This document shows, in pieces, positions 1 to 64,000 of a DNA stretch of 64,000 nucleotides. The stretch spans positions 325,186-389,185 of the forward strand of contig CAVOSJ010000006.1 of assembly GCA_963698885.1 (NCBI GenBank), read 5' to 3'. How positions within the stretch are numbered: position 1 is the stretch's first letter; each line of letters begins with the position of its first letter. The notes beneath the pieces were generated by a model. It saw only the letters and a program-made list of their open reading frames with translations. It made no database searches and had not been told where the DNA came from. This stretch comes from Nitrospirota bacterium (GTDB taxonomy: Bacteria > Nitrospirota > JACRHJ01). The position numbers were made by a program, and so were the translations under genes.

Positions 1-2
1 AC

Positions 3-525
3 ATGACGGATTTCGCCGCCCTGGAGACCCGCCTTCGGCAGTTCCCCGGGATCAAGTTCATAGGGCACGGGCCGCTCTTCTGGGAAGGCATTTCCCTGGA
101 AGGCACCACGGAGGGGGTCCTGCCGCGCGGCAGGGTGATAGCCGGCGGGATAACGGTTAAGCTCATGGACGAGTACGACAACCTCTATGCCGACCTGTCG
201 GGCTATTCGGGCTACAGGGGACTCACGAGAGACCCCGGCGTTCGCACGGCAATTCATAATAAGGCATTCCGGCGAGATACTGTACGGGACCGACAACTTC
301 TTCCTGGGCCTTAAGCGATTTTTAGAGTCGCTTAAGCTCCCGGAGGACTGCGCCCGGCGCATATACGGTGAGAATGCATTACGGATCACGGGTGGAGCGG
401 GAGGGCTTTCGGAACCGAAACGCCTGAATACACAGGTAAGGCCTGCTGGTCCTTCAAATCACACGGGAAACGCGTCCGGCTTGGCGCGGCCTGACACATA
501 CGACACAGTCTTCAAGGAGGATTAG
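3..525 (+). CDS. amidohydrolase-family (TIM-barrel metal-dependent hydrolase) protein, 3' fragment entering the window; reading frame switches between ORF 3..314 and ORF 187..525
   Basis: C-terminal region ...FIIRHSGEILYGTDNFFLG...RIYGENALRITG resembles amidohydrolase C-termini; two overlapping ORFs in different frames imply an indel around 190-260. Confidence 0.35.
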
Positions 526-527
526 CC

Positions 528-2360
528 ATGTGCGGAATTGTGGGATATATAGGCGAAAAAAACGCCGTACCCATTCTCCTGGCGGGTCTTAAAAAGCTGG
601 AGTACAGGGGGTACGACTCCGCCGGCATCGCCTTCCTCCAGGACGGCAGTCTCGGCATCAGGCGCAGCGTCGGAAAGCTTAGGAACCTGGAGTCGGCCAT
701 AGAGGGAGAGGCCTGCATCTCCGGGGTAGGCATCGGGCATACCCGCTGGGCGACACATGGGAAACCCAGCGAGGCCAACGCACACCCCCACCGCTGCGGC
801 AAGGTGGCGGTAGTCCATAACGGCATTATCGAGAACTACGCCCAGCTAAGGACCGAGCTGGTACAACGGGGGCATACGTTCAAATCGGAGACAGACACTG
901 AAGTCATTGCACATCTTATAGACGATGGGCTTACAGAAGGGCTGGACCTGGAAGCCGCGGTAAGGCGGGGCCTAAGCCAACTGAAGGGCTCGTATGCGAT
1001 AGGCGTGGTGGTTGAGGACCGCCCGGACGTGCTGGTGGCCGCCCGCGCCGGCTGTCCGCTGGTGATAGGCCTGGGCGCCGGCGAATTTTTCATAGCCTCG
1101 GACCTCCCGCCGATACTGGGATACACGAAAGAAATCATATTCCTGGACGACTACGAGATGGCGGTGCTGTGCAGGGACGGAGTGAAGGTGACGGCCTTGG
1201 ACGGCTCCGCCAGGAAAAAAGACATAAGCCAGGTAAAGTGGAGCCCCGCGATGGCGGAAAAAGGGGGCTACAAGCATTTCATGCTTAAAGAGATATACGA
1301 GCAGCCCCAGGCGATCCGCGATACCTTCCTGGGCAGGATAGACGCCCCATCCGGCAGCGTCTCGTTTGAAGATTTAAACATCCCGGACGAGGTCTTGAAG
1401 ACGGTAAAAAAGGCCGCGCTTATCGCCTGCGGCACCTCCTGGCATTCGTGCCTGATAGCGAAGTTCATGCTGGAAGAGCTGGCCAGGCTCCCGGTGGAGG
1501 TGGATATCGCATCCGAGTTCAGGTACAGGAACCCTATAGTCGGCGCGGACACCCTGTTCGTGGCGGTAACGCAGTCCGGCGAGACGGCGGATACGCTGGC
1601 CGCGATGCGCGAGGCCAAAAAACTCGGGGCCAGGACGATTGCCATATGCAACGTGGTCGGAAGCACCGCGAGCCGGGACGCGGACGGCGTGATATACACC
1701 CACGCAGGCCCTGAGATAGGCGTCGCATCCACCAAGGCATTCACGGCACAGCTCACCGCTCTCTTCCTGCTCGCGGTCCGCATGGGTACCCTTCGCGGAA
1801 CGCTGGATAAGGAAAAAGCCGCCGCGTTACTTGGTGAGCTGACGGCCATACCGGAGAAGGTGGGACGCACCCTTTCCGTAATGGAAGACGAGATGGGCAA
1901 GCTGGCTAAAATTTTTTACAAAAGCAGCGACTTCCTTTACCTCGGGCGGGGGTACAGCTATCCGACGGCCCTGGAGGGCGCGCTGAAGCTGAAGGAAATT
2001 TCTTATATACATGCCGAAGGCTATCCGGCGGGAGAGATGAAACACGGGCCGATCGCGCTTATAGACGAGAACATGCCCGTGGTAGTCCTCGCGCCATCGG
2101 ACGACGTTTTTGAGAAAGTGGCTTCAAATATCGAGGAAGTCCGTTCGCGGGGCGGTCAGGTTATCGCCTTTGTGACGGACGGAGACTGGAAGCTGGAGGG
2201 GAAGGCAAACTATTTATACCGGGTGCCCGGCACCGTCCCATGTCTGACGCCTGTGTTGATGGCCATACCCCTCCAGCTCCTCGCCTATAAAATAGCGCTC
2301 TTAAGGGGGAGCGACGTGGACCAGCCGCGCAACCTGGCCAAGAGCGTAACGGTCGAATAG
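528..2360 (+). CDS. glmS: glutamine--fructose-6-phosphate aminotransferase (isomerizing)
   Basis: 610 aa; N-terminal MCGIVGY amidotransferase nucleophile, SIS-domain body, C-terminal ...KSVTVE; AAGGAGG RBS upstream. Confidence 0.95.
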   Translation: MCGIVGYIGEKNAVPILLAGLKKLEYRGYDSAGIAFLQDGSLGIRRSVGKLRNLESAIEGEACISGVGIGHTRWATHGKPSEANAHPHRCGKVAVVHNGIIENYAQLRTELVQRGHTFKSETDTEVIAHLIDDGLTEGLDLEAAVRRGLSQLKGSYAIGVVVEDRPDVLVAARAGCPLVIGLGAGEFFIASDLPPILGYTKEIIFLDDYEMAVLCRDGVKVTALDGSARKKDISQVKWSPAMAEKGGYKHFMLKEIYEQPQAIRDTFLGRIDAPSGSVSFEDLNIPDEVLKTVKKAALIACGTSWHSCLIAKFMLEELARLPVEVDIASEFRYRNPIVGADTLFVAVTQSGETADTLAAMREAKKLGARTIAICNVVGSTASRDADGVIYTHAGPEIGVASTKAFTAQLTALFLLAVRMGTLRGTLDKEKAAALLGELTAIPEKVGRTLSVMEDEMGKLAKIFYKSSDFLYLGRGYSYPTALEGALKLKEISYIHAEGYPAGEMKHGPIALIDENMPVVVLAPSDDVFEKVASNIEEVRSRGGQVIAFVTDGDWKLEGKANYLYRVPGTVPCLTPVLMAIPLQLLAYKIALLRGSDVDQPRNLAKSVTVE

Positions 2361-2397
2361 CGCGCGCGAGAAAAACTTAAGCCAAAAGGAGGACGCC

Positions 2398-3765
2398 ATG
2401 GAAACTTTTATCGAAAGAAATGAAAGCAGGAAGTTACAGAAGGCCGATATCTTTGAAGCCCTCCTGGAAAAGATCGAAACCCGCCGGGCCACGGTCGGCG
2501 TGATAGGCCTGGGATACGTAGGACTCCCCCTGGTGCAGGCGTTCACGGGGGCCGGGTTTCCTGTAATCGGGTTTGATAAGGACACCGAAAAGATAGAACA
2601 TCTCACCGCAGGGACGAGCTACATAAAGCACATCACCGATTCCTCCGTCACCGAGATGACCGGCTCCGGCAGGTTCTCAGCGACTGCCGATTTCGACAGG
2701 CTCAAAGAGGCCGACTGCATCCTCATCTGCGTGCCCACTCCGCTGAACGAGTACCGCGAGCCGGACCTCTCTTACGTGTTGAACTCGACGGCGGCGGTGG
2801 CAAGGACGCTCCGGGCGGGACAGCTGGTCGTACTCGAATCCACCACCTATCCCGGCACGACGGACGAGGAGATGCGCTCCGTCCTGGAGAAGACGGGGCT
2901 TCAGGCGGGCAAGGATTTTTTCCTCGCTTTCTCGCCGGAGCGCGAGGACCCCAATAACGGCAGCTTCAATACGGCCAGCATCCCCAAGGTCGTCGGCGGA
3001 TACACCGGCAAATGCCTCAAGGTCGCGAATACCCTTTACTGCGGCATCATCAAAAGGACCGTCCCGGTATCGTCCACCCGCGTGGCCGAGGCGACGAAAC
3101 TGCTCGAGAACATCTTCAGGAGCGTAAATATCGCGCTGGTCAACGAGCTGAAGGTGCTGTTCGACCGGATGGACATAGACGTCTGGGAAGTCATCTCGGC
3201 GGCAAGCACCAAGCCCTTCGGCTACATGCCGTTTTATCCCGGCCCGGGGCTCGGCGGGCACTGCATACCCATCGACCCGTTCTACCTCACCTGGAAGGCC
3301 CGCAAGTACGACTTCAATACGCGCTTCATCGAGCTGGCGGGCGAGATTATCACGTCCATGCCCTATTACGTGATGGATAAGACGGCGCAGGCGTTAAACC
3401 ACCACGGCAAGGCGCTTAAAGGGGCGAAGGTGCTGGTGCTTGGGGTCGCATACAAGAAGAACGTGGACGACATGCGGGAGTCCCCGTCCCTCAAGATCAT
3501 CAACCTCCTGATGGAGAAAGAGGCGAAGGTGGAATACTCGGACCCGTACGTCCCGAAGATACCGAAGCTCAGGAAATACAAGCTGGACATGGCCTCGGTG
3601 CCGCTGACGGAGAAGAACCTCTCGAAGTATGACGTGGCCATGATACTCACGGACCACGGCAGCTTCGATTACGAATTCATCTATGAACACTCGAACCTCA
3701 TAATAGATACCCGTAACGCGATGGCGGGGATAAGAGACACCAAAAAGAAGATTTTCAAGGCATAG
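2398..3765 (+). CDS. nucleotide-sugar 6-dehydrogenase (UDP-N-acetyl-D-glucosamine/mannosamine dehydrogenase family; WbpA/WecC/TviB-like)
   Basis: 455 aa; N-terminal Rossmann GLGYVGLP, UDP-glucose/GDP-mannose dehydrogenase family architecture; first gene of a WbpA-B-D-E-like set. Confidence 0.85.
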   Translation: METFIERNESRKLQKADIFEALLEKIETRRATVGVIGLGYVGLPLVQAFTGAGFPVIGFDKDTEKIEHLTAGTSYIKHITDSSVTEMTGSGRFSATADFDRLKEADCILICVPTPLNEYREPDLSYVLNSTAAVARTLRAGQLVVLESTTYPGTTDEEMRSVLEKTGLQAGKDFFLAFSPEREDPNNGSFNTASIPKVVGGYTGKCLKVANTLYCGIIKRTVPVSSTRVAEATKLLENIFRSVNIALVNELKVLFDRMDIDVWEVISAASTKPFGYMPFYPGPGLGGHCIPIDPFYLTWKARKYDFNTRFIELAGEIITSMPYYVMDKTAQALNHHGKALKGAKVLVLGVAYKKNVDDMRESPSLKIINLLMEKEAKVEYSDPYVPKIPKLRKYKLDMASVPLTEKNLSKYDVAMILTDHGSFDYEFIYEHSNLIIDTRNAMAGIRDTKKKIFKA

Positions 3766-3776
3766 AGGAGGATCAG

Positions 3777-4758
3777 ATGAGAAAGCCGGCGGTCGCCGTG
3801 ATAGGCGCGGGATACTGGGGCAAGAACATAATCAGGGCTCTGCACAAGCTTGACGCTCTCTCATGCATCTGCGATTCGAGCGATAAGGCGCTCGAACTCC
3901 AGAGAGAGGCATACGCGGGCGTGCGCACGGAGACGGATTACCAGGCGGTCCTGGATGACGCCACGATAACCGCCGTAGCCATAGCATCACCCGCCGCAAG
4001 ACACGCGGATATGATACGGCAGGCCCTGGAGGCGGGCAAGGACGTTTATGTGGAAAAGCCTCTCTGCCTTTCCGAATCAGAAGGCGCGTCTTTGGTGGCG
4101 TTGGCGGCCAGCCTGGGGAGGGTGCTGATGGTGGGGCATCTCCTGCATTACCACGACGCGGTGGTGAAGTTAAAAGAGATGATAAGCCAGGGGGAGATGG
4201 GGAAGATCCATTATATATACTCGAACCGGCTGAACCTGGGCAAGTTCAGGAGCGAGGAGAACGCGCTATGGAGCTTCGCGCCGCACGATGTCTCCGTGAT
4301 ATTGGGGTTAGCGGGAGAGATGCCTGAAACCGTATTCTGCAACGGCGGGGCCTTCCTGCAGGAAGGGGTCCACGACAGCACCTGCGCCCTGTTGAGCTTT
4401 CCCTCCGGGATGAGGGCTCACATATTCACAAGCTGGCTGAACCCGTTTAAAGAGCAGAAACTGGTGGTTGTGGGGAGCCGGAAGATGGCCGTTTTCGACG
4501 ACGTGCAGGCCCCGGAGCGGAAACTTCTGATTTATCCGCACGTCATCAACTGGAAGGGGAACTTCCCCGTGCCGGAGAAGAAGGAACCGGAAGCCGTGGG
4601 ACTTCAGGGCTCGGAGCCTCTTTTAAACGAGATGTCCCACTTCCTTGACGTGCGTGACGGAACGGAAAGTACCCGTGACCGACGGCGCGGAGGGTTTAAG
4701 GGTCCTGAAGGTGCTCCAGGCGTGCCAGAAGTCGCTCGATACCGGGACGAAGGTATCG
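3777..4758 (+). CDS. Gfo/Idh/MocA-family NAD-dependent oxidoreductase (WbpB-like); frame switches from frame 3 to frame 1 near 4650-4670 and no stop codon precedes the next gene
   Basis: N-terminal [11 protein letters not shown] Rossmann motif; C-terminal ...[25 protein letters not shown] continues in the frame of ORF 4645..5364. Confidence 0.7.
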
Positions 4759-5364
4759 ATGCCCGAAAAAAAGGAAACCTTCTTCGCCCATCCGACCGCA
4801 GTCGTCGACCAGCCCGCGGATATCGGCGAGGGGACGTCCATCTGGCACTTCACGCACGTGATGAAGGACTGCAGGATCGGCCGCTCATGCAACATCGGCC
4901 AGAACGTGGTCATATCGCCGGGCGTGAAGGTCGGGGATAAGGTGAAGATACAGAATAACGTCTCGGTCTACACCGGCGTGGTGCTGGAAGACGGCGTCTT
5001 CTGCGGCCCTTCCATGGTGTTCACGAACGTGATGAACCCGAGAAGCTACGTATCCCGGCGTGACGAATATAAAGAGACGCTGGTAAAGGAAGGCGCGACC
5101 CTGGGCGCGAACTGCACCGTGGTCTGCGGGCATACCATAGGGAGGTTCGCATTCGTCGGAGCGGGCGCGGTGGTCACGAAGGACGTGCCGGACTACGCCC
5201 TGGTGGTCGGGAATCCGGGCCGGATAATCGGGTACATGTGCGAGTGCGGCGCCAGGCTCTCTTTTAATGGAGAAGAAGCGGATTGCCCGGCCTGCGGCGC
5301 GTCGTATGAAAAGAGAAGCGGAAGAGTAGAGAGGAGGCAAAAAATTGAAAGTACCGTTGCTTGA
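4759..5364 (+). CDS. hexapeptide-repeat N-acetyltransferase (WbpD-like)
   Basis: ATG at 4759 gives [18 protein letters not shown]...; left-handed beta-helix hexapeptide repeats ([44 protein letters not shown]). Confidence 0.75.
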
Positions 5365-6467
5365 CCTGAAAGCGCAATACAGCACCATTAAAGAAGACGT
5401 TATCGGCGCCATGATGGAGGTGCTGGAGGCCCAGCATTTCATCCTCGGGCCGAAGGTTACGGAACTGGAGCGGCAGGTCGCCCAGTACTCGGAAACCAAG
5501 TGGGGAATAGGCGTATCCTCCGGAAGCGACGCCCTCATCATATCCCTGATGGGTCTTGAGGTAGGCCAGGGTGATTATGTCATCACCACGCCGTATACCT
5601 TTTTCGCCACGGCCGGCGCGGCCGCAAGAGTGGGCGCAATCCCCGTGTTCGCGGACATCGACCCGAAAACATATAATATCGACCCGGCAAAAATAGCCGA
5701 GGCGGCCGCAAAGATACCCAAGGGTAAACTGAAGGCGATAATACCGGTGCATCTCTACGGCCAGTGCTGCGACATGGACGGGGTCATGGAAGTCGCGCGC
5801 GAATACGGCGCGGCGGTAATCGAGGACGCGGCCCAGGCGATAGGCGCAAGGGACCGCCACGGCCGCCCGGCCGGGAGCATCGGGGATACCGGGTGCTTCT
5901 CGTTCTTCCCCAGCAAGAACTTGGGCTGCTTAGGTGACGGCGGGATGGTGGTGACAAGCCGCGACGAGCCTGAAGGACAAGCTGACCATACTCCGCGCGC
6001 ATGGAAGCAGTCCCAAATATTTCCATAAGATAATCGGCGGCAATTTCCGCCTGGACGCCCTCCAGGCGTCGGTGCTCTCGGTGAAGCTCAGGCACCTGGA
6101 CCTCTGGAGCGAGAAGAGGCAGGAAAACGCGGACCTGTACAACATGCTGCTTGCCGATGCCGGGCTTCCGGTCGAGACGCCGTATATAGAAGAAGGATGC
6201 CGGCATATATTCAATCAATACGTAATCCGGGCGAAGGACAGGGACCTCTTAATGAACTTCCTGAAGGAAAAAGGAGTCGGTTCGGAGGTGTATTATCCCC
6301 TTCCGATGCACCTTCAGGAGTGTTTTAGCTATCTGGGGTATAAAGAAGGCGATTTCCCCGAAAGCGAGAAGGCCGCAAGACAGACCCTCGCGCTGCCGGT
6401 ATACCCGGAGCTCAGCTCGGACGCGATAGCCTACGTCGTGGAGCGGATAAAGGAATTTTACGCTTAA
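5345..6467 (+). CDS. DegT/DnrJ/EryC1/StrS-family PLP-dependent sugar aminotransferase (WbpE-like); one apparent +1 indel near 5960
   Basis: ORFs 5345..6028 and 6072..6467 are the N- and C-terminal parts of one aminotransferase (LLDLKAQY..., ...GDGGMVVT then [32 protein letters not shown] in a shifted frame); AGGAGG RBS upstream. Confidence 0.8.
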
Positions 6468-6480
6468 AGTGGAGTCAGCC

Positions 6481-7698
6481 ATGAAAAAAATGCTCATACC
6501 TTTTTCCGTACCCTTTATCGGTAAGGAGGAGATCGACTCCGTGGTCGATACCCTGAGGTCCGGCTGGCTCACTACCGGGCCCAAGACGAAACAGTTCGAG
6601 GCGGACTTCGCCTCGTACATAGGCTGCAAGCACGCCATAGCCGTAAACTCCTGCACCGCGGCTTTGCATCTGGCGATGGATGCGGTAGGGGTGGGTAAGG
6701 GTGATAGTGTCCTGACCACTCCCATGACTTTCGCCGCGACCGCGGAAGTCATCGAATACATGGGGGCGACGCCGAGGTTCGTGGACATAGACCCGGGTAC
6801 GCTGAATATGTCGCCCGCGCTCCTCGAGCAGACGCTTCTGTCCATGCCAGAGGAGGAGCGCGCAAAGGTAAAGGCGATAATCCCGGTGCATATGGCCGGA
6901 CAGCCCTGCGACATGGACCCCATAACCGAAACGGCAAAGAGATACGGGCTGAAGGTCGTGGAGGACGCGGCGCATACCATGCCCGCCAGATACAAGGGGC
7001 GGATGGTGGGGACGATTAGCGGGATAACGTGCTTCTCCTTCTATCCCACAAAGTGCATCACCACGGGAGAAGGGGGGATGGTGACCACGGACGACGATGA
7101 ATATGCGGACCGGATGCGGGTGATGAGCCTGCACGGGATCTCAAGGGGCGCGTGGAACCGCTACTCGAAGGAAGGCTCCTGGTATTACGAGGTCCTTGAG
7201 CCGGGCTTCAAGTATAACCTGCCGGACGTCCTTTCCGCTATCGGCATCGGGCAGCTAAGGCGCTCGGAGGAGCTGCTGGAGCTTCGGATGCGGCACGCCG
7301 AAATCTATAACCAGGCCTTTAAGGATATGCCGGGGATAGAGTTGCCGGAGATCTCTCCGGACGTGGAACATTCATGGCACCTGTACATCATCAAGCTGAA
7401 CCTGGAGATGCTCTGCATAGACAGGGGGCAATTTATAGAGGAGCTTCGGGAGCGCGGCGTGTTCGCGTCGGTCCACTTCATCCCCCTGCACATCCACCCG
7501 TATTACCGGGAAAAATACGGCTATGAACCGTCCGATTTTCCGAGGGCGGATGAGCAATACCAGAGGATGCTCTCACTGCCGTTTTATCCGAAAATGAGCG
7601 ACGAGGAGTTGGATTACGTCATAGAAACTGTCAGGGAGGTCCTTGAAAGGAACTATGTTAAGCAAATTGCCGAGACGGGCAGCGGCTTAGCCGCGTAA
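6481..7698 (+). CDS. second DegT/DnrJ/EryC1/StrS-family sugar aminotransferase (PglE/PseC/ArnB-like)
   Basis: about 405 aa; MKKMLIPFSVPFIGKEEIDSVVDTLRSGWLTTGPK..., PLP-fold conserved blocks, intact frame. Confidence 0.85.
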   Translation: MKKMLIPFSVPFIGKEEIDSVVDTLRSGWLTTGPKTKQFEADFASYIGCKHAIAVNSCTAALHLAMDAVGVGKGDSVLTTPMTFAATAEVIEYMGATPRFVDIDPGTLNMSPALLEQTLLSMPEEERAKVKAIIPVHMAGQPCDMDPITETAKRYGLKVVEDAAHTMPARYKGRMVGTISGITCFSFYPTKCITTGEGGMVTTDDDEYADRMRVMSLHGISRGAWNRYSKEGSWYYEVLEPGFKYNLPDVLSAIGIGQLRRSEELLELRMRHAEIYNQAFKDMPGIELPEISPDVEHSWHLYIIKLNLEMLCIDRGQFIEELRERGVFASVHFIPLHIHPYYREKYGYEPSDFPRADEQYQRMLSLPFYPKMSDEELDYVIETVREVLERNYVKQIAETGSGLAA

Positions 7699-7712
7699 CG
7701 GAGCAATACACG

Positions 7713-10256
7713 ATGGGAATCCTAAAAAGGTTATTCGATATTGTGTTCTCATTGTTGGGGCTTGTCTTTCTCTCCCCGTTTTTGTGCCTCTCGGCGCTTG
7801 CGATAAAGATGCAGGACGGCGGGCCGGTATTTTTCAGGCAGGAGAGGATAGGGAAGGGCCTTCGGCCCTTCAAGATGTACAAGTTCCGCTCGATGACCCC
7901 TGAAACGTCCGGGACGGGCCCTTCCATCACGGTGGAAGGCGACGCGAGGGTGACGAAGCTCGGCAGGGCCTTAAGGAAGATGAAGGTGGACGAACTGCCC
8001 CAGCTTATAAACGTCCTGAAGGGGGATATGAGCCTGGTCGGGCCGCGCCCGGAGGTATGGAAATACGTAAACCATTTCATATCCGATTTCCGGGAGGTGC
8101 TGAAAGTACGCCCCGGCATCACCGACTACGCATCCATTATTTATCATGACGAGGAGGAAGTGCTAAGGAGCTCGGACGACCCGGAGAATTTTTATCTCAA
8201 GACGATACTCCCGGCGAAGATCGAGCTGAACAAACGCTACGTGCGGGAGATGAGTTTAGTCCGCGACGTGGACATAATCATGCGGACGTTCGCCGCCCTT
8301 TTCCAGAGCCGGTTCGCGCGGTGCGGCGGGCTGTTCCGCGCCACGGTCTGCGAGCTGTGCGGCACTACGGCCAAACGGTTCTACACCGCCAGGGAATTTA
8401 TACTTACCTACAGGCGTTTCTTCGTCTTCTTCTTTCACGCCTCCGCCGTAGCAATCGCGAATTATATCGCGTTCGCGCTCCCGTTCGAAGGAGCGGCGCC
8501 CGCAAGTCTCGCCCGGATCGTGCCGTACTCGATACTGCTCGTCCTGGCGGTGCGCCTTCCGCTCTTCAAGGCCTTCGGCCTGTACAAGGGTCTCTGGAAA
8601 TATACCGGTATCGGCGACGTAATCAGGATAGTCTTTTCCGTCACCGTCGGGACGCTGGTATATATGACGCTCGATCGCATCTGGCTCTTCGGGGCCCTGG
8701 ACATTCCGCTATCGGTCGTCGTCATGGACTGGCTCCTGACGCTGGCGCTCATCAGCAGCACAAGGCTCCTGCTCAGGATCTACGAGGACTACGTCGTTTC
8801 CGACAAGCAGGGGAAAAAGGTCCTTATAATCGGCGCGGGCAACGCCGGCGAAATGATCGTCAGGGACATGCGCAAGAACCTGCACCTGCACAAGCCGGTC
8901 GGCTTCGTGGACGACGACCGGCGCAAGAAGGGCCTGTCCATTCACGGCGTTCCCATACTTGGGACTACCGAAGACCTGTTCGCCATAATAAGCGAATACA
9001 GGCCGGAAGAGGTGCTTATCGCGATACCCTCCGCGAAGCCCGATACCATGATGGCCCTGATGAAGAGGTTAGTTGAGTTTAAGCTCCCGATAAAGACCCT
9101 GCCCTCCATCAGCGACATCATAAGCGGGCGCGTGAGCGTCAAGCAGATAAAACCGCTGGAACTGGAAGACTTGATGGCCCGGCCTCCGATTCAGGCGGAC
9201 AGGGTGCTGTTGGGCGCTTTCATACAGGGGAGGACGGTCATGGTCACCGGGGCCGGGGGTTCTATCGGCTCCGAGATTTGCAGGCAGGCGCTGGCCCTCG
9301 GCGCGAAGGCGGTCGTCGCGTACGAGCGGCACGAGAACAGCCTGTATAACCTGGAGATGGAAGTCCGGAGCAAGGACAAAAATGCGCCCCTGTACCCGGT
9401 CATCGGCGACGTAAACGACAGGCACAGGCTGGACGAAATCTTTACCACCTATATGCCCGATACCGTCTTCCACGCCGCGGCGCACAAGCACGTCCCGATG
9501 ATGGAGGTGAACCCGCGCGAGGCGATATACAATAATATCCTGGGCACCCGCAAATGCGCGCTCCTTGCCGGAGAGCACGGAGTGGAGCGGTTCGTCCTTA
9601 TCTCCACCGACAAGGCGGTCAACCCGAGCTCCGTGATGGGCGCCTCGAAACGCGCCTGCGAGCTCGTAGTCCACGCGTTTAACGAAGGCTCCTCCACCAA
9701 GTACATCACCGTCCGGTTCGGGAACGTCCTTGGCTCGTCGGGGAGCGTCGTGCCGCTATTCAGGGACCAGATAAAGCGCGGCGGCCCCGTGACTATAACC
9801 CACCCGGACATCGTGCGCTTCCTGATGCTGATACCGGAGGCTGTACAACTCGTGCTCCAGGCGGCAAGCATCGGGGACGGCGGCGAGATATTCGTGCTGG
9901 ACATGGGCGAGCCGATGAAGATCGCGGACCTTGCCAGGAACTTGATCGTCCTGGAAGGCTATGAGCCCGATAAAGACATCAAGCTGGAATATGTCGGCCT
10001 CAGGCCTGGCGAAAAGCTCTACGAGGAGCTATTCGATAAAAGCGAGGACGTCTCCCTGACTAAGGCGAGCAAGGTATTCATGGCCATATCGAAGGACCTT
10101 CCGGACCGGGCCGCGATAGCGAAGTTCGGGCACCTGCTTGAGCAGTGCGTGATAAGGAAGGATACCGACGGGATGCTAAGGCAGCTCTGCAGGCTGGTGA
10201 ATACCTATACGTACAACGGGCAGGTGGCCGCGGAGGAAATAAAGAAGGCGGCGTAG
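7713..10256 (+). CDS. fusion ORF: N-terminal PglC/WbaP-C-type phosphoglycosyl (sugar) transferase domain + C-terminal membrane-anchored CapD/PglF/WbpM-type UDP-sugar 4,6-dehydratase
   Basis: 847 aa in one frame; residues 1-200 match bacterial sugar transferase (KMYKFRSM, VGPRPEV, RPGITD); remainder has TM helices then SDR-extended dehydratase (TGAGGSIGSEI, HAAAHKHVP, STDKAVNP). Confidence 0.8.
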   Translation: MGILKRLFDIVFSLLGLVFLSPFLCLSALAIKMQDGGPVFFRQERIGKGLRPFKMYKFRSMTPETSGTGPSITVEGDARVTKLGRALRKMKVDELPQLINVLKGDMSLVGPRPEVWKYVNHFISDFREVLKVRPGITDYASIIYHDEEEVLRSSDDPENFYLKTILPAKIELNKRYVREMSLVRDVDIIMRTFAALFQSRFARCGGLFRATVCELCGTTAKRFYTAREFILTYRRFFVFFFHASAVAIANYIAFALPFEGAAPASLARIVPYSILLVLAVRLPLFKAFGLYKGLWKYTGIGDVIRIVFSVTVGTLVYMTLDRIWLFGALDIPLSVVVMDWLLTLALISSTRLLLRIYEDYVVSDKQGKKVLIIGAGNAGEMIVRDMRKNLHLHKPVGFVDDDRRKKGLSIHGVPILGTTEDLFAIISEYRPEEVLIAIPSAKPDTMMALMKRLVEFKLPIKTLPSISDIISGRVSVKQIKPLELEDLMARPPIQADRVLLGAFIQGRTVMVTGAGGSIGSEICRQALALGAKAVVAYERHENSLYNLEMEVRSKDKNAPLYPVIGDVNDRHRLDEIFTTYMPDTVFHAAAHKHVPMMEVNPREAIYNNILGTRKCALLAGEHGVERFVLISTDKAVNPSSVMGASKRACELVVHAFNEGSSTKYITVRFGNVLGSSGSVVPLFRDQIKRGGPVTITHPDIVRFLMLIPEAVQLVLQAASIGDGGEIFVLDMGEPMKIADLARNLIVLEGYEPDKDIKLEYVGLRPGEKLYEELFDKSEDVSLTKASKVFMAISKDLPDRAAIAKFGHLLEQCVIRKDTDGMLRQLCRLVNTYTYNGQVAAEEIKKAA

Positions 10257-10291
10257 CGGGAATTAAAGAAACGGCTATGGCGGAAATAGAA

Positions 10292-11447
10292 TTAACGCGG
10301 CTTTTCGGCGGACTCAAGCGCCCGCTCAAGGTCCTCTACGAGGTCATTTGCGTCTTCGATTCCCACGGAGAGCCTGACTGTGCCCTCGGTTATCCCGCGG
10401 GCGAGTTTCTCCGCTGCGGGCAGCGGCCCGTGGCTCATCGTCCACGGATGCCCGGCCAGCGACTCCACCCCCCCGAGGCTTTCGGCCAATGAAAATACCC
10501 TTAGGCTGTCTAAAAAAACCTTGGCCGCCGGGAGACCGCCCTTAAGCCGCACCGTCACCATGCCCCCGAAACCCCGCATCTGGGATTTTGCGACCGCATG
10601 GCCGGGATGGCCCTGTAAGCCCCGGATAATATACTTCCTCCGCCAGGGGGTGCGCCGTCAGGAAGCGCGCGACGGCAAGGGCGTTGGCTTCGTGCTGGCG
10701 CATCCGAACCGCGAGCGTCTTTAATCCCCTTAGCGCAAGCCAGCAGTCGAAAGGCCCGGGCACCGCCCCGGCAAGCCGAAGGTATAGCTGGACCTTCTGA
10801 AATATTTCCTGGTTTGAAGTTATTACCGCGCCGCCGATTAAGTCCGAGTGTCCCCCGATGTACTTGGTAGTGGAATGTACCACCACGTCCGCACCCAGTT
10901 CCAGCGGGTTCTGGAAGTAAGGCGTGGCAAACGTGTTGTCCACTACTAAAGGGATGGAGAGGGTCTTGCACCTCAGGGCGATAGCGCGTATATCCGAAAT
11001 CCCGAGTAACGGGTTGGCCGGAGACTCAAGCCACACCATCGCCACCGTCTCGTCTATCTTCGAGATGAATGAGCCCGTGTCGGACGAGCCGGCATAGACC
11101 GCGGTTATCCCGTTCTTTGCAAGCAGCCTGTCGAATATCCCATAGGTCCCGCCGTAGAGGTCTTCACAGACCAGCGCCTTCTCACCCGGCTGCAGCACGG
11201 AGAGCACGGCCATGGACGCAGCCTGGCCGGACGCGAAAGCGACGCAGGATTTTGCGCCTTCAAGTTCGGCAAGGCATGTCTCAAGGGCAGTCCGGGTCGG
11301 GTTCGCCACCCGCGAGTACTCATATCCCCGGTGCTTTCCAAGTTCGAGATGGGTAAAGGTGGAGGTCTGGTAAATGGGTACGACCGTCGCACCCGCAGCC
11401 TCGTCCGGCTCCTGCCCCGCGTGGATCGCCTTTGTCTCGAAACGCAT
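10292..11447 (-). CDS. PLP-dependent Cys/Met-metabolism enzyme (cystathionine gamma-synthase / O-acylhomoserine sulfhydrylase family); one apparent frameshift near 10560-10620
   Basis: ORF 10542..11447 (MRFETKAIHAGQ..., HSTTKYIGGHSD) plus ORF 10292..10579 (MRGFGGMVTVRLKGG...) together form the full-length fold. Confidence 0.8.
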
Positions 11448-11464
11448 AGAAAACCTCTAAAGTC

Positions 11465-11569
11465 GTTACTTTCTTTTCGGGTGAAAAGAAAGTAACACAA
11501 AGAAAAGCCGGGGTTTAAACCCCCCGCTTTCTTTTGTGTTACTTTTCTTTCCCGTGAAAGAAAAGTAAC
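11465..11569. repeat. mosaic palindromic intergenic repeat, copy 1 (R hairpin - GC-centred hairpin linker - R hairpin)
   Basis: GTTACTTTCTTTTC-GGGT-GAAAAGAAAGTAAC ... AAAGAAAAGCCGGGGTTTAAACCCCCCGCTTTCTTT ... GTTACTTTTCTTTC-CCGT-GAAAGAAAAGTAAC. Confidence 0.9.
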
Positions 11570-11574
11570 GGTTT

Positions 11575-11901
11575 TTATTCAAAAGAGCAGATATATTCCG
11601 TCACGCCCCCGTCCACGGCTATCTCGAAAAACGAGTCGCCGGGCACGTCGAAAAAAGTCCCCTCTTTATAAGCCGTCCAGGTCTGCTCGCCTTTCTGCTT
11701 CACGCGGCAGGAGCCTGCGATAATCTCCATCTTCTCCGGCGCGCCCGTGTTGAACTTGAACTCGCCCGGATATATAAGACCAAGGGTCTTTTTCGTCCCG
11801 TCCTTGAAAAGCACGGTGTGGCTGACCACCTTCCCGTCGAAATAAACGTTGGCCTTGCATACAACACTCACGTCGTCGAACTGCTTCGGCTGTTCCGGCA
11901 T
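11575..11901 (-). CDS. ppnP: pyrimidine/purine nucleoside phosphorylase PpnP (cupin-like, YaiE family)
   Basis: NVYFDGKVVS..., PGEFKFNTGAPEKMEIIAG..., ...TEYICSF align block-for-block with E. coli PpnP as I recall it; start set at internal ATG 11901. Confidence 0.8.
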   Translation of the reverse strand: MPEQPKQFDDVSVVCKANVYFDGKVVSHTVLFKDGTKKTLGLIYPGEFKFNTGAPEKMEIIAGSCRVKQKGEQTWTAYKEGTFFDVPGDSFFEIAVDGGVTEYICSFE

Positions 11902-12414
11902 AACCCCCACCCCCCAGTCCATTAAAAGTGAATTAATCCCGGTAATTGCCCTACTGTATAGCATGGAGCCGGCGATAATGTCAAACGCGCTGTATGCAGG
12001 CCATTAAATATGCCTAAATGGTACTTGAGAAAACGCCGCGATTATGGTAAACATCAGCAATGAATAAAAGGCTTGCCTTTATCATCTTCCCGGTCTGTTT
12101 TTTCATAGCTTTTTTGGGGGCGGACCTCCCAAAATTCGGGACCAGTCGTCACGCGAAACCGATCCCGATATTAAAGAGCCTTGTAGAATCTTCGGCGGAT
12201 TACTCCAAAGGCGCTTTAATAGATATCGGACCTTGCAAACACTATTACGATAATATCCCGCATAAGGAATATCCGCCTTTTTATCCGGAAGTTTCAAGGT
12301 TTAATCCCCGTATAGCGGTTTACTATATCGTAGCCAGGCCCCCTCCGACGATTTCCTGAAAACATTAATACGCAGTCGAAAAAAAGTTTACGGAATAACA
12401 AGGAGGTTCAACCC

Positions 12415-12975
12415 ATGGGGTCGTTTAAAAGGGGTTTGCTTATTTTCATCGCGGCGCTATTTATCTGCGCGGGTTTTTACGGCTGCGCGAAAAAACAGCT
12501 TAATACAGGCGGGGGCGAATTGAAAACCCAGCAGCCGCAAGCAGCCAAACAGACGCCGCCGGAAAACACGTCCAAAACCGAGGCGAAGGAAGTGCCTCCC
12601 GGCCCTAAGGAACAGCCTGCGCCGGTTGAAACGGCGCGGCAGGAGAAGGCGCTTAAGGATGTGCATTTCGCTTACGACAGCTACGACATTACGTCGGCGG
12701 AGGGCAATATACTGGAGGCCGACGCCAATTGGATAAAATCCAATAGGCCCGGGCTGGTCCTTATCGAGGGGAACTGCGACGAGCGTGGCACGGTAGAGTA
12801 TAACCTGGCTCTTGGTGAACGAAGGGCCGACGCCGCGGAAAAATATCTCGTGTCACTGGGTATTAAGGAAGCAAGGTTAAAGACCATCAGCTACGGGAAA
12901 AGCAAGCCCGTGGACGACGGGCACACGGAAGACGCCTGGGCGAAGAACAGACGCGACCATTTCGTCGTGCAGTAA
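12415..12975 (+). CDS. pal: peptidoglycan-associated lipoprotein (OmpA-C domain)
   Basis: signal peptide with lipobox ...AGFYGC; OmpA-like C-terminal domain (NCDERGTVEYNLALGERRA, GKSKP, NRRDHFV); AAGGAGG RBS. Confidence 0.85.
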   Translation: MGSFKRGLLIFIAALFICAGFYGCAKKQLNTGGGELKTQQPQAAKQTPPENTSKTEAKEVPPGPKEQPAPVETARQEKALKDVHFAYDSYDITSAEGNILEADANWIKSNRPGLVLIEGNCDERGTVEYNLALGERRADAAEKYLVSLGIKEARLKTISYGKSKPVDDGHTEDAWAKNRRDHFVVQ

Positions 12976-13071
12976 ATTCACCTGGATTCCAGCTGCAGGA
13001 ATGACACGGGGCGTATCATCTTCTCGAAACGCGGCATAGTCCAGTTAGGCGTGACCGACTACACTTAAGCG

Positions 13072-13099
13072 CTGGGGGGCGGAATATTCCGCCTCCCAG
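13072..13099. terminator. GC-rich hairpin (12-bp stem, 4-nt loop) between convergent pal and a minus-strand ORF; possible bidirectional terminator
   Basis: CTGGGGGGCGGA-ATAT-TCCGCCTCCCAG; no strong U-tract, so intrinsic termination is uncertain. Confidence 0.4.
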
Positions 13100-13106
13100 C
13101 CTTGGT

Positions 13107-13397
13107 TCACGCGGCCTTGCGAAGCGTTTTCCTGTCCGGCCGTAAAAGCCCGTCCGCGTCCCTTTTCACCTCGTCCCAGCAGTCCTCGCACGATTCGTGC
13201 AACCTGCCGAGCAGATTGGCCGCCTGGTCGCGGCGCTCCCCGAGCTCGATTATCATCTGCCTGTCGCGCAGCCTGCCGGCCGCATTTTCATTCTGCGACT
13301 TCTCTCGAAGCTCGTCTATCGCCAGGTCGATCTGCCGGACCTGCGCAGTCACCCGCAGGATATAGTCCTCTCTGGACTTCATGACGCTGGAGTTCAT
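13107..13397 (-). CDS. hypothetical protein (about 96 aa, predicted coiled-coil, basic C-terminus)
   Basis: ORF with internal ATG start at 13397 (MNSSVMKSREDYILRV...); divergent from the HD-GYP gene; no family recognised. Confidence 0.4.
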   Translation of the reverse strand: MNSSVMKSREDYILRVTAQVRQIDLAIDELREKSQNENAAGRLRDRQMIIELGERRDQAANLLGRLHESCEDCWDEVKRDADGLLRPDRKTLRKAA

Positions 13398-13497
13398 TTT
13401 ATACCCTCCCTGTTGGCCGCAGCGCCGCCACATCTGCCACACATTAAATTATATCAAAAAAATATATCAAAAAGTGACGGTGACGGAGTTAAAATCT

Positions 13498-13527
13498 TGA
13501 CAGCAAATTGTCAGTGCTGTAGTATTA
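13498..13527 (+). promoter_or_regulatory. putative sigma70-type promoter (TTGACA-17 nt-TAGTAT) with the -35 embedded in an 18-bp near-palindrome TTGACAGCAAATTGTCAG (candidate operator)
   Basis: direct reading of the HD-GYP upstream region; palindrome arms TTGACA/TGTCAG. Confidence 0.35.
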
Positions 13528-13588
13528 GCATCACTTAAATCTGGACGCACTGCAGTCCGCTTTAGCAATAAGTTTAGGAGTGCATTTG

Positions 13589-15487
13589 ATGGTCCTCGGC
13601 TTCTTAGGAAGCGGAAAGTTCAAGTGGGGGCTTATCGGCGCTTTAGCAGGCGTTGCGGCCCCCATTTTCTTTTTCATCCTCCAGCCTTCCGTACAAAACC
13701 GTGGCACGTTGTTCGCCTTGGGCGTCGCCTTATGCTCTGCCTGGGCGGTTGGCCTGGGCGGGCTTCTTTTTGGCCACCTCCGGGACGGGGACCTTAAGTA
13801 CCGCCAAAAGATGGAGCTCCGGGAAAAAGAGGTCACGGTGCTGGAGTCTCTTTCCGAAGCGATGTCCGGCACGAAAAACCTGGATTCGCTCCTACACTCC
13901 GCGCTCCGCGAGACCATCGAGTTTTCTTTTTTAAACGGCCTCACGAGATGCGCCGCGTTCGTGAAGGAATCGGCGGACGGGCCGCTCAAGCTTGCCGCGA
14001 AGATAGACAGGGACCCCAGGCTGGGCTCGTTTGAGAAAGATATAGAAGCCTGGAAGAGCCTGTGCGGCATTGCCGCCGAGACCGGCGAGATGATCATCTG
14101 TCCGGACGCCTCCAAAGACGAGCGGGTGCCTTCCGCGGAGCCGAGGGGATATGTCGCGGTCCCGCTGAAAAGCGCCGACAGAGTCCTGGGCGTCCTGGTT
14201 TACTGTCTGCCTGAAAATAGCACTCCCACATTCGAAGATGCGAAGCCGCTCTTTGCCGCCGCGGCCAGGATATGCTCATACGCCGAAAACCTCATGCTCT
14301 CCGGCCAGGCGCTCATGGTCTCCGAAGACATGGCGAAAAACGAACAGACGCTGGCTAAGAAGGTGGCCCAGCTCCATTCGCTGGTGGAGGTTGACCGCAT
14401 CATCCTCTCCACCATGGACAGAGACGAGATGCTGCACAAGGTCAGCGTGCAGATACGTACCCTCGTCCCGGCGGACCTTGGCGGCGTCGCGTTATGCGAC
14501 CCGGAGACCGGCGACTTCCGCTACATCGGCGGCTGGGGGATGGAGATACGAAACCGCGAGATACTTCAGACCTCGGACTGGCTGGGCAGCCCGGTCTTAA
14601 ACCGGGGGAAGCCGATGACGAGGAAGAATATCGACGAGGATATAATCCTCTCTCCCTTCGACAAGCTCCTGCACGAGTTGGGGGTGAAGTCGGACCTGTA
14701 CGCCCCCATCATCCGTAAGGGGAAGACGGTGGGGATATTCTTTCTCGGGTGCTTCAGGGAGGGCGCTTTTAACATGGAGGACGTGGATACCACCGTGGTC
14801 TTCGCCTCCAGGATGGGCCTCGCCTTAGAGCACGTCCGGCTCATCTACGACTTAGATGAGATGTCGGTGAACATCATCCATGCCCTGGCCTCCGCCATCG
14901 ACGCCAAAAGCTCGTGGACGAAAGGCCATTCGGAGCGCGTCTCCGATTACTCCCTGGCGATCGCCGAACGGATGGGCATGGCAAAACGCGAAATAGAGCG
15001 CCTACGTCTGGCCGGCCTCCTGCACGATATCGGCAAGATCGGGACGTACGACGTACTGCTGGACAAGACCGGCAGGCTGACGGACGAGGAATGGGAGCTT
15101 ATCAAGCTCCACCCGTCAAGGGGCTGCGAGATACTCGAACCTATAACGGAGTTCCGGGACATCCTTCCCGCCGTCAGGCACCACCACGAGCGCTGGGACG
15201 GCACCGGCTACCCGTCCGGGCTTCGCGGAGAGGCCATACCCCTCATGGCGCGCATCCTCACCGTCGCTGACTCGTTCGACACCATGACCGCGGACAGGCC
15301 GTACCGCTCCGCTATCGGCGTAACCAACGCCATACAGGAAATCCGTTACTGCACCGGGACGCAGTTCGCACCCGATGTCGCGGACGTATTCCTCCGGCTC
15401 GTCACGGAAAAGGGGGCGGACCTGAACCTGCTTCGGCAGAATGCAACCCACAGAGGCGCCTTCCCCGCCGCTTCCGGAACGTTATAA
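13589..15487 (+). CDS. membrane-anchored GAF-domain HD-GYP phosphodiesterase (c-di-GMP signalling)
   Basis: N-terminal TM helices, GAF region, C-terminal HD-GYP core (LAGLLHDIGKIG, HHERWDGTGYP); ATG at 13589 is 10 nt after AGGAG. Confidence 0.85.
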   Translation: MVLGFLGSGKFKWGLIGALAGVAAPIFFFILQPSVQNRGTLFALGVALCSAWAVGLGGLLFGHLRDGDLKYRQKMELREKEVTVLESLSEAMSGTKNLDSLLHSALRETIEFSFLNGLTRCAAFVKESADGPLKLAAKIDRDPRLGSFEKDIEAWKSLCGIAAETGEMIICPDASKDERVPSAEPRGYVAVPLKSADRVLGVLVYCLPENSTPTFEDAKPLFAAAARICSYAENLMLSGQALMVSEDMAKNEQTLAKKVAQLHSLVEVDRIILSTMDRDEMLHKVSVQIRTLVPADLGGVALCDPETGDFRYIGGWGMEIRNREILQTSDWLGSPVLNRGKPMTRKNIDEDIILSPFDKLLHELGVKSDLYAPIIRKGKTVGIFFLGCFREGAFNMEDVDTTVVFASRMGLALEHVRLIYDLDEMSVNIIHALASAIDAKSSWTKGHSERVSDYSLAIAERMGMAKREIERLRLAGLLHDIGKIGTYDVLLDKTGRLTDEEWELIKLHPSRGCEILEPITEFRDILPAVRHHHERWDGTGYPSGLRGEAIPLMARILTVADSFDTMTADRPYRSAIGVTNAIQEIRYCTGTQFAPDVADVFLRLVTEKGADLNLLRQNATHRGAFPAASGTL

Positions 15488-15785
15488 CCCGCGCCTGAAG
15501 TGAATTTGCGGATAATGAGGTCCCGCTGATATAATTTAGGTATGAATACCGAAAAGATAGTACGCTTTGCCGTCGGGGCAATCGTAGGCGCGGTTGCGGG
15601 ATTAGTCCTGGCCCGGTTAATCGCGGCTATCACGGCCAAAAAAGCAGTACCGGAACCGTACATGCCCAAAAAGATGGGGAAGCTTATCCGCCTCCCGCTC
15701 CCGAACCCAAGGGGCATAGATTAAAAAAGGTTAAAAAAGCTCCGAAAATACCTGCCGTTACCATTTTTTTAATTCCTTTTTAGTG

Positions 15786-15814
15786 TTGAACTATCCCCCT
15801 GCCTCTGGTATAAT
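15786..15814 (+). promoter_or_regulatory. putative sigma70-type promoter TTGAAC-17 nt-TATAAT upstream of the RDD-family gene
   Basis: near-consensus -35/-10 hexamers with 17-nt spacer, about 65 nt upstream of the start at 15879. Confidence 0.45.
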
Positions 15815-15878
15815 ATCCGCACTTTTGCAAGCGTTTGAGAAATGTGCGATTTTTTGCCTTGGAGGCCCCGCTTAAAGC

Positions 15879-16457
15879 ATGGTCAAACACGACCCGGAAG
15901 GCGACGACCTTCCTTCCGAGCTTGACGAGGAAGAAGACGAGGGGGGGCGGGCCGAAGAGGCTCTATTGGGTATAGGCGCCGCGGGCAGCCCGGAGACACC
16001 GTTGACGCCTTCCGTGATGGTGGCGGACGTGGGCGCGGCCTCTCAATCTTCAGCCGCGGAGGCGGCCAAGGCCAATACCTTAAACCGCTGCATCGCCAAG
16101 TTCATCGACATACTCATCGCGCTTCTTTTGGCGAGGCTCCCGGGTTACATAGGTTTCTGTTCAGGACTTTTGTATATCGGTATCGCCGACGGTGTGATGG
16201 GCGGCAGGAGTGTCGGGAAAAAGATTGCCGGTTTAAGGGTCTATTCGAAAAAGACGGGTCAACTGGCGGACTTCCGCGCGTCCATACTAAGGAACTCCAC
16301 GATAGGCGTCTTTTACATCTTCTCGCTTATCCCGTTCGTCGGCTGGGCCGCCGGGATACTTGGCCTTGGTTTCGAACTCCTGCTCATCATCGGCAGTCCC
16401 GAGGGCATGAGGCTTGGCGACGAGATTGCGCTTACGGTGGTGAAGGACGAGGAATAA
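15879..16457 (+). CDS. RDD-family membrane protein with acidic N-terminal extension
   Basis: 192 aa; acidic N-terminus followed by multi-TM RDD-like region (NRCIAKFIDILIALLLARLPGY..., GGRSVGKKIAGLRV); GGAGG RBS. Confidence 0.7.
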   Translation: MVKHDPEGDDLPSELDEEEDEGGRAEEALLGIGAAGSPETPLTPSVMVADVGAASQSSAAEAAKANTLNRCIAKFIDILIALLLARLPGYIGFCSGLLYIGIADGVMGGRSVGKKIAGLRVYSKKTGQLADFRASILRNSTIGVFYIFSLIPFVGWAAGILGLGFELLLIIGSPEGMRLGDEIALTVVKDEE

Positions 16458-16467
16458 AATAACATTC

Positions 16468-16562
16468 GTTACTTTTCTTTCGAGAAAGAAAAGTAACCAA
16501 AAGAAAGCTGGACTTAAAACCGGTTTTCTTTGGTTACTTTCTTTTTTCCAAAAGAAAGTAAC
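16468..16562. repeat. mosaic palindromic intergenic repeat, copy 2
   Basis: GTTACTTTTCTTTC-GA-GAAAGAAAAGTAAC ... GTTACTTTCTTTTTTCCAAAAGAAAGTAAC. Confidence 0.9.
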
Positions 16563-16584
16563 AAAGGGTTTTCAGGAGATATAG

Positions 16585-17616
<1,032 letters not shown>

Positions 17617-17619
17617 CCC

Positions 17620-17717
17620 GTTACCTTTTTAGTAAAAAGGTAACGCCAAAAACTTTTAAACTTTTTTGGCCCCGCTTTCTTTTGTGTTACTTTTCTTTCC
17701 CGCGAAAGAAAAGTGAC
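17620..17717. repeat. mosaic palindromic intergenic repeat, copy 3 (P hairpin - linker - R hairpin)
   Basis: GTTACCTTTTTAGTAAAAAGGTAAC GCCAAAAACTTTT ... GTTACTTTTCTTTC-CCGC-GAAAGAAAAGTGAC. Confidence 0.9.
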
Positions 17718-17732
17718 GGTTTGGATTCTTAG

Positions 17733-18611
17733 ATGTTTCGCTACCTTGCCAGGAACAAGGGCATCCTGCTCTTGTTCCTCATAATCCTTTCAAGCTTCCT
17801 GATTATTACCTCGCAGGTAAGAAAGCCCCGCAATGCCTCTTTGCCTGAACGGGCAGTAACGATGCTCCTATCCCCGTTCGCCATGGGGACGCAGGCGGTA
17901 AAAAACAAGGTTACAGGCGCCTGGGACGGTTACGCGGGCCTCGTATCCGCGAGGGACGAGAACCTTCAGCTTAAAGACGCGAACAGGCGGTTCTACCTGG
18001 AGAACCTCCGCCTCAGTGAAGCCCTCCTTCGAAATGCCCGGATGGCCGAGCTTTCGTCCGTGGCGAAAGATTTCGGGTACCCGGCCGTCCCCGCGCACGT
18101 CATCGGGCGGGACGCCTCATCGTGGTTCAATACCGCCTGGATAGACGCGGGCGAGAAAGACGGCCTGGCCAGGAACATGCCCGCCGCCGCCCATACGGGG
18201 GTCGTGGGACATATCTCCAAAGTCTCGGGCGGGACGTCCCGCCTCACGCTTCTCACCGACCCGGCAAGCGCCGTGTCCTGCATAACCCAGCGCACACGCG
18301 AGCCCGGCATACTTGTCGGGGAGGGCACCGAACTGTGCCGTTTCCAGTACGTGGGCAAACAGGCCGACATTGCCGTGGGCGACCTGCTCATCACCTCGGG
18401 GTTGGACGGGATATTCCCGGCGGGTCTGCCCGTGGGGCGGGTGGCGCAGGTGTCGAAGACGGGCCAGGGATACTTCGAGGAAATCTACGTGCGCCCTATA
18501 GCTGACATAAAGCGGATAGAGGAAGTTTCCATCGTCCGTTACCAGGCGAAGCCCCTCCCTGCGGGTGAGCAGTCAAAGCCGAGGGAAAAAGGTAACGCCA
18601 AAAACTTTTAA
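17733..18611 (+). CDS. mreC: rod shape-determining protein MreC
   Basis: 292 aa, N-terminal TM, coiled coil, beta-rich C-terminal domain; position between mreB and mreD; last 8 codons and the stop lie inside repeat copy 4. Confidence 0.85.
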   Translation: MFRYLARNKGILLLFLIILSSFLIITSQVRKPRNASLPERAVTMLLSPFAMGTQAVKNKVTGAWDGYAGLVSARDENLQLKDANRRFYLENLRLSEALLRNARMAELSSVAKDFGYPAVPAHVIGRDASSWFNTAWIDAGEKDGLARNMPAAAHTGVVGHISKVSGGTSRLTLLTDPASAVSCITQRTREPGILVGEGTELCRFQYVGKQADIAVGDLLITSGLDGIFPAGLPVGRVAQVSKTGQGYFEEIYVRPIADIKRIEEVSIVRYQAKPLPAGEQSKPREKGNAKNF

Positions 18612-18671
18612 GACAAGTTTAACTTGTCCCGTTTTCTTTTGCTGCTTTTCTTTTCCGTAAAAGAAAAGCAG
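18586..18671. repeat. mosaic palindromic intergenic repeat, copy 4 (degenerate; overlaps mreC 3' end)
   Basis: AAAAAGGTAACGCCAAAAACTTTTAA ... GCTGCTTTTCTTTTCCGTAAAAGAAAAGCAG. Confidence 0.8.
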
Positions 18672-18681
18672 GGATCTTAAA

Positions 18682-19206
18682 ATGAAGCTGAATATCTCCG
18701 TATACGTCACGTTTATAATAATCGCCGCCCTCCAGGCCGTGCTGGGAGACTCCCTTTCCATCTGGGGTATAAAACCCAGCCTGATGCTGGTCGCGGTCTA
18801 TGCCTTCTCCATCACGGAGAACGGCCCGTCGGGCATAATTTACGGGGCTTTCGCGGGCTTCCTGGACGACTGCCTCTCCGGCGGCTATATCGGCCTCTTC
18901 GTCTCGGGTTACGCCCTCGTGGGGTACCTGGCTGGCCGGGCGGGGAAGAAGTGGTTCAATATCGGCGAGTCCGCGAACTTCGCGGGTATTTTCGTACTCT
19001 CGCTCATCAACGGAATTTACACGGCCGCCCTGGTCGAGACGGTACGGGGCGGAAACGAGATTATATATATGTCCCTGAGGTACGGCCTTCCCCAGGCGTT
19101 CTACAACGCCCTGGCAGGGGCGCTTATCCTGTGGCTTTTCAGGTCGCGCCTGTCCCAGAGAGTGCCCTGGCTCAAGACCATCAGGCAGCTGCAGGTCCGG
19201 ATATAA
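18682..19206 (+). CDS. mreD: rod shape-determining protein MreD
   Basis: 174 aa polytopic membrane protein directly downstream of mreC and abutting mrdA. Confidence 0.7.
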   Translation: MKLNISVYVTFIIIAALQAVLGDSLSIWGIKPSLMLVAVYAFSITENGPSGIIYGAFAGFLDDCLSGGYIGLFVSGYALVGYLAGRAGKKWFNIGESANFAGIFVLSLINGIYTAALVETVRGGNEIIYMSLRYGLPQAFYNALAGALILWLFRSRLSQRVPWLKTIRQLQVRI

Positions 19207-21300
19207 ATGAAGTTCAATGGAAACGGCATCCACGGCGAGGGGGACGGCGCGGGCGACATAAAAAAGCGCCTGTGGCTGCTTAGCGTCTGCGTCCTGGTCT
19301 TTTTCGCGGTCATAGTCTTAAGGCTCTGGTACCTCCAGGTGATAAAGGGCTCGTACTACCGCGAGCTCTCCGAGAATAACCGCATCCGCATCATCAGCAT
19401 CCGCCCTCCCAGGGGAATCATCTACGACAGAAACGGTATCCCGCTGGCCGCCAATACGCCCAGCTACACCATAACCTTCACCCCCGAAGACGCGAAGGGG
19501 ATGCCGCAGGTGACGGCGAAGCTGGCCTCCATCATCGGGGCGACGCAGTCGGAGCTGGAGGGTTTTATCAGGTCGGAGAAGTACCGGAACCCCTACCAGC
19601 CTATACGGGTGCGGGAGAACGCCTCGTTCGCCGAGATATCGGAGGTCGAGGCGGCGAAGGACGACCTGCCCGGCGTGTCGGTGGAGGTGGAACTCAGGCG
19701 CTACTATCCTTACGGAGATTTCGCCTCGCACCTGCTCGGCTATATCGGCAAGATAACGCCGGACCAGCACGAGACGCCCGAGTATGCGGACCTGCCGCCG
19801 GATTTCCTAATCGGGCAGTACGGGATAGAAAAGCTCTTCGATAAAGTCATACGCGGCGTGCCCGGGAAGAAGGGCGTCGAGGTGGACGCGATGGGCCGCC
19901 AGAAAAGGATAATCTATACCGTGGAGCCGGTTGCCGGGGAAGACCTGGTCACCACGATTGACTATAGGGCGCAGGCTGCCGCGGAAGAGGCGATGAAGGG
20001 CCATGCCGGGGCGATTGTCGCCATCGACCCGCGAAACGGTGACGTGCTGGCGATGGTGTCGAAGCCCGGTTTCGACCCGAACATATTCCCCGTCGGCCTC
20101 ACCCGGAAAGACTGGCAATACCTTACGACGGACAAGGACAAGCCGCTGAATAACCGCGCGCTCCAGGGACAGTTCCCGCCGGGCTCGACGTTCAAGCTGG
20201 CCATGTCGCTCGCGGGGCTGGAGACAGGAAAGGCGAACCTGGAGGTCAACTGCACCGGCGGCTGGGGCTTCGGAGGCAGGGTCTTCCACTGCTGGGATAA
20301 GAAGGGGCACGGCCGCGTCCAGCTGCACATGGCCATAGTGGAGTCCTGCGACGTGTTCTTCTACAACCTCGGCAACAACATGGGTATAGACAACATCGCA
20401 AAGTACGCCAATTACCTGGGACTGGGGATGCCCACCGGCATCGGCCTCAGGGAAGCGAAGGGTCTTATTCCTTCCACCGCGTGGAAGGAGAAGGTCCGCC
20501 ACTGCAAGTGGTATCCCGGCGAGACCATATCCTGCTCGATAGGCCAGGGCTACGTGAGCGTCACCCCGATACAGCTCGCCCGGATGACGGCTACCCTGAC
20601 GAACGGCGGGACGCTCTACCAGCCGCAGGTGGTGAGCCAGATAAGATACAGGGACGGCCAGATAAAGCAGTTCCCGAAAGTGGCCCTGTGGAAGGTCCCG
20701 GCCAAGCAGCAGGACCTGGACATTATAAAGGACGGGATGACGGGCGTCGTCTGGGACCCCAGGGGCACCGCTCACGCGGCGCAGTCGGACAGGGTGATTA
20801 TCGGCGGCAAGACCGGCACGGCGCAGGTGATTGGCCTTGGCAAGGGTAAAGGCATGGATTACAAGGACCACGCCTGGTTCGTGGGGGCGGCCCCGATGGA
20901 CAACCCGAAAATAGCCATCTGCGTCCTGGTGGAGCACGGAGGGCACGGCGGCTCGGTGTCGGCGCCGATGGCGAAGCAGGTCAGTCGAGGCGTACCTGCG
21001 ATAGACGACAAGACGATTGCCCGGAAGAACGGCTTCGGAAACCTTACCGGCATCTTCCTTACAAAGGCGGTAAAGACTTTCAGCAATATCACCGGGAGCC
21101 GCCTGGCGGCATTCAGGACGATGACGGGCGCGGCGAAGACCAGGACGCTCCTTGTCAGTAACACGGAAAAAAATAATACGAAGGTAAAACCTGCGGATAA
21201 GCGGAAAAAAGAGGACAAAAAGAATCCGCACTCAAAGGCGCACGCGAAGCCGCGTGAGGCCCTGCCGGAAAAGAAGATGAAACTGAAGAAAAGGGCTTAA
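19207..21300 (+). CDS. mrdA: penicillin-binding protein 2 (peptidoglycan D,D-transpeptidase MrdA) with Lys-rich C-terminal tail
   Basis: 697 aa; N-terminal TM, PBP dimerisation domain, transpeptidase domain (STFK, SCS, KTGTA-type blocks). Confidence 0.9.
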   Translation: MKFNGNGIHGEGDGAGDIKKRLWLLSVCVLVFFAVIVLRLWYLQVIKGSYYRELSENNRIRIISIRPPRGIIYDRNGIPLAANTPSYTITFTPEDAKGMPQVTAKLASIIGATQSELEGFIRSEKYRNPYQPIRVRENASFAEISEVEAAKDDLPGVSVEVELRRYYPYGDFASHLLGYIGKITPDQHETPEYADLPPDFLIGQYGIEKLFDKVIRGVPGKKGVEVDAMGRQKRIIYTVEPVAGEDLVTTIDYRAQAAAEEAMKGHAGAIVAIDPRNGDVLAMVSKPGFDPNIFPVGLTRKDWQYLTTDKDKPLNNRALQGQFPPGSTFKLAMSLAGLETGKANLEVNCTGGWGFGGRVFHCWDKKGHGRVQLHMAIVESCDVFFYNLGNNMGIDNIAKYANYLGLGMPTGIGLREAKGLIPSTAWKEKVRHCKWYPGETISCSIGQGYVSVTPIQLARMTATLTNGGTLYQPQVVSQIRYRDGQIKQFPKVALWKVPAKQQDLDIIKDGMTGVVWDPRGTAHAAQSDRVIIGGKTGTAQVIGLGKGKGMDYKDHAWFVGAAPMDNPKIAICVLVEHGGHGGSVSAPMAKQVSRGVPAIDDKTIARKNGFGNLTGIFLTKAVKTFSNITGSRLAAFRTMTGAAKTRTLLVSNTEKNNTKVKPADKRKKEDKKNPHSKAHAKPREALPEKKMKLKKRA

Positions 21301-21306
21301 GCTTAA

Positions 21307-22428
21307 ATGGCTGACAGGCACAAAAGGATAATTTCCAACTTCGATATAAATTTCCTGATTGCAGTCGCGGCGCTCATCGGCATCGGCCTGACCGCGGTTT
21401 ACTCCGCAACCTACAGCATGAGCGGCGGCAGCCATGCGTTATTCAAGAAGCAGCTCGTCTGGATAATATTCGGGCTGGTGACGATGGCCGGCCTCGCCTT
21501 CTTCGATTACCGCCGCCTGGAACGCTGGGGGTACGTCCTGTACGGGATTGCGATAGCGCTCCTTCTGGCCACGCTCGCCGTCGGGCATTCGGGCATGGGC
21601 GCGCAGAGGTGGCTCCCGCTGGGGCCGTTCGCCTTCCAGCCGTCCGAGGTGGCGAAGCTCTGCATAATAATCGCATTGGCCAAGTATTTCTCGGAGGACA
21701 GAATAACAAGCGGGCACACTCTTCGCGAGCTGATCAAGCCGTTTTTGCTCGTGATAGTCCCGGTTGCCCTTGTGATAAAACAGCCGGACCTGGGCACCGG
21801 GCTCATGTTCCTTTTCATATTCTGCGCGGTCGTCATAGTCGCGGGGATAAGGATAAAATCGTTCCTGTACCTGGTGGTGACCGCGGCGCTCTCGGCCCCG
21901 CTCGTATGGGGAATCGCCTGGAGACACCTGAAGGACTATCAGAAGAAACGCCTCACCATGTTCCTCTCGCCGGAGCTGGACCCGGCGGGCGCGGGCTATC
22001 ATATCATACAGTCGAAGATCGCCATCGGCTCCGGCAGTCTCACGGGCAAGGGATTTCTGCACGGGACGCAGAGCCAGTTAAGTTTCCTTCCCGAGCGGCA
22101 CACGGATTTTATTTTCTCCGTAATCTCGGAGGAATGGGGGTTCATCGGCTCCATAACCGTCCTTGCGGTGTACCTGTTCATCGTGCTCTGGGGGATAGAG
22201 ACCGCGCAAAAGTCCAAGGACCGTTTCGGCTCGCTTATCGCCGTGGGCGCGGTCGCGATGATATTTTTCCATATCGTGATAAACATCGGGATGACAGTGG
22301 GCATAATGCCGGTCGTGGGCGTGCCGCTCCCGCTCGTCAGCTACGGCGGGACATCGGCGCTTACGACATTGATTGCCCTGGGATTACTCGCCAGCGTGAA
22401 TCTGAGACGGTTCAAGCTATTTTATTAA
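21307..22428 (+). CDS. rodA: peptidoglycan glycosyltransferase RodA (SEDS family)
   Basis: 373 aa, 10-TM FtsW/RodA/SpoVE-family protein directly after mrdA. Confidence 0.9.
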   Translation: MADRHKRIISNFDINFLIAVAALIGIGLTAVYSATYSMSGGSHALFKKQLVWIIFGLVTMAGLAFFDYRRLERWGYVLYGIAIALLLATLAVGHSGMGAQRWLPLGPFAFQPSEVAKLCIIIALAKYFSEDRITSGHTLRELIKPFLLVIVPVALVIKQPDLGTGLMFLFIFCAVVIVAGIRIKSFLYLVVTAALSAPLVWGIAWRHLKDYQKKRLTMFLSPELDPAGAGYHIIQSKIAIGSGSLTGKGFLHGTQSQLSFLPERHTDFIFSVISEEWGFIGSITVLAVYLFIVLWGIETAQKSKDRFGSLIAVGAVAMIFFHIVINIGMTVGIMPVVGVPLPLVSYGGTSALTTLIALGLLASVNLRRFKLFY

Positions 22429-22431
22429 ACC

Positions 22432-22528
22432 CTTTACTTTCTTTTCGAGAAAAGAAAGTAACAAAGAAAAGCTGGACTGAAAGTCTCGCTTTCTTTTGCT
22501 ACTTTTCTTTCACGGGAAAGAAAAGTAG
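22432..22528. repeat. mosaic palindromic intergenic repeat, copy 5
   Basis: CTTTACTTTCTTTTC-GA-GAAAAGAAAGTAAC ... GCTACTTTTCTTTC-ACGG-GAAAGAAAAGTAG. Confidence 0.9.
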
Positions 22529-22535
22529 GACTTAA

Positions 22536-25043
22536 ATGTTTAAAGATAAAATCCTGCGAATCCTCCCCCTTGTCACCAAGCCCACGCGCTACATCGGCGC
22601 GGAGGTCAACGCCGTAGTGAAGGACCCGGATTCGGTCTCGCTTACGTGGGCGCTCTGTTTCCCGGACGCATACGAAGTGGGCATGTCCCACCTGGGCTTG
22701 AAGGTCCTCTACGAGATACTGAACGCGCGTGCCGATATCTGGGCCCAGCGCGTGTTCGCGCCGTGGCCGGACATGGAGGAAAAACTCAGGGAGCATAACC
22801 TGCCGCTCTACGCCCTTGAAGGTTTCACGCCGCTTGGCGAAATGGACATCATCGCCTTCACGCTCCAGTACGAGCTGTCCTACACCAATATCCTGAACAT
22901 GCTGGATTTATCCGGACTCCCGGTATATTCGAAAGACAGAGACGAAACGCATCCGCTCGTGATTGCGGGCGGCCCCTGCGCCTTAAACCCGGAGCCGCTG
23001 GCTGAGTTCATAGACGTATTCGACATCGGGGATTCCGAGGAGTCGGTGCTTGAGATATCCGACATAGTGCTGGACTTCAAAAGGCGCGGCGTGAAGGATA
23101 AAAAAGCCCTGCTCCTCGCTCTTTCGAAAGTCGAAGGCGTTTACGTCCCGGCGCATTTCGAAGTTTTGAAAGACCAGGGCGGCAAAATAGAGAAGATAAA
23201 AAACGTGGCCGGCGGCCCGGACAGGGTCAGAAGGCGCCTGATAAAAGACCTGGACAAAGCGGCGTTCCCCGTGCGCCCGCCGGTGCCGTACATGGCCGCC
23301 GTGCATAACCGCATCACGCTTGAGATCTCGCGCGGATGCCCGCGCGGATGCCGGTTCTGCCAGGCCGGGTATATCTACAGGCCGATGCGCGAGAGGGGTC
23401 TTCCCCGCCTTATGGAACTGGCGGAGGCCGCCCTTTCATCTACCGGCTGCGACGAGCTGTCCCTTTCCTCGCTCTCGGCCGGGGACCACAGCTCCCTCCT
23501 CCCGCTGATGACGAACCTTATGGACGTCTATAGCCAGAGGAAGGTCTCGATATCGCTTCCGTCGTTAAGGGTGGGTACGCTCACGCCGGAGATGTGTAGC
23601 GAGATAAGGCGCGTCAGGAAGACCGGGTTCACCATCGCGCCCGAGGCGGGCACCCAACGCTTAAGGGACGTGATAAACAAAAATATCTCAGAGGACGCTC
23701 TGACCGAGACCGCGGCGACGGTATTTTCATCCGGCTGGGACCTGATAAAGCTCTACTTCATGGTGGGCCTGCCGACAGAGACCGACGACGACCTGCGCGG
23801 CATAATAGACCTGTCCCGGAAGGTATTGAACGCAGGTAAAGGCGGGGGCGGCAGGCGGAAGGGCGTGAATGTCGGCGTCAGCGCATTCGTGCCCAAGCCC
23901 CATACGCCGTTTGAGCGGCTGGGGCAGATACCGATATCCGAGATGCGCAGAAGGAAAGACATTTTAAAGAGCGCACTGGGCAGGAAACCGTTCGCGATGA
24001 AGACCGGCTTCGCCGAGACGAGCGCGCTTGAATCCGCATTCGCCAGGGGCGGCCGGGAAACAGGCCAGGCGCTTTATAACGCCTGGAAGGCCGGCGCGCG
24101 TTTCGACGGCTGGACGGAGTACTTCAACTGGCAGACGTGGCTGGACGCGTTCAAGGATGCCGGCATGGACGTGGAGGATGAGGCGGCGCGCGAGTTCACT
24201 CCGGACGAGATACTGCCCTGGGGCCACATCGACTGCGGCGTGACCGACAAATTTTTCAAAAGTGAGCTGGAAAAAGCCCTGCGCGGCGAGACCAGCCGGG
24301 ACTGCCTGGACAAGTGCACGGCGTGCGGCCTTGAGTGCAAAAAAGAGGAGAGCGATATAACGCCCCAGCCGCACGTCAGCCCGTCCGCGCCGCCGGGGGC
24401 GGGTTATGGCAATAGGACGGAGTGTGAGAAGCAGCCAATGGCTAAACGGCCAATGGCCGTGGCTGCGCCCGCGAGGATACGCATCTCGTACACGAAGCTC
24501 ATGCCGCTGGCCATGCTCTCGCATACGGAGATGATGACGCTTTTTTTCCGGGCAATCTCGCGCGCGGGGCTGCCCGTGGCTTTCTCGGAAGGTTTTAACC
24601 CGCACCCGAAGCTTTCGTTTGGTCCCGCGCTCGGTGTCGGGATAGAATCGGAGGCGGAAATCCTTGACATAGAACTGAGTTATGCTATAGACTTGATGAT
24701 GGCCGCGAAGGCCCTGAACATGGCGCTGCCGTCAGGCGTGAGGGTTTCAGAAGCCCGTTATATCTCGCCGAAAGAGGCCCCCGCGGGGGTCGGCCTTACC
24801 TCTTACGAGTACGAAATGGAAGTCCCCGGGGGAGCGGACGCCGAGGGTGCTATCTCCGGGTTCCTTGCAAAAGCAAAGCGCGGTGATTACCCGCGTCTCC
24901 GAGAAGGGGGACAAGGAAATAGATATACGCCCGATGGTGCGCAGCCTGGAGGCAGCTCGGGACGGGCGGACGGTTATTTTTACGCTGACGGCAGTCGATG
25001 GCAAGGGCGCAAAACCCTTCGAGGCGGCCCAGGCTATATTTAA
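22536..25043 (+). CDS. B12-binding radical SAM protein fused to a DUF2344-type C-terminal domain
   Basis: 835 aa; N-terminal B12-binding-like region, radical SAM core with CPRGCRFC cluster motif, C-terminal DUF2344-like block (RISYTKLMPLAMLSHTEMMTLFFRAISRAGLPVAFSEGFNPHPK); family often neighbours rodA/RNase G genes. Confidence 0.8.
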   Translation: MFKDKILRILPLVTKPTRYIGAEVNAVVKDPDSVSLTWALCFPDAYEVGMSHLGLKVLYEILNARADIWAQRVFAPWPDMEEKLREHNLPLYALEGFTPLGEMDIIAFTLQYELSYTNILNMLDLSGLPVYSKDRDETHPLVIAGGPCALNPEPLAEFIDVFDIGDSEESVLEISDIVLDFKRRGVKDKKALLLALSKVEGVYVPAHFEVLKDQGGKIEKIKNVAGGPDRVRRRLIKDLDKAAFPVRPPVPYMAAVHNRITLEISRGCPRGCRFCQAGYIYRPMRERGLPRLMELAEAALSSTGCDELSLSSLSAGDHSSLLPLMTNLMDVYSQRKVSISLPSLRVGTLTPEMCSEIRRVRKTGFTIAPEAGTQRLRDVINKNISEDALTETAATVFSSGWDLIKLYFMVGLPTETDDDLRGIIDLSRKVLNAGKGGGGRRKGVNVGVSAFVPKPHTPFERLGQIPISEMRRRKDILKSALGRKPFAMKTGFAETSALESAFARGGRETGQALYNAWKAGARFDGWTEYFNWQTWLDAFKDAGMDVEDEAAREFTPDEILPWGHIDCGVTDKFFKSELEKALRGETSRDCLDKCTACGLECKKEESDITPQPHVSPSAPPGAGYGNRTECEKQPMAKRPMAVAAPARIRISYTKLMPLAMLSHTEMMTLFFRAISRAGLPVAFSEGFNPHPKLSFGPALGVGIESEAEILDIELSYAIDLMMAAKALNMALPSGVRVSEARYISPKEAPAGVGLTSYEYEMEVPGGADAEGAISGFLAKAKRGDYPRLREGGQGNRYTPDGAQPGGSSGRADGYFYADGSRWQGRKTLRGGPGYI

Positions 25044-25105
25044 TTTACAGCCGCCGGAATCGAAGGCGATTCGGATAAAGCGGCTTAGGATTTTTTAAAC
25101 AACCC

Positions 25106-25202
25106 TTTACTTTCTTTTCGGGTGAAAAGAAAGTAACAAAGAAAAGCCGGAGTTAAAAGCCCAGCTTTCTTTTGCTACTTTTCTTTCTCGAAAGAAAAGT
25201 AG
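25106..25202. repeat. mosaic palindromic intergenic repeat, copy 6
   Basis: TTTACTTTCTTTTC-GGGT-GAAAAGAAAGTAAC ... GCTACTTTTCTTTC-TC-GAAAGAAAAGTAG. Confidence 0.9.
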
Positions 25203-25212
25203 AAAGACTTAA

Positions 25213-26743
25213 ATGCCAACTGAGATAATAGTAAGCGCGAGCCACCAGGAGACACGGGTGGCGCTGTTAGAGAACAAGCTTGTGACGGAGATATTCATCG
25301 AACGGGCGAAGGACCGCGGCAACACCGGCAACGTCTACAAAGGCCGCGTGGTGAAGGTCCTGCCGGGGATGCAGGCCGCGTTCGTGGATATCGGCCTTAG
25401 AGAAATCCGCCTTCCTTTACGTCGCCGACGTCTATAACTCCGTGGAAGAGTACGCCCACATGATGGCGGAGGACATAACGGCGGAAGAAGAGGAGATCGA
25501 GATAGAGGAAGAGGGCCGGCCCAGACGCAGGCGGCCGTCGTCCATGACCATAGAAGAGCTGCTCCAGGAAGGGCAGGAGATAATCGTGCAGGTGGCCAAG
25601 GAGCCTATCGGCACGAAGGGCGCGCGGGTAACGAGCTATGTCACCCTGCCCGGGCGCTACGCCGTCTATATGCCCACCGTGGACCATATCGGCATCTCCC
25701 GCCGGATCGAGAGCGAGGCGGAGAGAAAGCGCCTGAAGGACATAGTGATGTCGCTTAAGAAGCCCGGCGCGGGCTATATCGTCCGCACGGTCTCGGAGGG
25801 CCAGGACGATGCGGAGCTGAAGCGCGATATGGACTTCCTGGAGCTTCTCTGGCAGAGGATACTCAAAAAGAACGAAAAACTCTCCGCGCCGTCAGTGCTC
25901 CATTACGACCTGGACCTGGTCTTCCGCACCATACGCGACCTGTTCACCCTGGACGTCGAGAAGCTGGTGATAGACAGCGCCTCCGAATACCAGAGGGTGA
26001 AGGAGTTCGCCGACGCCTACCTCCCGCAGCTTAGCGAAAAGGTGGAGCTGTACGACAAGGACGAGCCGATATTCGACGCCTACGACGTGGAGATAGAGAT
26101 ATCGCGCGCGCTGGGCCGCAAGGTCTGGCTTAAATCCGGCGGCTATATCGTCATCGACCAGTCCGAGGCCCTGACGGCAATCGACGTGAACACCGGACGC
26201 TACGTCGGGAAACGGAACCTGGAGGACACGATCCTCAAGACAAACCTCGAAGCCGTGAGAGAGATCGCGTATCAGCTGAGGCTTCGGAACATCGGCGGCA
26301 TCATCATCCTGGACTTAATCGACATGGAGAAGGAGGAGAACCGCCGCAAGGTCTATACGTCGCTGCAGGAGTACCTCTCCCACGACAAGGCCAAGACGAA
26401 CATCTACCACCTCTCGGACCTGGGGCTCATCGAGATGACCCGCAAAAGGACGCGCGAGAGCCTGGGCAGAAGCCTTTGCGACCCGTGCCCCTACTGCGAG
26501 GGCCGTGGCTTCATCAAGAGCAGCGTCACCGTCTGCTACGAGATATTCCGCGAGATACGCCGCATCGCCCACTCCGCGAAAGAGAAGAAGATAATGGTCT
26601 CCGTGAACCCGGAGGTGGCGGACCTGCTCTTCGACGAGGAGCGCCAGGGCGTCGATGACCTGGAGATGGAGTTCAAGAAGAAGCTCATAATCAAGGGCGA
26701 CACGACGCTCCACCAGGAGCAGTACGATATCGTGATGGTATAG
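25213..26743 (+). CDS. rng: ribonuclease G/E-family endoribonuclease; one apparent +1 indel near 25397
   Basis: ORF 25213..25437 (S1 domain start, ...AAFVDIGL) continues in the next frame as EKSAFLYVADV... (ORF 25442..26743, catalytic domain). Confidence 0.85.
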
Positions 26744-26746
26744 ACC

Positions 26747-26842
26747 GTACTTTTCTTTCGCGAAAGAAAAGTACCAAAAGAAAGCCGGGCAGTTAAGTCC
26801 GGCTTTTCTTTGTTACTTTCTTTTCACCCGAAAAGAAAGTAA
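26747..26842. repeat. mosaic palindromic intergenic repeat, copy 7
   Basis: GTACTTTTCTTTC-GC-GAAAGAAAAGTAC ... GTTACTTTCTTTTC-ACCC-GAAAAGAAAGTAAG. Confidence 0.9.
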
Positions 26843-26862
26843 GGTCTGCTATAATTATTCCT

Positions 26863-27910
26863 ATGGCCGAGACCGAAAAAATTCCCGAAGAAGCAAAAGA
26901 GATGCTCGCGCGCCTCAAGGAGACGGCGGGCAGCTCCGGGCTGCTGCGGGTGATGATTTACGGGAACCCGGACCCGGACGCCCTGGCTTCCGCGATGGCG
27001 CTGAAGAGCGTGCTGGATGAGGCGACCGGCGGGAAGCTGACGGTGGAACTCAATTACACCGGCGCGGTCGGCAGGCCGGAAAACGCGTCCATGATACGCC
27101 AGTTGAAGATCCCGGTCACCCCGATATCCGAGGCGGAGGCGAAGGACGCGGACAGGATTGCGATAGTGGACGGCCAGCCGCAGTTCTTCCAGGACTTCAC
27201 CCTCCCGCGCTGCGACATCGTTATCGACCATCACCCCAGGCTCCTGGACCGCCCCGTCCCGTTCGAGGACATCCGGCCCGAATACCTCTCCACCTCCTCG
27301 ATAATGACGGAGTACATGCGGGCCTCCGGCATGCGCCTTACGCGGGGGATTGCCAGCGCACTCTTATACGGCATCAAGACCGACTCCCGGAATTTCATGG
27401 CCGACTTATCAATCGGCGACATTGACGCGCTCAAGTGGCTCCGGGCGAAATCCGACCGGGACATAGTGAAGCGCATAGAGTTCTCCCAGTTCTCGCGGGA
27501 CGCGCTGGACTATTTCTCCATCGCGCTGGTGCGGCGGCGGTTCGTGCAGGGCGTGATGTTCACGCACCTGGGCCCGGTGCCCAGCTATGACGTTTGCGTG
27601 CAGATAGCGGACTTCCTGATAAGGGTGGAGCACGTGGAGTGGGCGCTTGTCACGGGCATCGTGGCGACGGAACTGGTGGTGGTATTCAGGAACGACGGGG
27701 TGAAGAAGGACGCGGGCTATCTATCGCGCACGGCTTTCGGAAAGCTGGGGAGCGCCGGGCGGACATAAGTCCATGGGCCGCGCAAGCATCCCTCAGAAGA
27801 ACCTGCCGAACGGGCTACTCCTCACGGATAACAAGGGAATAGAAAAATTCGTCCTGACACAGCTAAGCAAGGTGGACCCGGTTTTCGCGCCGGTGTTGAA
27901 GACGATATAG
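26863..27910 (+). CDS. DHH/DHHA1-family phosphoesterase (NrnA-like); one apparent frameshift near 27760
   Basis: DHH motif region (IVIDHHP), DHHA1-like C-terminus continues in a shifted frame (...GSAGGHKSMGRASIPQKNL...) to a stop at 27908-27910. Confidence 0.75.
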
Positions 27911-27914
27911 AGAG

Positions 27915-28097
27915 CTACGCTTTCATCATCCCGACGACCCATAACGCATAGCAGACGACAACGGCGGAGCCCCAGAGAAGCGCCTTTTTATTGTCGAAGC
28001 GGCCCTGCTTCTGGAACGCGCCGAAGATGAAGCCGACCGTGCAGCCTATCCAGCCCAAAAAACCCAAGACCACAAGCGCGGCCCACGGATTGTCCAT
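27915..28097 (-). CDS. small two-TM membrane protein (60 aa), hypothetical
   Basis: ORF with two hydrophobic helices, compactly placed between the DHH gene and yraN; no family recognised. Confidence 0.35.
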   Translation of the reverse strand: MDNPWAALVVLGFLGWIGCTVGFIFGAFQKQGRFDNKKALLWGSAVVVCYALWVVGMMKA

Positions 28098-28119
28098 TCG
28101 TCCTCTCCTTAGTCGCTGG

Positions 28120-28491
28120 TCAGTACCCTTCGGATAACTCGAAGGCGTCCCTGACCACCTTTACCTTCAGACCCTCGCCGGGCAGGGAAAATATGCTTAC
28201 CACGTCGAACCGGCAGGGTGAATTGTATTTCTTCGTGCGGGTAAGGTACATCATGGCGGCGCGCGTAAGCTGCCTCTGTTTCCTTGCGTCCACCGCCAGC
28301 TCCGGCTCTCCGAACCTCTTGTCCCGGCGGGACTTCACTTCCACGAAGACTATAGTGTCCCCGTCCCTCGCGACAATGTCCAGCTCGCCCATCTTCGTCC
28401 GGTAGTTCCGCTCCAGGATTTTGTAGCCTAGCTTTTTGAGGTGCTTCTCCGCCGCATCCTCGCCGCTTGCCCCAAACTCCTTAGCGTCCAT
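28120..28491 (-). CDS. yraN: YraN-family endonuclease (UPF0102)
   Basis: 123 aa; GE(L)DIVA....VFVEVKSR pattern typical of the YraN family. Confidence 0.8.
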   Translation of the reverse strand: MDAKEFGASGEDAAEKHLKKLGYKILERNYRTKMGELDIVARDGDTIVFVEVKSRRDKRFGEPELAVDARKQRQLTRAAMMYLTRTKKYNSPCRFDVVSIFSLPGEGLKVKVVRDAFELSEGY

Positions 28492-28567
28492 AGGCCCCCG
28501 TTGCCCACATTATCCTAAATAACGCGGTAAGTTGTCAAGGAATTTGGGGGCCGATACACCGGGCGGA

Positions 28568-28664
28568 GGAGGCATTCCTTCCAGAACCTCATTATTCGCA
28601 ACCGCGCGTAAGTCGCTAATCTCTGTTTTACGCTCAACGATGAGCTTCTTCCAGGAACGCCTCC
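28568..28664 (-). repeat. structured ~95-bp element R1 (tandem duplicate of R2), closed by an 11-bp terminal stem
   Basis: GGAGGCATTCC...GGAACGCCTCC; near-identical partner at 28804-28896; the terminal stem is fully paired (with one G.U) only on the minus-strand transcript. Confidence 0.7.
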
Positions 28665-28681
28665 TCCGCCCGGTGAACCAG

Positions 28682-28790
28682 TTTGGGGAGGGAGTATTCT
28701 CGGAGAAAAATTATCGTTGAACGTAAAATAGAACGATTGCTGATGATGCGTTATTGTGAATAATAATTTTTCGGAGAGAATACTCCCTCC
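28682..28790. repeat. long imperfect inverted repeat between R1 and R2
   Basis: GGGAGGGAGTATTCTCGGAGAAAAATTAT ... ATAATTTTTCGGAGAGAATACTCCCTCCC. Confidence 0.7.
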
Positions 28791-28803
28791 CAATAAGGGG
28801 CTC

Positions 28804-28896
28804 GGAGGCATTCCTTCCAGAACCTCATTATTCGCAACCGCTCGTCAGCCGTTAATTTATTTTACGCTCAACGATGACCTCTTCAGGAACGCCTCC
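28804..28896 (-). repeat. structured ~95-bp element R2 (tandem duplicate of R1), immediately 3' of the UDG gene
   Basis: GGAGGCATTCCTTCCAGAACCTCATTATTCGCAACCGC...TTTTACGCTCAACGATGA...CAGGAACGCCTCC. Confidence 0.7.
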
Positions 28897-28903
28897 TCAG
28901 TAA

Positions 28904-29513
28904 TTAGAGCAGCGGCTTTACATGCTTCGCGATTAACGCGATTGCCTTCTCCAGCAACTTTTTATTATCCCCCATATACTGCCACGTGCTCCGGCCGGAC
29001 GGGTGCGGGAGCGCGATTACCAGCGTCTCGAAGCTGTGATACCTGCGCGGGACGGCCCTGCCCACGATGTCCGTAAGCTTCGCCGGGCCGAGCAGGCGCT
29101 CTATCGCGAGCTTCCCGATTGCCAGAATGACCTTCGGCTGGACGATGCGGAGTTCTTTTACAAGATACGCCGCGCAGTTATGTATTTCGATATCCCCCGG
29201 CGTCTCGCGGCGGCCGTTTTTGTCCGGGCCGGGATAGCACTTGGTTATGGCGGTCATGTAAGCATTCGCGCGGAAGGATTCTTCGTCGATGCCAGCACGG
29301 GCGAGCCATGAAAATAATGTCTGTCCCAGCCGTCCCGGCGAACGGCTTCCCTTCCCGGCACTCGACAAGCCCCGGCGACTGCCCGACGCTCATCACCTTC
29401 GCGCCGTATTTCCCGGATACGATCGGGTACGCGGGCGGCGGGATGTTGCACATCGTGCACGGGCGGATAAGCGAGATGAGGCGGGAGAATTCGGATTCGC
29501 GGCTCTCAAGCAT
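28904..29513 (-). CDS. uracil-DNA glycosylase, family 4; one apparent frameshift near 29300-29370
   Basis: ORF 29178..29513 carries the family-4 motif (GQSPGLVE...GKPFAGTAG) and ORF 28904..29368 the C-terminal half (AITKCYPG..., LPHPSGRS). Confidence 0.8.
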
Positions 29514-29557
29514 ATTTTTTCACCCGCTCCTCCGACCCCGGGCGTATCCCGCCCCGG

Positions 29558-30469
29558 CTATTTTATAAACGTACCCTTCTCGAACTCCTCGAATGCGACC
29601 CGCAGTTCTTCCCGCGTGTTCATCACGATGGGGCCGTACCATGCGACGGGCTCGCCGATAGGCTTGCCGGATATCAGCAGGAACCGGACCGGGCTATCTT
29701 GCGTGGTGATCGCGACTTCGTCCCCGTCCCCGTATAGGACGAGGTCCTTCGCGGCGCACTTGCACTTCTGCTTGAAGTCGAAATAATTTTCCCCTACCAC
29801 CTCGTGGGCGTAGGCGCTTCGCTCCGGGTCGAAATATCCCTCCCCCTCAACTATATAGGCGAAGACCTTGTACCCGGGCTTGAAGGCGCGGGTAAATGTC
29901 GTTTCCGCCGGTATGGTAACGTCCAGGTATTCAGGGTCCACGACGACATCTGTAACCGGCCCCGACACGTCCCCGACATGTCCGCAGATTATTTTAATCC
30001 GCACTCCGTCCTCGCTGGTTACCTCCGGGATGTCGCCGGCGGAAATCCCACGGTAGCGGGGCGCCATCATCTTCTGCTTTGCTGGCAGGTTCGCCCATAA
30101 CTGGAACCCCCACATAACGCCCGCGGCGTCTCCCTTCGGCATCTCCTGATGGATGATGCCGCTACCCGCCGTCATCCACTGCACGTCGCCGGGATGGATG
30201 ACACCGCTGTTGCCCATGCTGTCCCCATGCTCCACGCGGCCGTTATACATATATGTAATCGTCTCGATGCCCCGGTGCGGATGCCAGGGGAACCCCGGCA
30301 GGTACTCATCGGGAATAGCCGAATGAAAATCGTCCAGCAGCAGGAACGGGTCGAGCTGGGGCACCTGATTATTCCCGAACGCCCGCCGCAGATGCACCCC
30401 CGCCCCCTCGATTGTCGGCTTGCTCACCCATACCTGTTTTATTTTTCGGATTTTCATAGCTTCTCCCAT
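29558..30469 (-). CDS. pirin-family protein (bicupin)
   Basis: 303 aa; FPWHPHRGIETITYMYNGRVEHGDSMGN...HPGDVQWMTAGSGIIHQEMP. Confidence 0.9.
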   Translation of the reverse strand: MGEAMKIRKIKQVWVSKPTIEGAGVHLRRAFGNNQVPQLDPFLLLDDFHSAIPDEYLPGFPWHPHRGIETITYMYNGRVEHGDSMGNSGVIHPGDVQWMTAGSGIIHQEMPKGDAAGVMWGFQLWANLPAKQKMMAPRYRGISAGDIPEVTSEDGVRIKIICGHVGDVSGPVTDVVVDPEYLDVTIPAETTFTRAFKPGYKVFAYIVEGEGYFDPERSAYAHEVVGENYFDFKQKCKCAAKDLVLYGDGDEVAITTQDSPVRFLLISGKPIGEPVAWYGPIVMNTREELRVAFEEFEKGTFIK

Positions 30470-30644
30470 GTCAGCCCGTTTTGACCTCTGAACGTCCGCT
30501 ATTTAAATTTAACAGGTTTTTTCGGAATACGCATGGGCGGGGATGTTGCATAACGCGCGCGGGCGTATGAGAAAGAGAGGGGCGGTCAGATGCTTTGGTG
30601 CGGGTTTTTATTCCCGATTCTGAAACCGGCGTTAATGATGAGCT

Positions 30645-31134
30645 TTATTTGTCAGTAGCAGCTTCAAGTTGGTTTATTAAAAGTTCCCAATTATTACGAC
30701 TCATTTCATCTTCATGCATTTTTTGTAAAATTATCTCACGTCCGAATTCAAATTTTTCGCCTACGTCATTTTTTACGTAGTTTTGATTTGCTGCCGCAGC
30801 ATCTAATAGTTTAAAATCCATTTCAATTTCTTCAGGCTTCCGGAAGTTATTTTTTTTAACATGGATTAATAACTTATGAAATGCAGTTGTTGTAAATTTT
30901 TTCTTGCTGTCCCAGGATGTTAATAAAGAGATACCGAGTTTCATAAAAATAATCATCCATTAAAACTATCTCCTGTGTAAGAGCATCGAAATCAGCTCTT
31001 TTCATTTTTTTTCCAGTACGGGTATTATAGCTGTTAATTGCATCTTTAAAGTCATTAATATCATGTTCATTCAATTTATCCACCCGTGTCTTTGAGAATA
31101 CTTTAGATAATTTATCCATTTCTTCTGTATTCAA
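30645..31134 (-). CDS. hypothetical protein encoded in the low-GC island (about 163 aa); frame change at a homopolymer near 30895-30920
   Basis: ORFs 30874..31134 and 30645..30956 overlap in different frames across an A/T homopolymer; no family recognised. Confidence 0.5.
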
Positions 31135-31225
31135 CTTAGGATAATCGCAGAATCTTCTTTTGAAGAGGAATTCACAGGAGAGGAACTTTTATCGGAAAAA
31201 ATATAATAAGGCCAAACAACCCCTT

Positions 31226-31378
31226 TTAAAGTGGAAACAACCTCACCCAAAAAAACCATTTTACGAAGCCATTATCTCTTGCATATTGCCAATTAAATCG
31301 AGGTACAAACAGGGAGCAAGCGGCTATATAGAAAAAGAAAATAACGACAATTAATTTTCCGATTGGGTTGTTTGGCAT
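31226..31378 (-). CDS. candidate small hydrophobic peptide (50 aa: MPNNPIGKLIVVIFFFYIAACSLFVPRFNWQYARDNGFVKWFFWVRLFPL)
   Basis: below the ORF-track length cutoff; one predicted TM helix; start codon lies inside the right arm of a perfect 12-bp inverted repeat (31365-31376) whose partner (31212-31223) follows the stop. Confidence 0.25.
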   Translation of the reverse strand: MPNNPIGKLIVVIFFFYIAACSLFVPRFNWQYARDNGFVKWFFWVRLFPL

Positions 31379-31469
31379 AAGTCAAAACCTGTTTTATATT
31401 TGCTAACCCGCTAATGCCAAATATACCACTTCTTAAAAAAATGAAATTGGAGACAGGAATTCGGAACAG

Positions 31470-31800
31470 GTCCCTTATCTTTTCCGTTCTTAATAACCCC
31501 TCTTGCTTAATTGGGCTAAGCCATCATCGGTTCACATTTATTCAAAAAAAATAAAAAAATCGACAAATTTTTTACGGTATCGAATTCATGACATCTCCAC
31601 GCTCGGCACAATGCATTTTAGGGGGTCAGGGGCGGGTTTTTGAGACGTGAGTTTTTGGGGAAATGCAGAGATTTTCCCAGATTTTAAATAGGGTTACGCC
31701 ACTATACTGCGGCAATTCCGAAATCGGGTTTTGCATTTCGCAAGTCATTGAAAAGTAAGGAATATTTTTAGCGAAAAAATGCGAAAAAACGCCGGGATTT
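31470..31800 (-). repeat. ~300 bp non-coding module A, homologous to 49141-49435 (opposite strand)
   Basis: by-eye alignment of A against the reverse complement of B: shared blocks CGGTATCGAATTCATG, GGGGGTCAGGG, CCGATGATGGCTT(A/G)GCC, ATAAATGTG, CATTGAAAA(G/T)TAA(G/A)G(A/G); roughly 70 percent identity. Confidence 0.75.
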
Positions 31801-31837
31801 CCAATTTTTGGGGAAATTCTCGCCAAATTATTAACGC

Positions 31838-32813
31838 TCAGAATGACAGGTTCACGGCCTCCCGCACTTCCTCCATCGTCTCCCCCGCGACCTTGCGGGC
31901 GGTCTCTGCCCCGGCCTTCAGCATCTCACGCGTCTCGTCCTCACGGCCTGTCAGCGCGGCCCTTTTCTCCCGGAATGGCGCAAGGTAAGTGCTTAATATT
32001 TCGGCTAAATAGCTCTTGTGCTTCACGCAGCCAAGCCTTCCGGCCCGGCAGCCCTCATCGGCTAAAGGCGCGTCATTTGGCCCGAACGCCTTGTGGTAGT
32101 CCTGGACGGAGCAGATGTCCGGGTCGCCCGGGTCGGTCGCGTGGATTTTCTTAGGGTCCGTAATGAGTTGCATCACTTTCGGCTTCAATCTCTTCCGGCG
32201 GCTCGTCCAAAAAAATGGCGTTATTCAAGGACTTGGACATCTTCCGGCCGTCCGTGCCCGGCAGCTTCGGGGTCTGTGTCAGGAGCGCCTTCGGCTCCGG
32301 AAAAACCTGTTTATACCGATGGTTAAACGCCCTCGCGATCTCTCTGGCAAGCTCGATATGCGGGACCTGGTCAACCCCAACCGGCACCGCGCCCGCCTTG
32401 TATAACATTATGTCCGCCGCCTGAAGCACCGGGTATCCCATCAGGCCGTAGTTCACGCCATGTAAGTGCATGTCTTCAATCATGTTTTTTAGCGTCGGGT
32501 CCCGCTCCAGCCAGGGCATGGGGGTAATCATCCCGAAAAGGAGATAAAGCTCCGCATGCTCCTTCACATCGGACTGGACGAATACCGTCGAGCGGGAGAA
32601 ATCGATACCCAGCGCCCGCCAATCCAAAGCCATTTCCATAATGTTTTTAGGAAGTTCGGAGGTATCGGCGTAGGCGGTGGTCAGGGCGTGCCAGTCGGCG
32701 GCCATGAAAAAACATTCATACTCTTCCTGCAACGATAGCCAGTTGCCGAGCGCGCCGACTAAGTGCCCGATATGCAGTCTGCCGGTAGGCCGCATCCCGG
32801 ATAAGAGCCTCAT
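31838..32813 (-). CDS. trpS: tryptophan--tRNA ligase; one apparent frameshift near 32160-32190
   Basis: ORF 32151..32813 has class-I aaRS HIGH (TGRLHIGH) and KMSKS motifs; the C-terminal anticodon-binding part continues in ORF 31838..32188. Confidence 0.9.
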
Positions 32814-34480
32814 AAAGCAAAATCTCCCGCCTCCAGGTGTTCCTTTATGCGGTGCAGGAACTCATTCGCGGTCAAGCCGTCAACCACACGGTGGTCGTAG
32901 GAGAGCGCTATGTACATCATGGGCCGGATGGCGATGGCGTCCTCGCCGTCTTCCGCCGTAACTACCACGGCGCGCTTTACCAGCTCTCCCATCCGGAGTA
33001 TCCCCACCTGCGGCTGGCTGATTATCGGCGTCCCGAACAGGTTTCCATGCCTGCCGGGATTTGTCACGGTGAACGTCCCGCCTGCCATTTCGTCGGGGGT
33101 TATCTTTTTATCCCGCACTTTTACGGAAATCTCGGAGAGCGCCTTTGCCAAATCCAGCAGGGACATATCCTCCGCGCCCTTTATCACCGGGACCATCAGG
33201 CCCCGCTCGGAGTCCACGGCCACGCCCAGATTTATATGCCGCTTCGTAAGGATAGCATACCCCTGAACCACCGAATTCATCAGCGGGAACTCCTTCAAGG
33301 TCCTGATCGCCGCCGCCATGACGAAAGGCGTGTAAGTAAGGCTTATTCCCACTTCTGCCTTGATTTTATCTTTATTACGCTGTCGTATCCCCACTATATG
33401 TTCAAAATCGGCTTCCGTTATGGTCGTAACATGGGCCGACGTCCTTTTGCTGTAAACCATGTGGTCGGCGATTAATAGTCTGAGGCGCGAGAACGGAAGC
33501 TCCGCGTCACCCTCTTCTACTTCATAGGAAGGCGGCTTATATACCCCGTATCCTGCATGCATTTCAGGCGGGGGGGCCGACTCCAGAAGCTCTTCCTGCA
33601 CTATCCGGGGCGAAGGCGCCGGTTGACCGGCTTCGGACTTAATTTCTTTCCCTTCTCGCCTCTCTTTCTCCGGCTTTCCCCCTGCAGGCACCGTCTCTTC
33701 CGGCCCGGCCTTTTTCTCCGCGAGCACGCGCATAACGTCCGCCTTGGTTACCCGACCGCCTTCGCCGGTGCCTTTAATGGCCTTTAAATCCACGCCATGC
33801 TCCATAGCCAGGCGCATGACCGCAGGCGAGTAAAACCCGGACTTATCTGTGATCGCTCCCGCTGCTGCCTCAGGTTCCGGTACCTCCCGTTTTATCTCCG
33901 GCGGGGGGGTCAACTCCTCTTCGGGCCGGGTTTCCCGCTTTGCCTCGACGGCAGGGATTCCTTCCGCACGCGCGGGATGCTCCGACGGGCCGTCTCTTTT
34001 TATCGCCATCTCCGGCGGTTTGCCCTCTACAGTGGTCTTTGCCTCCGAGGTCTCTTGCGGAGGCGCAGTCTCTACCTTCGCGGTCTCAACCTTTTTTTCT
34101 ATTTCCGAACCAGGAACGCCTTCGGCAGGCTTCATGGCTTCCGGTTTCTCAGGCACGGCCTCTTCCGGCTTCGCGGCCTCCGGCGTTTCTGGTTTTTTGG
34201 GCTCCATAGCTCCCGGTTTAGGAGCATCTTTCCCCACTACCGCCGGTTTTTCATCAATCCTCGCTATTAACGCTCCCACTTGTATCGTTTCGCCCTCTTT
34301 GGCGATTATCTCCGTAAGGACGCCGGAAACGGGCGACGGGACATCCACGTCCGCCTTGTCCGTGGAGACCGTCACCAACGGATCATCGGCTTTTACCTTC
34401 TGCCCCTCATCCACCAGCCAGACGGATATCGTCCCTTCGGCTATGCTCTCCCCCATCTGGGGCATCTTTACGTCGGTCAT
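32810..34480 (-). CDS. 2-oxoacid dehydrogenase E2 component (dihydrolipoamide acyltransferase) with long Pro/Glu/Ala-rich linker
   Basis: N-terminal lipoyl domain (VSTDKADVDVPSPVSG), E3-binding domain, C-terminal catalytic domain with DHRVVDG motif. Confidence 0.9.
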   Translation of the reverse strand: MTDVKMPQMGESIAEGTISVWLVDEGQKVKADDPLVTVSTDKADVDVPSPVSGVLTEIIAKEGETIQVGALIARIDEKPAVVGKDAPKPGAMEPKKPETPEAAKPEEAVPEKPEAMKPAEGVPGSEIEKKVETAKVETAPPQETSEAKTTVEGKPPEMAIKRDGPSEHPARAEGIPAVEAKRETRPEEELTPPPEIKREVPEPEAAAGAITDKSGFYSPAVMRLAMEHGVDLKAIKGTGEGGRVTKADVMRVLAEKKAGPEETVPAGGKPEKERREGKEIKSEAGQPAPSPRIVQEELLESAPPPEMHAGYGVYKPPSYEVEEGDAELPFSRLRLLIADHMVYSKRTSAHVTTITEADFEHIVGIRQRNKDKIKAEVGISLTYTPFVMAAAIRTLKEFPLMNSVVQGYAILTKRHINLGVAVDSERGLMVPVIKGAEDMSLLDLAKALSEISVKVRDKKITPDEMAGGTFTVTNPGRHGNLFGTPIISQPQVGILRMGELVKRAVVVTAEDGEDAIAIRPMMYIALSYDHRVVDGLTANEFLHRIKEHLEAGDFAL

Positions 34481-34944
34481 TTTGGCACCTTACAGATTCT
34501 TCTTTGCCAACCGTTTCGAGTTAATTTCCGATGTGATCACTGTCATTATGATTGCTCCAAGGAACGCCGTGTGCGATTTTGTCCAATGGTATAAATTTTA
34601 TTCAGGCCACTCTCATCGCGATATTTTCTGCAACAATAGTCTCTTGCAAATATCAAAATCCATAAACCTCCGTTCACGTGACCATATATCATCTCCTTAT
34701 TTTTAAGATATGAGGGTAATTCTTTGACACCCTCTTTGCCTTAATATCTTATCATTAATATTCCAAGCAGAAGAAACTTCGCAAAATATGCTACCTTATC
34801 CTTTAGCGTCATGGCCACGAAATAGGATAATACTCTCTTCTATCCAGCTTGCTTCTCAACTCGATACTGAGGGCATTTATAACAACATGCGGCCATTCGC
34901 CAAGTAATTCATTACGATTGTCTTCATGTATATCCAAATGCTCC

Positions 34945-35922
34945 TTAATATCCCGCCAGTTTCCGCGCCGCCGCAAGGACCTTGTCCTTGTTCGGCAGGA
35001 TGTACTCCTCCATCGGCCCGGCGAAGGCGTTATGCGTATCCTTCGAGCCTACGCGCATTACTGGCGCATCGAGGTACTCGAATGCGTTCTCCATGATTAT
35101 CGCCGAGACCTCGCCTCCGATGCCGCCGGTCAACCGGTCCTCGTGGACTATCAGCACCTTGCCCGTCTTCTTCGCGCAGGAGAGTATCGCCTGCCTGTCC
35201 AGCGGCAGGAGCGTCCGCAAATCCAGCACCTCGGACGATACGCCTTCCTTCTCCAGTTCTTCAGCCGCCGCGAGGCAGAGGTAGAGCGCGGAGCCGTAGG
35301 TGATGAAGCAGATGTCGTCGCCCTCGCGCCGGAGCGCCGCCTCTCCAATTGGGACGATATAGCTGTCCTCGGGAATATCCTCCTTTATGCGCCGGTACAG
35401 GAACTTGTGCTCGAAGTACACTACCGGATCGTCGTCCTGAATTGCGGCGATAAGGAGCCCCTTGGCGTCGAATGCCGTCGCGGGCGCGACGACTTTAAGC
35501 CCTGGCACGCGCGTGAACCAGGCCTCCGGGTTCTGCGAATGGAACAGCCCGCCCCGCACGCCGCTACCGGACGGGCAACGGACCACCATCGGGCATTTGG
35601 CCTTCCCGCCGTGCCTGTACCGAAGTGTCGCCGCCATGTTCACGAGCTGGTCGAACCCGCAGGAGATGAAATCCGCGAACTGCATCTCCGCCACCGGCCG
35701 CATCCCGGCGATAGCAAGCCCGACCGATGCGCCGTTGATGAGAGATTCGGAAATAGGGGTATCGATTACCCGCTCCGGGCCGAACTCCTCGAACAGCCCC
35801 TCCGTGGCCAGAAACGCCCCGCCCAGCGCGGCAATGTCCTCGCCCAGGAGCACGACGTCAGAGTCCAGCCGCATGGACTGCCGGAGCGCTTCGTTAATCG
35901 CTTTTATGTAAGTCAGTTCCAT
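34945..35922 (-). CDS. 2-oxoacid dehydrogenase E1 component beta subunit (transketolase-like)
   Basis: 325 aa; MELTYIKAINEALRQSM...VVLLGEDIA...typical E1-beta. Confidence 0.9.
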   Translation of the reverse strand: MELTYIKAINEALRQSMRLDSDVVLLGEDIAALGGAFLATEGLFEEFGPERVIDTPISESLINGASVGLAIAGMRPVAEMQFADFISCGFDQLVNMAATLRYRHGGKAKCPMVVRCPSGSGVRGGLFHSQNPEAWFTRVPGLKVVAPATAFDAKGLLIAAIQDDDPVVYFEHKFLYRRIKEDIPEDSYIVPIGEAALRREGDDICFITYGSALYLCLAAAEELEKEGVSSEVLDLRTLLPLDRQAILSCAKKTGKVLIVHEDRLTGGIGGEVSAIIMENAFEYLDAPVMRVGSKDTHNAFAGPMEEYILPNKDKVLAAARKLAGY

Positions 35923-35932
35923 TAAAACCTTT

Positions 35933-36027
35933 GTACTTTTCTTTCGGGAAAGAAAAGTACCAAAAGAAAGCTGGGCTTAAAAACAGTCCAAAAGTTTTTG
36001 GCGTTACCTTTTTCCCAAAAAGGTAAC
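35933..36027. repeat. mosaic palindromic intergenic repeat, copy 8 (inverse module order: R - linker - P)
   Basis: GTACTTTTCTTTC-GG-GAAAGAAAAGTAC ... AAAAGTTTTTGGC GTTACCTTTTTCCCAAAAAGGTAAC. Confidence 0.9.
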
Positions 36028-36031
36028 GAAT

Positions 36032-37000
36032 TTATACCGGCGTCGCGTACAGCCCCTCCATCGCCTCCGGGCCGTCCGGCTCCGGGGAGTATTCCGCGAA
36101 TTTCACCGCCTCGTCCACCACCGCCTTTACTTTGGCGCCCGTCTCTTCCATTATTTTCGCCACGTCGTACCCTTTCTTTTCGAGGAAGAACTCGTAGCGC
36201 TGGATGGGGTCGCGGCTTTCCCACTCGATAAGCTCCTCCTTCGCCCGGTACGAGGCCATGTCGTGTTCGCTGTGGCCGGAGTAGCGGTAGGTCTTGCATT
36301 CGATCAGCTCCGGTCCCTCGCCACGCCTCGCCTGGTCGATTGCATGCTCCACCGCGCGCAGGACGGCAAAGAGGTCGTTGCCGCTGCACACGTGCCCATG
36401 AAAGCCGTATCCGGCCGCCCTGTCCGCCACGTCCTCTACCGCCATCTGATTGGATTGGGGCGTGGAAAAAGCGTAGAAGTTGTTCTCGCAGACGAAAACG
36501 ACGGGGAGCTTATGGACGCCGGCGAAGTTCAGCGCTTCGTGGAAATCGCCCCTGGAGGACGCGCCCTCGCCGAAAAAGGCGACGACTACCCGCGGCTCCT
36601 TCCTGATTTTAAACTTCAAGGCGACACCGCAGGCGACCGGCAGGGACGAGGCAAGCATGGAGGTGGAGCCGACTACACCGTTCTCCAGGACGCCGGCGTG
36701 CAGGAACGAGTCCCTGCCCCCGGAGAAGCCCGTCTTTTTGCCCATTATCTGGGCCATCAGGAGGTTCGGGTCAACGCCCTTTACGAGGAACGCGCCCAGG
36801 TCGCGGTGCAGAGGGAAGATGAAATCGTCGGGCTTCAGTCTATAAACCGAACCGACGACTACAGCCTCCTGACCGAGGCCGGAGTAAACGCCGCCCGGTA
36901 TCTTACCCTGGTGGTGTAACTTGGAGACCCTGTCCTCAAACTCACGGACGAGGCGAAGGTGGTAATAGAGATCGAGGTCCTGGTCCACACGCCTCCTCAC
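36032..37000 (-). CDS. 2-oxoacid dehydrogenase E1 component alpha subunit (TPP-dependent)
   Basis: 322 aa; TPP-binding blocks (GEGASSRGDFHEALNFA...) typical of E1-alpha. Confidence 0.9.
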   Translation of the reverse strand: MRRRVDQDLDLYYHLRLVREFEDRVSKLHHQGKIPGGVYSGLGQEAVVVGSVYRLKPDDFIFPLHRDLGAFLVKGVDPNLLMAQIMGKKTGFSGGRDSFLHAGVLENGVVGSTSMLASSLPVACGVALKFKIRKEPRVVVAFFGEGASSRGDFHEALNFAGVHKLPVVFVCENNFYAFSTPQSNQMAVEDVADRAAGYGFHGHVCSGNDLFAVLRAVEHAIDQARRGEGPELIECKTYRYSGHSEHDMASYRAKEELIEWESRDPIQRYEFFLEKKGYDVAKIMEETGAKVKAVVDEAVKFAEYSPEPDGPEAMEGLYATPV

Positions 37001-37492
37001 TCACGCCAATTTAAATCCTTTATTCTTTTTGAGGTACGGGACCAGTCCACCCGCCTCGAGGATATCCGTCATAACCTGGGGCATCGGCGGGAACGGCAGC
37101 TCGATACCCTTGGTCTTATCCCTTAATACCCCGGCTTTAAGGTCCAGCTCGAGCTCGTCCCCGTCCTCTATCTGGTCGGTATCAACGCGTACAGCCGGCA
37201 TGCCGATATTTATGCAGTTCCGGAAGAAAATCCGGGCGAAGGACTTGGCGGCGACACATGAGGTCCCGGCCATTTTTATAATCACCGGGGCATGCTCGCG
37301 GGAGGAGCCCATGCCGAAATTTGTCCCGCCCACGACGAAGTCGCCGGGTTTTACCTGGGCCCTGAACTCGTCGCGTGCGTCCTCCAGGACGTGCTTGGTA
37401 AGCTCCGGCAGGTTCGTCCTCAGGTACGCGTACCGGCCAGCCGCGATTAAGTCAGTGCTTATATTGTCCCCGAACTTCCAGGCCCTTCCCAT
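37001..37492 (-). CDS. leuD: aconitase-family dehydratase small subunit (LeuD-like 3-isopropylmalate/homoaconitate dehydratase)
   Basis: 163 aa swivel-domain protein immediately downstream of the large subunit. Confidence 0.75.
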   Translation of the reverse strand: MGRAWKFGDNISTDLIAAGRYAYLRTNLPELTKHVLEDARDEFRAQVKPGDFVVGGTNFGMGSSREHAPVIIKMAGTSCVAAKSFARIFFRNCINIGMPAVRVDTDQIEDGDELELDLKAGVLRDKTKGIELPFPPMPQVMTDILEAGGLVPYLKKNKGFKLA

Positions 37493-37506
37493 GGAACCTC
37501 CAGACC

Positions 37507-37604
37507 GTTACCTTTTTGGAAAAAGGTAACGCCAAAAACTTTTGGACTGTTTTAAGCCCGGCTTTCTTTTGTGTTACTTTTCTTTCACCCGAAAGAAAAG
37601 TAAC
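37507..37604. repeat. mosaic palindromic intergenic repeat, copy 9 (between large and small dehydratase subunits)
   Basis: GTTACCTTTTTGGAAAAAGGTAAC GCCAAAAACTTTT ... GTTACTTTTCTTTC-ACCC-GAAAGAAAAGTAAC. Confidence 0.9.
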
Positions 37605-37607
37605 GGT

Positions 37608-38867
37608 TTATATATATTTTCTTGGGTCGGCAAGCTTCCCTTCGATGGCGGAGGCCGCGACCAGCGCGGGCGAGGCAAGGTAAACGAATGACTTGGGGTT
37701 TCCCATCCTGCCCTTGAAGTTCCGGTTTATGGAGGCGGCGCAGTTCTCGCCGTCGCCCAGGATACCTTCATGGCTTCCGGGGCATGCCCCGCATCCCGGC
37801 GAATTGATTACGCCGCCCGCATCCAGGAATATATCCATAAGACCTTCGGCCATCATCTTTCGATAGACGCTCTTGGTGCCCGGTGTTACGACGAGCCTTG
37901 AGCCGGGGGCGACATGCCTTCCCTTCAGCACCCTGGCCGCCGCCTCGAAATCCTCGAAATAACCGTTGGTCGTAGAGCCAAGGTACGCCTGCTGGATCGG
38001 GACGTCTTTGCAGTCCGGGTGCGAGATGGGCCTCGTGTTGTCCACCATGTGTGGGAAAGAGACCATCGGCTCAAGGCTGCCCGCGTCTATCTTGACTTCC
38101 CTGACGTACTTCGCGCCGGGGTCGCCCTTTATCTCCTTGAAATCACTCTCGCGCTTATTCTCGCGGAGCCAGTCCAGGGTATGCCCGTCCGATTCGAACA
38201 GGCCGCACTTCCCGCCGGCTTCCACGGCCATCGACGAAATAGTCGTCCTTCCGGGGATGGATAACCCCTCGATGGTATCCCCGAAGAACTCAAGGGACTG
38301 GTATGTCGCGCCGTCCGCGCCGATTAAGCCGATAAGGTAGAGGATGATGTCCTTGGAATATACCCCCGGCGAAAGCTTCCCGGTGACTTCCACCCGGATT
38401 GCCTCCGGGCACAGCATCCAGGTCTCGCCTGTGGCCATGGCGACCGCGATGTCAGTCGAGCCCATGCCGGTGGCGAAGGCACCCAATGCGCCGCCCTGGC
38501 AGGTATGGGAGTCCGCCCCGACCATCAGCATGCCGGGTGACGTGACCTGCTCGCCCAGGACCAGGTGGCTCACCCCGCCGCCTATGTCGGAGAGCATGCA
38601 GCCGGAGTCCCTGGCGTACTCGCGGAGCTTGACGTGCCCGGTGGAGACTTCCTTGAAGGAAGACGGGGAGGCGTGGTCTATAAATACGGCGGTATGGGAG
38701 GGGACTTTTGCAAGTCCCGCTCCCAGTTCCACAATCTTGTCAACCGTCAGGGGGCCGGTCCAGTCCTGCACGTAGGCGAAATCTACCTTCACCACGGTCA
38801 GCTCGCCTGCGTGTACCTCGTGCCCCGCATGCATGGAGATAAGTTTTTCAGCCAGGGTCAGCGGCAT
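37608..38867 (-). CDS. leuC: aconitase-family dehydratase large subunit (LeuC-like)
   Basis: about 420 aa; Fe-S ligand cysteines (CGACPGS region), aconitase fold blocks; start set at internal ATG 38867. Confidence 0.8.
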   Translation of the reverse strand: MPLTLAEKLISMHAGHEVHAGELTVVKVDFAYVQDWTGPLTVDKIVELGAGLAKVPSHTAVFIDHASPSSFKEVSTGHVKLREYARDSGCMLSDIGGGVSHLVLGEQVTSPGMLMVGADSHTCQGGALGAFATGMGSTDIAVAMATGETWMLCPEAIRVEVTGKLSPGVYSKDIILYLIGLIGADGATYQSLEFFGDTIEGLSIPGRTTISSMAVEAGGKCGLFESDGHTLDWLRENKRESDFKEIKGDPGAKYVREVKIDAGSLEPMVSFPHMVDNTRPISHPDCKDVPIQQAYLGSTTNGYFEDFEAAARVLKGRHVAPGSRLVVTPGTKSVYRKMMAEGLMDIFLDAGGVINSPGCGACPGSHEGILGDGENCAASINRNFKGRMGNPKSFVYLASPALVAASAIEGKLADPRKYI

Positions 38868-38871
38868 ATTC

Positions 38872-39486
38872 TTACGCCGCCCTTCCCAGGGCCTCATCCA
38901 GTTTCAGGGATGTCTGAAGGCGCTTCTCCACCACGTTCCAGTCTATGTTCTGGAAGAACGCGTCAAGGTATGCCGCGCGCTTTACGCCGTAGTCTATCAT
39001 GTAGGCGTGCTCATAGACGTCCAGTATCAGAAGCGGGATCTCATTCCAGATAGCGCCGATATCGTGCATATCCATCATGTAGTTGTGCAAAGTGTTGTCG
39101 TTCATGCTCCAGGAGAGCACGGCCCAGCCGCGTCCGGACATTCCGACCGCCTTGAACTGTGCCATCCAGTTATCGAACGAACCCCAGCGCTCTTTTATCA
39201 TCTCCGCTATCCTGCCGCCTGGCGCGCCTCCCTTGCCGCCGAGGTTCTCGAAATACCACTCGTGCAGAAAAACGGCGTTTGTCGTAAAGGACTTCTCCTT
39301 GAACATCTCCCGGATAACGGCGTAAGTGGCGTTTGCGCCTTCGGTCGGCGCTTTTTTTATCTCTTCCTCAAACATGTTCAATTTATCCACGTATCCCTTA
39401 TAGAGCACGTCCCTGTGCTCCTGGATCTGCCTGTCGGAAATGCCCTTGAGTTTACCTTCCAGCTTGAATTCCTTTACTTTGTGCAT
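38872..39486 (-). CDS. Fe/Mn-family superoxide dismutase-like protein
   Basis: about 204 aa; SOD-like blocks incl. DVYEHAYMIDYG (variant of the DxWEHAYY signature); AGGA RBS before internal ATG 39486. Confidence 0.65.
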   Translation of the reverse strand: MHKVKEFKLEGKLKGISDRQIQEHRDVLYKGYVDKLNMFEEEIKKAPTEGANATYAVIREMFKEKSFTTNAVFLHEWYFENLGGKGGAPGGRIAEMIKERWGSFDNWMAQFKAVGMSGRGWAVLSWSMNDNTLHNYMMDMHDIGAIWNEIPLLILDVYEHAYMIDYGVKRAAYLDAFFQNIDWNVVEKRLQTSLKLDEALGRAA

Positions 39487-39728
39487 GATTGTACCGTCCT
39501 TTCTAATACGCGAGGCTAAGACAAAAAAGAAATGCGGCAAGGATTCTGCCGCAGGCGGCCGACTTCAAAAAGTATAACAAAGATTTAAGCAGTGTCAATT
39601 TTATAGAACAATTTTAAGTATTTTGATTAATAGGCGCGACTTGCGGACGGTAAAAATCCGTGGTATAAATTTATACAAAGGAATTTATTTTTATTGACGG
39701 TGCAATTCCGTTGCCTGAAGGAGACCTT

Positions 39729-41262
39729 ATGGAGCATAACCCCTCAACCCGGAACCAGGAAGTAAATGACCGTAGACTGCTTGAGGCGAGCCTCGACCCG
39801 ATCGTGGCGATAAACCTGGAAGGCAAGTTCGCCTACGTCAATGAGGCTATGGTAAGGGTCACGGGCATCCAGAGGGACGCCCTCATCGGGTCGGACCATT
39901 ACGGCTATCTTAACCGAGCCCGAAAAGGGGAAGGAGGGCCTTCTGCAGGCTATAACGAAAGGGTCCATCACCGACTATCCCCTGACCTTCAAGCACACGG
40001 ACGGGCACCTGACGGACGTACTTTGCAACGCCTCCGTTTACCGCGATGAAGAGGGCAAAGTCGCCGGCATCTTCGCGGAGGTAAGAGATATTACCGAGAG
40101 AAAAAGGGCCGAAGAGGCCCTCCGAGAGGCCGAAGCATATAACAGGAGCCTGCTGGAGGCGAGCCTCGACCCGCTCGTGGCAATAAATCTGGAGGGCAAG
40201 TACGTGTACGTCAACGAGGCTACGGAGAAGGTCACGGGCCTTTCGAGGGACGCTCTGATAGGGTCGGACTTCACAGGCTACTTCACCGAGCCCGAAGAGG
40301 CGAGAAAGGGTTACTTGCTGGTTTTTGCGACAGGGTCCGTCACCGACTATCCCCTCACCATCCGGCACAAGGACGGGCATCTGACGGACCTGCTTTGCAA
40401 CGCCTCCGTTTACCGCGATGAATGGGGCAAAGACGCCGGCATCTTCGCGGTGTCGAGAGATATTACCGAGAGAAAACGGGCCGCCGAGGCTCTTCGAGAG
40501 GCCGCAGCGTATAACAGAAGCCTGCTGGAGGAGGTAAGAAAATTAAACCTGGAGCTGGAGCAGAGGGTACGCGACCGGACTGCCCAGTTAGAGTCCGCCA
40601 ACTGCGAACTGGAATCCTTCAGCTACTCGGTCTCCCACGACCTGCGCGCGCCCCTTCGGAGCCTGGACGGCTTTTCCCAGGCCATCCTGGAGGAATATTC
40701 GGACAGGTTAGATGAAAAAGGGAAAGACTACCTGGGAAGGATCCGGCTTGCCAGCCAGAGGATGGGCCATCTTATAGACGACATGCTGAAGCTATCCCGG
40801 GTGACAAGGAGCGAGATGCGCTTTGAAAACGTGGACCTGACGGGGATTGCGAGAGAAATAGGAGATGAACTGAGTAGGGCGGAGCCGGGGCGCAAGGTCG
40901 AATTCATTATAGAAGAAGGCGTCACGGCATGGGGCGACTTGCCGCTGCATGCGGATGGTTATGCAGAACCTGCTGTCGAATTCCTGGAAATTCACATCCA
41001 GGCACGAGAAGGGGGTAATACAGTTCGGCGTCTCGGAGATGGGGGGGAAGAAAATTTATTTCGTGAAGGACGACGGCGCCGGTTTTGACATGGACTATCC
41101 GACAAACTCTTTACCCCATTCCAGCGTCTGCATTCCACGGCGGAGTTTCCGGGGACGGGCATTGGCCTCGTAATCGCAAAAAGGATTCTAAAGCGGCACG
41201 GGGGCGAAATCTGGGCTACGGCGAAACCGGAAAAAGGGGCGACCTTTTATTTCTCATTTTGA
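39729..41262 (+). CDS. tandem-PAS sensor histidine kinase (PAS-PAS-HisKA-HATPase_c); at least three apparent indels (near 39912, 40940, 41108)
   Basis: ORFs 39711..40049, 40177..41088, 40949..41173 and the frame ending at 41262 piece together into one kinase (H-box [13 protein letters not shown]; G-box GTGIGL). Confidence 0.8.
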
Positions 41263-41274
41263 AAGGGGGCAGGT

Positions 41275-41736
41275 ATGGCGGACAGGGAAATATTGCTGGT
41301 GGAGGATAACCCGGACGACGTCGAGCTTACGCTTCGCTCGTTCAAGGCAAACAACATTTGCAATAAAGTCGTTATCGCCCAGGACGGCGCGCAAGCGCTT
41401 GATTTTCTTTTCAGCACGGGCGCATATTCCGGGAGCAGCAGCAGACTGCCCCAGCTCGTGCTGCTTGACCTTAACCTGCCGAAGATATCGGGCCTGGACG
41501 TGCTGAAGCGCATCAGAAGCGACGAAAGGACAAAATGTCTGCCGGTAGTGATACTTACCTCCTCCAACGAGGAGAAAGACCTTATAACCGGCTACGCGCT
41601 GGGCGCAAACAGCTACGTGCGAAAGCCGGTGGATTTTGTCCAGTTCAACGAAGCCATAAAACAGCTCGGCCTCTACTGGCTTATCTTAAACGAATCGCTG
41701 CCGCAGACAAGGGAACCGAATGAAAAAGCCGCTTAG
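41275..41736 (+). CDS. single-domain response regulator (CheY-like receiver)
   Basis: 153 aa; LLVEDNPDD...LVLLDLNLP...receiver fold. Confidence 0.85.
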   Translation: MADREILLVEDNPDDVELTLRSFKANNICNKVVIAQDGAQALDFLFSTGAYSGSSSRLPQLVLLDLNLPKISGLDVLKRIRSDERTKCLPVVILTSSNEEKDLITGYALGANSYVRKPVDFVQFNEAIKQLGLYWLILNESLPQTREPNEKAA

Positions 41737-43723
41737 GGCATTGATTGTGGAAGACTCGGAAGACGACGCTATCTTAATGGCGGAGGAACTCCGGCGCGCG
41801 GGGTATGAGGTCTATTTCGAGAGGGTCGAGACGCCGGAAGAAATGTCCGAGGCCGCCCTGAGAGGGGGCTGGGACGTCATACTCTCGGATTACGTTATGC
41901 CCCGGTTCGACGGCCTGACGGCGCTTAAGCTCCTGAAGGAAAAGGGCCTCGATATCCCCTTCATCCTGGTTTCCGGAAAGATCGGCGAAGACACGGCTGT
42001 AGAGGCCATAAAGGCCGGGGCCTGCGATTATGTCATGAAGGACAGGATGGTAAAGCTCGCGCCCTCGGTGAAAAAGGCCCTCTCCGAGCACGAGTTGATG
42101 ATGGAAAGGGACCGGGCGCAGGAGGCGTTGAAGACCGAGCTGGAGGTATCCAACGCCCTGCTCAAGATGGCCGAGATAACGAGCGCGTCCCTTGACTGGG
42201 ACGAGACTGCGGATAAGGTGCTTCACGTCCTGAAGGGGATTATACATTTTGAGGGCGCGGCCGTGATGCTGGCGGAGGCGGACGGCACGCTGACCCCCAG
42301 GAAAGCGGTAGGTTGCGACGGCGGCATGCATTCCATGTTGATGGAGATGCGGCCAAGGCTGGCGGACGTCCCGGCGCTCGAGAAGGTGATGCTGACCAGG
42401 AAGCTTTTAAAAATAGGGGAAGAGGAGCTGCCCGGCCTCATCCCGGATTATATCGCGGCAAACCTGAAACTCAAGGAAGTGATTATTGCACCCGTTATGG
42501 CGAGGGAGCGAGTAGCCGGGTTCCTGGGGGTGAACTTTAAGAAAATCGGCGGCGATTCACGCGTCCCGGCCTTGATAAAGGGCATCGCGGACCAGCTTGG
42601 CGCGGCCTTTGAAAACGCCAGCCTTTACGAGGAGACCCAGAAGAAAAGGCTGGAGCTGGCAAAGGGTATGGAGGCGCTCAGGGTGCTGCATGAGATAGAC
42701 AGGATGATACTGTCCACTCTCGACAGGGACGAGATGCTGTCAAGGGTCTCGCTGCAGATAAAAAGGCTTATCCCGGCGGACGCGGGGTGCCTTTTACTGC
42801 TGGACGGGGAGGAGAAGACGCTTAGGGTAAACTGCGGCTGGGGTGCGGACTTTAAAAAAGACGAGCGGTTCATGCTGGACGGTTTCCCCGGCGCCGATAC
42901 GTTCCTTTCAGGCAGGCCGGTGATGAGGGCCGACGTCCTGAACGAGGCGAGGGAAAGCGGGGAGGATACCGTATTTCGTGACGCGGTAATCCGTTCCGAG
43001 ATAATCGTCCCGATAATGAGCAAGGGGACCGGACGGGGGCTGATCAGGCTCGGGAGCCAGAGGGTGGCGGGTTTCACTTTCGAGGATACGGCGACGGCTG
43101 AAAAACTGGCGTACCAGATAGGGATAGCGCTCGAGAATACGCGCCTGATAGCAGACCTGGAGGAGGTGTTGATAAACACAGTCCAGGCGCTTTCCTCCGC
43201 GATAGACGCAAAAAGCCACTGGACGCGCGGACATTCCACCCGCGTCACGGGCTATGCTGTGCGGGCTGGAAAAGAGCTGGGCCTTACAGACGAGCAGATG
43301 GAGAGGCTTAAGTTAGCTGGCCTTCTGCACGATATCGGGAAAATCGGGATACTGGATGCATTGCTGGACAAGCCGGGCGCGCTGACGATTGATGAGTACG
43401 AAGCGATTAAAAAACACTCCGACAGGGGGGCGGAGATACTCGCGCCCATAAGGCAGTTCAGGGATATCGTACCGTGCATACGCCACCACCACGAACGTTG
43501 GGACGGCAAAGGCTATCCCCTCCATCTGCAGGGAGAACAGATACCTTTCATGGCACGGATATTATCGGTCGCGGACTCTTTCGACTCCATCACCGCCGAC
43601 AGGCCTTACAGGAAGGCCAATGACAGGAACTTCGCTTTCGAGGAGCTTATGAAATGCTCGGGGACGCAGTTTGAGCCGAAGGTCGTGGACGCTTTCATCA
43701 GTATGCTGAAGGAGCCCGATTAG
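41720..43723 (+). CDS. response-regulator receiver + GAF + HD-GYP phosphodiesterase
   Basis: 667 aa; receiver (ALIVEDSEDD, ILSDYVMP), GAF region, HD-GYP core (LAGLLHDIGKIG, HHERWDGKGYP); paralogous to 13589..15487. Confidence 0.85.
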   Translation: MKKPLRALIVEDSEDDAILMAEELRRAGYEVYFERVETPEEMSEAALRGGWDVILSDYVMPRFDGLTALKLLKEKGLDIPFILVSGKIGEDTAVEAIKAGACDYVMKDRMVKLAPSVKKALSEHELMMERDRAQEALKTELEVSNALLKMAEITSASLDWDETADKVLHVLKGIIHFEGAAVMLAEADGTLTPRKAVGCDGGMHSMLMEMRPRLADVPALEKVMLTRKLLKIGEEELPGLIPDYIAANLKLKEVIIAPVMARERVAGFLGVNFKKIGGDSRVPALIKGIADQLGAAFENASLYEETQKKRLELAKGMEALRVLHEIDRMILSTLDRDEMLSRVSLQIKRLIPADAGCLLLLDGEEKTLRVNCGWGADFKKDERFMLDGFPGADTFLSGRPVMRADVLNEARESGEDTVFRDAVIRSEIIVPIMSKGTGRGLIRLGSQRVAGFTFEDTATAEKLAYQIGIALENTRLIADLEEVLINTVQALSSAIDAKSHWTRGHSTRVTGYAVRAGKELGLTDEQMERLKLAGLLHDIGKIGILDALLDKPGALTIDEYEAIKKHSDRGAEILAPIRQFRDIVPCIRHHHERWDGKGYPLHLQGEQIPFMARILSVADSFDSITADRPYRKANDRNFAFEELMKCSGTQFEPKVVDAFISMLKEPD

Positions 43724-44028
43724 CCGGCGTCTTTCTTTTCTTCTATCTCCGTTATTTTAATCCCGTCTTTAAAAAGAAAAGACTTCATTTCCTTCGCGAA
43801 AACGGGGTCGTTTCGCCGCACCCACTCAAGGAGCATCGCCGCGTGTTCCTTCTCCTCGTCCCGGTTGTGGGCGAGGATGCTCTTAAGCTCCTCGTCCTCC
43901 GTCGCGTCCACCCGCTGCTGGTACCAGTCTATCGCTTCCAGTTCCTCCACTATCGACCGAAGCGCCCTGTGTAGCTCTTTTGTCTTTCCGGTCAGCTTAT
44001 CTTCGCTTTCATGCAACAGGTATGGCAT
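43720..44028 (-). CDS. ferritin-like protein of the encapsulated-ferritin (EncFtn) type, without an adjacent encapsulin gene
   Basis: EELEAIDWYQQRVDATEDEELKSILAHNRDEEKEHAAMLLEWVRRND closely matches the EncFtn core as I recall it; AAGGAGG RBS 9 nt before ATG 44028. Confidence 0.6.
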   Translation of the reverse strand: MPYLLHESEDKLTGKTKELHRALRSIVEELEAIDWYQQRVDATEDEELKSILAHNRDEEKEHAAMLLEWVRRNDPVFAKEMKSFLFKDGIKITEIEEKKDAG

Positions 44029-44117
44029 GTGAGGGGGCCTCCTTTTCTTTTCAATTATAGCAGACGCCATGCCGGATTATTGTTTTTATTGAGGTAAGGT
44101 GTTATTATCCGGCTTAT

Positions 44118-45335
44118 ATGGAACAGCTTCTGGAAATAATAAAAGAAGAAATCCGGACGGCGGGAAGGATTACCTTCGAGCGCTACGTGGAACTTGCGCT
44201 CTACCATCCCCGGTACGGCTACTACTCGTCCGGGGCGGCATCCATTGGCAAGGCGGGGGATTTCTATACCTCGTCGCAGGCCACCCGCATGTACGGGACG
44301 CTGATGGCCGAAGTCTATGTAAAGCTCGCGGAGAAGTCAGGTCCGGATTTTGTTGAGATGGGTGCGGGAGAGGGGCTGTTCGCGGCCGACTTCCTGCGCG
44401 CGCTTTCTAAGTCCCATCCGCTCGAATATGGGAAATGCCGGTATTTTATAGTGGAGAGCGCGGGAGGGATGGCGGCAAAACAGAAGGATGCGCTTTTAGA
44501 TTTTAGTGACAAAGTCACCTGGACTGAGGACTTAGACGGCCTGCCCGATATAGAGGGAATATTTTTTTCAAACGAGCTGGTCGATGCGTTTCCTTTTCAC
44601 AGGGTCAAACAGGGCCCGGACGGGCTGTCCGAAATTTACGTGTGCCTGCAAGGGGGGTCAAGTAGACAAGCGGGGCAAGCTGGGCAGGAGACGCAATGGG
44701 GGCAGGATGGGCCGGATGAGAAACTGGCCTTTGTGGCCGGGCCGCTCTCCACGCAGGAACTGGAGAAGCATTTCAAACGGCTGACGCCGAGACTGCCGGC
44801 GGGTATGATAACCGAGGCGAACCTCAGGGTTTCCGGGTGGATGGACAAGGTCGGCGGGAAGCTGAAGAAAGGTTTTGTTATCACGGTGGATTACGGGTAT
44901 ACCGCGGAGCAATATTACTCCCCCTCAAAGATGAACGGCACCGCGCTCTGCCATTACAGGCATTCAACCAACGAAGACTTTTTCGAGCGGGTCGGGGAGC
45001 AGGATATTACCGCGCACGTTGACTTTACCGCCATCGGCCTCGAAGGGAAAAACAGCGGCCTCGCCTCGGAGCTTTTCTGTGATCAGGGACAGTTCCTTAT
45101 GGAAACGCTGCCGTGGTTCGAGGACTCCGCCAGGCGTACAAATGCGTCTTTGGATGAGCTTATAGAGGCGGGGCAGGGAATAAAAACATTGCTCCATCCG
45201 GAATGGCTGGGAGGTGCGTTCAAGGTCCTGGTCCAGTCGAAAGAGTGTTCCCTGGACGGATTATTCGGCAGGATACGGAACAGGGTGGAAAGCTGCTCGA
45301 TAACTCCGGGCGTACGTATTGAAAGTAACGGATGA
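44118..45335 (+). CDS. MidA/NDUFAF7-family SAM-dependent methyltransferase (DUF185)
   Basis: 405 aa; ITFERYVELALYHPRYGYYSSG...GDFYTSSQ...typical of the family. Confidence 0.75.
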   Translation: MEQLLEIIKEEIRTAGRITFERYVELALYHPRYGYYSSGAASIGKAGDFYTSSQATRMYGTLMAEVYVKLAEKSGPDFVEMGAGEGLFAADFLRALSKSHPLEYGKCRYFIVESAGGMAAKQKDALLDFSDKVTWTEDLDGLPDIEGIFFSNELVDAFPFHRVKQGPDGLSEIYVCLQGGSSRQAGQAGQETQWGQDGPDEKLAFVAGPLSTQELEKHFKRLTPRLPAGMITEANLRVSGWMDKVGGKLKKGFVITVDYGYTAEQYYSPSKMNGTALCHYRHSTNEDFFERVGEQDITAHVDFTAIGLEGKNSGLASELFCDQGQFLMETLPWFEDSARRTNASLDELIEAGQGIKTLLHPEWLGGAFKVLVQSKECSLDGLFGRIRNRVESCSITPGVRIESNG

Positions 45336-46109
45336 AACTAGCCGCCTGAGTATAATTATCTGCTGGCCCGGTAATATATGGATGCCGCGCCGGCGAGGGA
45401 TTTTCCTTTGAAATCCAGGCGGTGCGACCACTTGACCTGCCTTGAGCCCGGCCATCTCCAGAAGGTTCAGCATCTCCGGTATCTTAAAGCAGTTGACCTC
45501 GAAAGCCTGGTCGTAGTTCTCCTTTACGAAATGTCCCTTCATCAGGACGGTCCCGTTATCTTCCTGAAGCTCCCGCTCCCAGATGACCGATATCTCGCCG
45601 GAGGCGTCCCGCACTATGATATTTTTGAAGAAGGGCTGAGACCAGTAGACCGCGTTGAAGACGAATGCGCCTCGCGGGGCAAGGAGCCTGCGGACCCTGT
45701 CGAAGACCACCACCAGCTGGCTTCTTTTGAGCTGGGATACCGTATTTCCGAGACTTATGACCAGGTTCTGGATCCCATAAGGCACCAGGCTATCGCTCTC
45801 TAAGTCGGAGAGGTGGAACTGCACGTTCGGAATGTCCACCGCCCGTTCCTTCGCGGCAATTAAGGCGGCTTCCGTGCGGGCCAGGCCGGTCACGGTAAAG
45901 CCGTTCCGGGCAAGGGCAATGGAATGAAGGCCCGGCCCGCATCCCAGTTCCAGAACGCGGCCCCCCCCGGGCGGCCGGCCGGCCGCTTCCCAGGTTTTTT
46001 TATACCAGAAAAGGATTTGCTCTACTTCGGCCTTTTCTTCTCCGTTGGAGTGATGGGCCTGCTCGAAAAGGTCCACCCGTTCCCTGTTTATTTTCAAAGA
46101 CTCAGCCAT
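45261..46109 (-). CDS. class I SAM-dependent methyltransferase
   Basis: VLELGCGPGLHSIALARNG SAM-binding motif; start set at ATG 46109. Confidence 0.75.
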   Translation of the reverse strand: MAESLKINRERVDLFEQAHHSNGEEKAEVEQILFWYKKTWEAAGRPPGGGRVLELGCGPGLHSIALARNGFTVTGLARTEAALIAAKERAVDIPNVQFHLSDLESDSLVPYGIQNLVISLGNTVSQLKRSQLVVVFDRVRRLLAPRGAFVFNAVYWSQPFFKNIIVRDASGEISVIWERELQEDNGTVLMKGHFVKENYDQAFEVNCFKIPEMLNLLEMAGLKAGQVVAPPGFQRKIPRRRGIHILPGQQIIILRRLVSSVTFNTYARSYRAAFHPVPYPAE

Positions 46110-46125
46110 ACACCCTCTCAAGGTC

Positions 46126-46218
46126 GTTACCTTTTTGGGAAAAAGGTAACACCAAAAACTTTTAAACTAAAAACAGTCCGGCTTTCTTTTGGTACTTTTC
46201 TTTCATCCAGAAAGTAAC
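46126..46218. repeat. mosaic palindromic intergenic repeat, copy 10
   Basis: GTTACCTTTTTGGGAAAAAGGTAAC ACCAAAAACTTTT ... GGTACTTTTCTTTCATCCAGAAAGTAAC. Confidence 0.9.
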
Positions 46219-46233
46219 AGTTACCGGCCTATC

Positions 46234-47016
46234 TTAAGCTGCGGCCCGGTAGCCCCATTTCATGAAATGGTCTTCCGTCCCTATCTCTCCCGACAACTCG
46301 TCCGACTGTTCCGACGCCAGAAAAACCGCCAGCTTCGCTACCTCGGACGGCTGCTTTAACTGGCCGGATTTTTTAAGGCCCCAGAAGACCCGGTATGCGT
46401 CCGGCCCCAGCACGTTCATGTCCAGCTTACGGATGTCGTCATGCATCCTGGTGTCCACGGAGCCGGGGTCCATCCCGTAAACTTTAATATTATACGGTTC
46501 GAGCTCCCGCGCCAGCGCCTTCGTCAGCGCGTTCAGCCCCGATTTAGATATGCTGTAGGCGCCCAGGCGCGGAATAACGAAGTCAGCCAGGCCTGAAGTA
46601 ATGTTTATTATCTTGCCGTAGCGTTTTTTAATCATACCCGGGATGCACGCCTTCGACAGGAGCCATGCGCCGGTGAGGTTAATATCCATGCAGCGGTGGA
46701 ACTCGGGGTCGGGAATATCCTTCATGGGGGCGATAGGGCCGGTTACCCCCGCGTTATTCACCAGTATGGAAGGCGGGCCGAACTTCATCTCCACCGCGCG
46801 GTAGAGGTTCTTTACGTCCCCCGGGTCGGACACGTCCGCTTTTATCGCGATGGCCTGCCCGCCCTTGTCCGCAATAATGGAAACCGTATCTTCCAGTTCC
46901 TCCCTGGTCCTGGAAGCAACCGCCACTTTCGCGCCAGCCTCAGCCAAGGCTACGGCAATTGCGCGCCCAAGACCCCGCCCGCCGCCGGTTACGACAGCAA
47001 TCCGCCTTTTGAGCAC
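46234..47016 (-). CDS. SDR-family oxidoreductase (short-chain dehydrogenase/reductase)
   Basis: VVTGGGRGLGRAIA cofactor motif, catalytic YxxxK region; GTG start at 47016 preceded by GGAGG. Confidence 0.85.
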   Translation of the reverse strand: MLKRRIAVVTGGGRGLGRAIAVALAEAGAKVAVASRTREELEDTVSIIADKGGQAIAIKADVSDPGDVKNLYRAVEMKFGPPSILVNNAGVTGPIAPMKDIPDPEFHRCMDINLTGAWLLSKACIPGMIKKRYGKIINITSGLADFVIPRLGAYSISKSGLNALTKALARELEPYNIKVYGMDPGSVDTRMHDDIRKLDMNVLGPDAYRVFWGLKKSGQLKQPSEVAKLAVFLASEQSDELSGEIGTEDHFMKWGYRAAA

Positions 47017-47134
47017 GCTACCTCCTCTTCGGCTGATGGAAATGGGAAAAAAGGGAACAGCGGTAAAGTTCCCCCCATTCAAATAATAATCGAGCGGGGG
47101 CGACTTGTCAAAAAAGGGGGGAAAAGGGGGGAAT

Positions 47135-48229
47135 TTATTTAATCTCGATTTCGGCTTCGGAAACTTTTACCGGCTCCGCGCTCTTTGCCGGTATCCCTAA
47201 CTTCGCGGCCGCGGCGGGGGTAACCAGCCGGTAATAAAGGGCGGCCTTAGCCTTCGCCGCACCCTTCGGCAGGTCGTATGTCAGCGCCCGCTCCTCGTGG
47301 TCTTTTATCCTTGAATCAAGCGCCTCTTTCGCCTCCCAGGTCGGCACGCCGACCTTGCCGTCCGCGCTGAATACGCGCATGAACAGCTCTTTCTGGCCGG
47401 CCGCGGGGGCGGGGCTCTCGAAGAGGGGCTTCCCCTCTTTATCGAGGACTAAAACTTTCAGATATGCCGCACGCATCGGGTTCGTGGACGGGAAAAAGTG
47501 CGGGTTGTCGTTTTTGACGATTACTATCAGCTTACCCATCTCCGCACCCAGGGAAAGGGAGATACCTTTCTTCAGCATCTCTTTATCATGTCCGCCCGGG
47601 AAAAAGTGGGAGTAGTGCGAGCTTTTAGCCGAGCCTTCGGCGGGCGGGCCCGCTTTTTCTTCCATGTGGCACTTGACGCAGTTTGAGTATCCTTCCAGGT
47701 CCGCGCTGCATATTACCGTCCCTTTGCCGTTCACCATCTTGCCGTGGCAGCCAAGGCACATCATGAACGGCTGGGCGAACGACCACTGGCTTACCTTGTG
47801 CGGCGCCTGCTGCGCCGAAGGAGCGGTTATGGTGGTGGCGAGGTTGTAGGTGTTGAACATTTTCCCTTCCGAAACGCCCTCGGCGCCGTGGCAGAACGTG
47901 CAGGGTATGCCTGGCATTGACGAAGAGGTCTTTGCCATGGCTTCCGACGCGGGGTTATGACAGCTTGCGCAGAAATAGGGCGCTTTTTTGCCCGTTTTGG
48001 CCATAGCCTGGGAAAATGCGGAGAAGACGGCGTTGTGGGCGGGATCGGAGGCCCTGGACGACTGCGCGTGCATGGACGCGCCCCACTCGTCATAGATGGT
48101 CTTATGGCACGGGGCGCAAGAGGCCGAATCCGCAAAACCCTTGAACCCCGCCGGATACTGGTGCGCAAATGCCCCGGAAGGCAGGATTGCCAGAAAAATA
48201 AAAGCCAACAGGATTTTGCCCGCCCTCAT
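47135..48229 (-). CDS. multiheme c-type cytochrome (five CxxCH motifs), secreted
   Basis: signal peptide MRAGKILLAFIFLAILPSGAFA; CAPCH, CASCH, CTFCH, CLGCH, CVKCH. Confidence 0.85.
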   Translation of the reverse strand: MRAGKILLAFIFLAILPSGAFAHQYPAGFKGFADSASCAPCHKTIYDEWGASMHAQSSRASDPAHNAVFSAFSQAMAKTGKKAPYFCASCHNPASEAMAKTSSSMPGIPCTFCHGAEGVSEGKMFNTYNLATTITAPSAQQAPHKVSQWSFAQPFMMCLGCHGKMVNGKGTVICSADLEGYSNCVKCHMEEKAGPPAEGSAKSSHYSHFFPGGHDKEMLKKGISLSLGAEMGKLIVIVKNDNPHFFPSTNPMRAAYLKVLVLDKEGKPLFESPAPAAGQKELFMRVFSADGKVGVPTWEAKEALDSRIKDHEERALTYDLPKGAAKAKAALYYRLVTPAAAAKLGIPAKSAEPVKVSEAEIEIK

Positions 48230-48522
48230 CCTTCGGTCTCCTCCTCAGCCTGTATCTTTACCTGGTCGCCGGGGTGGATCATCTCCTTGAACTCGGGCAT
48301 GACCTCCGCCGCGAGCGCGTAGTAGCTGCGCTGGTTCTTGATGAACCTGTCGGAGGTTTCGTCGTAGACCTTGTCGAAGAGGGTCGAGCCGCATGTCGGG
48401 CAGGTGATAACCGCATGGCCCCTCTCGTCAAAGCAGAGAAAAGACATCACGTGCGCCCCGCAGAGCCTGCACGGTGTTATAATGAGTTCCGGGCATGTAG
48501 TCATAACTATAAAGTCTATCAC
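48226..48522 (-). CDS. small Cys-rich (zinc-ribbon-like) protein, start overlapping the cytochrome gene (ATGA)
   Basis: CxxC...CxxC pairs (CRLCGAH...CPTCGSTL); 4-nt overlap with cytochrome start suggests translational coupling; start position uncertain. Confidence 0.4.
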   Translation of the reverse strand: MIDFIVMTTCPELIITPCRLCGAHVMSFLCFDERGHAVITCPTCGSTLFDKVYDETSDRFIKNQRSYYALAAEVMPEFKEMIHPGDQVKIQAEEETEG

Positions 48523-48680
48523 GAAAAAAAATCAGGTTCAACGTCAAATAAGCTTTATAGCCATATAAAAATGTGGTATTTGAAGGGGCCTGCATGGGCG
48601 GATCTACCGCAACGGGAAAATTGTCGTCACAGTGCATAAAATTTATTGACTGCGTATTTAGATTATGCGTAAATAATCAA

Positions 48681-48926
48681 ATGGCGCCAAAACAAAAAAA
48701 TCAGCGAAAATTGCCCCCGGGTTTGAGAGCGGCAGTTGAGACGAGTTTTATCGTTTTTCTCTTTTATTCCAACCTTCTGATGGGAGAATTTACTCATACC
48801 AACGGACAAGGAAAGAGTTTGTTTTTTGCTGTTCAGGATATTTTTACGGTTGCTAATTTTGTAATTGCCATCATCACCGCGCTGATCGGTTATATAGTTG
48901 TTGAATTTCTTAGAAAGAAATTATAA
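48681..48926 (+). CDS. small membrane protein, hypothetical (AT-rich)
   Basis: ORF from ATG 48681 (MAPKQKNQRK...), two hydrophobic segments; no family recognised. Confidence 0.3.
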   Translation: MAPKQKNQRKLPPGLRAAVETSFIVFLFYSNLLMGEFTHTNGQGKSLFFAVQDIFTVANFVIAIITALIGYIVVEFLRKKL

Positions 48927-49020
48927 TGACCCATAGTTTTGAAATGCGTTTCCAGCACGAAACATGGGATATGTACTAAGCACCCCCGCCACACCTAACT
49001 CGAATCTTTCACTTTAATAC

Positions 49021-49096
49021 CGCCGCTTAATCTGCTAAACTTTCCTCTATATGAAATCCGCAATCTTAATCAGCCCCGGCGTGATGTATAAACCGC
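49021..49096 (+). repeat. left direct repeat: duplicated 5' end (upstream region + first 12 codons) of the Zn-ADH gene
   Basis: shares an identical 37-nt core TATGAAATCCGCAATCTTAATCAGCCCCGGCGTGATG with 51292-51328 plus similar flanks; encodes MKSAILISPGVM then diverges to a stop. Confidence 0.85.
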
Positions 49097-49140
49097 TGTT
49101 TATTTTTCGCGCGGAACGTTGAAAATCAGTTCAGGCCGCG

Positions 49141-49435
49141 CGAAAATACCTTTAATTTTCAATAACTTCTAAAAGTGCAAAGCGTGATTTCCATGCCGCC
49201 GAAATTGGCCGAAAAGTGGACGTAACCATATGTAAAACAAGGGTAAAAATACCGCCGCCCCATTAAAAACATATGCCTCCAAAACCCATCCCTGACCCCC
49301 CAAAATCGCCGCATTTACCCTGACAACCCCCCATGAATTCGATACCGCATGAAATTCGTTGATTTTTCCATTTATATATGGATAAATGTGGGCCGATGAT
49401 GGCTTGGCCGATTAAGGAGGAATAGCTATTAAAAG
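49141..49435 (+). repeat. ~300 bp non-coding module B, homologous to 31470-31800 (opposite strand); contains TTGATT-17 nt-ATAAAT promoter-like hexamers and the REase RBS
   Basis: by-eye alignment to the reverse complement of module A (see module A entry). Confidence 0.75.
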
Positions 49436-49449
49436 CAGGGAGGAAAGTT

Positions 49450-50052
49450 TTGCAAATAACTCGCAACAAACCCGATGACAGCAAATTCAATCAAGAAGCT
49501 TTATTGCCATACGAACTGAGGCTGAACGACTTCGAAATGGCAATGCAAGATGTATACGACTTCTTCTATGATGTGAATTTATTTTTAACGAAGAAGGGGC
49601 TCTTAAGACTGGATGACATGCTCCGGCCCGCAATTATGTCCGGTGTGTTATCGGATATGCTTACCGCGAGTCTTGCTAAACATTCGCGGGTACTTAAGGA
49701 AAATAAATTTTTTAATGGTCATCCAGACCTCGTGGTACAGGGTATATATCCGGATAACGCAGTCAAGGCCGGGACGGAGGGTGTTGAAATAAAAAGTACG
49801 CGCAAGGCGGGTGGCGCTGTTGACACTCATGGCGCGAGAGATCAGTGGATGTGCGTATTCGTCTATGATATTGACTGCGTGACCGAACCTGCCGGAGACA
49901 GAACGCCAATGGCGTTCACGGAAATATATCTCGGCAAGGTAACAGTTGAAGATTTCAGGCGCAATCTCCGTGGCGAACTCGGCACCAGGACAGCCACCCT
50001 TCATCGTGAAGGGATTATAAAACTTCGCCAGAACTGGATATATCGGATTTAG
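49450..50052 (+). CDS. putative type II restriction endonuclease (PD-(D/E)xK-like)
   Basis: 200 aa; GHPDLVV ... EGVEIKSTRK fits PD...ExK spacing; convergent with and 3'-overlapping the adjacent DNA methyltransferase; TTG start after GGAGG. Confidence 0.55.
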   Translation: MQITRNKPDDSKFNQEALLPYELRLNDFEMAMQDVYDFFYDVNLFLTKKGLLRLDDMLRPAIMSGVLSDMLTASLAKHSRVLKENKFFNGHPDLVVQGIYPDNAVKAGTEGVEIKSTRKAGGAVDTHGARDQWMCVFVYDIDCVTEPAGDRTPMAFTEIYLGKVTVEDFRRNLRGELGTRTATLHREGIIKLRQNWIYRI

Positions 50053-51211
50053 CGTTTGATTTGAAATCCGTAAGTTTAGGAATTGCAGTACGCGCAATAT
50101 CGAAATAGTGACGGTCTTTTTCGATGCCGATACTTTGATAACCTATAGCTTCTGCGGCCGCAAGAGTTGACCCGGCCCCGGCAAACGGGTCAAGTATTAC
50201 TCCCTCCCCGAGCGGGAGGACGCCACGTATAACTTGCCGCAGAAATGCCTGTGGTTTAAGGCTTGGATGTGGTGCAAGGGCCCGCTCGTTTTTTTGGGTA
50301 GGCGCGGACTGTATCACGTCCCCGAAAGGCTTGTCCGCAGAAGGGCGGCGAAATCCGCCTGTTTTCCATTTTCTAAGATTATCCTGAGCTCTTCCTTCCA
50401 AAGGTTTTCGGAATAATATCCAAGGCTCCCACATTGAACGCGGCATTACGCTTATTTCCTCAAATTCAGTGTGAGCATGTTTCGGACGATCTCCCCCACG
50501 CATAGTCATTACTAGACGAATAATCTCGCCGCGTCTTTCCAGGCCGGCATCTGCCAAAGCATTAGATAGGATATATGAAAGAAGGGGGTTGGAAGCCACC
50601 AAGACGTTTGCGCCGGGTACGAGTTTCGGTAGCAGAAGCCTCGCCCAAACGAAGAAAAAGGCGCTCAATCGCTCACGCTGGTCATCCGTAAGAGTTGTAA
50701 ATCTAGGAAGCGGAGACCTCGTATGGCCATCAAAGGAAGGCGGAATACGCCAGACCCCCCCTTTTCGGTTACGCAATTTTAATTGTTGGTCAGGCGTATA
50801 TTCATGAAGTCCGTAAGGGGGGTCTGTTACCACCGCATGTATACTCTGATCCTGCCTCTTCTCAATCCAGTCAAAACAGTCTCCATGGTATAGAGTAGTT
50901 CTGCCTAATACAAATGGCTGTTCCATTTCGGAGTGATATGAAAAATCGCGATGCATTTCTCCGGCATGCTGTTGCCGGACGCGGTATACGCCTCGACCTT
51001 CTTTGATAAAAAGCGAGGGAGTATTAAGACGGAGATAAGACCGGACGGATGAAGCAGGGGTCGGCCCCATTATCTTGTTTATTCTTTCTTCAATTTGCAT
51101 AATGGAAAGCGCTTCGGAAGTTAGCGACAGCACTTGTAAGATGGCATCGCGCACGCGTCCGGGTGCATATCTTTTTTCGGTTGATTGCATGAATAAAATA
51201 TAAACGTCCAA
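50015..51211 (-). CDS. DNA methyltransferase, beta-class amino-methyltransferase (N6-adenine or N4-cytosine)
   Basis: 398 aa; motif IV DPPY (TDPPYG) precedes motif I FAGAGST. Confidence 0.85.
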   Translation of the reverse strand: MDVYILFMQSTEKRYAPGRVRDAILQVLSLTSEALSIMQIEERINKIMGPTPASSVRSYLRLNTPSLFIKEGRGVYRVRQQHAGEMHRDFSYHSEMEQPFVLGRTTLYHGDCFDWIEKRQDQSIHAVVTDPPYGLHEYTPDQQLKLRNRKGGVWRIPPSFDGHTRSPLPRFTTLTDDQRERLSAFFFVWARLLLPKLVPGANVLVASNPLLSYILSNALADAGLERRGEIIRLVMTMRGGDRPKHAHTEFEEISVMPRSMWEPWILFRKPLEGRAQDNLRKWKTGGFRRPSADKPFGDVIQSAPTQKNERALAPHPSLKPQAFLRQVIRGVLPLGEGVILDPFAGAGSTLAAAEAIGYQSIGIEKDRHYFDIARTAIPKLTDFKSNAKSDISSSGEVL

Positions 51212-51240
51212 ACGTCTTTTGTCAAGGATTAAATTACGCG

Positions 51241-51340
51241 CGCCGCATCTTTAATCTTTTGCTTTTCAAGCCAGTTCTGCTAAAATCTCCTTATGAAATC
51301 CGCAATCTTAATCAGCCCCGGCGTGATGGAAATAAACCGC
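51241..51340 (+). repeat. right direct repeat: authentic promoter-proximal region and 5' end of the Zn-ADH gene
   Basis: partner of 49021-49096; contains the true ADH start codon at 51293. Confidence 0.85.
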
Positions 51341-52319
51341 AAGGCCCCGGTGCCTTCGCCCGGGCCGGGCGAGGTCGTCGTGCAGGTGAAGGCGGCGCTC
51401 ACCTGCGGCACGGACATAAAGGCATATCTCAGGGGCCATCCGAAGATACCGATGCCCTCGCCGCTCGGGCACGAGTTCTCAGGCGACATCTATAAAATCG
51501 GCGAAGGGGTGGAAGGCTGGGCGGAGGGCGATGCTGTAATGGCGGTGCATTCCGCGCCGTGCGGCGAGTGCGCGTTCTGCAAGATGGGCAGGGAGAACCT
51601 CTGCACGACCATAATGGACGAAAAAGTCCTGGGTGCGTATGCGGACTTCATAAAGCTCCCGGCGCGCGTCGTGAAGCAGAACATGTTCAAAAAGCCCGAG
51701 TCGCTCCCCTATCCGGAGGCGGCGATGCTGGAGCCGCTCGCGTGCGTCGTGCACGGGTACCGCATGACGGAGGCCGAGAAGCCGAAGAGCGTCCTGATAC
51801 TTGGCGCGGGGCCGATAGGGCTTCTGCACCTGATGCTGCATAAGAAAAACGGCGCGAAGGTCATCCTCGCGGGCAGGAGGGCCGACCGGCTTGAGACGGC
51901 GAAGGACCTGGGCGCGGACGCCGTGCTGGAAGGCGACCTCCAGGACATCGCATGGAAGGTAACCGAAGAGACCGAGGGGCTCGGCGCGGACCTTGTCATC
52001 GAAGCGACCGGGAACAAGGACCTCTGGGAGAACTCGCCGTCCCTTGTGAGACGCGGCGGGACGGTACTGCTGTTCGGGGGCTGTCCCTCCGGCACGCGCG
52101 CCTGTTTCGACGCCGGACGCGTCCATTACGACGAGATAAAGCTGATGGGCGCGTTCCATTTCACGCCCTCGGACGTCAAGGCGGCTTTCGAGCCTCCTGA
52201 CAGCCGAAAGGTTAAACGTCTCCAAACTAATCTCGGGAAGGTATAACCTGGACGACCTTCAGATAGCGTTCGACGAGCTTATCGGCGGCCGAGGGATAAA
52301 GTTCGCGATAATACCGTAA
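51293..52319 (+). CDS. zinc-dependent alcohol dehydrogenase (MDR family); apparent frameshift near 52200
   Basis: GHEFSGD catalytic-zinc motif, structural-zinc Cys cluster (CGECAFC), GAGPIGL Rossmann; C-terminus continues in shifted frame (...YNLDDLQIAFDELIGGRGIKFAIIP). Confidence 0.85.
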
Positions 52320-52322
52320 ACC

Positions 52323-52399
52323 GTTACCTTTTTTGTAAAAAGGTAACGCCAAAAACTTTTGGACGTTTTTGGCTCCACCTTTTTCCGTAAAAAGGTGGA
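52323..52399. repeat. mosaic palindromic intergenic repeat, copy 11 (P - linker - P-variant)
   Basis: GTTACCTTTTTTGTAAAAAGGTAAC GCCAAAAACTTTT ... CCACCTTTTTCCGTAAAAAGGTGG. Confidence 0.85.
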
Positions 52400-52408
52400 A
52401 AAGGTTTT

Positions 52409-53309
52409 ATGCTCCCGTACGAAATACTCCGCAAAATTAAGCGACTGGAAATTAAGACCTCCCGGCTGGTCGAGGGCGCGCTCTCCGGCGGATACCTGTC
52501 CACGTTCAAGGGGCGGGGTATCGAGTTCACCGAGGTGCGCGAGTACGTACCCGGCGACGACGTCCGGGCGATAGACTGGAACGTTACGGCCAGGACGGGC
52601 ATCCCCCACATCAAGACGTTTGTCGAGGAGAGAGACTTAACCGTCATGCTCGCCGTGGACGTATCGGCCTCGATGGACTTCGGCACTACTACACAAACAA
52701 AAAAAGAGCTGGCCGTGGAGTTCGCCGCCGCCGCCGCGCTCCTCGCCGCCCAGGGCGGGGACAGGGCGGGGCTTATCGCATACACGGACAGGGTGGAGTT
52801 GTTTATCCCGCCTAAGCGCGGCAAAAGACACGTCTATAACCTCCTGACCGCGCTCTCGACAATCACACCGAAGGGCAAGAGGACGGACCTGGCCGCACCC
52901 GCCGAGCTGCTTATACGCGCGCTTAAAACCCGCTCCACGCTGTTCTGGGTATCGGACTTCCTGGAGGCCGGTCTGCCGGTCTGCGGCCACCGGCACGCGC
53001 GCGCTGAAGGCGCTCTCACGGCGGCACGAGCTTGTGCCGGTCGTGCCCTCGGACAGGCGGGAGCGCGAGCTTCCGCCAGGGGGCGGGATGGCGGAGCTTA
53101 TCGACCCGGAGACGGGCGCCTTAGTCCTGGTGGACCTCTCGTCCCCCCGTTTTATTAAGGCGTTTAAAAGCTGGAAAGACGAGGCGGAAAAGGGCAGGAC
53201 GGCGCTTTTTAACGCCCTGAAGGCGGAGCCCGTATGGCTTGCCACGGGCAGTTCGCCCATCACGCCGCTCGCGAGATACTTCCACCGGCACGCGAGGAGG
53301 CGCGTCTAA
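52409..53309 (+). CDS. DUF58-domain protein (MoxR-associated); apparent frameshift near 52970
   Basis: GRGIEFTEVREYVPGDDVRAIDWNVTARTG...LAVDVSASM; C-terminus continues in ORF 53034..53309. Confidence 0.8.
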
Positions 53310-54296
53310 TGGGTTTGTTTGTGCACCCGTCTCTCCTCTGGCTGGCTGCTGTCGTGCCGGTTATTTTTTATATAGCCATCCGTAAAAAAGGTAAGCCCAT
53401 CCCCTTTCCCGGCATATCACTGGCGAAGGACCTCCCGCGCGTAAAATTAAGTGGCTTCCGCCGCTTCTTTTGTCGCTTGCCGCGCTCTGCCTGATAATCT
53501 CCGCCGCGCGCCCGAGAGTTGCCCAGGGGATGGAGGAGACGAAGATTATCGGCGTGGACGTGGCTCTTGCCATAGACCTGTCCGGGAGCATGCGGGCCGA
53601 GGATTTAAAGCCCAACCGCATAGAGGCGGCGAAGGCGACGCTTAAGGAGTTCGTTCAAGGGTTCAACCAGGGGAGGATGGCGCTGGTGGCCTTCGCCGGG
53701 CGCTCGTTCACCCAGTGTCCCCTGACATCCGACGGCGAGATACTGACAAGCCTGCTCGACCAGTTAGACGTCGGCTCCGTCCAGCTTGACGGCACCGCCA
53801 TCGGGGACGCGATAGTAAACTGCATAAACAAGTTCAAGGAAAAATCCGCCTACCCGGATCATCATCCTGTTAACCGACGGCGAGAATAACTCCGGCTCCG
53901 TGGACCCGATAACCGCGGCGCGCGCGGCGGCTGAGAAGGGGATAAAAATTTACGCCATCGGCATCGGCACCCCCGAAGGCGCGCCCATTCCAGTATATGG
54001 CCCGGACGGGCGGAAAGATTACCTCCGGGACGATTTTGGACATGTTTTGATCGATAAGGCGGATTTTTCCGCGTTGAAAAAGGTAGCCGACATAACCGGG
54101 GGCCGTTTCTTCCAGGCTACGGATAACCGCGCGCTGAAGGATATATACGGCGAGATTTCGCGCATGGAGAAAAAAGAGCTGACCGTGAAACGGACGAGAG
54201 CATACCGTGAACTCTTCCCTTATCCCGCCGGAGTTAGGGTTTATCCTGCTGACTCTGGGCGGGTCGCTCATGGCGTGGAGGAGGCGGCTTTCGTGA
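53309..54296 (+). CDS. BatA-like vWA-domain membrane protein; about three frame changes
   Basis: pieces in ORFs 53234..53494, 53470..53889, 53900.. and a final frame ending at TGA 54294-54296; vWA MIDAS region (VALAIDLSGSM). Confidence 0.7.
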
Positions 54297-55285
54297 GCGT
54301 GTTAGGATATCCCGTGTTCCTGTGGCTGCTTCTCCTTGTGGCGGGCCTTGGAGCCGCGTTCCTGCTCTCTTACCGGAAAGTTAAAAGGGCGCAACGCGCC
54401 TTTGCGTCGGTGGAGATGACGGCGCGGCTTGGCCTTGGGAACGGGTCGAAAAAATTCATGGCCCGGTCGTCATTTATTTTAATATCTGCCGTACTTGCCG
54501 TCGTCGCGCTGGCCCGTCCCCTGGGGCCCTCCGCCAATGCGGCGGAAGCGGTCCCGGTCTCCATGGACGTAATCGTCGCGCTTGATATTTCCGACAGCAT
54601 GGGGGTAACGGACGGAGGGGCCGGTGGTAACGGGGACAGGCTTTCCGCCGCGAAGGAATTCATAAATAACCTGGCGGCCGCCGCGCCTTCGGACAGGTTC
54701 GGGCTGGTGCTTTTCTCCGGCAATTCCATAATAAGCTGCCCGCCCACGATGGACCATGACGCGTTCCTGACTATTCAGGGCGATGCAGGCATGGACAAGC
54801 AGGACCTGCCGGGTACGGCCATAGGCGACGCGCTCATCACCGCCGCGAATAAGTTCAAAAAATCAAACCTTCCGCGCGCCGTGGTAGTGGTTTCGGACGG
54901 GGAGAATACCTACGGGCCGGAACCTGCCGAGGCGGCAAGGGCGGCGGAGGCGAAGGGGCTGAAGGTCTATACCGTGGGCGTCGGGACGGCGCATGGCGGG
55001 AGGATCCCGGAGGGCCTCGACTTCTTCGGCCAGATGACATTCAAGAAGGACAAGGCGGGCCAAACGGTAGTTTCGTCGCTGGATGAAGGGACGCTGAAAT
55101 CCGTCGCGGAGGCTGGCGGCGGGAAGTATTTCTATTCTCTGGACCCCGGCGCGGCAAGCGGGCTTGCGAAAGAGCTGTCGCCAAAAGCGAAAGGGAACTC
55201 GCTTGAAAAATTCGCGGGCGCGGAGGAATACGGGCCGTGGTTTGCGCTCGGCGCGGCGGATAGGCGCTGGGGCGGATGGCGTTGA
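54293..55285 (+). CDS. BatB-like vWA-domain membrane protein
   Basis: GTG start 54293 after GGAGGAGG; TM helices then vWA MIDAS region (VIVALDISDSMG); overlaps BatA stop (GTGA). Confidence 0.75.
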   Translation: MSVLGYPVFLWLLLLVAGLGAAFLLSYRKVKRAQRAFASVEMTARLGLGNGSKKFMARSSFILISAVLAVVALARPLGPSANAAEAVPVSMDVIVALDISDSMGVTDGGAGGNGDRLSAAKEFINNLAAAAPSDRFGLVLFSGNSIISCPPTMDHDAFLTIQGDAGMDKQDLPGTAIGDALITAANKFKKSNLPRAVVVVSDGENTYGPEPAEAARAAEAKGLKVYTVGVGTAHGGRIPEGLDFFGQMTFKKDKAGQTVVSSLDEGTLKSVAEAGGGKYFYSLDPGAASGLAKELSPKAKGNSLEKFAGAEEYGPWFALGAADRRWGGWR

Positions 55286-55289
55286 TAAT

Positions 55290-55640
55290 ATGAAACCCTC
55301 TCATAATATAATATTTCTGTTGCCGTTTATTTTCGCCTTCTCCCCCGTCGCCACGCCGACTGAGAAGGGCATCGACGCGTTTTCCGCCGGGAAATACGAC
55401 GACGCGCTCTCTCAATTCGGGAAGGCGGCGAAGGATAACCCGGACAAGGCCGAGGCGCATATAAACCTTGGCGACGCGCTGTACAAGAAGGGCGAGTTCG
55501 ATAAGGCGGCGAAGGAATATTCCGAGGCGGCAAGGCTTAAGCCAAATATGCCCGAGGCCTGGTATAACATGGGGGACGCGTTCTACAAGATGGGCGCATA
55601 CGACAAGGCGCTATCGGCCTTCCAGAAGGCGGATTCTTAA
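55290..55640 (+). CDS. TPR-repeat protein (BatC-like)
   Basis: signal-like N-terminus then TPR repeats (AEAHINLGDALYKKGEFDKAAKEY..., AWYNMGDAFYKMGAYDKAL). Confidence 0.65.
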   Translation: MKPSHNIIFLLPFIFAFSPVATPTEKGIDAFSAGKYDDALSQFGKAAKDNPDKAEAHINLGDALYKKGEFDKAAKEYSEAARLKPNMPEAWYNMGDAFYKMGAYDKALSAFQKADS

Positions 55641-55672
55641 AAAAGGAAGCGGACACGAAGCATAATATAGAA

Positions 55673-56165
55673 GTGACAATGGAGAAGGTGAAGAAGGAGC
55701 AGGTCAAAAAAAACGGGGGCGGCCCCCAGGAAAAAAGCGGCGGGCAGGGGAAGCAGGGCAGCAGGGTAAACAGGGGCCGGGAACCGGAAGTCAAAACCGG
55801 CCTGGGCAGGCCGGAAGCCAAAACCAGCCTGGGCTGGCGGCGCGTAATAATCAGCCGGGTCAGGGGCAGAGCGGGCAGGGCCAGAATCAGCAGAAGCAGG
55901 CTGGTCAGAATAGGCAGGCCCAGAGCGGACTGGGACAGGGCGGCACAGTGGCGCGGGGGGGCTGTCGGAGGGCGACGTCTCCCGTATGCTGTCAAAGCAG
56001 AGCGAGGAAGAGAAGAGCCTGCGCAGCTATTTCCGGCCCGGGAAGAGGGACCCGTTAAGCGAGAGGGAGGCCCAGATAGAACAGATGCTGCGCGGGATGG
56101 GCGCGCCGGTGCCGTCCGCGAGGGCCGTGAAACCGGGCGCTCCATACGTCGAAAAGGACTGGTAA
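55673..56165 (+). CDS. Gly/Gln-rich low-complexity protein region, frames unresolved (possibly a C-terminal continuation of the TPR protein or a separate BatD-like gene)
   Basis: homopolymer-rich G/Q-coding DNA; plausible C-terminus ...EEEKSLRSYFRPGKRDPLSEREAQIEQMLRGMGAPVP...EKDW in another frame. Confidence 0.3.
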
Positions 56166-56227
56166 TAGCCTTATTCCCTTGACTTAACCCCTTAAATTTT
56201 ATAAAATTTCAATCTTGTTACCAGTTT

Positions 56228-56264
56228 AAAAGTTTTTGGCGTTACCTTTTTCCAAAAAGGTAAC
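56228..56264. repeat. mosaic palindromic intergenic repeat, copy 12 (linker + P hairpin only)
   Basis: AAAAGTTTTTGGC GTTACCTTTTTCCAAAAAGGTAAC. Confidence 0.85.
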
Positions 56265-56281
56265 AGGTTTAAGGAGTTGTT

Positions 56282-56734
56282 ATGCCAGGCTTAGGTTTCC
56301 CAAGCGAGATAATATTAATATTCATTGTCGCCCTGATCGTTTTCGGGCCTAAGAGGCTGCCCGATATGGCGAAATCCCTCGGCAGGGCAATGAATGAGTT
56401 CAAGCGCTCCATGAACGACTTCAAGCGCCAGATCGAGGCGGAGGTCGGGACCGAGAGTATAAAGGAAGACCTTTTAAGGCAGCAGAAAGAGATACAGGAT
56501 AAACTCGCCGGCTTAAACCCGACCGGGCAAGGTCCCGCCCCGGATAAGATAGACAAGATAGAGACGACGGATTACGCGGATTCCGGACAGGCGGCGGCCA
56601 ATAAGGCGAGCGTCGCTTCCGTAAAGGCTCCGGCCAGCCAGGCGGACGTCCCTGACGGACAGACGCCGGACGATAAAGCGAGCGCCTCCCCTGCTTCCCC
56701 CGCCCCAGAGGAACCGAAGAAAAAAGATGCCTGA
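56282..56734 (+). CDS. twin-arginine translocase TatA/TatB-family protein (TatB-like length)
   Basis: N-terminal TM + amphipathic helix (IILIFIVALIVFGPKRLPDMAKSLGRA), long acidic/Pro-rich tail; AAGGAG RBS. Confidence 0.8.
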   Translation: MPGLGFPSEIILIFIVALIVFGPKRLPDMAKSLGRAMNEFKRSMNDFKRQIEAEVGTESIKEDLLRQQKEIQDKLAGLNPTGQGPAPDKIDKIETTDYADSGQAAANKASVASVKAPASQADVPDGQTPDDKASASPASPAPEEPKKKDA

Positions 56735-56750
56735 TCAAGAAGGAAAGACG

Positions 56751-57530
56751 ATGTCCATACTCGCGCATCTGGACGAGCTCCGGAAGCGGCTTGTCTATAC
56801 CGTCATCGTGCTTTTCATAGCCTTTCTGGTCTGTTTCCAGTACTGGGAATACCTGCTCCGCTGGATGAAGGTCCCGCTGACCCTGGTGCTTACGGTAAAG
56901 ACCACATATCCCTTCGTGTTCCCGACGTACCTGCCCAGCCCCACGAAGCTCATAGCCGTCGCTCCGGGCGAGGTGTTCTGGATAGCGCTGAAGATCGCCT
57001 TTATCGCCAGCATCTTCCTCTCGCTGCCTTTCATCCTCGCCCAGGTATGGCTCTTCATTGCGCCCGGGCTATTGCCCAAGGAACGCAAATGGGCGCTGCC
57101 TTTCGTCTTCTCGGCGACGTTCATGTTCGTCCTCGGGGCGCTGTTCTGCCAGTACGTCGTCCTGCCGTTTGCGATGCGGTTTCTGCTGACATACGGCATA
57201 GAAGAAGTGACCCCGATGATTACGATCAAGGAATATATCGATTTCTGCGGTAAGTTCCTGCTCTCGTTCGGCCTGGTTTTCGAGCTTCCTCTTATCATAA
57301 CGCTCCTTTCGCGCCTGGGTCTCGTCACGCCCCAGTTCCTTGCCAAGAACAGGAAGTTCGCCATACTCATCGCCTTCATCGCGGCGGCCATCCTTACCCC
57401 GACCCCCGACATGTTCAACCAGACCCTCATGGCGGTGCCCATAATACTGCTCTACGAGGTAGGCATCCTCATGGCCAGGATTACCAGGAGGCGAAAGGAT
57501 AACGCGGCCGAGGCGGAGACGGATTTATAA
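56751..57530 (+). CDS. tatC: twin-arginine translocase subunit TatC
   Basis: LAHLDELRKRL N-terminal motif, six TM helices; start set at ATG 56751. Confidence 0.9.
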   Translation: MSILAHLDELRKRLVYTVIVLFIAFLVCFQYWEYLLRWMKVPLTLVLTVKTTYPFVFPTYLPSPTKLIAVAPGEVFWIALKIAFIASIFLSLPFILAQVWLFIAPGLLPKERKWALPFVFSATFMFVLGALFCQYVVLPFAMRFLLTYGIEEVTPMITIKEYIDFCGKFLLSFGLVFELPLIITLLSRLGLVTPQFLAKNRKFAILIAFIAAAILTPTPDMFNQTLMAVPIILLYEVGILMARITRRRKDNAAEAETDL

Positions 57531-57534
57531 ACCT

Positions 57535-57629
57535 GTTACCTTTTTGGAAAAAGGTAACGCCAAAAACTTTTAGGGTTAAACACCCCAGCTTTCTTTTGTG
57601 TTACTTTTCTTTCCCGAAAGAAAAGTAAC
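57535..57629. repeat. mosaic palindromic intergenic repeat, copy 13
   Basis: GTTACCTTTTTGGAAAAAGGTAAC GCCAAAAACTTTT ... GTTACTTTTCTTTC-CC-GAAAGAAAAGTAAC. Confidence 0.9.
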
Positions 57630-57646
57630 GACTTTCCATTTTACCC

Positions 57647-57675
57647 TTGACAGCCGTCTATCCTTTTTTTATACT
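57647..57675 (+). promoter_or_regulatory. putative sigma70-type promoter TTGACA-17 nt-TATACT upstream of a ~240-nt GC-rich leader and the porin gene
   Basis: consensus -35, 17-nt spacer, near-consensus -10. Confidence 0.4.
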
Positions 57676-57915
57676 CGCAAAAATTTAATATTCTTCCGAA
57701 GCCGGACCGCCCTACAGTCTTTTCGCAGGGGCCAGGGGTCCCGGCCGACAGGGTCGCATCCGAAAGGGTGCGGTCTCCCATAGAAGCCGGTTACCGGTTT
57801 TGGAAAGGAGGGCAAGCTCGCGGCAAGGCACCTCTTTATTCAAAGAAGGCGCCTTTTTTTATTTCGAACTGTTTTCATTATTTTTTAGCAGGCAATCCGA
57901 AAGGGGAACTCCGTT

Positions 57916-59589
57916 ATGAGGCTGATATCGGTTTTAACGTCTTCATTATTAATCCTGCTCTTATCCGTGAGCGCCGCTTTTGCCGACGGACAGAAGGTCA
58001 CAAGCGACCTGCTGGACGTGCTTAAGGCAAAGGGCGTGTTAGACGACGCGTCTTACGACAGCCTGAAGAAAAAAGAGGCCGCCTCCCCGACCCCGGCGGC
58101 GAGTACACTACAACTTCTCGATGTCCTTAGGGCGAAGGGCGTGCTGGGCGAGGAGGACTACAACAGGCTGTCCAGGGAGGCCGCGCCCACAGCCGTCCCG
58201 GCAGTCGCAACCAACCCCGCACCCGCGGCCGTGCCCGTGGCGGAAACCGTAACCGCGCCCGAGCCAGCTACAGCGCCCGCGCCGACTGCCGCGGCATCGC
58301 CCGGAGGGCCGGAAAGGCCGATAGACGGTACCCTGACAAAGGTTGAAGATAGTTTCGCGAGGGTGACGGGGGATATTGTAAGGCTGAAAATCGGCGGCTA
58401 CTTACAGGCCGGCTATTTAAACGACGACGCAGGCTTCTCTTACGGCGCGCCGCCTAATAACTTGTTCAGCCCGACCTCCGGCAATCAGTTCTTCGTCAGG
58501 CGGGCAAGGCTCATTTTCGATTTCGGCGTGGGCCCGAAGGTGGGCGCGCGGGTCTCGATTGAGCCAGCGGTCGACCTCAACACGGCAAGCACGACCAGCG
58601 GCGGCAGGAGCATCCTCCGGGACGCCTATGGCTGGACCGACTACATCCCTTATACAAGAATAACCCTGGGCCAGTTCAAGACCCCGTTCGGACTGGAGGG
58701 CGTGGAGTCGTTATCGGACAACCCCACGATTAACCGCTCCATGGTCACGAACCTTGTGCACTACCCGCTCCTCAGGGACATAGGCGTCATGGCCGCCTGG
58801 AACTTCAAAACGGATGTCTCTGGCCTGCCGCTTGGCGCGCAATGGGCGGTGGCGCTCGTCAACGGCACGGGATACAACCTCCCGGACGACAACGACCAGA
58901 AAGACCTCGTGTTCAGAGGGACAGTCAATCCGCTTGTGGAAGGCCTTAACATCGGAGGTTCTCTCTATGGGGGCAAGACGCACGTAACGCCGGCTGCGGG
59001 CGCCGCCTTCAATAAATACCACGACAGCTGGGCCGCCGAGGCCGAGTATGTCCCGCCCTTCCTGAAAGGCTTGAAGCTCAGGGGCGAATATCTCTGGAAC
59101 AGGCAGTACTATACCAAATATTACAGCTACGCGAGCGTTACAGGCACGGCCAGCAACACCCCGCCCGCTACCGCGTCTACAGTGGGGACCCTCCCCAATA
59201 ACCCCAGCACTGCAAACGCCGCCCGCACGGTCCATACCGCCGGATGGTATGCGCTGGCGGTTTACAGGGTGGACGGACTGCAGGGCATCGGGAGCTACCT
59301 TAACGGCCTTGAGCCCCTTGTACGCTACGACACCATGAACGAGGACGAGGACGGGACTCCCTGGGTATTTACCAGCGGCTCGGGCGCTGCAACGAAGACA
59401 CTCACAGTCAATTCGCACACCAGATACCGTACAACGGTGGGTCTAAACTACTACTTCAATAATTACGCGCGGCTGATGCTGGACTACGAGATGATACATG
59501 CGGACGCGGGCCTCAGGAGGGCTTCAATAGAGTCCATAGACCTTATATCGCACCGCCTCTTCACGACGCTCTTGCAGGTGAAGTTTTAA
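57916..59589 (+). CDS. outer-membrane beta-barrel porin (possibly phosphate-selective OprO/P-like)
   Basis: signal peptide ...VSAAFA; Ala/Pro-rich linker; beta-rich body ending in C-terminal Phe (...LQVKF). Confidence 0.5.
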   Translation: MRLISVLTSSLLILLLSVSAAFADGQKVTSDLLDVLKAKGVLDDASYDSLKKKEAASPTPAASTLQLLDVLRAKGVLGEEDYNRLSREAAPTAVPAVATNPAPAAVPVAETVTAPEPATAPAPTAAASPGGPERPIDGTLTKVEDSFARVTGDIVRLKIGGYLQAGYLNDDAGFSYGAPPNNLFSPTSGNQFFVRRARLIFDFGVGPKVGARVSIEPAVDLNTASTTSGGRSILRDAYGWTDYIPYTRITLGQFKTPFGLEGVESLSDNPTINRSMVTNLVHYPLLRDIGVMAAWNFKTDVSGLPLGAQWAVALVNGTGYNLPDDNDQKDLVFRGTVNPLVEGLNIGGSLYGGKTHVTPAAGAAFNKYHDSWAAEAEYVPPFLKGLKLRGEYLWNRQYYTKYYSYASVTGTASNTPPATASTVGTLPNNPSTANAARTVHTAGWYALAVYRVDGLQGIGSYLNGLEPLVRYDTMNEDEDGTPWVFTSGSGAATKTLTVNSHTRYRTTVGLNYYFNNYARLMLDYEMIHADAGLRRASIESIDLISHRLFTTLLQVKF

Positions 59590-59595
59590 AGAGCT

Positions 59596-59679
59596 GTTAC
59601 CTTTTTGAAAAAAGGTAACGCCAAAAACTTTTAGTCCGGCTTTCTTTTGGTACTTTTCTTTCACCTGAAAGAAAAGTAC
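59596..59679. repeat. mosaic palindromic intergenic repeat, copy 14
   Basis: GTTACCTTTTTGAAAAAAGGTAAC GCCAAAAACTTTT ... GGTACTTTTCTTTC-ACCT-GAAAGAAAAGTAC. Confidence 0.9.
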
Positions 59680-59690
59680 GAGGTACTATA

Positions 59691-60520
59691 ATGCGCCTTT
59701 TATCGAGACTTATACTGTTAGTAATGCTTGCCGCGCTCTGGCGTGCTCTCTCCCGGCCCAGGCCGAAACCAACATCGTGCTCGCCTCCACGACTTCTACG
59801 GAGAATACGGGGCTTTTCAAGGTGCTTATCCCCGCATATTATAAATGGACGAAACTGAAGGACGTGAGGATACATGTCGTCGCGGTAGGCACGGGAAAGG
59901 CCATCGAGATAGCGAAGCGGGGCGACGCGGACCTGCTGCTGGTGCACGACAGGGTGAAGGAGGACGCCTTCATTAAGGCGGGGTACGGGGTGGACAGGCG
60001 CAACGTGATGTATAACGATTTCATTATCACCGGGCCAAAGAACGACCCGGCGGGAGTGAAATCCGCGAAGAGCGCCGCCGACGCCTTCAAGAAAATCGCC
60101 GCCTCCGGGTCCGTCTTCGTATCAAGGGGAGATGAGTCCGGCACCGAAGCCAGGGAGAAGATACTCTGGAAGGCGGCGGGTCTGGAAGTGCCCGTGAAGA
60201 ACTACCTCTCCGTGGGGCAGGGAATGGAGGAGACGCTCCGGATAGCGGACGAAAAGCAGGCGTACACCATCTCCGACCGCTCCACGTACCGCACCCTTCT
60301 TGACAGGCTGAAATATACGACGCTCCTGTATCAGGGCGACCCGGGCCTTTTTAACCAGTACGGGACGATTGCCGTAAACCCGGAGAAATTCCCCCACACC
60401 CATTACAGGGAGGCGGAGGATTTTATGAACTTCATCACGGGGCCGGAAGGACAGAAAGTAATAGGAAACTACGCAGATAAAACGGGCACAAAAATATTTT
60501 TTCCGGACGCCGCGAAGTAG
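59691..60520 (+). CDS. tupA: tungstate ABC transporter substrate-binding protein (TupA-like); apparent frameshift in the signal-peptide region near 59750
   Basis: TSTENTGLFKVLIPAYYKW...VVAVGTGKAIEIAKRGDADLLLVHD...VSRGDESGT match TupA as I recall it. Confidence 0.75.
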
Positions 60521-60523
60521 CGG

Positions 60524-61223
60524 ATGGGCGATATCCAAAACGGGGTCTATAACGCCGTCCATCTGATCCTTTCGCTCGACCCGGATTTATACGCCGTAAT
60601 CTTGCTGTCGCTCAAGGTAACAGGCGTTGCGGTAATTATCGCCTCAGCACTTGGCATCCCTGCCGGGACATTTCTGGCGCTCCGGAATTTTCCCGGCAGG
60701 GGCGCGCTGATTACACTCTTCAATACCTTTATGGGTCTGCCGCCCGTGGTCGCGGGGTTGGCGGTCTATCTCTTCCTCTCCCGGAGCGGCCCCCTTGGCT
60801 CGCTCCAGCTTTTATTTACCCCTTCCGCGATGGTAATCGCACAGGCGCTCGTGGTATTCCCCATCGTCGTAGCCCTGACATGGTCCGCCGTGTCCTCAGT
60901 CAACCCCGCCGTCCGGCAGACCGCAATCCTTTTAGGGGCGCCGCCTGTTAAAGTCGAGATGCGGGTGGCCCTGGAGGCGAAGCTGGGAATATATTCCGCG
61001 GTAATCGCAGGGTTCGGCAGGGCAATGGCCGAGGTAGGCGCGGTACTTATGGTAGGCGGCAATATCGCGGGCTATACCAGGGTAATGACGACGGCGATAC
61101 TGCTGGAGACGCAAAAAGGGAGCGTTCGACATGGCGATAGCGCTGGGTATCGTGCTTTTGACCCTTGCCTTTATCGTGAACGCGCTCTTAAGGCTTGGGC
61201 AGATGAAGGGTTTTGCGCCATGA
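60524..61223 (+). CDS. tupB: ABC transporter permease (TupB-like); apparent frameshift near 61120
   Basis: ABC permease fold with multiple TM helices; C-terminus continues in shifted frame to TGA 61221-61223. Confidence 0.75.
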
Positions 61224-61947
61224 GCCTTACCTGCCATTTAAAGGATGTATCGCAAGTCTTACGGCGGAAGAAAAATCCTCGAGCCCGCGGACTATGAGTT
61301 TCCGCCCGGCAAAATCACCTGCATAATCGGGCCGAACGGCAGCGGGAAGAGCACGCTTTTAAACATCGCATCATATCTTGAGAAGCCGGACGCCGGCACC
61401 GTGGAATATAAAGACGGCGGCAGTTCCATACCGCCCGGCCTGTCCTTAAGGAGAAGGCTGACCTGCGTAACCCAGGCCCCGCTTCTTTTCAGTACGACGC
61501 TTTTTAAAAATATTATTTTTGGGCTTAAGTTCAGAGACCTGACGGACGGATGAGATAAGGACAAGGGCGATGGAATCTCTTGAGCTGGGCGGGCTGTCCC
61601 ATCTTGCGAATGCAGGGGCCAGGACCCTGTCAGGAGGAGAGGCGCAGCGGGCGGCCATGGTCCGGGCATACGCGCTCCGGCCGGAGGTTATTTTTTTAGA
61701 CGAGCCTTTTGCGAACCTGGACCCGGAAGGCGGCCGGCTGATGGAGCGGCTGACGCTCAAGATGAAAGACGAAGGCGCGGCCGTGGTGTTAGTCACGCAT
61801 AACCTTTTCCAGGCCCGGCGTCTTTCGGACCAGGTATATTTTTTATTCAACGGACGACTGATAGAATCTGGGGAGTCCAAAAAATTTTTTAATGAGCCCA
61901 GGGAAGAACTGACCCGGCAGTTCGTGAGCGGCGAAATGTTTTTCTAA
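61220..61947 (+). CDS. tupC: ABC transporter ATP-binding protein (TupC-like); two apparent frame changes
   Basis: Walker A GPNGSGKST, signature LSGGEAQR, Walker B IFLDEP spread over frames 2, 3 and 1. Confidence 0.75.
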
Positions 61948-61984
61948 GGCTTGACCGGCGCCTCTAAAAATTATATTATGTGGC

Positions 61985-62311
61985 ATGACTTTCGCCGGAG
62001 CGCTCATATCTTCTTTTCGTTCGCCTTCGACCTTCATAGCATTTATGAGAAGCATACCTTTCGCCGACAGGGTAATAATTCTCGTAGGGGTCGCCTTTCT
62101 CTCAAACCTCCCGCTGGGATATCTGAGAAGGCCGGTCAGGAAGTTCTCCGCACTGTGGTTCCTGTATATTCACGCGTCCATACCGTTTCTCGTACTGATG
62201 AGGCTGGGACTAGGCATATCCTTCTGGTACATCCCCCTCTCGCTTATATTCGCCGTGACGGGCCAGGTCGCGGGGGCAAGGAGCAGGGCCATGCCCACGG
62301 AGAATAGCTGA
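61985..62311 (+). CDS. small multi-TM membrane protein, hypothetical
   Basis: 108-aa ORF with three hydrophobic segments; no family recognised. Confidence 0.4.
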   Translation: MTFAGALISSFRSPSTFIAFMRSIPFADRVIILVGVAFLSNLPLGYLRRPVRKFSALWFLYIHASIPFLVLMRLGLGISFWYIPLSLIFAVTGQVAGARSRAMPTENS

Positions 62312-62592
62312 TGGGCGAAAGCTTCTTAAAGGGAAAGAACCTTGAGTCGGTGGCGAAGGACATCGCGGACGGGTACGTCTTTGTAAACCCAGTCTATTTA
62401 AAGAAATTCGACCACGAGACCCTGAAGAAGCTTATGGCGGGCGTACAGAGGGTCATGATACTCGTCAGGAACGAAAAATTTCCAACCGGCGACGTTGAAG
62501 GCATCAGACGAAGGAACATGCGGCTCTCCCGCCTCAATAACGCGGGTACTATAATCAAACATTTCGCCAAGGAAAGACACTGGGTCATATAA
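62311..62592 (+). CDS. hypothetical protein (93 aa)
   Basis: ORF directly coupled to the preceding gene; no family recognised. Confidence 0.35.
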   Translation: MGESFLKGKNLESVAKDIADGYVFVNPVYLKKFDHETLKKLMAGVQRVMILVRNEKFPTGDVEGIRRRNMRLSRLNNAGTIIKHFAKERHWVI

Positions 62593-62715
62593 ATCATTAA
62601 AAAAAACTAACCTCCTTTTTCCTTGACAATTCCCTTGCCGTTGGGCTATCTATTGAACTTATCAAATATCAGGATTTTTTCACTGGCATCTCCAAGTTAT
62701 CAGGGAGGGACGTAG

Positions 62716-63540
62716 ATGAAGATTGCCCGCAGGATGTCCGCCCGCGCAGTTATAGGGCTATCGCTTCTGGTCCCGGTCTTTTCATTGACCGGCTGCTTCG
62801 CTACCCAGCAGGACCTTGAGCCGATGCGAAGCGACATCATGGTACTGGAGAAGCAGTTTACCGAGGTCCAGAGACAGGTGGCTAAGGCCAAGTACTCGGA
62901 AGAAGACAGGACTACTGGGAGCCAGATGCAGGACAAGTTAAAAGAGATGGACAAGCGCCTGGCGGGCTTGGAGGAACGCATGGACAAGGTGGAAGGCCAG
63001 GCGCATGACCAGGGCTCCTCTGAAGCGCCAGCCGCGCCGCAGGCGATACCCCCTGACGAGCCTGGCGCTCCGGCCGCACCCGACGCGGAGTCCGCTCCGG
63101 AGACGCCCGCCGCTCCTAATGCAGAGGCGCCGACAGCCCCTCAGCCGACAAAGGGCATGCTGGCCGCCGACGAGGCCTACAAAGAGGCGATGGCTTCTTA
63201 TAGTTCCGGAGATTACGAAAAGGCGGCAGCCGGGTTCGACGCGTTCCTTAAGAGCTATCCGAACGACAGGCTCTCCGACGACTCCGTTTTCATGCTGGGT
63301 GAGATAGCCTTCGCCCGGAAAGACTACAAAGGCGCCGTAAAGCAGTACCAGAGGGTCGTGGACGAATATCCGCTCGCGGACAGGGTGCCGGACGCCCTTT
63401 ACAAGATGGGTATCGCGTACCAGCTTTCAGGAGAGCCGGACAAGGCGAAAGAGAGCTTTACCCGCGTAATGGATAATTACCCTTACAGCGATGGTGCCAA
63501 AAAGGCGAGCCAGGAGCTCGAAAAGTCGAAGAGCCGATAA
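62716..63540 (+). CDS. ybgF: Tol-Pal system protein YbgF/CpoB (lipoprotein with coiled coil and C-terminal TPR)
   Basis: lipobox ...SLTGC; coiled-coil N-terminus, Pro/Ala-rich linker, TPR-like C-terminus. Confidence 0.8.
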   Translation: MKIARRMSARAVIGLSLLVPVFSLTGCFATQQDLEPMRSDIMVLEKQFTEVQRQVAKAKYSEEDRTTGSQMQDKLKEMDKRLAGLEERMDKVEGQAHDQGSSEAPAAPQAIPPDEPGAPAAPDAESAPETPAAPNAEAPTAPQPTKGMLAADEAYKEAMASYSSGDYEKAAAGFDAFLKSYPNDRLSDDSVFMLGEIAFARKDYKGAVKQYQRVVDEYPLADRVPDALYKMGIAYQLSGEPDKAKESFTRVMDNYPYSDGAKKASQELEKSKSR

Positions 63541-63559
63541 GCGAGGAGAGTATTTTCTT

Positions 63560-64000
63560 ATGAAAAACAGACTCCTGTTAACGACATTATTGTTTGCATT
63601 GTTTCTAATCCTGACCCCCGCGTTCGCCCAGGAAGAACAGGCCGCCACAGGCCCGGCGGCGGGCTGGAATACTTATACCATCAAGAAAGGGGACACGCTC
63701 TGGGACATATCGAAGTCCCGGCTTTCCGACCCCTTCGCCTGGCCCAGGATCTGGAAGGACAACCCGTTTATACACGACCCGGACCTCATATACCCCGGGC
63801 AGGTCCTTAAACTGCCGCCGGGAGTCACCATAGCCCCGCGCGCGCAGGGCGAAGAGGGTCCCGCCAGGCCGCCGGCCGAAGGGGAAACACCTTTCGTGGA
63901 GAAGGGCGAGCTGACGACGACCCTGCCCTCGGTCTCGGAAGGGAACATAATCAATATCCGGGGGGCGGAGGAGCGGCAGCCGGTGGCGAACGCCGTGGCA
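63560..64000 (+). CDS. LysM-domain peptidoglycan-binding protein, 5' part (runs off the window)
   Basis: signal peptide then LysM motif (YTIKKGDTLWDISKSRLSDPFAWPRIWKDN); GAGGAG RBS; no stop before window end. Confidence 0.7.
   Translation, partial: MKNRLLLTTLLFALFLILTPAFAQEEQAATGPAAGWNTYTIKKGDTLWDISKSRLSDPFAWPRIWKDNPFIHDPDLIYPGQVLKLPPGVTIAPRAQGEEGPARPPAEGETPFVEKGELTTTLPSVSEGNIINIRGAEERQPVANAVA

Follow-up and report, generated by a model that had tools for sequence, protein, structure and literature searches.

The stretch of DNA analysed here (the window, 64 kb long) carries ~60 genes, ~20 of which are interrupted by frame-breaking lesions (~29 located), whereas an ordinary finished genome should have fewer than one such lesion in 64 kb. 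Stop-to-stop ORF fragments in neighbouring frames match successive portions of one Pfam model: 3-190 and 191-359 of 360 for DegT, 1-281 and 279-381 for Cys_Met_Meta_PP, 1-128 and 126-170 for DUF2344, 4-40 and 31-137 for UDG, 1-146 and 151-209 for DUF58, and 2-76 and 87-137 for ABC_tran; similarly, the PAS, HisKA and HATPase_c domains of a PAS kinase are scattered, in that order, across three frames. Each break was placed to within a few bases by local alignment with two to five relatives, whose loci are given below by L numbers. An earlier note on this DNA, made from its letters alone, had described more than 20 apparent frameshifts: the phenomenon is confirmed and the count was too low. Pfam splits and alignments to relatives showed that each gene it named is indeed broken, and its tallies of three breaks in the PAS kinase, three in BatA and two in tupC were correct. 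Further breaks were found at 24874 in a radical SAM/DUF2344 gene and at 48511 in a gene for 106 aa, as well as at the C-terminus of BatB and, three times, in a BatC-like TPR gene.

In the first 28 kb, the Amidohydro_2 gene (3-525, + strand, 5' end beyond the window) has one extra C at 233..236, reading CCCC where the relatives L082 and L089 have CCC; an L082 ORF aligns first with frame 3 of the window and further on with frame 1, and L081 has its own -1 lesion adjoining this site. On the same strand, a gene encoding a 527-aa GFO_IDH_MocA+Hexapep fusion (3777-5364) has an extra A at 4648 (TTG[A]CGTG, where L081 and L089 read TTG-CGTG and L082 reads TCA-AGTG); in L082, L084 and L089 it is unbroken and encodes 527/528 aa. 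The DegT/WbpE-like aminotransferase gene (5345-6467, +) has an extra C at 5969..5970 (GAGC[C]TGAAG, versus GAG-CTGAAG in L089) and encodes 378 aa after repair, exactly as its orthologue. On the - strand, the Cys/Met-metabolism PLP enzyme gene (11447-10295) has a +1 insertion at 10619 and gives 387 aa after repair, for 384-390 aa in relatives. The radical SAM + DUF2344 gene (22536-25098, +) reads AAAAG[C]AAAGCG at 24874, versus AAAAG-AAAGCG in the Illumina locus L002, and its repaired 853-aa ORF aligns with that of L002 all the way to the end of the latter. The same relative lacks the extra A found at 25399 in rng, encoding RNase G (25213-26743, +; CCTT[A]GAGAAA versus CCTT-GAGAAA), and the repaired 509-aa product is 100% identical to that of L002 upstream of the break and 98% downstream of it. 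The DHH phosphoesterase gene (26863-27910, +) has an extra C at 27754..27755 and gives 301 aa in the window versus 348 aa in relatives of at least 90% identity.

Four damaged genes follow between 28 and 42 kb. The UDG-superfamily gene (29513-28907, -) has an extra base at 29323..29328 that is found in neither L001 nor L002, and after repair it gives one continuous UDG match (5-137/141). An island gene (31378-30648, -), in which the earlier note had seen a single break, has three when compared with its 240-aa homologues (P0155, P0158, P0159, P0160): an extra base at 30939..30941 (GAA[A]CTC on the coding strand), where the frame changes from -2 to -3 at YFYE/LG; a change from -3 to -2 detected by tblastn of these homologues and placed only as a range (31134..31196) because the linker is not conserved; and a base missing at 31249..31255, from a homopolymer that is T7 on the coding strand when T8 is expected, with a frame change from -1 to -3 at FVKWFF/LGEVV. 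In the homologues, two residues always separate W from [LF]GE, and T8 preserves this W-x-x-[LF]GE spacing. In trpS (32813-31838, -), the extra base at 32186..32188 is missing from L001, L002 and L003, and the repaired TrpRS has 324 aa with a tRNA-synt_1b match of 6-291/292. The PAS histidine kinase gene (39729-41262, +) has a +1 insertion at 39897..39908 (CGGC[T]ATC, versus CGGC-ATC in L001), an extra G at 40947, with HisKA and HATPase_c in separate frames, and, inside HATPase_c, a missing base at 41099 (CTAT-CCGAC, versus CTATGCCGAC in L001); L001, the sole relative available for this comparison, is itself a long-read contig. The first of these lesions has an internal witness in the gene, since the offset of its tandem PAS duplication is 373 nt before and 372 nt after the lesion, so that the repeats shift register by 1 nt exactly at 39906. 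Once repaired, the kinase has the order PAS, PAS, HisKA and HATPase_c (2-106/111). Further along, a +1 insertion at 48509..48511 (-) lies close to the 5' end of the gene for 106 aa, itself located upstream of a cytochrome c554-like gene; L085 is without the extra base and its 106-aa product matches two frames of the window.

The remaining breaks lie between 52 and 62 kb, all on the + strand. The Zn-dependent alcohol dehydrogenase gene (51293-52319) has an extra C at 52193..52194 that is not found in L085, L090 or L092, giving 317 aa versus 341 aa in relatives. The DUF58 gene (52409-53308) contains a scrambled patch at 52975..52995, where L085, L090, L092 and L093 are equal in length and the window is 14 nt shorter, with no simple alignment. 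In batA (53309-54296), one base present in five relatives is missing at 53451, an A is inserted at 53852 (GCCT[A]CCCGG, versus GCCT-CCCGG in five relatives) and another base is inserted at 54232; after these three edits, BatA has 328 aa, as in L085, L090 and L092, with BatA (1-77/77) and VWA (1-172/174) matches. The last codons of batB (about 54290-55285) contain five bases (1+1+3) at 55255..55275 that are missing from five relatives. In the BatC-like TPR gene (55290-56165), a -1 lesion that reduces T3 to T2 at 55637..55638 (TTCTTTAAAAAAGG in L090, versus TTC-TTAAAAAAGG in the window) changes the frame from 3 to 2, and comparing its three-frame translation with the proteins of L085 and L092 placed, as a range, a second change from 2 to 1 in a Q/G-rich low-complexity stretch (55760..55790); a third change, from 1 to 3 (55930..55960, also a range), adjoins a G7 run. 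The tupA-like binding-protein gene (about 59692-60520) is 1 nt out of register in its signal-peptide region (59739..59765), where the lengths in L085, L086, L088 and L092 vary yet stay congruent modulo 3. The tupB-like permease gene (60524-61223), whose product has 232 aa in relatives, has a +1 insertion at 61122 (GGGA[G]CGTTCG, where four relatives read GGGA-CGTTCG or GGGA-GCTTCG). The tupC-like ATPase gene (61219-61947) has two, at 61252 (TATC[G]CAAG, versus TATC-CAAA, -GAAG or -AAAG in four relatives) and at 61548, and after both edits TupC has the same length as in L088 and L092 (241 aa) and matches ABC_tran over 2-137/137.

Altogether, one-base edits at 21 sites gave single ORFs with complete Pfam domains and the length of their orthologues (548, 378, 387, 853, 509, 370, 204, 340, 530, 344 and 360 aa), so that the comparison with orthologues suggested in the earlier note did return full-length genes by single-indel restoration of the frame. 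If the lesions were real and the lineage were in genome decay, these genes would be true pseudogenes. Decaying genomes such as those of Mycobacterium leprae or recent host-restricted symbionts have many disrupted genes, some with several lesions, and the window resembles them in this respect, with three lesions each in BatA, the TPR gene, the kinase and the island gene, as well as two multi-base lesions. Real decay, however, also yields nonsense mutations, deletions and relaxed selection, common to related lineages, and none of these was seen here. No in-frame stop codon remained after repair, giving zero nonsense lesions for ~29 indels (P <=0.0015 if at least 20% of real lesions were nonsense), and no large deletion was seen inside the repaired genes when these were compared with their orthologues. 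Neither was any relaxed selection seen downstream of the breaks, as pN/pS against orthologues was 0.208 before the first break and 0.203 after it (0.21 versus 0.20), summed over ~1,800 synonymous and 5,700 non-synonymous sites on each side.

Relatives were also compared by assembly type. In the short-read assemblies of close relatives (L002, L088 and L089 from the Illumina MAG GCA_049801375.1, JGI L082-84, L090, L092 and L093, Logan L087, and also L003), we found no frame switch within genes over ~46 kb of non-redundant compared coding sequence, when the long-read-style contigs L081, L001, L086 and L085 of related Nitrospirota showed 17 breaks in 47 kb, none of them at the sites of the window. 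At the long-read rate, the probability of finding no break in the short-read set is 6e-8. Gene calls of the relatives' loci showed the same division by platform. Since short-read relatives are intact and long-read ones are broken elsewhere, breakage tracks assembly type rather than phylogeny. The trpS gene, normally indispensable, is broken in the window, yet it encodes 324 aa in every short-read relative of at least 90% identity (the Illumina MAG and five JGI contigs). Considering these observations, genuine decay of the lineage is highly improbable. The same alignments bear on programmed ribosomal frameshifting or transcriptional slippage, by which the breaks would be functional recoding sites: nothing specific supports it, no slippery motif is common to the site contexts, and the extra base is found in no orthologue at any site, meaning that the shift sites are not conserved. 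To our knowledge, ~29 recoding sites in unrelated genes (compare prfB or dnaX-type sites) would be unprecedented, and we consider this explanation practically negligible. The frame breaks are thus very probably an artefact and not a real feature, and repair, unchanged pN/pS and short-read relatives all agree with the earlier note that they are assembly indel errors rather than pseudogenes.

The error profile departs from that of textbook Nanopore errors, being insertion-biased and not linked to homopolymers. Among the 22 single-base lesions, 18 are +1 insertions and four are -1 (p=0.004 for the insertion bias). The earlier note had placed several shifts at homopolymer runs, and classical Nanopore miscalls of homopolymer length as the cause would fit the emphasis of the literature on homopolymer indels (PMC9262707), the lesion in the T7/T8 run and the TPR break near the G7 run. 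Yet only one of the 29 lesions lies in a run of at least 5 nt (31249-31255), for a chance expectation of 0.96, and 20 of the 21 precisely placed lesions touch runs of at most 1-4 nt, the main lesion being an extra base in ordinary sequence. Moreover, both runs cited in that note differ from the lesion sites: the WbpB-like gene is broken at 4648 (G[A]C) rather than in the A7 run at 4764-4770, and the island break is the +1 at 30939-30941 rather than the T-run at 30895-30902. Run-length and chance-expectation counts thus contradict homopolymer miscalls as the main mechanism, which is very unlikely, even if a homopolymer concentration, not found among these breaks, is typical of long-read artefacts without being required for them. 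At five sites (4648, 32187, 54232, 61122 and 61252), the window has two bases where relatives have one polymorphic base; the link between lesions and polymorphic sites was not significant when counted by eye (7/18, for ~22% expected).

Lesions are also clustered (index of dispersion 2.8, p=2e-4), with 9-10 of them in the 3.8 kb from 52.2 to 56.0 kb, a density ~6 times the window average. This cluster spans the ADH/DUF58/bat region and holds the net -14 and +5 patches. By itself, it could also resemble a decaying operon. A mixed explanation builds on this density and on the scrambled patches: the scattered +1 insertions would be errors and the 52.2-56.0 kb region a Bat/aerotolerance-type operon recently inactivated in the population. 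Against it, repaired BatA is 95% identical to that of L085 (pN 0.028, pS 0.154) with no stop codon, and past its patch DUF58, read in the shifted frame, shares 99% identity with L085. In addition, the long-read contig L086 has many breaks of its own in these genes, located elsewhere, as would be expected of a region difficult to call rather than of decay. The mixed explanation is therefore very unlikely.

We conclude that the frame breaks are very probably residual consensus errors of a long-read-only assembly and that the genes are intact in the organism. The closest relatives of the window are Nanopore MAGs of the Microflora Danica (MFD) collection, with contig_N names, a collection built from Nanopore reads only, with Flye assembly, one Medaka round and a low-coverage cut-off (PMC12313526). 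The window lies on a contig of 411,921 bp from a Nitrospirota metagenome-assembled genome, for which we infer the platform and, as the most likely route, Nanopore sequencing with Flye and one Medaka round, without short-read polishing. The consensus has about one fault per 2.2 kb, with an extra base in 18 cases, a missing base in four and a brief scrambled stretch in two. The bias towards insertions and the clustering may stem from low coverage or mixed strains; an R10.4 consensus reaches near-finished quality only at about 40x (PMC9262707). Because of such indels, gene callers split a gene into two to four pieces or report a chimaera that does not exist.

Comparable artefacts are known from Nanopore-only assemblies and MAGs, where single-base indels likewise leave fragments in adjacent frames (IDEEL-type truncation; Sereika et al. 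2022, PMC9262707; Kastor, PMC12007338; MFD-LR, PMC12313526), where the same taxa show unbroken genes when assembled from short reads, as here, and to which completeness-type quality control is equally blind. Long-read contigs of the same clade have a density like that of the window, ~0.4 per kb of coding sequence. The difference is that this literature stresses homopolymer indels, whereas the lesions of the window are clustered, mostly +1 and in ordinary sequence. In the Trypanosoma brucei allele-specific assembly study, collapsed divergent alleles reportedly led to artefactual frameshifts, and a consensus of two variants can hold frameshifts found in neither (PMC8445201); T. brucei is a diploid eukaryote, and the counterpart in the window would be co-existing strains.

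Not everything unusual in the window is artefactual. Comparison with the sequences of short-read relatives indicates that the GFO_IDH_MocA+hexapeptide (WbpB+WbpD-like) fusion is a real gene, so that the caution of the earlier note about fusions was unneeded there; this caution was warranted for the large ORF at 53900-55285 (461 aa), which is an artefactual BatA/BatB chimaera. The variable low-GC islands of the window are genuine features. The importance of the breaks lies in annotation and not in biology: about one in three genes of the window is liable to be annotated as pseudogenic, fragmentary or falsely fused. The TrpRS fragments of 220 and 116 aa are already deposited in NCBI and ENA for the 411,921-bp contig, so that the errors belong to the deposited assembly, and such fragments now sit in public protein collections; the 90%-identity cluster of an 847-aa protein also includes pieces 120-641 aa long that come from other ENA contigs. 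Claims of gene loss, split genes, missing stops or new fusions for this contig or its sibling long-read MAGs therefore need a check against orthologues or reads, and the insertion-biased, non-homopolymer and clustered profile may interest those who polish metagenome assemblies.

Frame breaks were located with a codon-usage Viterbi path, which showed numerous switches on the same strand with no gap between, and with a Pfam scan of stop-to-stop fragments, in which successive halves of one model fell in neighbouring frames in the DegT, Cys/Met PLP, DUF2344, UDG, DUF58 and ABC ATPase genes and also in the PAS kinase. Breaks were called from coding-filtered ORF chains, local MAFFT alignments and a repair test, and the position of each lesion was set by local MAFFT multiple alignments against 2-5 relatives. 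A raw blastn gap list and an unfiltered ORF-chain scan were dropped since they contained false events from out-of-frame ORFs and from the relatives' own errors, and a seeming -1 at 24912 turned out to be an artefact of an HSP boundary. The total came to ~29 lesions in ~20 genes. Every gene listed as frameshifted in the earlier note was indeed found broken by Pfam fragments and local alignments, and the radical SAM/DUF2344 gene, a 106-aa gene, batB and a BatC-like TPR gene (55290-56165, + strand), which required 3 frame changes, two of them at ~55770 and ~55950, were broken as well. The gene of the low-GC island (31378-30648, - strand) has 3 breaks because the members of its ~240-aa family, recovered by exhaustive HMMER search, align to 4 frame segments of the window; one of the 3 falls within 31134-31196.

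The window has a G+C content of ~57% and is densely coding, with no tRNA genes found in it. When species-representative genomes were scanned with the N-terminal TrpRS fragment, the closest relatives were Nitrospirota MAGs of the Microflora Danica (MFD) project. The reference loci share 84-97% nucleotide identity with the window and cover 1-21.4 kb, 23.7-43.2 kb and most of 48-64 kb, excluding a low-GC insert at ~49.4-51.25 kb. One set has long-read-style contigs: L081 and L085 (both ENA ERZ25039590), L086 (ERZ25039509) and L001 (MFD00991.bin.2.105, with contig_N names typical of long-read assembly). The short-read set comprises L002 (MFD06091_ilm_asm_bin59, an Illumina assembly), L088 and L089, from the Illumina MAG GCA_049801375.1, the JGI loci L082-84, L090, L092 and L093, the Logan locus L087, and L003.

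At 21 sites a one-base edit, either a removal or an addition, was made, and the resulting single ORFs had the lengths of their orthologues. The repaired TrpRS (324 aa), BatA (328 aa) and TupC (241 aa) matched the lengths of their relatives and each carried one unbroken, complete Pfam domain, while the repaired kinase showed the order PAS, PAS, HisKA, HATPase_c. If the frameshifts were real and reflected true genome decay, the lesion spectrum would be hard to understand: no in-frame stops were left after indel repair, and finding 0 nonsense lesions versus ~29 indels is improbable under real decay. Selection also contradicts decay, since pN/pS against orthologues was alike 5' of the first break (0.208) and, in the repaired frame, 3' of it (0.203), and therefore the disabled parts diverged under purifying selection equal to that on the rest.

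The pattern of breaks across sequencing platforms was a third result against decay, which we consider highly unlikely. With repaired ORFs as queries, 47 kb of aligned coding sequence from the long-read relatives contained 17 frame switches, placed elsewhere than in the window, whereas the short-read relatives showed 0 in-gene switches in ~46 kb of non-redundant sequence (probability of 0 at the long-read rate, 6e-8). Three seeming switches in the Illumina locus L089 were not gene breaks, as all lay 5' of start codons within stop-to-stop queries. The DegT gene is called as 373 aa in L082, L084 and L089 and as 197+98+71 aa in L081; an 847-aa Bac_transf+CoA_binding_3+Polysacc_synt_2 protein is cut to 578 aa in L081, and the topoisomerase gene of L086 is called as 152+521 aa. 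In the TrpRS cluster at 90% identity, the Illumina MAG and 5 JGI contigs encode 324 aa, and long-read-style contigs encode 220+116, 318, 283 and 112 aa. The kinase provided an internal witness, its tandem PAS repeats lying 373 nt apart ahead of the lesion at 39906 and 372 nt apart beyond it. This tandem PAS-module duplication spans 39759-40531, with 81-84% nucleotide identity and a period of 372-373 nt. Altogether, repair, lesion spectrum, selection and the test of platform against phylogeny support the earlier view of assembly indel errors rather than pseudogenes, and on these sequence comparisons the frame breaks can be attributed with high confidence to assembly errors.

The bat genes might nevertheless have been truly and recently inactivated, as two scrambled multi-base patches lie here, one in DUF58 (52975-52995, net -14 nt) and one at the end of batB (55255-55275, +5 nt). 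We regard this as quite unlikely, since the repaired BatA is 95% identical to that of L085 with a pN/pS of ~0.18, and the long-read locus L086 is broken in bat genes too, at other sites. Just 3' of the TPR start codon (55290-55310), the window also differs from L085 and L086 by +1 and +2 within 15 nt, a net change that stays in frame (MKPSHNII versus MNPLII) and may be a compensated error pair or natural variation.

The single-base lesions (n=22) were 18 +1 insertions and 4 deletions (binomial p=0.004). Programmed frameshifting at the breaks has a negligible probability, and is excluded because no orthologue carries the extra base. Homopolymer miscalls, to which several shifts had been ascribed, are very unlikely to be the chief mechanism: 20 of the 21 precisely placed lesions touch runs of only 1-4 nt, and lesions in runs of >=5 numbered 1 versus 0.96 expected by chance. 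That sole case lies at 31249-31255, where the coding strand has T7 and T8 is needed for conserved spacing. Neither of the two runs cited as examples is a break site; the WbpB-like gene is broken not at the A7 run at 4764-4770 but at 4648, and the island break near 30900 is not in the run at 30895-30902 but at 30939-30941. On inspection by eye, the contexts of the insertion sites showed no motif in common, for instance one for methylation. Lesions were clustered (index of dispersion 2.8, p=2e-4), with 9 in 52-56 kb and 0 in 11-24 kb and 41.2-48.4 kb. L081 and L001 are also insertion-biased and clustered, with insertion:deletion ratios, read by eye, of roughly 8:2 and 6:3.

Such frame breaks are an artefact of a known kind. 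The MFD long-read MAGs were built from Nanopore reads only, with Flye, one Medaka round and a low minimum-coverage cut-off (PMC12313526), and earlier work of the same group found R10.4 consensus to be near-finished only from about 40x (PMC9262707). The window would thus most likely originate from a Nanopore-only MFD-type assembly with Flye and one Medaka round, and one lesion per 2.2 kb would fit an under-covered contig. Between L081 and L085, from the same assembly, frameshift density differs ~4-fold (0.44 versus 0.11 per kb), as expected if the error rate tracks each contig's coverage. Five sites (4648, 32187, 54232, 61122 and 61252) have two bases in the window versus one polymorphic base in relatives, which hints at a consensus assembled from mixed strains; we keep this as a hypothesis because a mismatch <=2 nt from the insertion, versus the closest relative, was counted by eye at 7/18 sites against ~22% expected, which is not significant (p ~0.08).

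Several regions vary among relatives. A 42-nt direct repeat, 95% identical (49045-49086 and 51287-51328), copies the 5' end of the ADH gene and flanks a low-GC (~47%) 2.2-kb insert with an N6_N4 DNA methylase (50018-51211, - strand) and a 200-aa ORF (49450-50052); L085 and L092 have different genes at this position, and the region (49045-51328) resembles a mobile methylase or R-M island of small size whose ends are att-like. The low-GC (44%) island at 30500-31850, between the pirin gene and trpS, differs in content in L001 and L002. Its gene family counts 36 representatives at E<=0.001, with a hydrophobic N-terminus in sequences read by eye; it had no Pfam match, a PHROGs search of the island ORFs gave none, and only the exhaustive search reached it. 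At 10256-10295, the 1-2 BON-domain genes that L081, L082 and L089 carry between the 847-aa and Cys/Met PLP genes are absent (a gap of ~500-900 nt), the cause being natural variation or else a deletion made locally during assembly. Between many window genes lies a hairpin repeat family of two modules, GTTACCTTTTTGGAAAAAGGTAAC and GTTACTTTTCTTTC-N4-GAAAGAAAAGTAAC, at 11470-11574, 16469-16577, 17610-17722, 18562-18673, 22434-22530, 25109-25218, 26747-26844, 35933-36020, 37496-37609, 46116-46228, 52313-52425, 56222-56258, 57524-57644 and 59585-59681; these repeats cross-match intergenic regions of relatives and, judged by sequence, look REP-like or terminator-like.

Two intact window proteins (P0001 and P0121) are 100% identical to proteins of a 411,921-bp contig in NCBI/ENA. 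Truncated window products are also on record there (TrpRS 220 aa, ADH 317 aa, DHH 301 aa and a 102-aa TupC fragment), and the breaks are therefore part of the deposited assembly. Three multi-domain genes resemble frameshift fusions. The GFO_IDH_MocA+Hexapep gene (3777-5364) is a single gene of 527/528 aa in short-read relatives, and this 527-aa WbpB+WbpD-like fusion is genuine; the Bac_transf+CoA_binding_3+Polysacc_synt_2 gene (7713-10256) is likewise a single 847-aa gene in short-read relatives. For the radical SAM+DUF2344 gene (22536-25098, ~850 aa), the comparison with L002 covers the C-terminal 464 codons only. The fragments, false fusions and missing stops of this contig are thus not to be taken as biology.

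Follow-up and report, generated by a model that had tools for sequence, protein, structure and literature searches.

The two overlapping open reading frames at 3777-4940 and 4645-5364 of the window (by which we mean the whole 64-kb stretch of DNA that was analysed) are most probably parts of one gene encoding one two-domain protein of ~528 aa, in which a Gfo/Idh/MocA oxidoreductase is joined to a hexapeptide acetyltransferase. This protein belongs to a large and widespread family of natural fusions, and the single extra base that separates its two reading frames here is most likely an error rather than a property of the organism. Sequence comparison strongly supports that the fusion itself is genuine, common, old and widespread.

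Both reading frames lie on the forward strand. The first one (3777-4940, frame 0, 387 aa) encodes the oxidoreductase up to the residues ...NEMSHFLD and continues out of frame thereafter, and the second one (4645-5364, frame 1, 239 aa) leads from the oxidoreductase tail into the acetyltransferase with zero stop codons between them in a three-frame translation. The observation of a preliminary description that the oxidoreductase C-terminus is read into the acetyltransferase without a stop codon was thereby reproduced in both reading frames, and comparison with the orthologs on four related contigs (L001-L004) agrees with it. Residues 4-294 of the L001 protein match positions 3774-4646 with 89% identity (tblastn), and the stop codon of the fused gene is found at 5362-5364. 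As written, the window distributes the gene over two frames; after removal of one base at 4647/4648 it gives a single reading frame within the range of ~520-565 aa with both domains in order, and Pfam places GFO_IDH_MocA at residues 6-121, GFO_IDH_MocA_C at 133-327 and Hexapep at 348-398 of the repaired 528-aa protein. The AF2 model of a 92% identical homologue, P0001, has a mean pLDDT of 90 and shows two well-folded domains connected by a short linker, with helices at 280-294 and 302-321. No PDB chain spanning both halves was found by Foldseek (TMq at most 0.55). The features of the gene, its neighbours and the further frameshifts of the window are compiled in Table 1.

Table 1. The fused gene, its neighbourhood and the other single-base frameshifts, in positions of the window.
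Feature	Position	Strand, frame	Description	Evidence
Ribosome-binding site	3766..3771	+	AGGAGG, 5 nt 5' of ATG 3777 of the fused gene	Sequence read directly
Fused gene, part 1	3777..4646	+, frame 0	Residues 1-290, Gfo/Idh/MocA half (putative NAD-dependent sugar-nucleotide 3-dehydrogenase)	Pfam, tblastn
Extra-base site	4647..4648	+, frame 0 to frame 1	Probable sequence error	blastn gap lists, alignment A1
Fused gene, part 2a	4648..4758	+, frame 1	Two final helices of the oxidoreductase domain and start of the variable linker	Family alignment, AF2 model
Fused gene, part 2b	4759..5364	+, frame 1	Rest of the linker, WlbB/WbpD-type left-handed beta-helix N-acetyltransferase half, CxC...CxxC tail	phmmer, Foldseek
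GlmS	528..2360	+	Glutamine-fructose-6-phosphate aminotransferase, 610 aa, hexosamine precursor supply	Syntenic with 610-aa L001 gene (GATase_6/7, SIS)
Nucleotide-sugar 6-dehydrogenase	2398..3765	+	WbpA/TviB/WecC-like, 455 aa, immediately upstream	Pfam UDPG_MGDP_dh N/central/C; syntenic in L001-L004
PLP aminotransferase	5345..6467	+	DegT/WbpE-like; an extra C at 5969/5970 breaks it into two ORFs	Pfam, blastn gap list
Second DegT-family aminotransferase	6469..7698	+	PseC/ArnB-like, 409 aa	Pfam, NCBIfam
Transferase/dehydratase fusion	7713..10256	+	847 aa; Bac_transf phosphoglycosyl transferase and Polysacc_synt_2 (PglF/WbpM-type) dehydratase	Pfam; 847 aa also in L001
Frameshift	~237		Amidohydro_2 gene	tblastn with relatives
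Frameshift	5969		Adjoining DegT gene; extra C	blastn gap list; Pfam profile split 3-190 / 230-359
Frameshift	10618		Cys/Met-metabolism PLP enzyme (Cys_Met_Meta_PP); extra A	blastn gap list
Frameshift	~28140		Unnamed conserved gene	
Frameshift	~29330		UDG-like gene	
Frameshift	~32185		Tryptophanyl-tRNA synthetase; the KMSKS half is in another frame than the C-terminal half	Four relatives
Frameshift	~61545		ABC ATPase	Profile split 2-76 / 87-137

The repaired protein was searched against a collection of 5.8 billion proteins, in which 8000 homologues were scored. The best 120 of these 8000 comprise without exception 521-695 aa, contain both the Gfo/Idh/MocA and the hexapeptide domains, and share 57-92% identity with the query over at least 94% of its length; the top identities among them are 92% (P0001, JGI) and 91% (P0002, encoded on a 63-kb contig of the Nitrospirota MAG GCA_049801375.1). 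The more distant of these listed homologues are named as Deltaproteobacteria, Desulfobacteraceae, Chloroflexi and Nitrospirales, and one of them, P0091, lies on the 4.7-Mb contig of the complete genome of Nitrospira sp. Nam80. The contigs encoding P0001 and P0002, L001-L004, are syntenic with the window at ~92% DNA identity and show its gene order, i.e., GlmS, a 455-aa nucleotide-sugar dehydrogenase, the 527/528-aa fusion, a 373-aa DegT protein, a 405-aa DegT protein and the 847-aa transferase/dehydratase, and the junction is in frame and devoid of a stop codon in all four. A protein-guided scan of metagenome contigs revealed at least 566 relatives among at least 600 pattern-matching stretches, from which 80 loci were kept; in 77 of these an uninterrupted reading frame covers the N-terminal and the C-terminal half. 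The three other loci differ in where they are broken, i.e., L092 has a stop codon directly followed by an ATG between the halves and represents an unfused version, L111 carries a stop codon in the linker, and in L121 a stop codon is located within the beta-helix. In the family alignment, two conserved blocks are separated by a linker that is variable both in length and in sequence.

As the same uninterrupted junction occurs in the four ~92% identical contigs and in hundreds of distant homologues, its continuity in the window is not a chance open frame. The preliminary description had left the choice between a bifunctional enzyme and a lost stop codon, and only the former was upheld, since homologues from different phyla, with identities between 92% and about 50%, retain the fused architecture; that both activities are exerted by the protein is suggested by homology. 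The alternative, in which separate wbpB-like and wbpD-like genes became continuous in this sequence through loss of a stop codon by error or mutation, could draw on the WbpB- and WbpD-type enzymes of P. aeruginosa, Bordetella and Thermus, which are separate proteins (PMC10622841), and on the single metagenome locus L092. However, L001-L004, all of the best 120 homologues and nearly all of the metagenome loci kept likewise lack a stop codon at the junction, and P0002-P0007 have Leu in place of the junction Met and thus lack an internal start there. Due to this shared junction, the variable linker and the Leu residue, we regard the lost stop codon as excluded, and the homologue survey refutes it in practice; its probability is close to nil. 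The same Leu residue bears on the ATG at the junction (4759-4761), which had been described as the natural N-terminus of the acetyltransferase: the Met is not conserved and the linker around it is variable. The junction Met was also considered as a vestigial start and rejected as a conserved feature. The A7 run reported next to this ATG is present (4766-4772) but follows it after 4 rather than 3 nt. As a slippage site this run was discarded, since L003/L004, in which the frame is intact, have a run of equal length, and L001/L002 read AAACAAA at this place.

A change of frame had been proposed near 4650-4670; the change exists but sits slightly upstream, at 4647/4648, as a 1-nt insertion specific to the window. 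According to the blastn gaps and alignment A1, the window reads CTT-GACG-TGC, compared to CTT-GCG-TGC in L001/L002 (HFL-A-CV) and CTT-ACG-TGC in L003/L004 (HFL-T-CV); the base is missing from all four relatives and unique to the window. The affected codon is variable in the family and encodes D, T, A, K, Q or E. When the repaired frame was compared to L001 and L003, dN/dS amounted to 0.16-0.18 upstream of the shift, to 0.05-0.21 in the 37 codons past it and to 0.08-0.15 in the acetyltransferase half. These low values on both sides of the shift show that the frame was continuous and under selection throughout practically the whole divergence. Metagenome contigs were searched for the source population, either carrying or lacking the extra base, by means of a degenerate DNA pattern that spans the frameshift; no match was obtained, and the protein-guided scan of metagenome contigs yielded no contig of the same species, its relatives being at most 57% identical.

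The fused gene is not the only one affected. Including the site at 4647, the conserved genes of the 64-kb window contain at least eight 1-nt frameshifts among roughly sixty genes, and frame arithmetic on the ORF coordinates identifies seven of the eight as +1-nt insertions. In the adjoining DegT gene the two parts of the profile fall on 5345-6028 and 6072-6467, and the protein is intact with 373 aa in L001/L002. Detection at the protein level used contigs found with the E2 protein (32810-34480), with relatives of at most 64% identity. Several further matches of tblastn to two frames, such as those at LeuC/LeuD and at shadow ORFs, were set aside as artefacts that arise when ORFs are called from stop to stop. 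Overlapping ORFs at RNase G (25.3 kb), at VWA (53.8 kb) and at 55.2 kb hint at possible further frameshifts. The extra bases lie outside long homopolymers, a poor fit to the classic signature of homopolymer errors that counts against an error, as do the damaged copies of the fused gene encountered among relatives (L111 and L121). Eight genes broken by single bases, an essential synthetase among them, with conserved flanks, form the pattern of an error-prone assembly and not that of a living genome. For practical purposes, this density of frameshifts is a warning to treat other odd ORF structures in the window as possible artefacts.

Because at least seven further single-base frameshifts hit conserved genes of the window, the extra base at 4647/4648 is most likely a sequencing or assembly artefact, and the change of frame is unlikely to be genuine. 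It is less likely, with perhaps one chance in a handful, that the base is real and that the gene is a recent pseudogene or underwent fission in this strain; the oxidoreductase would then be truncated and mistranslated past residue 290 and the acetyltransferase would perhaps be made alone from the ATG at 4759. The frameshift is after all present in the sequence as given, this ATG precedes the acetyltransferase half with a Shine-Dalgarno-like GAAGG ~6 nt upstream, and naturally unfused or interrupted copies exist in L092 and L111. Yet the ATG and GAAGG are also present in L003/L004, in which the fusion is intact, dN/dS stays low downstream of the shift in the repaired frame, and seven more single-base frameshifts within the same 64 kb, including those in the TrpRS and the adjoining DegT gene, are implausible for a free-living genome. 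Far more improbable, to the point of being negligible, is a programmed +1 ribosomal frameshift at CUU-G that would control the output of the full-length bifunctional protein. The shift needed is indeed +1 and directly follows a CUU Leu codon, and CUU-G resembles CUU-U, the shift site of prfB. However, no frame change occurs at this position in the four ~92% identical relatives or in any of the more distant homologues, the A site holds neither a stop nor a rare codon, an upstream Shine-Dalgarno-like stimulator is not evident, and many other genes in the window show unrelated frameshifts.

The C-terminal half is clearly WlbB/WbpD-like and is predicted to be a sugar 3-N-acetyltransferase (EC 2.3.1.201). 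A phmmer search against the PDB aligned residues 337-511 of the query with residues 6-183 of the 192-residue chain of WlbB (3MQG) at an E value of 9.8e-67, with 62% identity over 160 ungapped residues; the next-best PDB match, the WxcM-like 4MZU, was far weaker (1e-39). Foldseek returned a TMt of 0.92 and an rmsd of 2.0 for 3MQH. The left-handed beta-helix fold is borne out by Hexapep and Hexapep_2 matches at 348-398 (Pfam) and by short regular strands at 334-486 in the AF2 model of P0001. The active-site residues of WlbB, which we take to be Asn84 and Arg94, have candidate counterparts in the Asn of an FTN motif and the Arg of an (E/S)R(K/R) motif. Both residues match in the alignment of WlbB with the query, and 44 fused proteins carry them without variation (N416 and R426 in the numbering of P0001).

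The assignment of the N-terminal half is less specific. It contains VIGAGYWG, which fits the GxGxxG NAD site, and VEKP with the EKP motif; G10, G12, E93, K94 and P95 are invariant in alignment A2, and the Pfam domains GFO_IDH_MocA, _C and _C3 together cover the two-domain fold. Its best curated match is NF040723, the archaeal UDP-GlcNAc 3-dehydrogenase (EC 1.1.1.374), with an E value of 3.8e-41 over residues 6-319, yet the score of 141.6 bits misses the equivalog cut-off of 450, and the N-terminal half stays under the cut-off of every curated equivalog in NCBIfam. The structures of GnnA (7BVJ/7BVK) superimpose with a TMt of 0.89-0.91 and an rmsd of 2.3-3.2 at 24-25% identity, and 3C1A, a protein of unknown function, is 30% identical. 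WlbA (3Q2K) reaches a phmmer E value of 3.9e-10, about 20% identity and a TMt of 0.78-0.84 in Foldseek, and it is outscored by 3C1A, NF040723 and GnnA alike, which is not what would be expected of an ortholog of WbpB/WlbA (EC 1.1.1.335). As judged from sequence, the N-terminal half is therefore WbpB-like by its genomic context and not a demonstrable member of the WbpB/WlbA orthologous group; from the names given in the preliminary description, the WbpD-like label can be retained and the WbpB-like label holds only in this distant sense.

The neighbourhood supports, at the level of families (Pfam, NCBIfam and synteny), the earlier proposal that the surrounding genes match a WbpA/B/E/D-type route. 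The fused gene is flanked by the WbpA-like 6-dehydrogenase, whose score of 410 bits exceeds the TIGR03026 cut-off, and by the WbpE-like DegT aminotransferase, whose gene overlaps its end by 20 nt; the arrangement is the same in L001-L004. Of the 80 metagenome loci kept, many of which are truncated by the end of their contig, 29 have a DegT1-like gene next to the fusion. The published order of the Wbp pathway is WbpA (6-dehydrogenase), WbpB (3-dehydrogenase), WbpE (aminotransferase), WbpD (acetyltransferase) and WbpI (2-epimerase) (PMC10622841; PMC7468200). As WbpE acts between WbpB and WbpD, the fusion joins steps 2 and 4, and the two activities are not consecutive as had been assumed. The WbpB and WbpD homologues of T. 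thermophilus have consecutive accessions (PMC10622841), which fits with a fusion of neighbouring genes, and in locus L092 the two are likewise adjacent and unfused.

By homology, the N-terminal half would form the 3-keto sugar by NAD-dependent oxidation of UDP-GlcNAc or UDP-GlcNAcA at C-3, the separate DegT aminotransferase (5345-6467) would convert the keto group into an amine, and the C-terminal half would N-acetylate this amine with acetyl-CoA. The product would be UDP-2,3-diacetamido-2,3-dideoxy-glucose or the matching glucuronic acid, destined for a surface polysaccharide. Among the ORFs scanned in the window no WbpI-like 2-epimerase was seen, so that the end product may be a gluco-configured sugar. 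A four-cysteine tail at the C-terminus is conserved in the fused family and, together with the bracketing of a pathway step by the fusion, suggests a possible metabolon. In such a scaffold the two halves might recruit the DegT enzyme and channel the labile 3-keto/3-amino intermediates, with the cysteine tail mediating docking or oligomerisation; we consider this a speculative and rather improbable proposal, although an extra base at 4647/4648 that is real and decoded by +1 frameshifting is much less likely still.

For annotation, the locus is best described as a single bifunctional gene whose sequence probably contains an error, and neither as two genes nor as a new fusion event. Its importance beyond this correct annotation is small and the finding is an ordinary one: the fused architecture is already abundant and annotated in public databases, and the window gene is one more member. 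A literature search for fusions of WbpB with WbpD or of WlbA with WlbB retrieved no paper that describes or characterises a member of the fused family. The family occurs abundantly in Nitrospirota, Deltaproteobacteria-type lineages and Chloroflexi, and it could be suited to ask whether fusing enzymes of steps that are not adjacent in a pathway serves to hold a metabolon together.

The closest known systems include the fused proteins in the databases (P0002, P0091 and the JGI entries), which have the same length, domain order and neighbourhood as the window gene and differ from it in being without its extra base at 4647/4648; they are named 'Gfo/Idh/MocA family oxidoreductase' (NCBI, P0002) or 'UDP-2-acetamido-3-amino-2,3-dideoxy-glucuronate N-acetyltransferase' (JGI). 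The UDP-GlcNAcA 3-dehydrogenase WbpB/WlbA (3Q2K, Bordetella pertussis) shares the Gfo/Idh/MocA fold and the position in the cluster, by a WbpA-like dehydrogenase and a DegT aminotransferase, with the N-terminal half, but it is distant in sequence and not the nearest relative. GnnA and the NF040723 enzymes, the best structural and curated matches of this half, act on non-oxidised UDP-GlcNAc and are single-domain enzymes, whereas the window protein has two domains. Finally, WlbB/WbpD, the UDP-2-acetamido-3-amino-2,3-dideoxy-D-glucuronate N-acetyltransferase (3MQG/3MQH, Bordetella petrii), is built from the same left-handed beta-helix of hexapeptide repeats and aligns end to end with residues ~337-511; in contrast to WlbB, this domain is covalently joined to an oxidoreductase in the window protein and is followed by a C-terminal CxC-x12-CxxC motif, which WlbB lacks.

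Beyond the extra base at 4647/4648 in the fused dehydrogenase–acetyltransferase gene, at least seven more single-base frameshifts are present in the window, all of them within conserved genes and the majority being +1-nt insertions. Given these single-base frameshifts, the window has the appearance of an error-prone assembly and the remaining odd ORF structures in it are therefore to be distrusted. In the superoxide-dismutase-like ORF at 38872-39564 (-), Sod_Fe_C is the sole domain matched and the N-domain of superoxide dismutase found no match within this ORF. The corresponding segment in two relatives' loci (L005 and L007) lies in frame with the downstream aconitase-family (LeuC-like) gene, a relation that may reflect a further indel or a gene boundary placed differently. 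Gene content differs near GlmS, as an Acetyltransf_6 (FemAB-like) gene, flanked by Amidohydro_2 and GlmS, is present in the syntenic contig L001 (5682-6713), whereas it is missing from the window (401-438).

Frameshifts, domains of the second fusion protein and signalling genes in the window
Feature	Position	Strand
Frameshift, Amidohydro_2 gene	237	
Frameshift, DegT gene	5969	
Frameshift, Cys/Met PLP enzyme gene	10618	
Frameshift, unnamed gene	~28140	
Frameshift, UDG-like gene	~29330	
Frameshift, TrpRS gene	~32185	
Frameshift, ABC ATPase gene	~61545	
Bac_transf phosphoglycosyl transferase	residues 5-197 of 847-aa protein (7713-10256)	+
Polysacc_synt_2 PglF/WbpM-type dehydratase	residues 509-791 of 847-aa protein (7713-10256)	+
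GAF + HD-GYP-type (HD_5) protein, first paralogue	13529-15487	+
Stand-alone response regulator, preceding second paralogue	41263-41736	
GAF + HD-GYP-type (HD_5) protein, second paralogue, N-terminal receiver domain	41690-43723	+

The sugar cluster contains two enzyme fusions, since besides the dehydrogenase–acetyltransferase gene it encodes an 847-aa protein combining Bac_transf, a CoA_binding_3 region and Polysacc_synt_2, which is conserved at identical length in L001. Elsewhere in the window, two paralogous signalling proteins of the GAF + HD-GYP type are encoded.

The architecture of the fused family varies among its relatives. Three database homologues of ~695 aa (P0011, P0012 and P0014) represent a longer variant, in which the dehydrogenase is followed by two acetyltransferase-like domains, the second hexapeptide/LbH domain being located at residues ~528-607, C-terminal to the first. 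In the metagenome locus L092, a stop and an immediately following ATG separate the two halves, and this locus is therefore an unfused version. In-frame stops interrupt the linker in the metagenome locus L111 and the beta-helix in L121 (IG*GTKIW); the stop in L121 could stem from an error, mark a pseudogene or reflect an alternative genetic code.

The acetyltransferase half of the fused gene is closed by a CxC-x12-CxxC motif (window ~5235-5295, protein residues ~487-505), in which three of the Cys residues show no variation across 44 fused homologues and the fourth is conserved in >90% of them. The motif may form a zinc-ribbon-like tail. WlbB from Bordetella petrii (3MQG), the nearest characterised match, does not contain it.

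Follow-up and report, generated by a model that had tools for sequence, protein, structure and literature searches.

Mosaic palindromic repeats built from mirror-strand hairpin modules at the gene junctions of a Nitrospirota clade

The window, a 64-kb stretch of DNA from an uncultured Nitrospirota bacterium that was analysed as a whole, carries among its genes mreB, mreC, mreD and rodA, genes for RNase E/G, for E1 alpha and E1 beta and for the Tat system, and, mostly at the junctions between genes, repeated copies of a palindromic element. An earlier note had described 14 such sites assembled from shared modules, and all 14 are found at the coordinates it gave; searching the window revealed no further multi-module copies. 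The hairpin originally called R (GTTACTTTTCTTTC) has 26 matches at up to two mismatches against 0.40 expected (maximum 3 in 100 shuffles), and hairpin P (GTTACCTTTTT) has 23 at up to one mismatch against 0.82 expected; the stems are 11–15 bp long and perfectly paired. Several genes in the window are split, which suggests homopolymer errors.

The repeat unit is approximately 95–105 nt long with ends of the form AAAACC-GTTAC...GTAAC-GGTTTT, and in a logo of 149 element ends the terminal consensus is AAAACC-GTTA; the bounds drawn previously are correctly placed, but the unit extends about 6 nt further at its ends (AAAACC and GGTTTT). Each unit has two inverted modules with a variable centre between them, and its terminal pyrimidine-loop-purine hairpins are X, Y or P. 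A module comprises a perfect 11–15-bp pyrimidine-loop-purine hairpin and, 4–7 nt inside it, a mirror strand of the adjacent arm. Hairpin R is real but is not a single type, since the X (CTTTCTTTTC) and Y (CTTTTCTTTC) hairpins can be distinguished, their difference being confined to the lengths of T-runs; what was described as a GC-centred fold-back linker is present, but is really two mirror strands around a variable apex. Type A copies are ordered X hairpin, purine mirror strand, GC-rich apex hairpin, pyrimidine mirror strand, Y hairpin; type B copies are ordered P hairpin, linker GCCAAAAACTTTT, mirror strand CTTTCTTTT, Y hairpin, as at 17620..17717. Their predicted folds are very stable (z-scores −3.7 to −9.2). 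The copies in the window, and one empty site, are as follows.

11465..11569: type A copy, X to Y; Ppnp stop 5 nt away, its TAA overlapping GGTTTTTA, then the start of a Cys/Met-PLP gene; apex and T-tract flagged terminator-like on both strands
16468..16562: type A copy, inverted (Y hairpin to X hairpin), between the stop of an RDD-family gene and the mreB start
17620..17717: type B copy; mreB stops 3 nt ahead of it and mreC starts 15 nt beyond
18586..18671: type B copy, left-truncated (P 5′ arm missing), at the mreC/mreD junction; self-mirror hairpin CTTTTCTTTT and mirror strand TTTTCTTTT; encodes the last 8 codons and TAA of mreC, with mreD starting 10 nt downstream
22432..22528: type A copy; rodA stops 3 nt ahead of it and a radical-SAM gene starts 7 nt beyond
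25106..25202: type A copy, 62 nt downstream of the stop of a radical-SAM/DUF2344 gene; right flank GACTTAAATG shared with the copy at 22432
26747..26842: type A copy, inverted; the RNase E/G gene stops 3 nt ahead of it (TAG ACC) and a DHH gene starts 20 nt beyond
32806..32822: empty site, where the stop of an E2 acyltransferase gene overlaps the next gene start (ATGA)
35933..36027: type B copy, inverted (from Y hairpin through linker to P hairpin); E1 alpha stops 4 nt from it and E1 beta begins on its other side
37507..37604: type B copy; the gene of an aconitase-family large subunit stops 3 nt from it and that of the small subunit begins on its other side
46126..46218: type B copy, Y hairpin 3′ arm truncated, between an SDR gene stop (15 nt) and a methyltransferase start (4 nt)
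52323..52399: P-only copy in which a P hairpin and a P-like one (TCCACCTTTTT/AAAAAGGTGGA) enclose a perfect central hairpin, GCCAAAAAC...GTTTTTGGC; a DUF58 gene starts 9 nt downstream, an SD-like AAAGG being supplied by the flank AAAGGTTTT
56217..56264: short form reduced to a GTTACC remnant, a reversed linker and the P hairpin; divergent region, ahead of tatA/B
57535..57629: type B copy; tatC stops 4 nt ahead of it
59596..59679: compact type B copy with the apex almost absent, 6 nt after the stop of a Porin_O_P gene

The copies occupy the short spacer between a stop codon and the ribosome-binding site of the next gene. As had been claimed, they abut stop codons: an upstream stop lies within 15 nt of the element, mostly at 3–6 nt, in 11 of the 14 sites, including the mreC stop inside the truncated element, and only 25106 (62 nt), 52323 (76 nt) and 56228 (in a divergent promoter region) depart from this. 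The next start follows the window copies by 7–22 nt. The gene contexts reported before (mreB/mreC, mreC/mreD, rodA/radical-SAM, RNase G/DHH, E1 alpha/E1 beta) are right, and the junction between "dehydratase subunits" is that of the aconitase-family large and small subunits. Among 113 unique copies, 68 are at co-directional junctions, 8 at convergent and 6 at divergent ones, while 31 have a flank more than 150 nt from any called gene; stop-to-element gaps again cluster at a few nucleotides, and no orientation bias relative to transcription was found (29 type B copies in the same direction, 25 opposite). The stops adjoining elements are TAA in 56 of 67 cases (84%) versus 221 of 458 (48%) elsewhere (Fisher p = 3e-8), and this TAA often overlaps the element's own A-run; the A-rich ends give TAA on either strand from which a gene reads in, and an end variant, ...AAAGGTTTT, can contribute an SD-like AAAGG.

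The strand just inside each X or Y hairpin mirrors the adjacent arm. Among 75 unique modules 59 match at 9 of 9 positions and 13 at 8 of 9, against a mean of 21.6 and a maximum of 31 perfect modules in 1000 shuffles, and a direct-copy rule is fitted by self-mirror sequences only. In rare variants hairpin and strand co-vary in the mirror sense, as in TCTTCTTTC/CTTTCTTCT (L015), TTTCTCTTT/AAAGAGAAA (L069) and CTTTCTTTTT/TTTTTCTTT (L083, L017). Module L077:1393 departs from the rule, and the P-hairpin and linker pair keeps it over its T5/A5 part only. At the sequence level such mirroring marks a potential intrastrand triplex motif, here A/T-rich; on a geometric estimate the conserved 5-bp foot GTTAC/GTAAC would compete sterically with a full triplex.

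The modules also occur outside the window: the family turns up in MAGs of three Nitrospirota species and in JGI contigs from five metagenome samples, in Illumina and long-read assemblies alike, and constitutes a population within one Nitrospirota clade. The repeat-bearing genomes also contain G/C-rich BoxC-like motifs.

Nor are the copies identical at all orthologous sites: among genomes 88–97% identical, copies are present or absent, inverted in place, or altered by the swap of one module. Two clean filled/empty pairs were available. In the close relative L060 a 118-nt element lies exactly at the ATGA site that is empty in the window (32806..32822), together with 12 extra bases; in L037 a 103-nt copy splits a TGA stop (unbroken in L052) into T and GA, the AA of the element restoring a TAA stop, and no target duplication was seen in this pair. 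Whole-element inversion between identical flanks distinguishes L082 from L013 and L003, and at the site of the short form (56217..56264), which L014 shares, L008 has a full element in the opposite orientation. The ortholog of 35933 has an X module instead of the window's module in L060, and its P half is replaced by unrelated DNA in L035; at 37507, the mirror strand and hairpin have switched together (Xc+Y in the window, Yc+X in the orthologs of L060 and L035). Other module swaps or deletions separate L003/L013, L018/L051, L048/L061, L055/L059 and L080/L007. Gain or loss without target duplication, flips in place and module exchange all occur within approximately 5–12% flank divergence. Several copies have nonetheless been retained at the same site across ∼9–12% divergence, with two-arm changes that preserve pairing; the 57535 copy is kept in L008 and L014, with both foot arms changed (GTTAC/GTAAC versus GGTACC/GGTAC). 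Across orthologous pairs the per-nucleotide change is about 5% in stems versus about 12% at non-stem positions, and 15 of 37 changed stem pairs are altered on both sides with pairing retained.

Pfam scans of the 76 called window ORFs of at least 60 aa revealed no transposase or HUH domain, supporting the previous statement that no RAYT-like gene is in the window. Searches by tblastn of ∼0.62 Mb (window and relatives) with approximate IS200 TnpA and E. coli RAYT queries gave spurious weak hits only; this is a weak screen, covering a small part of each genome.

We consider it on balance probable that these are lineage-specific, non-autonomous palindromic repeats of the REPIN/BIME type, built from triplex-motif modules. 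The REP/BIME-like mosaic reading of the earlier note is borne out by the modules outside the window and the differing orthologous sites, and of the roles it proposed only that of a spreading non-autonomous element gained direct support. The repeats would spread in single-stranded form, moved by an unlinked enzyme (HUH/RAYT-like or other) that would read the hairpin and the neighbouring strand, and ectopic gene conversion among the many copies may produce both the perfect stems and the mosaics. Insertions inside operons would be tolerated because of the TAA-bearing ends and the ...AAAGGTTTT variant. In place, the hairpins probably affect mRNA by blocking decay, by weak attenuation or by hindering termination, like REPs, which would be a side effect and not the reason for the family's existence. 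As counterpoints, module swaps could be explained by gene conversion alone, transposition being unneeded, and long-retained copies with paired two-arm changes also fit selection for function. Only two clean pairs speak to how the element inserts, and one of them (L060) has 12 extra bases.

It is possible, but we think unlikely, that the repeats are primarily mRNA elements selected at operon junctions, with mobility only distributing such signals. Terminal hairpins would stop 3′ exonucleases, cause attenuation of transcription or hinder ribosomes during termination, and so set the expression ratios of neighbouring cistrons, for instance mreB to mreC/D and E1 alpha to E1 beta. In E. coli, REPs make the mRNA upstream of them more stable, and those no more than about 15 nt from a stop codon lower translation. 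The placement 3–6 nt after stops and 7–22 nt before starts, mostly at co-directional junctions, and the very stable folds fit such a role, as does the missing orientation bias, since the same RNA architecture arises in either orientation, the hairpins being self-complementary and the two modules inverted. Type A centres resemble bidirectional intrinsic terminators, with a GC hairpin between an A-tract and a T-tract, and GGTTTT follows some terminal hairpins; the terminal stems themselves, however, are AT-rich, with only 3–4 GC pairs and short T-runs, and strong terminators within the mre or dehydrogenase operons would do harm. Orthologous copies persist with stems kept paired by two-arm changes, but a full, half or inverted copy can occupy one site among near-identical genomes, one relative has gained a copy between translationally coupled genes that overlap (ATGA) in the window and another inside a stop codon, and copies are found in divergent promoter regions too (56228 in the window; 6 of 113). 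This account also leaves the mirror rule unexplained.

The mirror rule and its covariation, the defining sequence feature of triplex-forming motifs, point instead to DNA-level non-B structures (intrastrand triplex, H-DNA or cruciform) formed transiently in single-stranded or supercoiled DNA, an account that we regard as quite improbable. The structures would make replication pause, be hotspots of recombination or instability, or bind nucleoid or topoisomerase proteins, as proposed for BoxC/TMECO and BIMEs, and the repeats would persist through that effect and not by transposition; no protein partner is known. The coexistence of G/C-rich BoxC-like motifs in the same genomes is in keeping with this, and phased A/T tracts in the linker could bend DNA. 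Occupied sites are rich in small deletions, inversions and replacements, as Holder et al. describe for TMECO, but roughly a hundred near-identical copies at unrelated junctions, with defined ends and clean insertions, are left unexplained. A nine-triad A/T-rich triplex with two C+·G-C triads would be marginal at neutral pH, and, according to Holder et al. 2015 (PMC4666352), a TMECO triplex was detected neither in double-stranded DNA nor in vivo.

An artefact of assembly or sequencing, or a chance low-complexity pattern, suggested by the split genes and by X and Y differing only in T-run lengths, is refuted by independent assemblies and has next to no probability: X, Y and P modules are shared by an Illumina-assembled MAG (isolate MFD06091_ilm_asm_bin59), other MAGs and independent JGI metagenomes, arms and mirror strand change together in independent assemblies, motif counts are ∼30–60 fold above shuffle expectation, and orthologous copies align base for base.

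Returning to repeats of the REPIN/BIME type, we compared the family with four known systems. RNA triple-helix 3′-end elements (ENE plus A-rich tract: MALAT1, PAN RNA, transposon RNAs) are similar in that the 3′ module, if transcribed, would read U-rich strand, short linker, U-rich strand, loop, A-rich strand, with nine potential major-groove triples (7 U·A-U, 2 C+·G-C); the MALAT1 triple helix has nine U·A-U and one C+·G-C. The Nitrospirota module is, however, a simple fold-back and not an internal loop clamping a 3′ tail, its triplex and transcript end are purely putative, its host is bacterial, and single-module copies have no orientation preference (7 versus 4).

IS200/IS605-derived palindrome-associated elements and MITEs (Correia/CREE, ERIC, RUP, pneumococcal BOX) are likewise small and non-autonomous, with subterminal hairpins or terminal inverted repeats, and occur in both orientations close to genes; pneumococcal BOX shares the modular build, and IS200/IS605 the absence of target duplication. 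No parent IS was identified for our repeat, which differs from Correia and most MITEs in having no TA or other duplication; its insertion target is defined only as at or inside a stop codon. The foot TTAC resembles the IS608 target tetranucleotide, which is only a lead.

With REP/BIME elements and RAYT-mobilised REPINs (Bertels & Rainey 2011, PMC3116915; PMC3337134) the family shares short extragenic palindromes at high copy number, a mobile-looking doublet of ∼100 nt with two inverted palindromic units and a spacer, singlets resembling decay products, mosaic clusters, positions after gene ends including operon interiors, and vertically inherited populations limited to one lineage. It differs in lacking a GTAG-type 5′ motif, in its perfect AT-rich Py/Pu hairpins with a mirror strand, in terminal A-runs that supply stop codons, in its host phylum, and in that no RAYT was found in the window and the ∼0.62 Mb searched, a small part of the genome.

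The closest known counterpart is the group of BoxC/PIT (potential intrastrand triplex)/TMECO elements, described from E. coli and further bacteria (Hoyne et al. 2000, cited through PMC4666352). The Nitrospirota repeat differs from these in being A/T-rich (T·A-T or A·A-T triads, two G positions) and not CCCTCNCCC/GGGNGAGGG, in its extra conserved 5-bp foot (GTTAC/GTAAC), defined ends (AAAACC/GGTTTT), second, non-mirror module (P hairpin and linker) and clean insertion polymorphisms; TMECO have no preferred distance, whereas our copies lie tightly a few nucleotides after stop codons. The local density here, 14 per 64 kb, is much higher than that of TMECO, of which there are 23 per E. coli genome. 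According to Holder et al. 2015 (PMC4666352), BoxC/TMECO motifs are intergenic and orientation-unbiased, their inverted pairs always join unlike subtypes, and small deletions between strains are concentrated at them. Both families are interspersed intergenic pyrimidine-loop-purine hairpins followed by a third strand mirroring the purine arm, with a class II motif on one strand and a pyrimidine motif on the other; both have variable loops and conserved stems, lack orientation bias and a known associated mobile-element gene, often form inverted pairs, always of different subtypes (A+B in E. coli, X+Y here), and undergo small deletions or rearrangements between close strains. This BoxC/PIT analogy, the mirror rule and the stop-supplying AAAACC/GGTTTT ends, none of which was in the earlier note, are the most distinctive features of the family.

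A module scan of the window yields exactly the 14 clusters of palindromic repeats claimed in the earlier note and none further, with 26 matches to GTTACTTTTCTTTC at no more than two mismatches (0.40 expected) and 23 matches to GTTACCTTTTT at no more than one mismatch (0.82 expected). The repeats are A/T-rich and strictly polypyrimidine/polypurine in a window of ~57% G+C, and the hairpin stems of the window copies are perfect across 11–15 bp. The window's 64 kb contain 14 copies, and the window and its relatives' sequence together give 113 unique ones; the repeat family is real, not an artefact, and it is undescribed in the literature as searched. Motif strings returned unrelated primer matches only, and the sole paper on Nitrospirota and REPs merely lists genomes.

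A full copy consists of two inverted terminal modules, each a hairpin with the strand just inside it, around a variable apex. Alignment of 149 element ends shows that the unit reaches beyond its hairpins, with the consensus AAAACC-GTTAC...GTAAC-GGTTTT and a variant end AAAACCTTT; the two ends, AAAACCGTTAC ... GTAACGGTTTT, are inverted repeats. The 5′ arm of each end hairpin is all pyrimidine and the 3′ arm all purine, so that the opposite strand has the same arrangement. The main arms are of three kinds, X (CTTTCTTTTC), Y (CTTTTCTTTC) and P (CCTTTTT). In type A copies the order is X hairpin, AAAGAAAAG, GC-rich apex, CTTTCTTTT, Y hairpin, and in type B copies it is P hairpin, GCCAAAAACTTTT, short apex, CTTTCTTTT, Y hairpin. 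Besides these there are copies with P hairpins only, compact copies and short forms with a single hairpin. We note that two type A copies have the same right flank GACTTAAATG (window 22529-22538 and 25203-25215), downstream start codon included, and the repeated unit may sometimes carry the start context of the next gene.

In six different copies the Y hairpin has, precisely at the junction of its loop and 3′ arm, a second repeat of ~36 nt (GAGATGATTTACCTGTCCAGAGCGATAGCGAAGACA), which is absent from the window. Its loci among the related sequences are L015, L028, L038:5319-5354, L052:2010-2049, L053 and L066, and also L009, L022:6320-6400 (in tandem), L032 and L039; it is also found free-standing or inside another hairpin family. 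By analogy, its presence in Y hairpins is reminiscent of the way IS1397-like elements target REP loops, or of a footprint.

The earlier note had reasoned that modules confined to this window would point to a local artefact; they are present in three Nitrospirota MAGs and five metagenome samples. A 19-mer across the P hairpin and linker (the strand inside that hairpin) matches 63 stretches of a species-representative genome collection, nearly all in the three MAGs, which come from one soil survey; matches in Bacteroidetes, Nostoc and Pseudobdellovibrionaceae records lack the hairpin and are due to chance. Scanning metagenomes with a degenerate Y/R hairpin pattern and the AAACC flank gave 21 more contigs from five samples, some close relatives and some only ~78% identical. 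The window is ~91–94% identical to one MAG in gapped alignment (95–97.5% in ungapped blocks) and ~88% to another (~91% within blocks); these are therefore close relatives, and orthologous sites can be compared. The family is also present on a 500-kb contig of the same sample binned as 'uncultured Alphaproteobacteria' (CAVZCJ010000016.1; L016, L042); given its ~92% identity to loci of Nitrospirota bin59, this contig was probably placed in the wrong bin. An Omnitrophota MAG carries one short-form copy (P hairpin and linker; L010:6299-6340) and an Anaerolineaceae MAG a degenerate one (L012:6310-6349), for which binning error, horizontal transfer and convergence are candidate explanations. Neither the Y hairpin nor the P-linker 19-mer matched any viral contig (0 hits), and so no phage link was found.

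The gene context claimed for the window copies agrees with Pfam, which recovers mreB, mreC, mreD, rodA, RNase E/G, E1 alpha and beta, and the large and small subunits of an aconitase-family enzyme. The description of the copies as almost all abutting stop codons applies to 11 of the 14 sites, where the upstream stop is within 15 nt (mostly 3–6 nt), and not to the other three; the next start is no more than 22 nt away at 10 of the 14. In one case the element contributes coding sequence, as mreC (window 17733-18611) runs into a truncated copy (18586-18671) and takes its last eight codons (EKGNAKNF) and TAA from the P 3′ arm and linker. The 113 unique copies occupy 68 co-directional, 8 convergent and 6 divergent junctions, while in the remaining 31 the nearest called gene on one side is over 150 nt away, and the stop-to-element gaps bunch at a few nucleotides. 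The stops beside copies are TAA in 56 of 67 cases versus 221 of 458 elsewhere (p = 3e-8), usually arranged as TAA(A)ACC-GTTAC, so that the stop overlaps the terminal A-run of the element. Beyond stop codons, with their TAA enrichment, no insertion target is defined. On the exit side, a variant end ...AAAGGTTTT-ATG provides, as read from the sequence, a Shine-Dalgarno-like AAAGG (window 35933, 52323).

Comparison of orthologous intergenic regions in relatives, which the earlier note had proposed, reveals gain, loss, inversion and module switching; the copies are not identical at every site, favouring mobility. Two pairs of filled and empty sites are available. At one, the related locus L060 has a 118-nt copy at a position where two genes overlap (ATGA) in the window; in L060 the first of these genes ends in a new TAG, and the insertion includes 12 extra bases only loosely like the flank. 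At the other, a 103-nt copy in L037 splits, between T and GA, a TGA stop that L052 has uninterrupted, with the element's AA restoring a TAA and the downstream GAGG kept; this is a clean insertion, and the target-site duplication characteristic of MITEs is not seen in these two pairs. An element inverted in place lies between the same flanks in L082 as compared with L013 and L003, and L008 has a full copy where the window and L014 have, between the same flanks, a short form of opposite orientation. Hairpin-sized losses are seen at L048/L061, L055/L059 and L080/L007, and short forms at orthologous sites arise through loss of one hairpin. Other copies are long-lived: those at window 37507 and 57535 persist over about 9–12% divergence with both stem arms changed. 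Across 27 orthologous pairs, not all of them independent, 470 stem pairs are unchanged, 15 are changed on both sides and still paired, three are changed on both sides and unpaired, and 19 have a change on a single side; among the non-stem positions of the same set, 227 of 1855 are different.

The strand inside each X or Y hairpin, 4–7 nt from the hairpin core, is the mirror image of the adjoining arm, neither its copy nor its complement; CTTTCTTTT precedes Y hairpins and CTTTTCTTT precedes X hairpins. With the inner strand chosen by pyrimidine content alone, to guard against circularity, the mirror is 9/9 in 59 of 75 unique X/Y-type modules and 8/9 in another 13, compared with a mean of 21.6 and a maximum of 31 when inner strands are shuffled among modules (1000 shuffles). 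Rare variants altered in the mirror sense in all three strands include TCTTCTTTC with CTTTCTTCT (L015), TTTCTCTTT with AAAGAGAAA (L069), CTTTCTTTTT with TTTTTCTTT (L083, L017) and TTTTCTTTT with itself (window 18642), and hairpin type and inner strand switch jointly at five orthologous sites. A single module (L077:1393) is an exception, and in the P hairpin and its linker the mirror extends over the T5/A5 part only, the G/C positions falling outside the standard triad code. Two simpler rules can be set aside. Alternative Watson-Crick pairing (arm 2 with strand 4, strand 3 with arm 5) is not general, as type B copies have no partner arm, and the L015, L069 and L083 variants, when worked out from their sequences, weaken it yet keep the mirror relation; a direct-copy rule fits self-mirror sequences only. 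Because no replication or recombination process makes mirror copies, the mirror relationship looks constrained, and the mirror-sense covariation is unusually direct comparative evidence of constraint on the three-strand relationship itself.

In a pyrimidine-motif triple helix, a pyrimidine strand has to run parallel to the purine arm, with T over A and C over G. Judged from sequence, the mirror strand matches this requirement, and the opposite strand has the purine version. The ITxF/PIT definition calls for three consecutive blocks, Y-R-RH or H-Y-R, with stems of 6–15 nt and at most one mismatch, and loops of 1–6 nt. The modules have Watson-Crick complementary pyrimidine and purine arms and a third block mirroring the adjoining arm; the hairpin loop is 2–4 nt, and the spacer between third strand and core measures 4–6 nt in 42 of the 75 modules and 7 nt in another 30. 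Five spacer bases are able to pair as the conserved hairpin foot GTTAC/GTAAC, and by geometric estimate a full triplex would require at least partial opening of this 5-bp helix. We consider it improbable that the mirror strand and hairpin are selected for folding into a real pyrimidine-motif triple helix, whether in the transcript, as a bacterial counterpart of the MALAT1/ENE 3′-end triple helix that guards operon mRNA segments and is brought to gene ends by a mobile element, or in single-stranded DNA, as a recognition structure for a mobilising enzyme. In either version the two inverted modules would ensure a triplex-competent 3′ module in both reading directions; single-module copies, checked for orientation preference as a test of an RNA-level triplex, have none (7 versus 4).

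The window has several features apart from the repeats, among them the following.
57682-57826, + strand: Moco/tungsten riboswitch (Rfam RF01055, 44.2 bits), upstream of the Porin_O_P gene
57916-59589: Porin_O_P gene with a repeat copy on each side; a PBP_like_2 binding protein and an ABC permease come next
50015-51211, − strand: N6/N4 DNA methyltransferase, in the 48300-51200 low-GC island among ORFs with no Pfam match
Low-GC islands (30500-31800 and 48300-51200) have a GC of 0.44–0.47 versus 0.57 elsewhere, and the second, from its gene content, is possibly an acquired island, for instance a restriction-modification one. A 465-nt segment (34481-34944), A/T-rich and non-coding-looking, separates the E2 acyltransferase gene from that of E1 beta; in L060 and L035, the orthologous loci, the two genes are only 24 nt apart. 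Three genes, a DegT aminotransferase (5345-6467), a Cys/Met PLP enzyme (10292-11447) and a class I tRNA synthetase (31838-32813), are each split into two adjoining ORFs and are either frameshift sequencing errors, plausible in a long-read assembly, or pseudogenes.

The earlier report that no RAYT-like gene is in the window holds, in that Pfam finds no transposase, HUH or recombinase domain among the window ORFs. The low-GC islands were considered as a transposase source; a DNA methylase is there instead, and the remaining window ORFs are housekeeping. A tblastn search of ~0.62 Mb of the window and its relatives for IS200 TnpA and E. coli RAYT, which is a weak test, yielded weak and spurious matches only, lying inside dnaX, pgi and rarA-like genes. 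A composite transposon between two facing half-elements in the related locus L002 can be dismissed, since the 350 nt that they enclose are nuoK.

Family membership, the ends, the mirror rule, the placement, the TAA enrichment, and gain, loss, inversion and module exchange are direct observations, and the best-supported reading is that the repeats are a REPIN/BIME-like family of non-autonomous elements with intrastrand-triplex-motif modules. An unlinked enzyme would mobilise the element as a single strand, gene conversion would give rise to the mosaics and the perfect stems, and there may be secondary effects on mRNA. Insertions would be tolerated since the ends restore stops and sometimes ribosome-binding sites: on insertion into a stop codon or operon spacer they restore TAA, and one variant supplies the Shine-Dalgarno-like AAAGG, which may explain how a selfish element can occupy ~20% of gene junctions in a compact region with operons unbroken.

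Two rivals can each coexist with the mobile-element reading, as for REPs: the repeats may function mainly at the RNA level, or may form a non-B structure in DNA that acts without transposition. Bearing on the first, predicted RNA folds of the copies are very stable (z-scores -3.7 to -9.2, from ViennaRNA folding, which covers Watson-Crick and GU pairs only), and in one of six the flanking ACC and GGU close a multi-branch structure (37497-37615, + strand). Certain type A centres and certain terminal hairpins are picked up by a terminator consensus scan, but GC pairs number only 3–4 in the terminal stems, the T-runs are 3–5 nt after GG, and most copies are intra-operonic, 7–22 nt before the next start. 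There is no orientation bias relative to transcription (type B, 29 versus 25). No Rfam family matches the repeat copies at the gathering threshold, the Moco riboswitch being the only match in the window, and a tRNA scan of the window found none. Bearing on the second are the mirror rule and the small deletions and inversions between relatives on one side, and the defined ends and clean insertions on the other.

Interspersed palindromic repeats are common, and origin and function are understood for few families, nearly all in Proteobacteria; the host here is an uncultured Nitrospirota lineage. The interest of the family is that a mobile-looking repeat is combined with comparative evidence of three-strand constraint and a design that fits stop codons. 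Its insertion, inversion and module-swap polymorphisms among MAGs provide a tractable natural system for asking whether triplex motifs lead to genome instability, serve a transposase or act in RNA. In practice, repeats of this kind can interrupt short-read assemblies and mislead binning, and are usable as strain-typing markers.

Among known systems, the likeness to REP/BIME elements raised in the earlier note stands for the palindromic doublet architecture and the many extragenic copies, and the family shares with REPs its short imperfect extragenic palindromes; its two-module inverted architecture matches the REPIN unit of two inverted REPs and a spacer, with singlets as decay products (PMC3116915, PMC3337134). 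The likeness fails at the GTAG-like 5′ tetranucleotide, in place of which the foot GTTAC/GTAAC follows AAAACC. Such a system would also have a single-copy RAYT gene (a Y1 HUH transposase) with the family's own REPs on its flanks; none was found in the window by Pfam or in the ~0.62 Mb searched by tblastn. Terminal inverted repeats are shared with MITEs and target-site duplication is not. An IS200/IS605-type derivative (single-stranded DNA, HUH) would be expected to have subterminal hairpins and no duplication, both seen here, together with a fixed short target, defined here only as far as stop codons, and strand specificity. The closest known match is BoxC/PIT/TMECO of E. coli, an intergenic hairpin with a mirror purine strand and no orientation bias, whose inverted pairs are always of two subtypes and which shows small deletions between strains (PMC4666352). 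The Nitrospirota family agrees with the generic triplex-motif definition in its complementary arms and mirroring third block, and departs from the TMECO/BoxC consensus, CCCTCNCCC N3-6 GGGNGAGGG N3 GGGNGAGGG, in that window copies are A/T-rich (CTTTTCTTTC and similar). TMECO, the characterised triplex-motif family in a 2015 survey, is G/C-rich (PMC4666352), and we found no other A/T-rich intrastrand-triplex-motif repeat family described in the literature searched. G/C-rich BoxC/TMECO-like motifs such as CCCTCTCCC..GGGAGAGGG..GGGGAGAGGG occur in the same Nitrospirota genomes (L017:4323, L074:2150, L076:7938/9970/10004, L083:3003, L070:600-655), and the lineage therefore has both G/C-rich and A/T-rich triplex-type repeats. 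Unlike TMECO, the family described here has a foot helix, defined ends, tight post-stop placement and clean insertions.

What the first reader, a model, noticed from the sequence alone, without database searches (positions are those of the whole stretch)
18570..18671. The 3' end and stop codon of mreC are supplied by a repeat copy; repeats also sit inside operons
The last codons of mreC (...EKGNAKNF-stop) are encoded by the P/linker module (GAAAAAGGTAACGCCAAAAACTTTTAA). The same module occurs at other sites where it is non-coding, and read antisense it gives the ...GNAKNFW... segment in spurious ORF 35922..36389. This suggests the element inserted into the end of mreC and replaced its native C-terminus. 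Copies between co-directional operon genes imply the hairpins do not fully terminate transcription.
Basis: seen in the sequence. Interest (0 to 1): 0.4.

Follow-up and report, generated by a model that had tools for sequence, protein, structure and literature searches.

The report
Repeat copy supplies MreC's tail and stop
In this uncultured Nitrospirota genome, a 5'-truncated copy of a short hairpin-forming interspersed repeat now encodes the last 7-8 amino acids and the stop codon of the cell-shape gene mreC. This kind of event is real here but already known from mobile repeats in other bacteria.

Summary
mreC (17733-18611) ends ...EKGNAKNF-TAA inside 18586-18611. That stretch matches a module found 9 times in the window (0 expected by chance). 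The similarity to the repeat family continues to about 18678.

Five relatives (78-98% nucleotide identity) have no repeat at this site. In them mreC ends ...(A/G)V(K/R)(K) and its stop overlaps the mreD start (ATGA or TAATG). Two other relatives carry a full-length copy after an intact mreC stop. The window, and a second independent assembly, carry a copy that lacks the left arm of the first hairpin. It is fused to mreC at a GGGAAAAAGG microhomology.

The repeat is a modular three-hairpin element, MITE/REP-like, and abundant in this Nitrospirota clade. It usually starts 2-8 nt after a TAA stop and lies in the direction of transcription between operon genes. Among 76 copies, only mreC and one PTA_PTB gene read into it.

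The new tail lies outside the MreC domain, so it is probably neutral. The insertion also removed the mreC/mreD overlap.

Transcriptional read-through is plausible but untested.

Verdict: a new member of a known kind, of modest interest.

The parts
17733..18611 (+). mreC, 292 aa. The Pfam MreC barrel core covers residues 123-268. The last 7-8 codons and the stop are repeat-derived.
18570..18585 (+). Native 3' codons of mreC (Q S K P R, and the first base of E), shared with orthologues up to CCG. Positions 18582-18592 (AGGGAAAAAGG) form the junction zone, where native GGGAAAAAGG and the repeat's loop+arm GGGAAAAAGG cannot be told apart.
18586..18596 (+). Right arm of hairpin 1 (AAAAAGGTAAC). Its partner arm GTTACCTTTTT is missing, so hairpin 1 cannot form. 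Read as codons (E)KGN.
18597..18611 (+). Linker module GCCAAAAACTTTTAA, read as A K N F stop. The TAA at 18609-18611 is the mreC stop codon.
18612..18628 (+). Middle hairpin GACAAGT-TTA-ACTTGTC. It is a variant of the family's GGACnnGTTTAACnnGTCC unit and starts directly after the stop codon.
18629..18641 (+). CCGTTTTCTTTTG, the pre-hairpin module (family consensus CCGGCTTTCTTTTG).
18642..18671 (+). Hairpin 2: CTGCTTTTCTTTT - CCGT - AAAAGAAAAGCAG, a 13-bp stem.
18671..18681 (+). Right end of the copy. It holds a Shine-Dalgarno-like GGGA (18671-18674), then a 7-nt spacer before the mreD ATG.
   Evidence: inference for the Shine-Dalgarno role
18682..19206 (+). mreD, 174 aa. Its start codon is the same as in the orthologues. 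In repeat-free relatives it overlaps the mreC stop.
17620..17717 (+). Full-length reference copy between mreB and mreC: hairpin 1, linker, middle hairpin, hairpin 2.
16469..16561 (.). Double-hairpin (type A) copy between the RDD-domain gene and mreB. Absent in outgroup L007. Deleted to remnants in L005 and L004.
22434..22528 (.). Type A copy between rodA and the radical SAM gene. Absent in L007, where stop and start overlap as TAATG. Inverted in L005, L004 and L006.

Best explanation
The window comes from an uncultured Nitrospirota bacterium. Its genome is littered with a roughly 95-110-nt modular palindromic repeat:

AAAACC | GTTACCTTTTT-loop-AAAAAGGTAAC | GCCAAAAACTTTTAA + small variable hairpin | CCGGCTTTCTTTTG | GTTACTTTTCTTTC-loop-GAAAGAAAAGTAAC | GGTTTT

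A second arrangement is built from two of the T/C-rich hairpins.

The ancestral mreC/mreD junction had no repeat. mreC ended ...AVKK and its stop overlapped the mreD ATG. In the lineage of the window, a copy of the repeat came to lie between the two genes. Either at insertion or through a later small deletion, everything from the last 7 native codons of mreC through the left arm of hairpin 1 was lost. A deletion would have run between the native GGGAAAAAGG and the identical loop+arm sequence of the element. The mreC frame now runs straight into the right arm and linker of the element and stops at the first in-frame stop, the TAA of CTTTTAA.

What is shown:
- The tail and stop are repeat sequence.
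- The ancestral state was repeat-free and overlapping.
- The copy is 5'-truncated.

What is inferred:
- The new 8-9-residue tail is functionally neutral. It lies beyond the conserved domain, in a variable Pro/Lys/Glu-rich tail.
- mreD translation no longer depends on overlap coupling. It would use a GGGA 7 nt upstream of its ATG, at the element's right end.
- The operon is still read through the two remaining hairpins.
- The repeat spreads as a non-autonomous mobile element (MITE/REP-like). Selection filters its copies towards sites just after TAA stops and towards the direction of transcription.
For: Repeat identity of the tail:
- 9 matches, 0 expected.
- module-by-module alignment of copies.

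Ancestral state:
- orthologue C-termini.
- the alignment shows an approximately 87-nt insert relative to L001 and L003.
- five repeat-free junctions with overlapping stop/start, in lineages from 78% to 98% nucleotide identity (identities).

Truncation:
- this is the only copy with no left arm at all.

A possible intermediate:
- L008 and L006 carry a full-length copy after an intact stop. In L008, reading past that stop in the mreC frame gives ...EKGNAKNF-stop in the same frame.
- deletions inside or across elements are common in these genomes (remnants at the 16469, 25107 and 26747 sites).

Reality of the junction:
- an independent assembly (L002/L009, 2-3% diverged, different repeat content elsewhere) has the identical junction.

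Tail outside the domain:
- Pfam MreC covers residues 123-268 of 292.

Family behaviour:
- abundant in three Nitrospirota MAGs.
- presence/absence, inversion and deletion polymorphism at orthologous sites.
- of 76 copies, 45 sit just after a co-oriented ORF's stop (38 TAA).
- TAA is enriched next to repeats (26 of 31, against 115 of 266 elsewhere).
- stems are kept by compensatory changes (89 of 104 hairpins).
- a second gene (PTA_PTB, L055) also reads into a copy.

Precedents in the literature: PMC5896051 and PMC2759123.
Against: - The left junction does not fit a simple slippage deletion. Recombination at GGGAAAAAGG would give CCGGGGAAAAAGGTAAC and a 26-codon tail in another frame. The window has CCGAGGGAAAAAGGTAAC, with one extra A, so a second event or an imprecise join is needed.
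- The window's copy is only marginally closer to the L008 mreC/mreD copy than to unrelated copies (score 38 against 37). Descent from an L008-like full-length insertion is therefore not shown.
- No target-site duplication could be established.
- No transposase with matching ends was found in the 692 kb held (a weak test). Mobility is inferred only from polymorphism.
- Site patterns among the window, L005, L009 and L004 show all four combinations for two neighbouring sites. That requires recombination or recurrent gain and loss.
- No expression or proteomic data are available.
Confidence: 0.9

Rival explanations
1. One-step origin. A copy that was already 5'-truncated was joined directly to the mreC 3' end, by abortive transposition or microhomology-mediated repair at AAAAAGG. 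It would be independent of the full-length copies seen in L008 and L006, and no full-length intermediate ever existed.
For: - The window's mreC upstream of the junction is L005-like (EQSKP), not L008-like (EEEPG).
- The copy is not clearly orthologous to the L008 copy.
- The extra A at 18582 fits an imprecise join better than clean slippage.
Against: - Among 65 copies, no other lacks the left arm outright, so truncated insertion is not a habit of this family.
- Secondary deletions of resident copies, by contrast, are seen repeatedly.
- The right junctions of the window and L008 copies are alike...AGG(G/A)(A/G)TCT(T)AAA(A)TGAAG.
Confidence: 0.35
2. The repeats are selected intercistronic RNA modules that set mRNA stability, processing or translation between operon genes, rather than merely tolerated selfish DNA. 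On this view the copy at mreC/mreD was fixed because it uncouples MreD synthesis from MreC.
For: - Strong positional regularity: hairpin 1 starts 2-8 nt after the stop, and 45 of 76 copies are co-oriented with the upstream gene.
- Stems are maintained by compensatory changes.
- Many copies end 0-40 nt before the next start codon, some with an AGG/AAGG-type Shine-Dalgarno sequence at the element's end.
- From my own knowledge, not retrieved here: E. coli REP elements within about 15 nt of a stop codon are reported to lower expression of the upstream gene (Liang, Rudd and Deutscher 2015).
Against: - The same sites are empty, inverted or deleted in close relatives, with no visible consequence for gene integrity.
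- A minority of copies lie in reverse orientation within operons, for example 37507-37603 between the aconitase-family subunit genes.
- The positional pattern can arise from target preference for AT-rich TAA sites in a genome with GC3 near 0.75, combined with purifying selection.
- No expression data are available.
Confidence: 0.15
3. Assembly artefact. The mreC end was wrongly joined to a repeat copy when interspersed repeats were collapsed during assembly.
For: The genome holds many near-identical 100-nt repeats. Some related assemblies show frameshifts, for example L009, where mreC, mrdA and rodA are split.
Against: - The join is between unique mreC sequence and the repeat, with only about 10 nt of shared sequence.
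- The identical junction occurs in a second assembly from another sample, which differs by 2-3% and in repeat content at 17620 and 26747.
- All five mre/mrd genes in the window are intact.
Confidence: 0.03
4. Chance or reverse direction. Either the mreC tail is native and only resembles the repeat, or the repeat's linker module originated from the mreC 3' end.
For: The native sequence GGGAAAAAGG already resembles part of the hairpin arm.
Against: - The 26-nt match is followed by about 65 nt of further family architecture.
- Seven relatives at this site lack the tail.
- More than 70 copies elsewhere are non-coding.
Confidence: 0.02

Closest known systems
Coxiella burnetii QMITE1/QMITE2 (PMC5896051)
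   Same: These are short interspersed hairpin-forming elements that overlap the 3' ends of functional genes by 1-50 bp. In strain Dugway, an indel links enhC to a QMITE2 copy, and the copy supplies the C-terminal residues, with the stop immediately downstream. In strain RSA 493, a stop precedes the same copy. This parallels the window/L009 allele against the L008/L006 allele here.
   Different: There is no sequence relationship and the host phylum differs. Here the copy is 5'-truncated and replaces an overlapping stop/start junction inside an essential morphogenesis operon. The tail is replaced (7 residues become 9), not extended by 33 residues.
Enterobacterial RU-1/ERIC-type small mobile sequences fused to ORF 3' ends (PMC2759123)
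   Same: Fusion of the repeat eliminated the normal stop codon. The added residues lie beyond the conserved domain and are absent from orthologues (for example ECA3499 and ECA4072).
   Different: Those elements are 103-168 bp and form a single long hairpin. The element here is a mosaic of three short hairpins, with a strong preference for the position directly after TAA stops.
REP / BIME / REPIN elements of proteobacteria (PMC3337134 for REPIN/RAYT)
   Same: Short imperfect palindromes occur in extragenic space, often between genes of one operon. They combine into mosaic arrangements, in either orientation, at high copy number. The double-hairpin type here resembles a REPIN (two inverted units and a spacer).
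   Different: No RAYT gene was found or could be searched for properly. The conserved 5' tetranucleotide differs (GTTAC here). The stems are AU-rich, whereas REP stems are GC-rich.
Correia elements (Neisseria) and other TA-targeting MITEs
   Same: The size is about 100 nt, the ends are inverted repeats, and the elements lie between co-transcribed genes and are co-transcribed. (From my own knowledge.)
   Different: A TA duplication could not be shown here. The flanks fit either an extended inverted repeat (AAAACC...GGTTTT) or an A/T-rich target. No parent IS is known.

Membership tests
MITE (non-autonomous miniature transposon) | Small size (under about 300 bp) and many dispersed copies | tested here: met
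   Elements are 95-110 nt. There are 14 sites in the 64-kb window and more than 70 distinct copies in related MAGs.
MITE (non-autonomous miniature transposon) | Terminal inverted repeats | tested here: met
   The flank consensus is AAAACC-GTTAC(C/T)TTTT ... AAAAG(T)AAC-GGTTTT over 63 copies.
MITE (non-autonomous miniature transposon) | Target-site duplication | tested here: inconclusive
   TAAA/TTAAA occurs on both sides of some copies (22434, 25107, L008). This is indistinguishable from an extended inverted repeat. Comparisons with empty sites are blurred by divergence.
MITE (non-autonomous miniature transposon) | Presence/absence polymorphism at orthologous sites | tested here: met
   Seen at the mreC/mreD, mreB/mreC, RDD/mreB and rodA/radical-SAM sites.
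MITE (non-autonomous miniature transposon) | A parent IS or transposase with the same ends | not tested
   Only a crude tblastn was run, using a Y1-transposase sequence recalled from memory, against the 692 kb held. It gave nothing below E=0.4. No whole genome was available to scan.
REP/BIME/REPIN | Extragenic imperfect palindromes of 20-40 nt, combined in mosaic clusters | tested here: met
   There are three hairpin units (11-14 bp stems) and two arrangements, H1-linker-H2 and H2b-middle-H2.
REP/BIME/REPIN | Association with a RAYT (REP-associated tyrosine transposase) flanked by REPs | not testable with these tools
No RAYT was seen in the DNA held (low power).
Intrinsic (Rho-independent) terminator | A GC-rich stem immediately followed by a U-tract, located at the end of a transcription unit | tested here: not met
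   Stems have 3-4 G-C pairs out of 13-15. The tails are GGTTT(T)A or GGATCTT. The copies lie between mreB, mreC, mreD and after rodA, inside gene clusters.
Any curated Rfam RNA family | A score at or above the gathering threshold | tested here: not met
   The whole window gave only the Moco riboswitch. A permissive scan of 16400-18750 gave only far-sub-threshold generic miRNA-hairpin matches.

The most novel reading that the evidence does not exclude
The repeat family is not just tolerated junk. On this reading it is an operon-punctuation cassette. Its ends abut or regenerate a TAA stop for the upstream gene. Its right end can carry a Shine-Dalgarno sequence for the downstream gene. Its hairpins, kept intact by compensatory changes, set differential mRNA stability or translation between cistrons. 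The mreC/mreD case would then be a natural experiment in which overlap-based translational coupling of two essential shape genes was replaced by such a cassette.
Probability: 0.15. Interest if true: 0.55.

Novelty: new member of a known kind. Interest (0 to 1): 0.3.

Why it matters
This is a clean, datable example of a short mobile repeat rewriting the end of an essential, conserved gene and dismantling a stop/start overlap. All three allelic states (empty, full-length and fused) survive in close relatives.

For annotation, C-terminal differences among MreC orthologues in this clade are repeat-derived rather than functional. ORFs that read through these repeats, such as 35922..36389, are spurious.

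The repeat family itself appears undescribed. No literature on it was found, and it matches no Rfam family. Its unusually regular placement after TAA stops in Nitrospirota operons could be used to study how hairpin elements affect polycistronic expression.

The underlying phenomenon is already documented in Coxiella and in enterobacteria.

Tried and rejected
- **Metagenome scan for more alleles.** I scanned metagenome contigs for the mreC 3' end (GCGGNNGAGCAGTCRAAGCCG), hoping to find further alleles or an intermediate. It returned 78 stretches. Screening them for the upstream mreC motif left a single chance match and no mreC.
- **Source record.** An exact-sequence look-up of the window's MreC found no record.
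- **Orthology of the window and L008 copies.** I tested this by similarity ranking. The result was not decisive (38 against 37).
- **Transposase search.** A crude tblastn for an IS200/IS605-type Y1 transposase in the DNA held found nothing, but the test has low power.
- **TA or TTAA(A) target-site duplication.** The evidence is suggestive at three sites but not general.
- **Right end always carrying the downstream Shine-Dalgarno sequence.** Rejected as a general rule. In many copies the GGAG lies beyond the conserved end.
- **Filler sequence in L008/L006.** I looked for the 17-nt filler preceding their full-length copy (GACCAGGGGCTAAAGGC) elsewhere. It occurs only at that site.
- **Other ORFs ending inside an element.** ORF 37029..37529(+), which seems to stop inside copy 37507, is a shadow of the aconitase-family small-subunit gene 37001..37492(-).
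- **Rfam.** No family matched.

Full report
**What is at the coordinates**

The window carries the gene run mreB (16585-17616), mreC (17733-18611), mreD (18682-19206), mrdA (19207-21300) and rodA (21307-22428), all on the plus strand. Pfam confirms MreC and MreD.

mreC ends CCG AGG GAA AAA GGT AAC GCC AAA AAC TTT TAA. The 25-mer AAAAGGTAACGCCAAAAACTTTTAA at 18587-18611 occurs 9 times in the window with at most 2 mismatches. None is expected by chance.

A module scan and side-by-side listing show the family architecture:
- Hairpin 1: GTTACCTTTTT-loop-AAAAAGGTAAC.
- Linker: GCCAAAAACTTTT(AA/GG/AG).
- A small variable hairpin.
- CCGGCTTTCTTTTG.
- Hairpin 2: GTTACTTTTCTTTC-loop-GAAAGAAAAGTAAC.

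A second arrangement, with two T/C-rich hairpins around a middle hairpin, occupies five further sites (11466, 16469, 22434, 25107, 26747). RNA folding gives the three expected hairpins, with z-scores of -5 to -6 for full copies.

The copy at the end of mreC runs from 18586 to about 18678. It has every module except the left arm of hairpin 1. It is the only copy in the window, and the only one of 65 copies examined in related genomes, that lacks this arm outright. One other copy there, L046, has only a degenerate arm.

**The orthologue test**

A protein search places the window in uncultured Nitrospirota. The closest MreC proteins end as follows:

| Protein(s) | C-terminal end |
|---|---|
| Window and P0007 | ...EQSKPREKGNAKNF |
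| P0001 (94% identical) | ...EQSKPGKKAVKK |
| P0003, P0004, P0005 | ...EQSKPDK(K/Q)AVK(K) |
| P0002, P0006 | ...GK(K/T)GPGAKG |
| Outgroup P0008-P0011 | ...PGEKGV(K/R) |

I fetched the DNA around these genes. The mreC/mreD junction exists in three states:
- **Empty.** L005 (97-98% nucleotide identity to the window), L004 (about 90%), L088, L089 and L007 (about 78%) have no repeat. The mreC stop overlaps the mreD start...GCCGTGAAAAAATGAAG...GTGAAATAATGAAG...GTACGGTAATGAAG.
- **Full-length.** L008 (about 93%) and L006 (about 89%) have a complete element, left arm included, placed after an intact mreC stop.
- **Fused.** The window and L002/L009 have the truncated copy fused to the reading frame, with identical junction sequence.

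L009 is a separate genome. It differs from the window at 2-3% of positions and lacks the copies at 17620 and 26747. The junction is therefore not an assembly accident. The ancestral state is clearly the repeat-free overlap, and the last 8-9 residues of the window's MreC are lineage-specific and repeat-encoded.

**How the fused allele arose**

The native sequence just before the old tail is CCGGGGAAAAAGG. The element's loop plus right arm is (G)GGAAAAAGGTAAC. The junction thus lies in a 10-nt microhomology.

In L008, reading on past the stop in the mreC frame gives ...EKGNAKNF-stop in the same frame. The simplest path therefore has two steps. First, a full-length copy inserts between the genes. 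Second, a deletion runs from the native GGGAAAAAGG to the element's copy of it, removing the old tail, the stop and the left arm.

Such secondary deletions are common here. L005 and L004 keep only remnants at the 16469 site, L004 at 25107, and L009 at 26747.

Two facts keep this from being settled:
- A clean slippage would give CCGGGGAAAAAGGTAAC and a 26-codon tail in another frame. The window has one extra A (CCGAGGG...).
- The window's copy is only marginally more similar to the L008 copy than to unrelated copies.

A one-step join of a truncated copy remains a live alternative.

**What the repeat is**

An exact-pattern scan of one genome per species found the hairpin-1/linker module dozens of times in three Nitrospirota MAGs (MFD00991.bin.2.105, MFD06091 bin59, MFD01299.bin.2.118). 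Elsewhere it found only single matches in unrelated organisms, which are probably chance matches.

Position and orientation:
- Of 76 distinct copies with enough flank, 45 lie directly after the stop of a credible co-oriented gene. That stop is TAA in 38 cases.
- Hairpin 1 starts 2-8 nt after the stop.
- TAA makes up 26 of 31 stops that precede a repeat arm, against 115 of 266 other stops. TGA is 0 of 31 against 78 of 266.
- Many copies end 0-40 nt before the next start codon.

Structure and dynamics:
- The flanks show an extended inverted repeat, AAAACC|GTTAC...GTAAC|GGTTTT.
- The outer 4 bp of hairpin 2 are fully complementary in 89 of 104 distinct hairpins, across at least seven different complementary variants. 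The stems are therefore maintained.
- Orthologous sites are filled, empty, inverted (22434) or partly deleted in close relatives.
- The two neighbouring sites mreB/mreC and mreC/mreD show all four presence/absence combinations among the window, L005, L009 and L004. That implies recombination or recurrent gain and loss.

This is the behaviour of a MITE- or REP/BIME-like mobile repeat. I could not establish a target-site duplication, nor find a transposase with matching ends. No Rfam family matches. A literature search found no description of such repeats in Nitrospirota.

**How unusual the mreC case is**

Among the 76 copies, three ORFs appear to stop inside an element:
- mreC.
- ORF 37029..37529, which is a shadow of the aconitase-family small-subunit gene on the other strand.
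- A genuine PTA_PTB-domain gene in L055. Its last six codons (IKPLPF) and its TGA come from the left end and loop of hairpin 1.

Reading into the repeat is thus rare but not unique in this family.

**Consequences**

These points are inferred, not shown.
- The Pfam MreC domain ends at residue 268 of 292. The region beyond it is a variable Pro/Lys/Glu-rich tail across orthologues. Exchanging GKKAVKK for REKGNAKNF is therefore probably neutral.
- The larger change is architectural. The overlap that presumably coupled mreD translation to mreC is replaced by a 70-nt spacer. The spacer holds a 7-bp hairpin directly after the stop and a 13-bp hairpin. The 13-bp hairpin's 3' end abuts a GGGA that lies 7 nt before the mreD ATG.
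- The hairpins are AU-rich and lack a proper U-tract. A consensus scan nonetheless flags some of them as weak terminator-like sites.
- Essential genes follow them without obvious promoters, so read-through is the reasonable expectation. This is untested.

ORF 35922..36389 is on the minus strand, and so is that repeat copy. It lies between an E1_dh gene (36032..37000) and a gene with transketolase pyrimidine-binding and C-terminal domains, presumably its E1 beta partner (34945..35922). The GNAKNFW segment is therefore the element read in its own sense and in the same frame as in mreC, not antisense. The ORF is indeed spurious.

**Comparison with what is known**

Repeat-derived C-termini and stop codons are documented in two systems:
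- Coxiella QMITEs overlap the 3' ends of functional genes. In strain Dugway, enhC is linked to a QMITE2 copy by an indel, while in strain RSA 493 a stop precedes the same copy (PMC5896051).
- Enterobacterial RU-1/ERIC-type elements have eliminated the normal stop of genes such as ECA3499 (PMC2759123).

The present case is a new instance of that kind, in a different phylum and with an apparently undescribed repeat family. Its distinctive points are that all three allelic states are preserved in close relatives, and that the event dismantled a stop/start overlap inside the mre operon.

**Verdict**

Novelty: a new member of a known kind. Interest is about 0.3.

Noticed in passing
L004 13467; L008 3514; L043 492; L050 5678; L063 30; L065 20; L067 6892; L078 2645; L084 4307; outside the main repeat in L023 4418, L030 2776, L056 1613, L071 4427, L079 4673: A second repeat of about 37 nt (TGTCTTCGCTATCGCTCTGGACAGGTAAATCATCTC, itself a small hairpin) sits exactly in the loop of the T/C-rich hairpins of the main repeat in many related loci. 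It also occurs on its own. It looks like a tiny element that targets hairpin loops. It was not found in the window.
   Followed up: partly
L088 about 255-310 (mreB/mreC copy); L006 at the site orthologous to window 26747: A different nested insert of about 53 nt (AGGGGCCCCCACCGCTTACCGAGGGTATTATCCGAGGTTAGCGCGGGGCGGTCC and a close variant) interrupts copies of the main repeat in two relatives.
   Followed up: no
window 22434-22528 versus L005, L004 and L006 at the same site: The double-hairpin element between rodA and the radical SAM gene has the opposite internal orientation in three relatives, with identical flanks. This indicates either in-place inversion or re-insertion.
   Followed up: partly
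L055 7290-8000 (minus strand): A PTA_PTB-domain gene reads into the left end of a repeat copy. Its last six codons (IKPLPF) and its TGA stop come from hairpin 1. This is a second case of a repeat-supplied C-terminus.
   Followed up: yes
window 17620-17717 versus L009 and L004: The mreB/mreC spacer is a 38-nt non-repeat sequence in L009 and L004, but holds a full element in the window, L005, L008, L006, L088 and L089. Together with the mreC/mreD site, this gives all four presence/absence combinations among very close genomes, implying recombination or recurrent gain and loss.
   Followed up: partly
window 57682-57826 (+): A molybdenum cofactor riboswitch (RF01055, 44.2 bits, above the gathering score) lies directly downstream of repeat copy 57535-57628 and upstream of the gene 57916..59589.
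   Followed up: no
window 37507-37603: This repeat copy lies between two aconitase-family subunit genes on the minus strand (37608..38897 and 37001..37492), in reverse orientation to transcription. The co-orientation rule is therefore not absolute.
   Followed up: yes
window 39759-40531: Two tandem direct repeats with a period of about 372 nt (251 nt at 84% identity and 138 nt at 81%) overlap ORFs 39711..40049 and 40177..41088.
   Followed up: no
window 49045-49091 and 51287-51333; also 28568-28627 and 28804-28863: Two pairs of short direct repeats (42 nt at 95% identity; 60 nt at 88% identity) that are unrelated to the main family. They may be duplicated regulatory regions.
   Followed up: no
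window about 30600-31900: An AT-rich stretch whose ORFs have GC3 of 0.27-0.43, against about 0.75 elsewhere. It may be foreign DNA.
   Followed up: no
L045, L083 (contig CAVZCJ010000016.1): A 500-kb contig labelled as an Alphaproteobacteria MAG, from the same sample as the Nitrospirota MAG, carries three typical copies of the repeat. It may be mis-binned or mislabelled.
   Followed up: no
L009 (contig_68345 of ERZ25039590): In this relative, mreC, mrdA, rodA and the radical SAM gene are each split or shortened. This looks like indel errors in the assembly, so its gene calls (for example the 230-aa P0007) should not be taken as real truncations.
   Followed up: no
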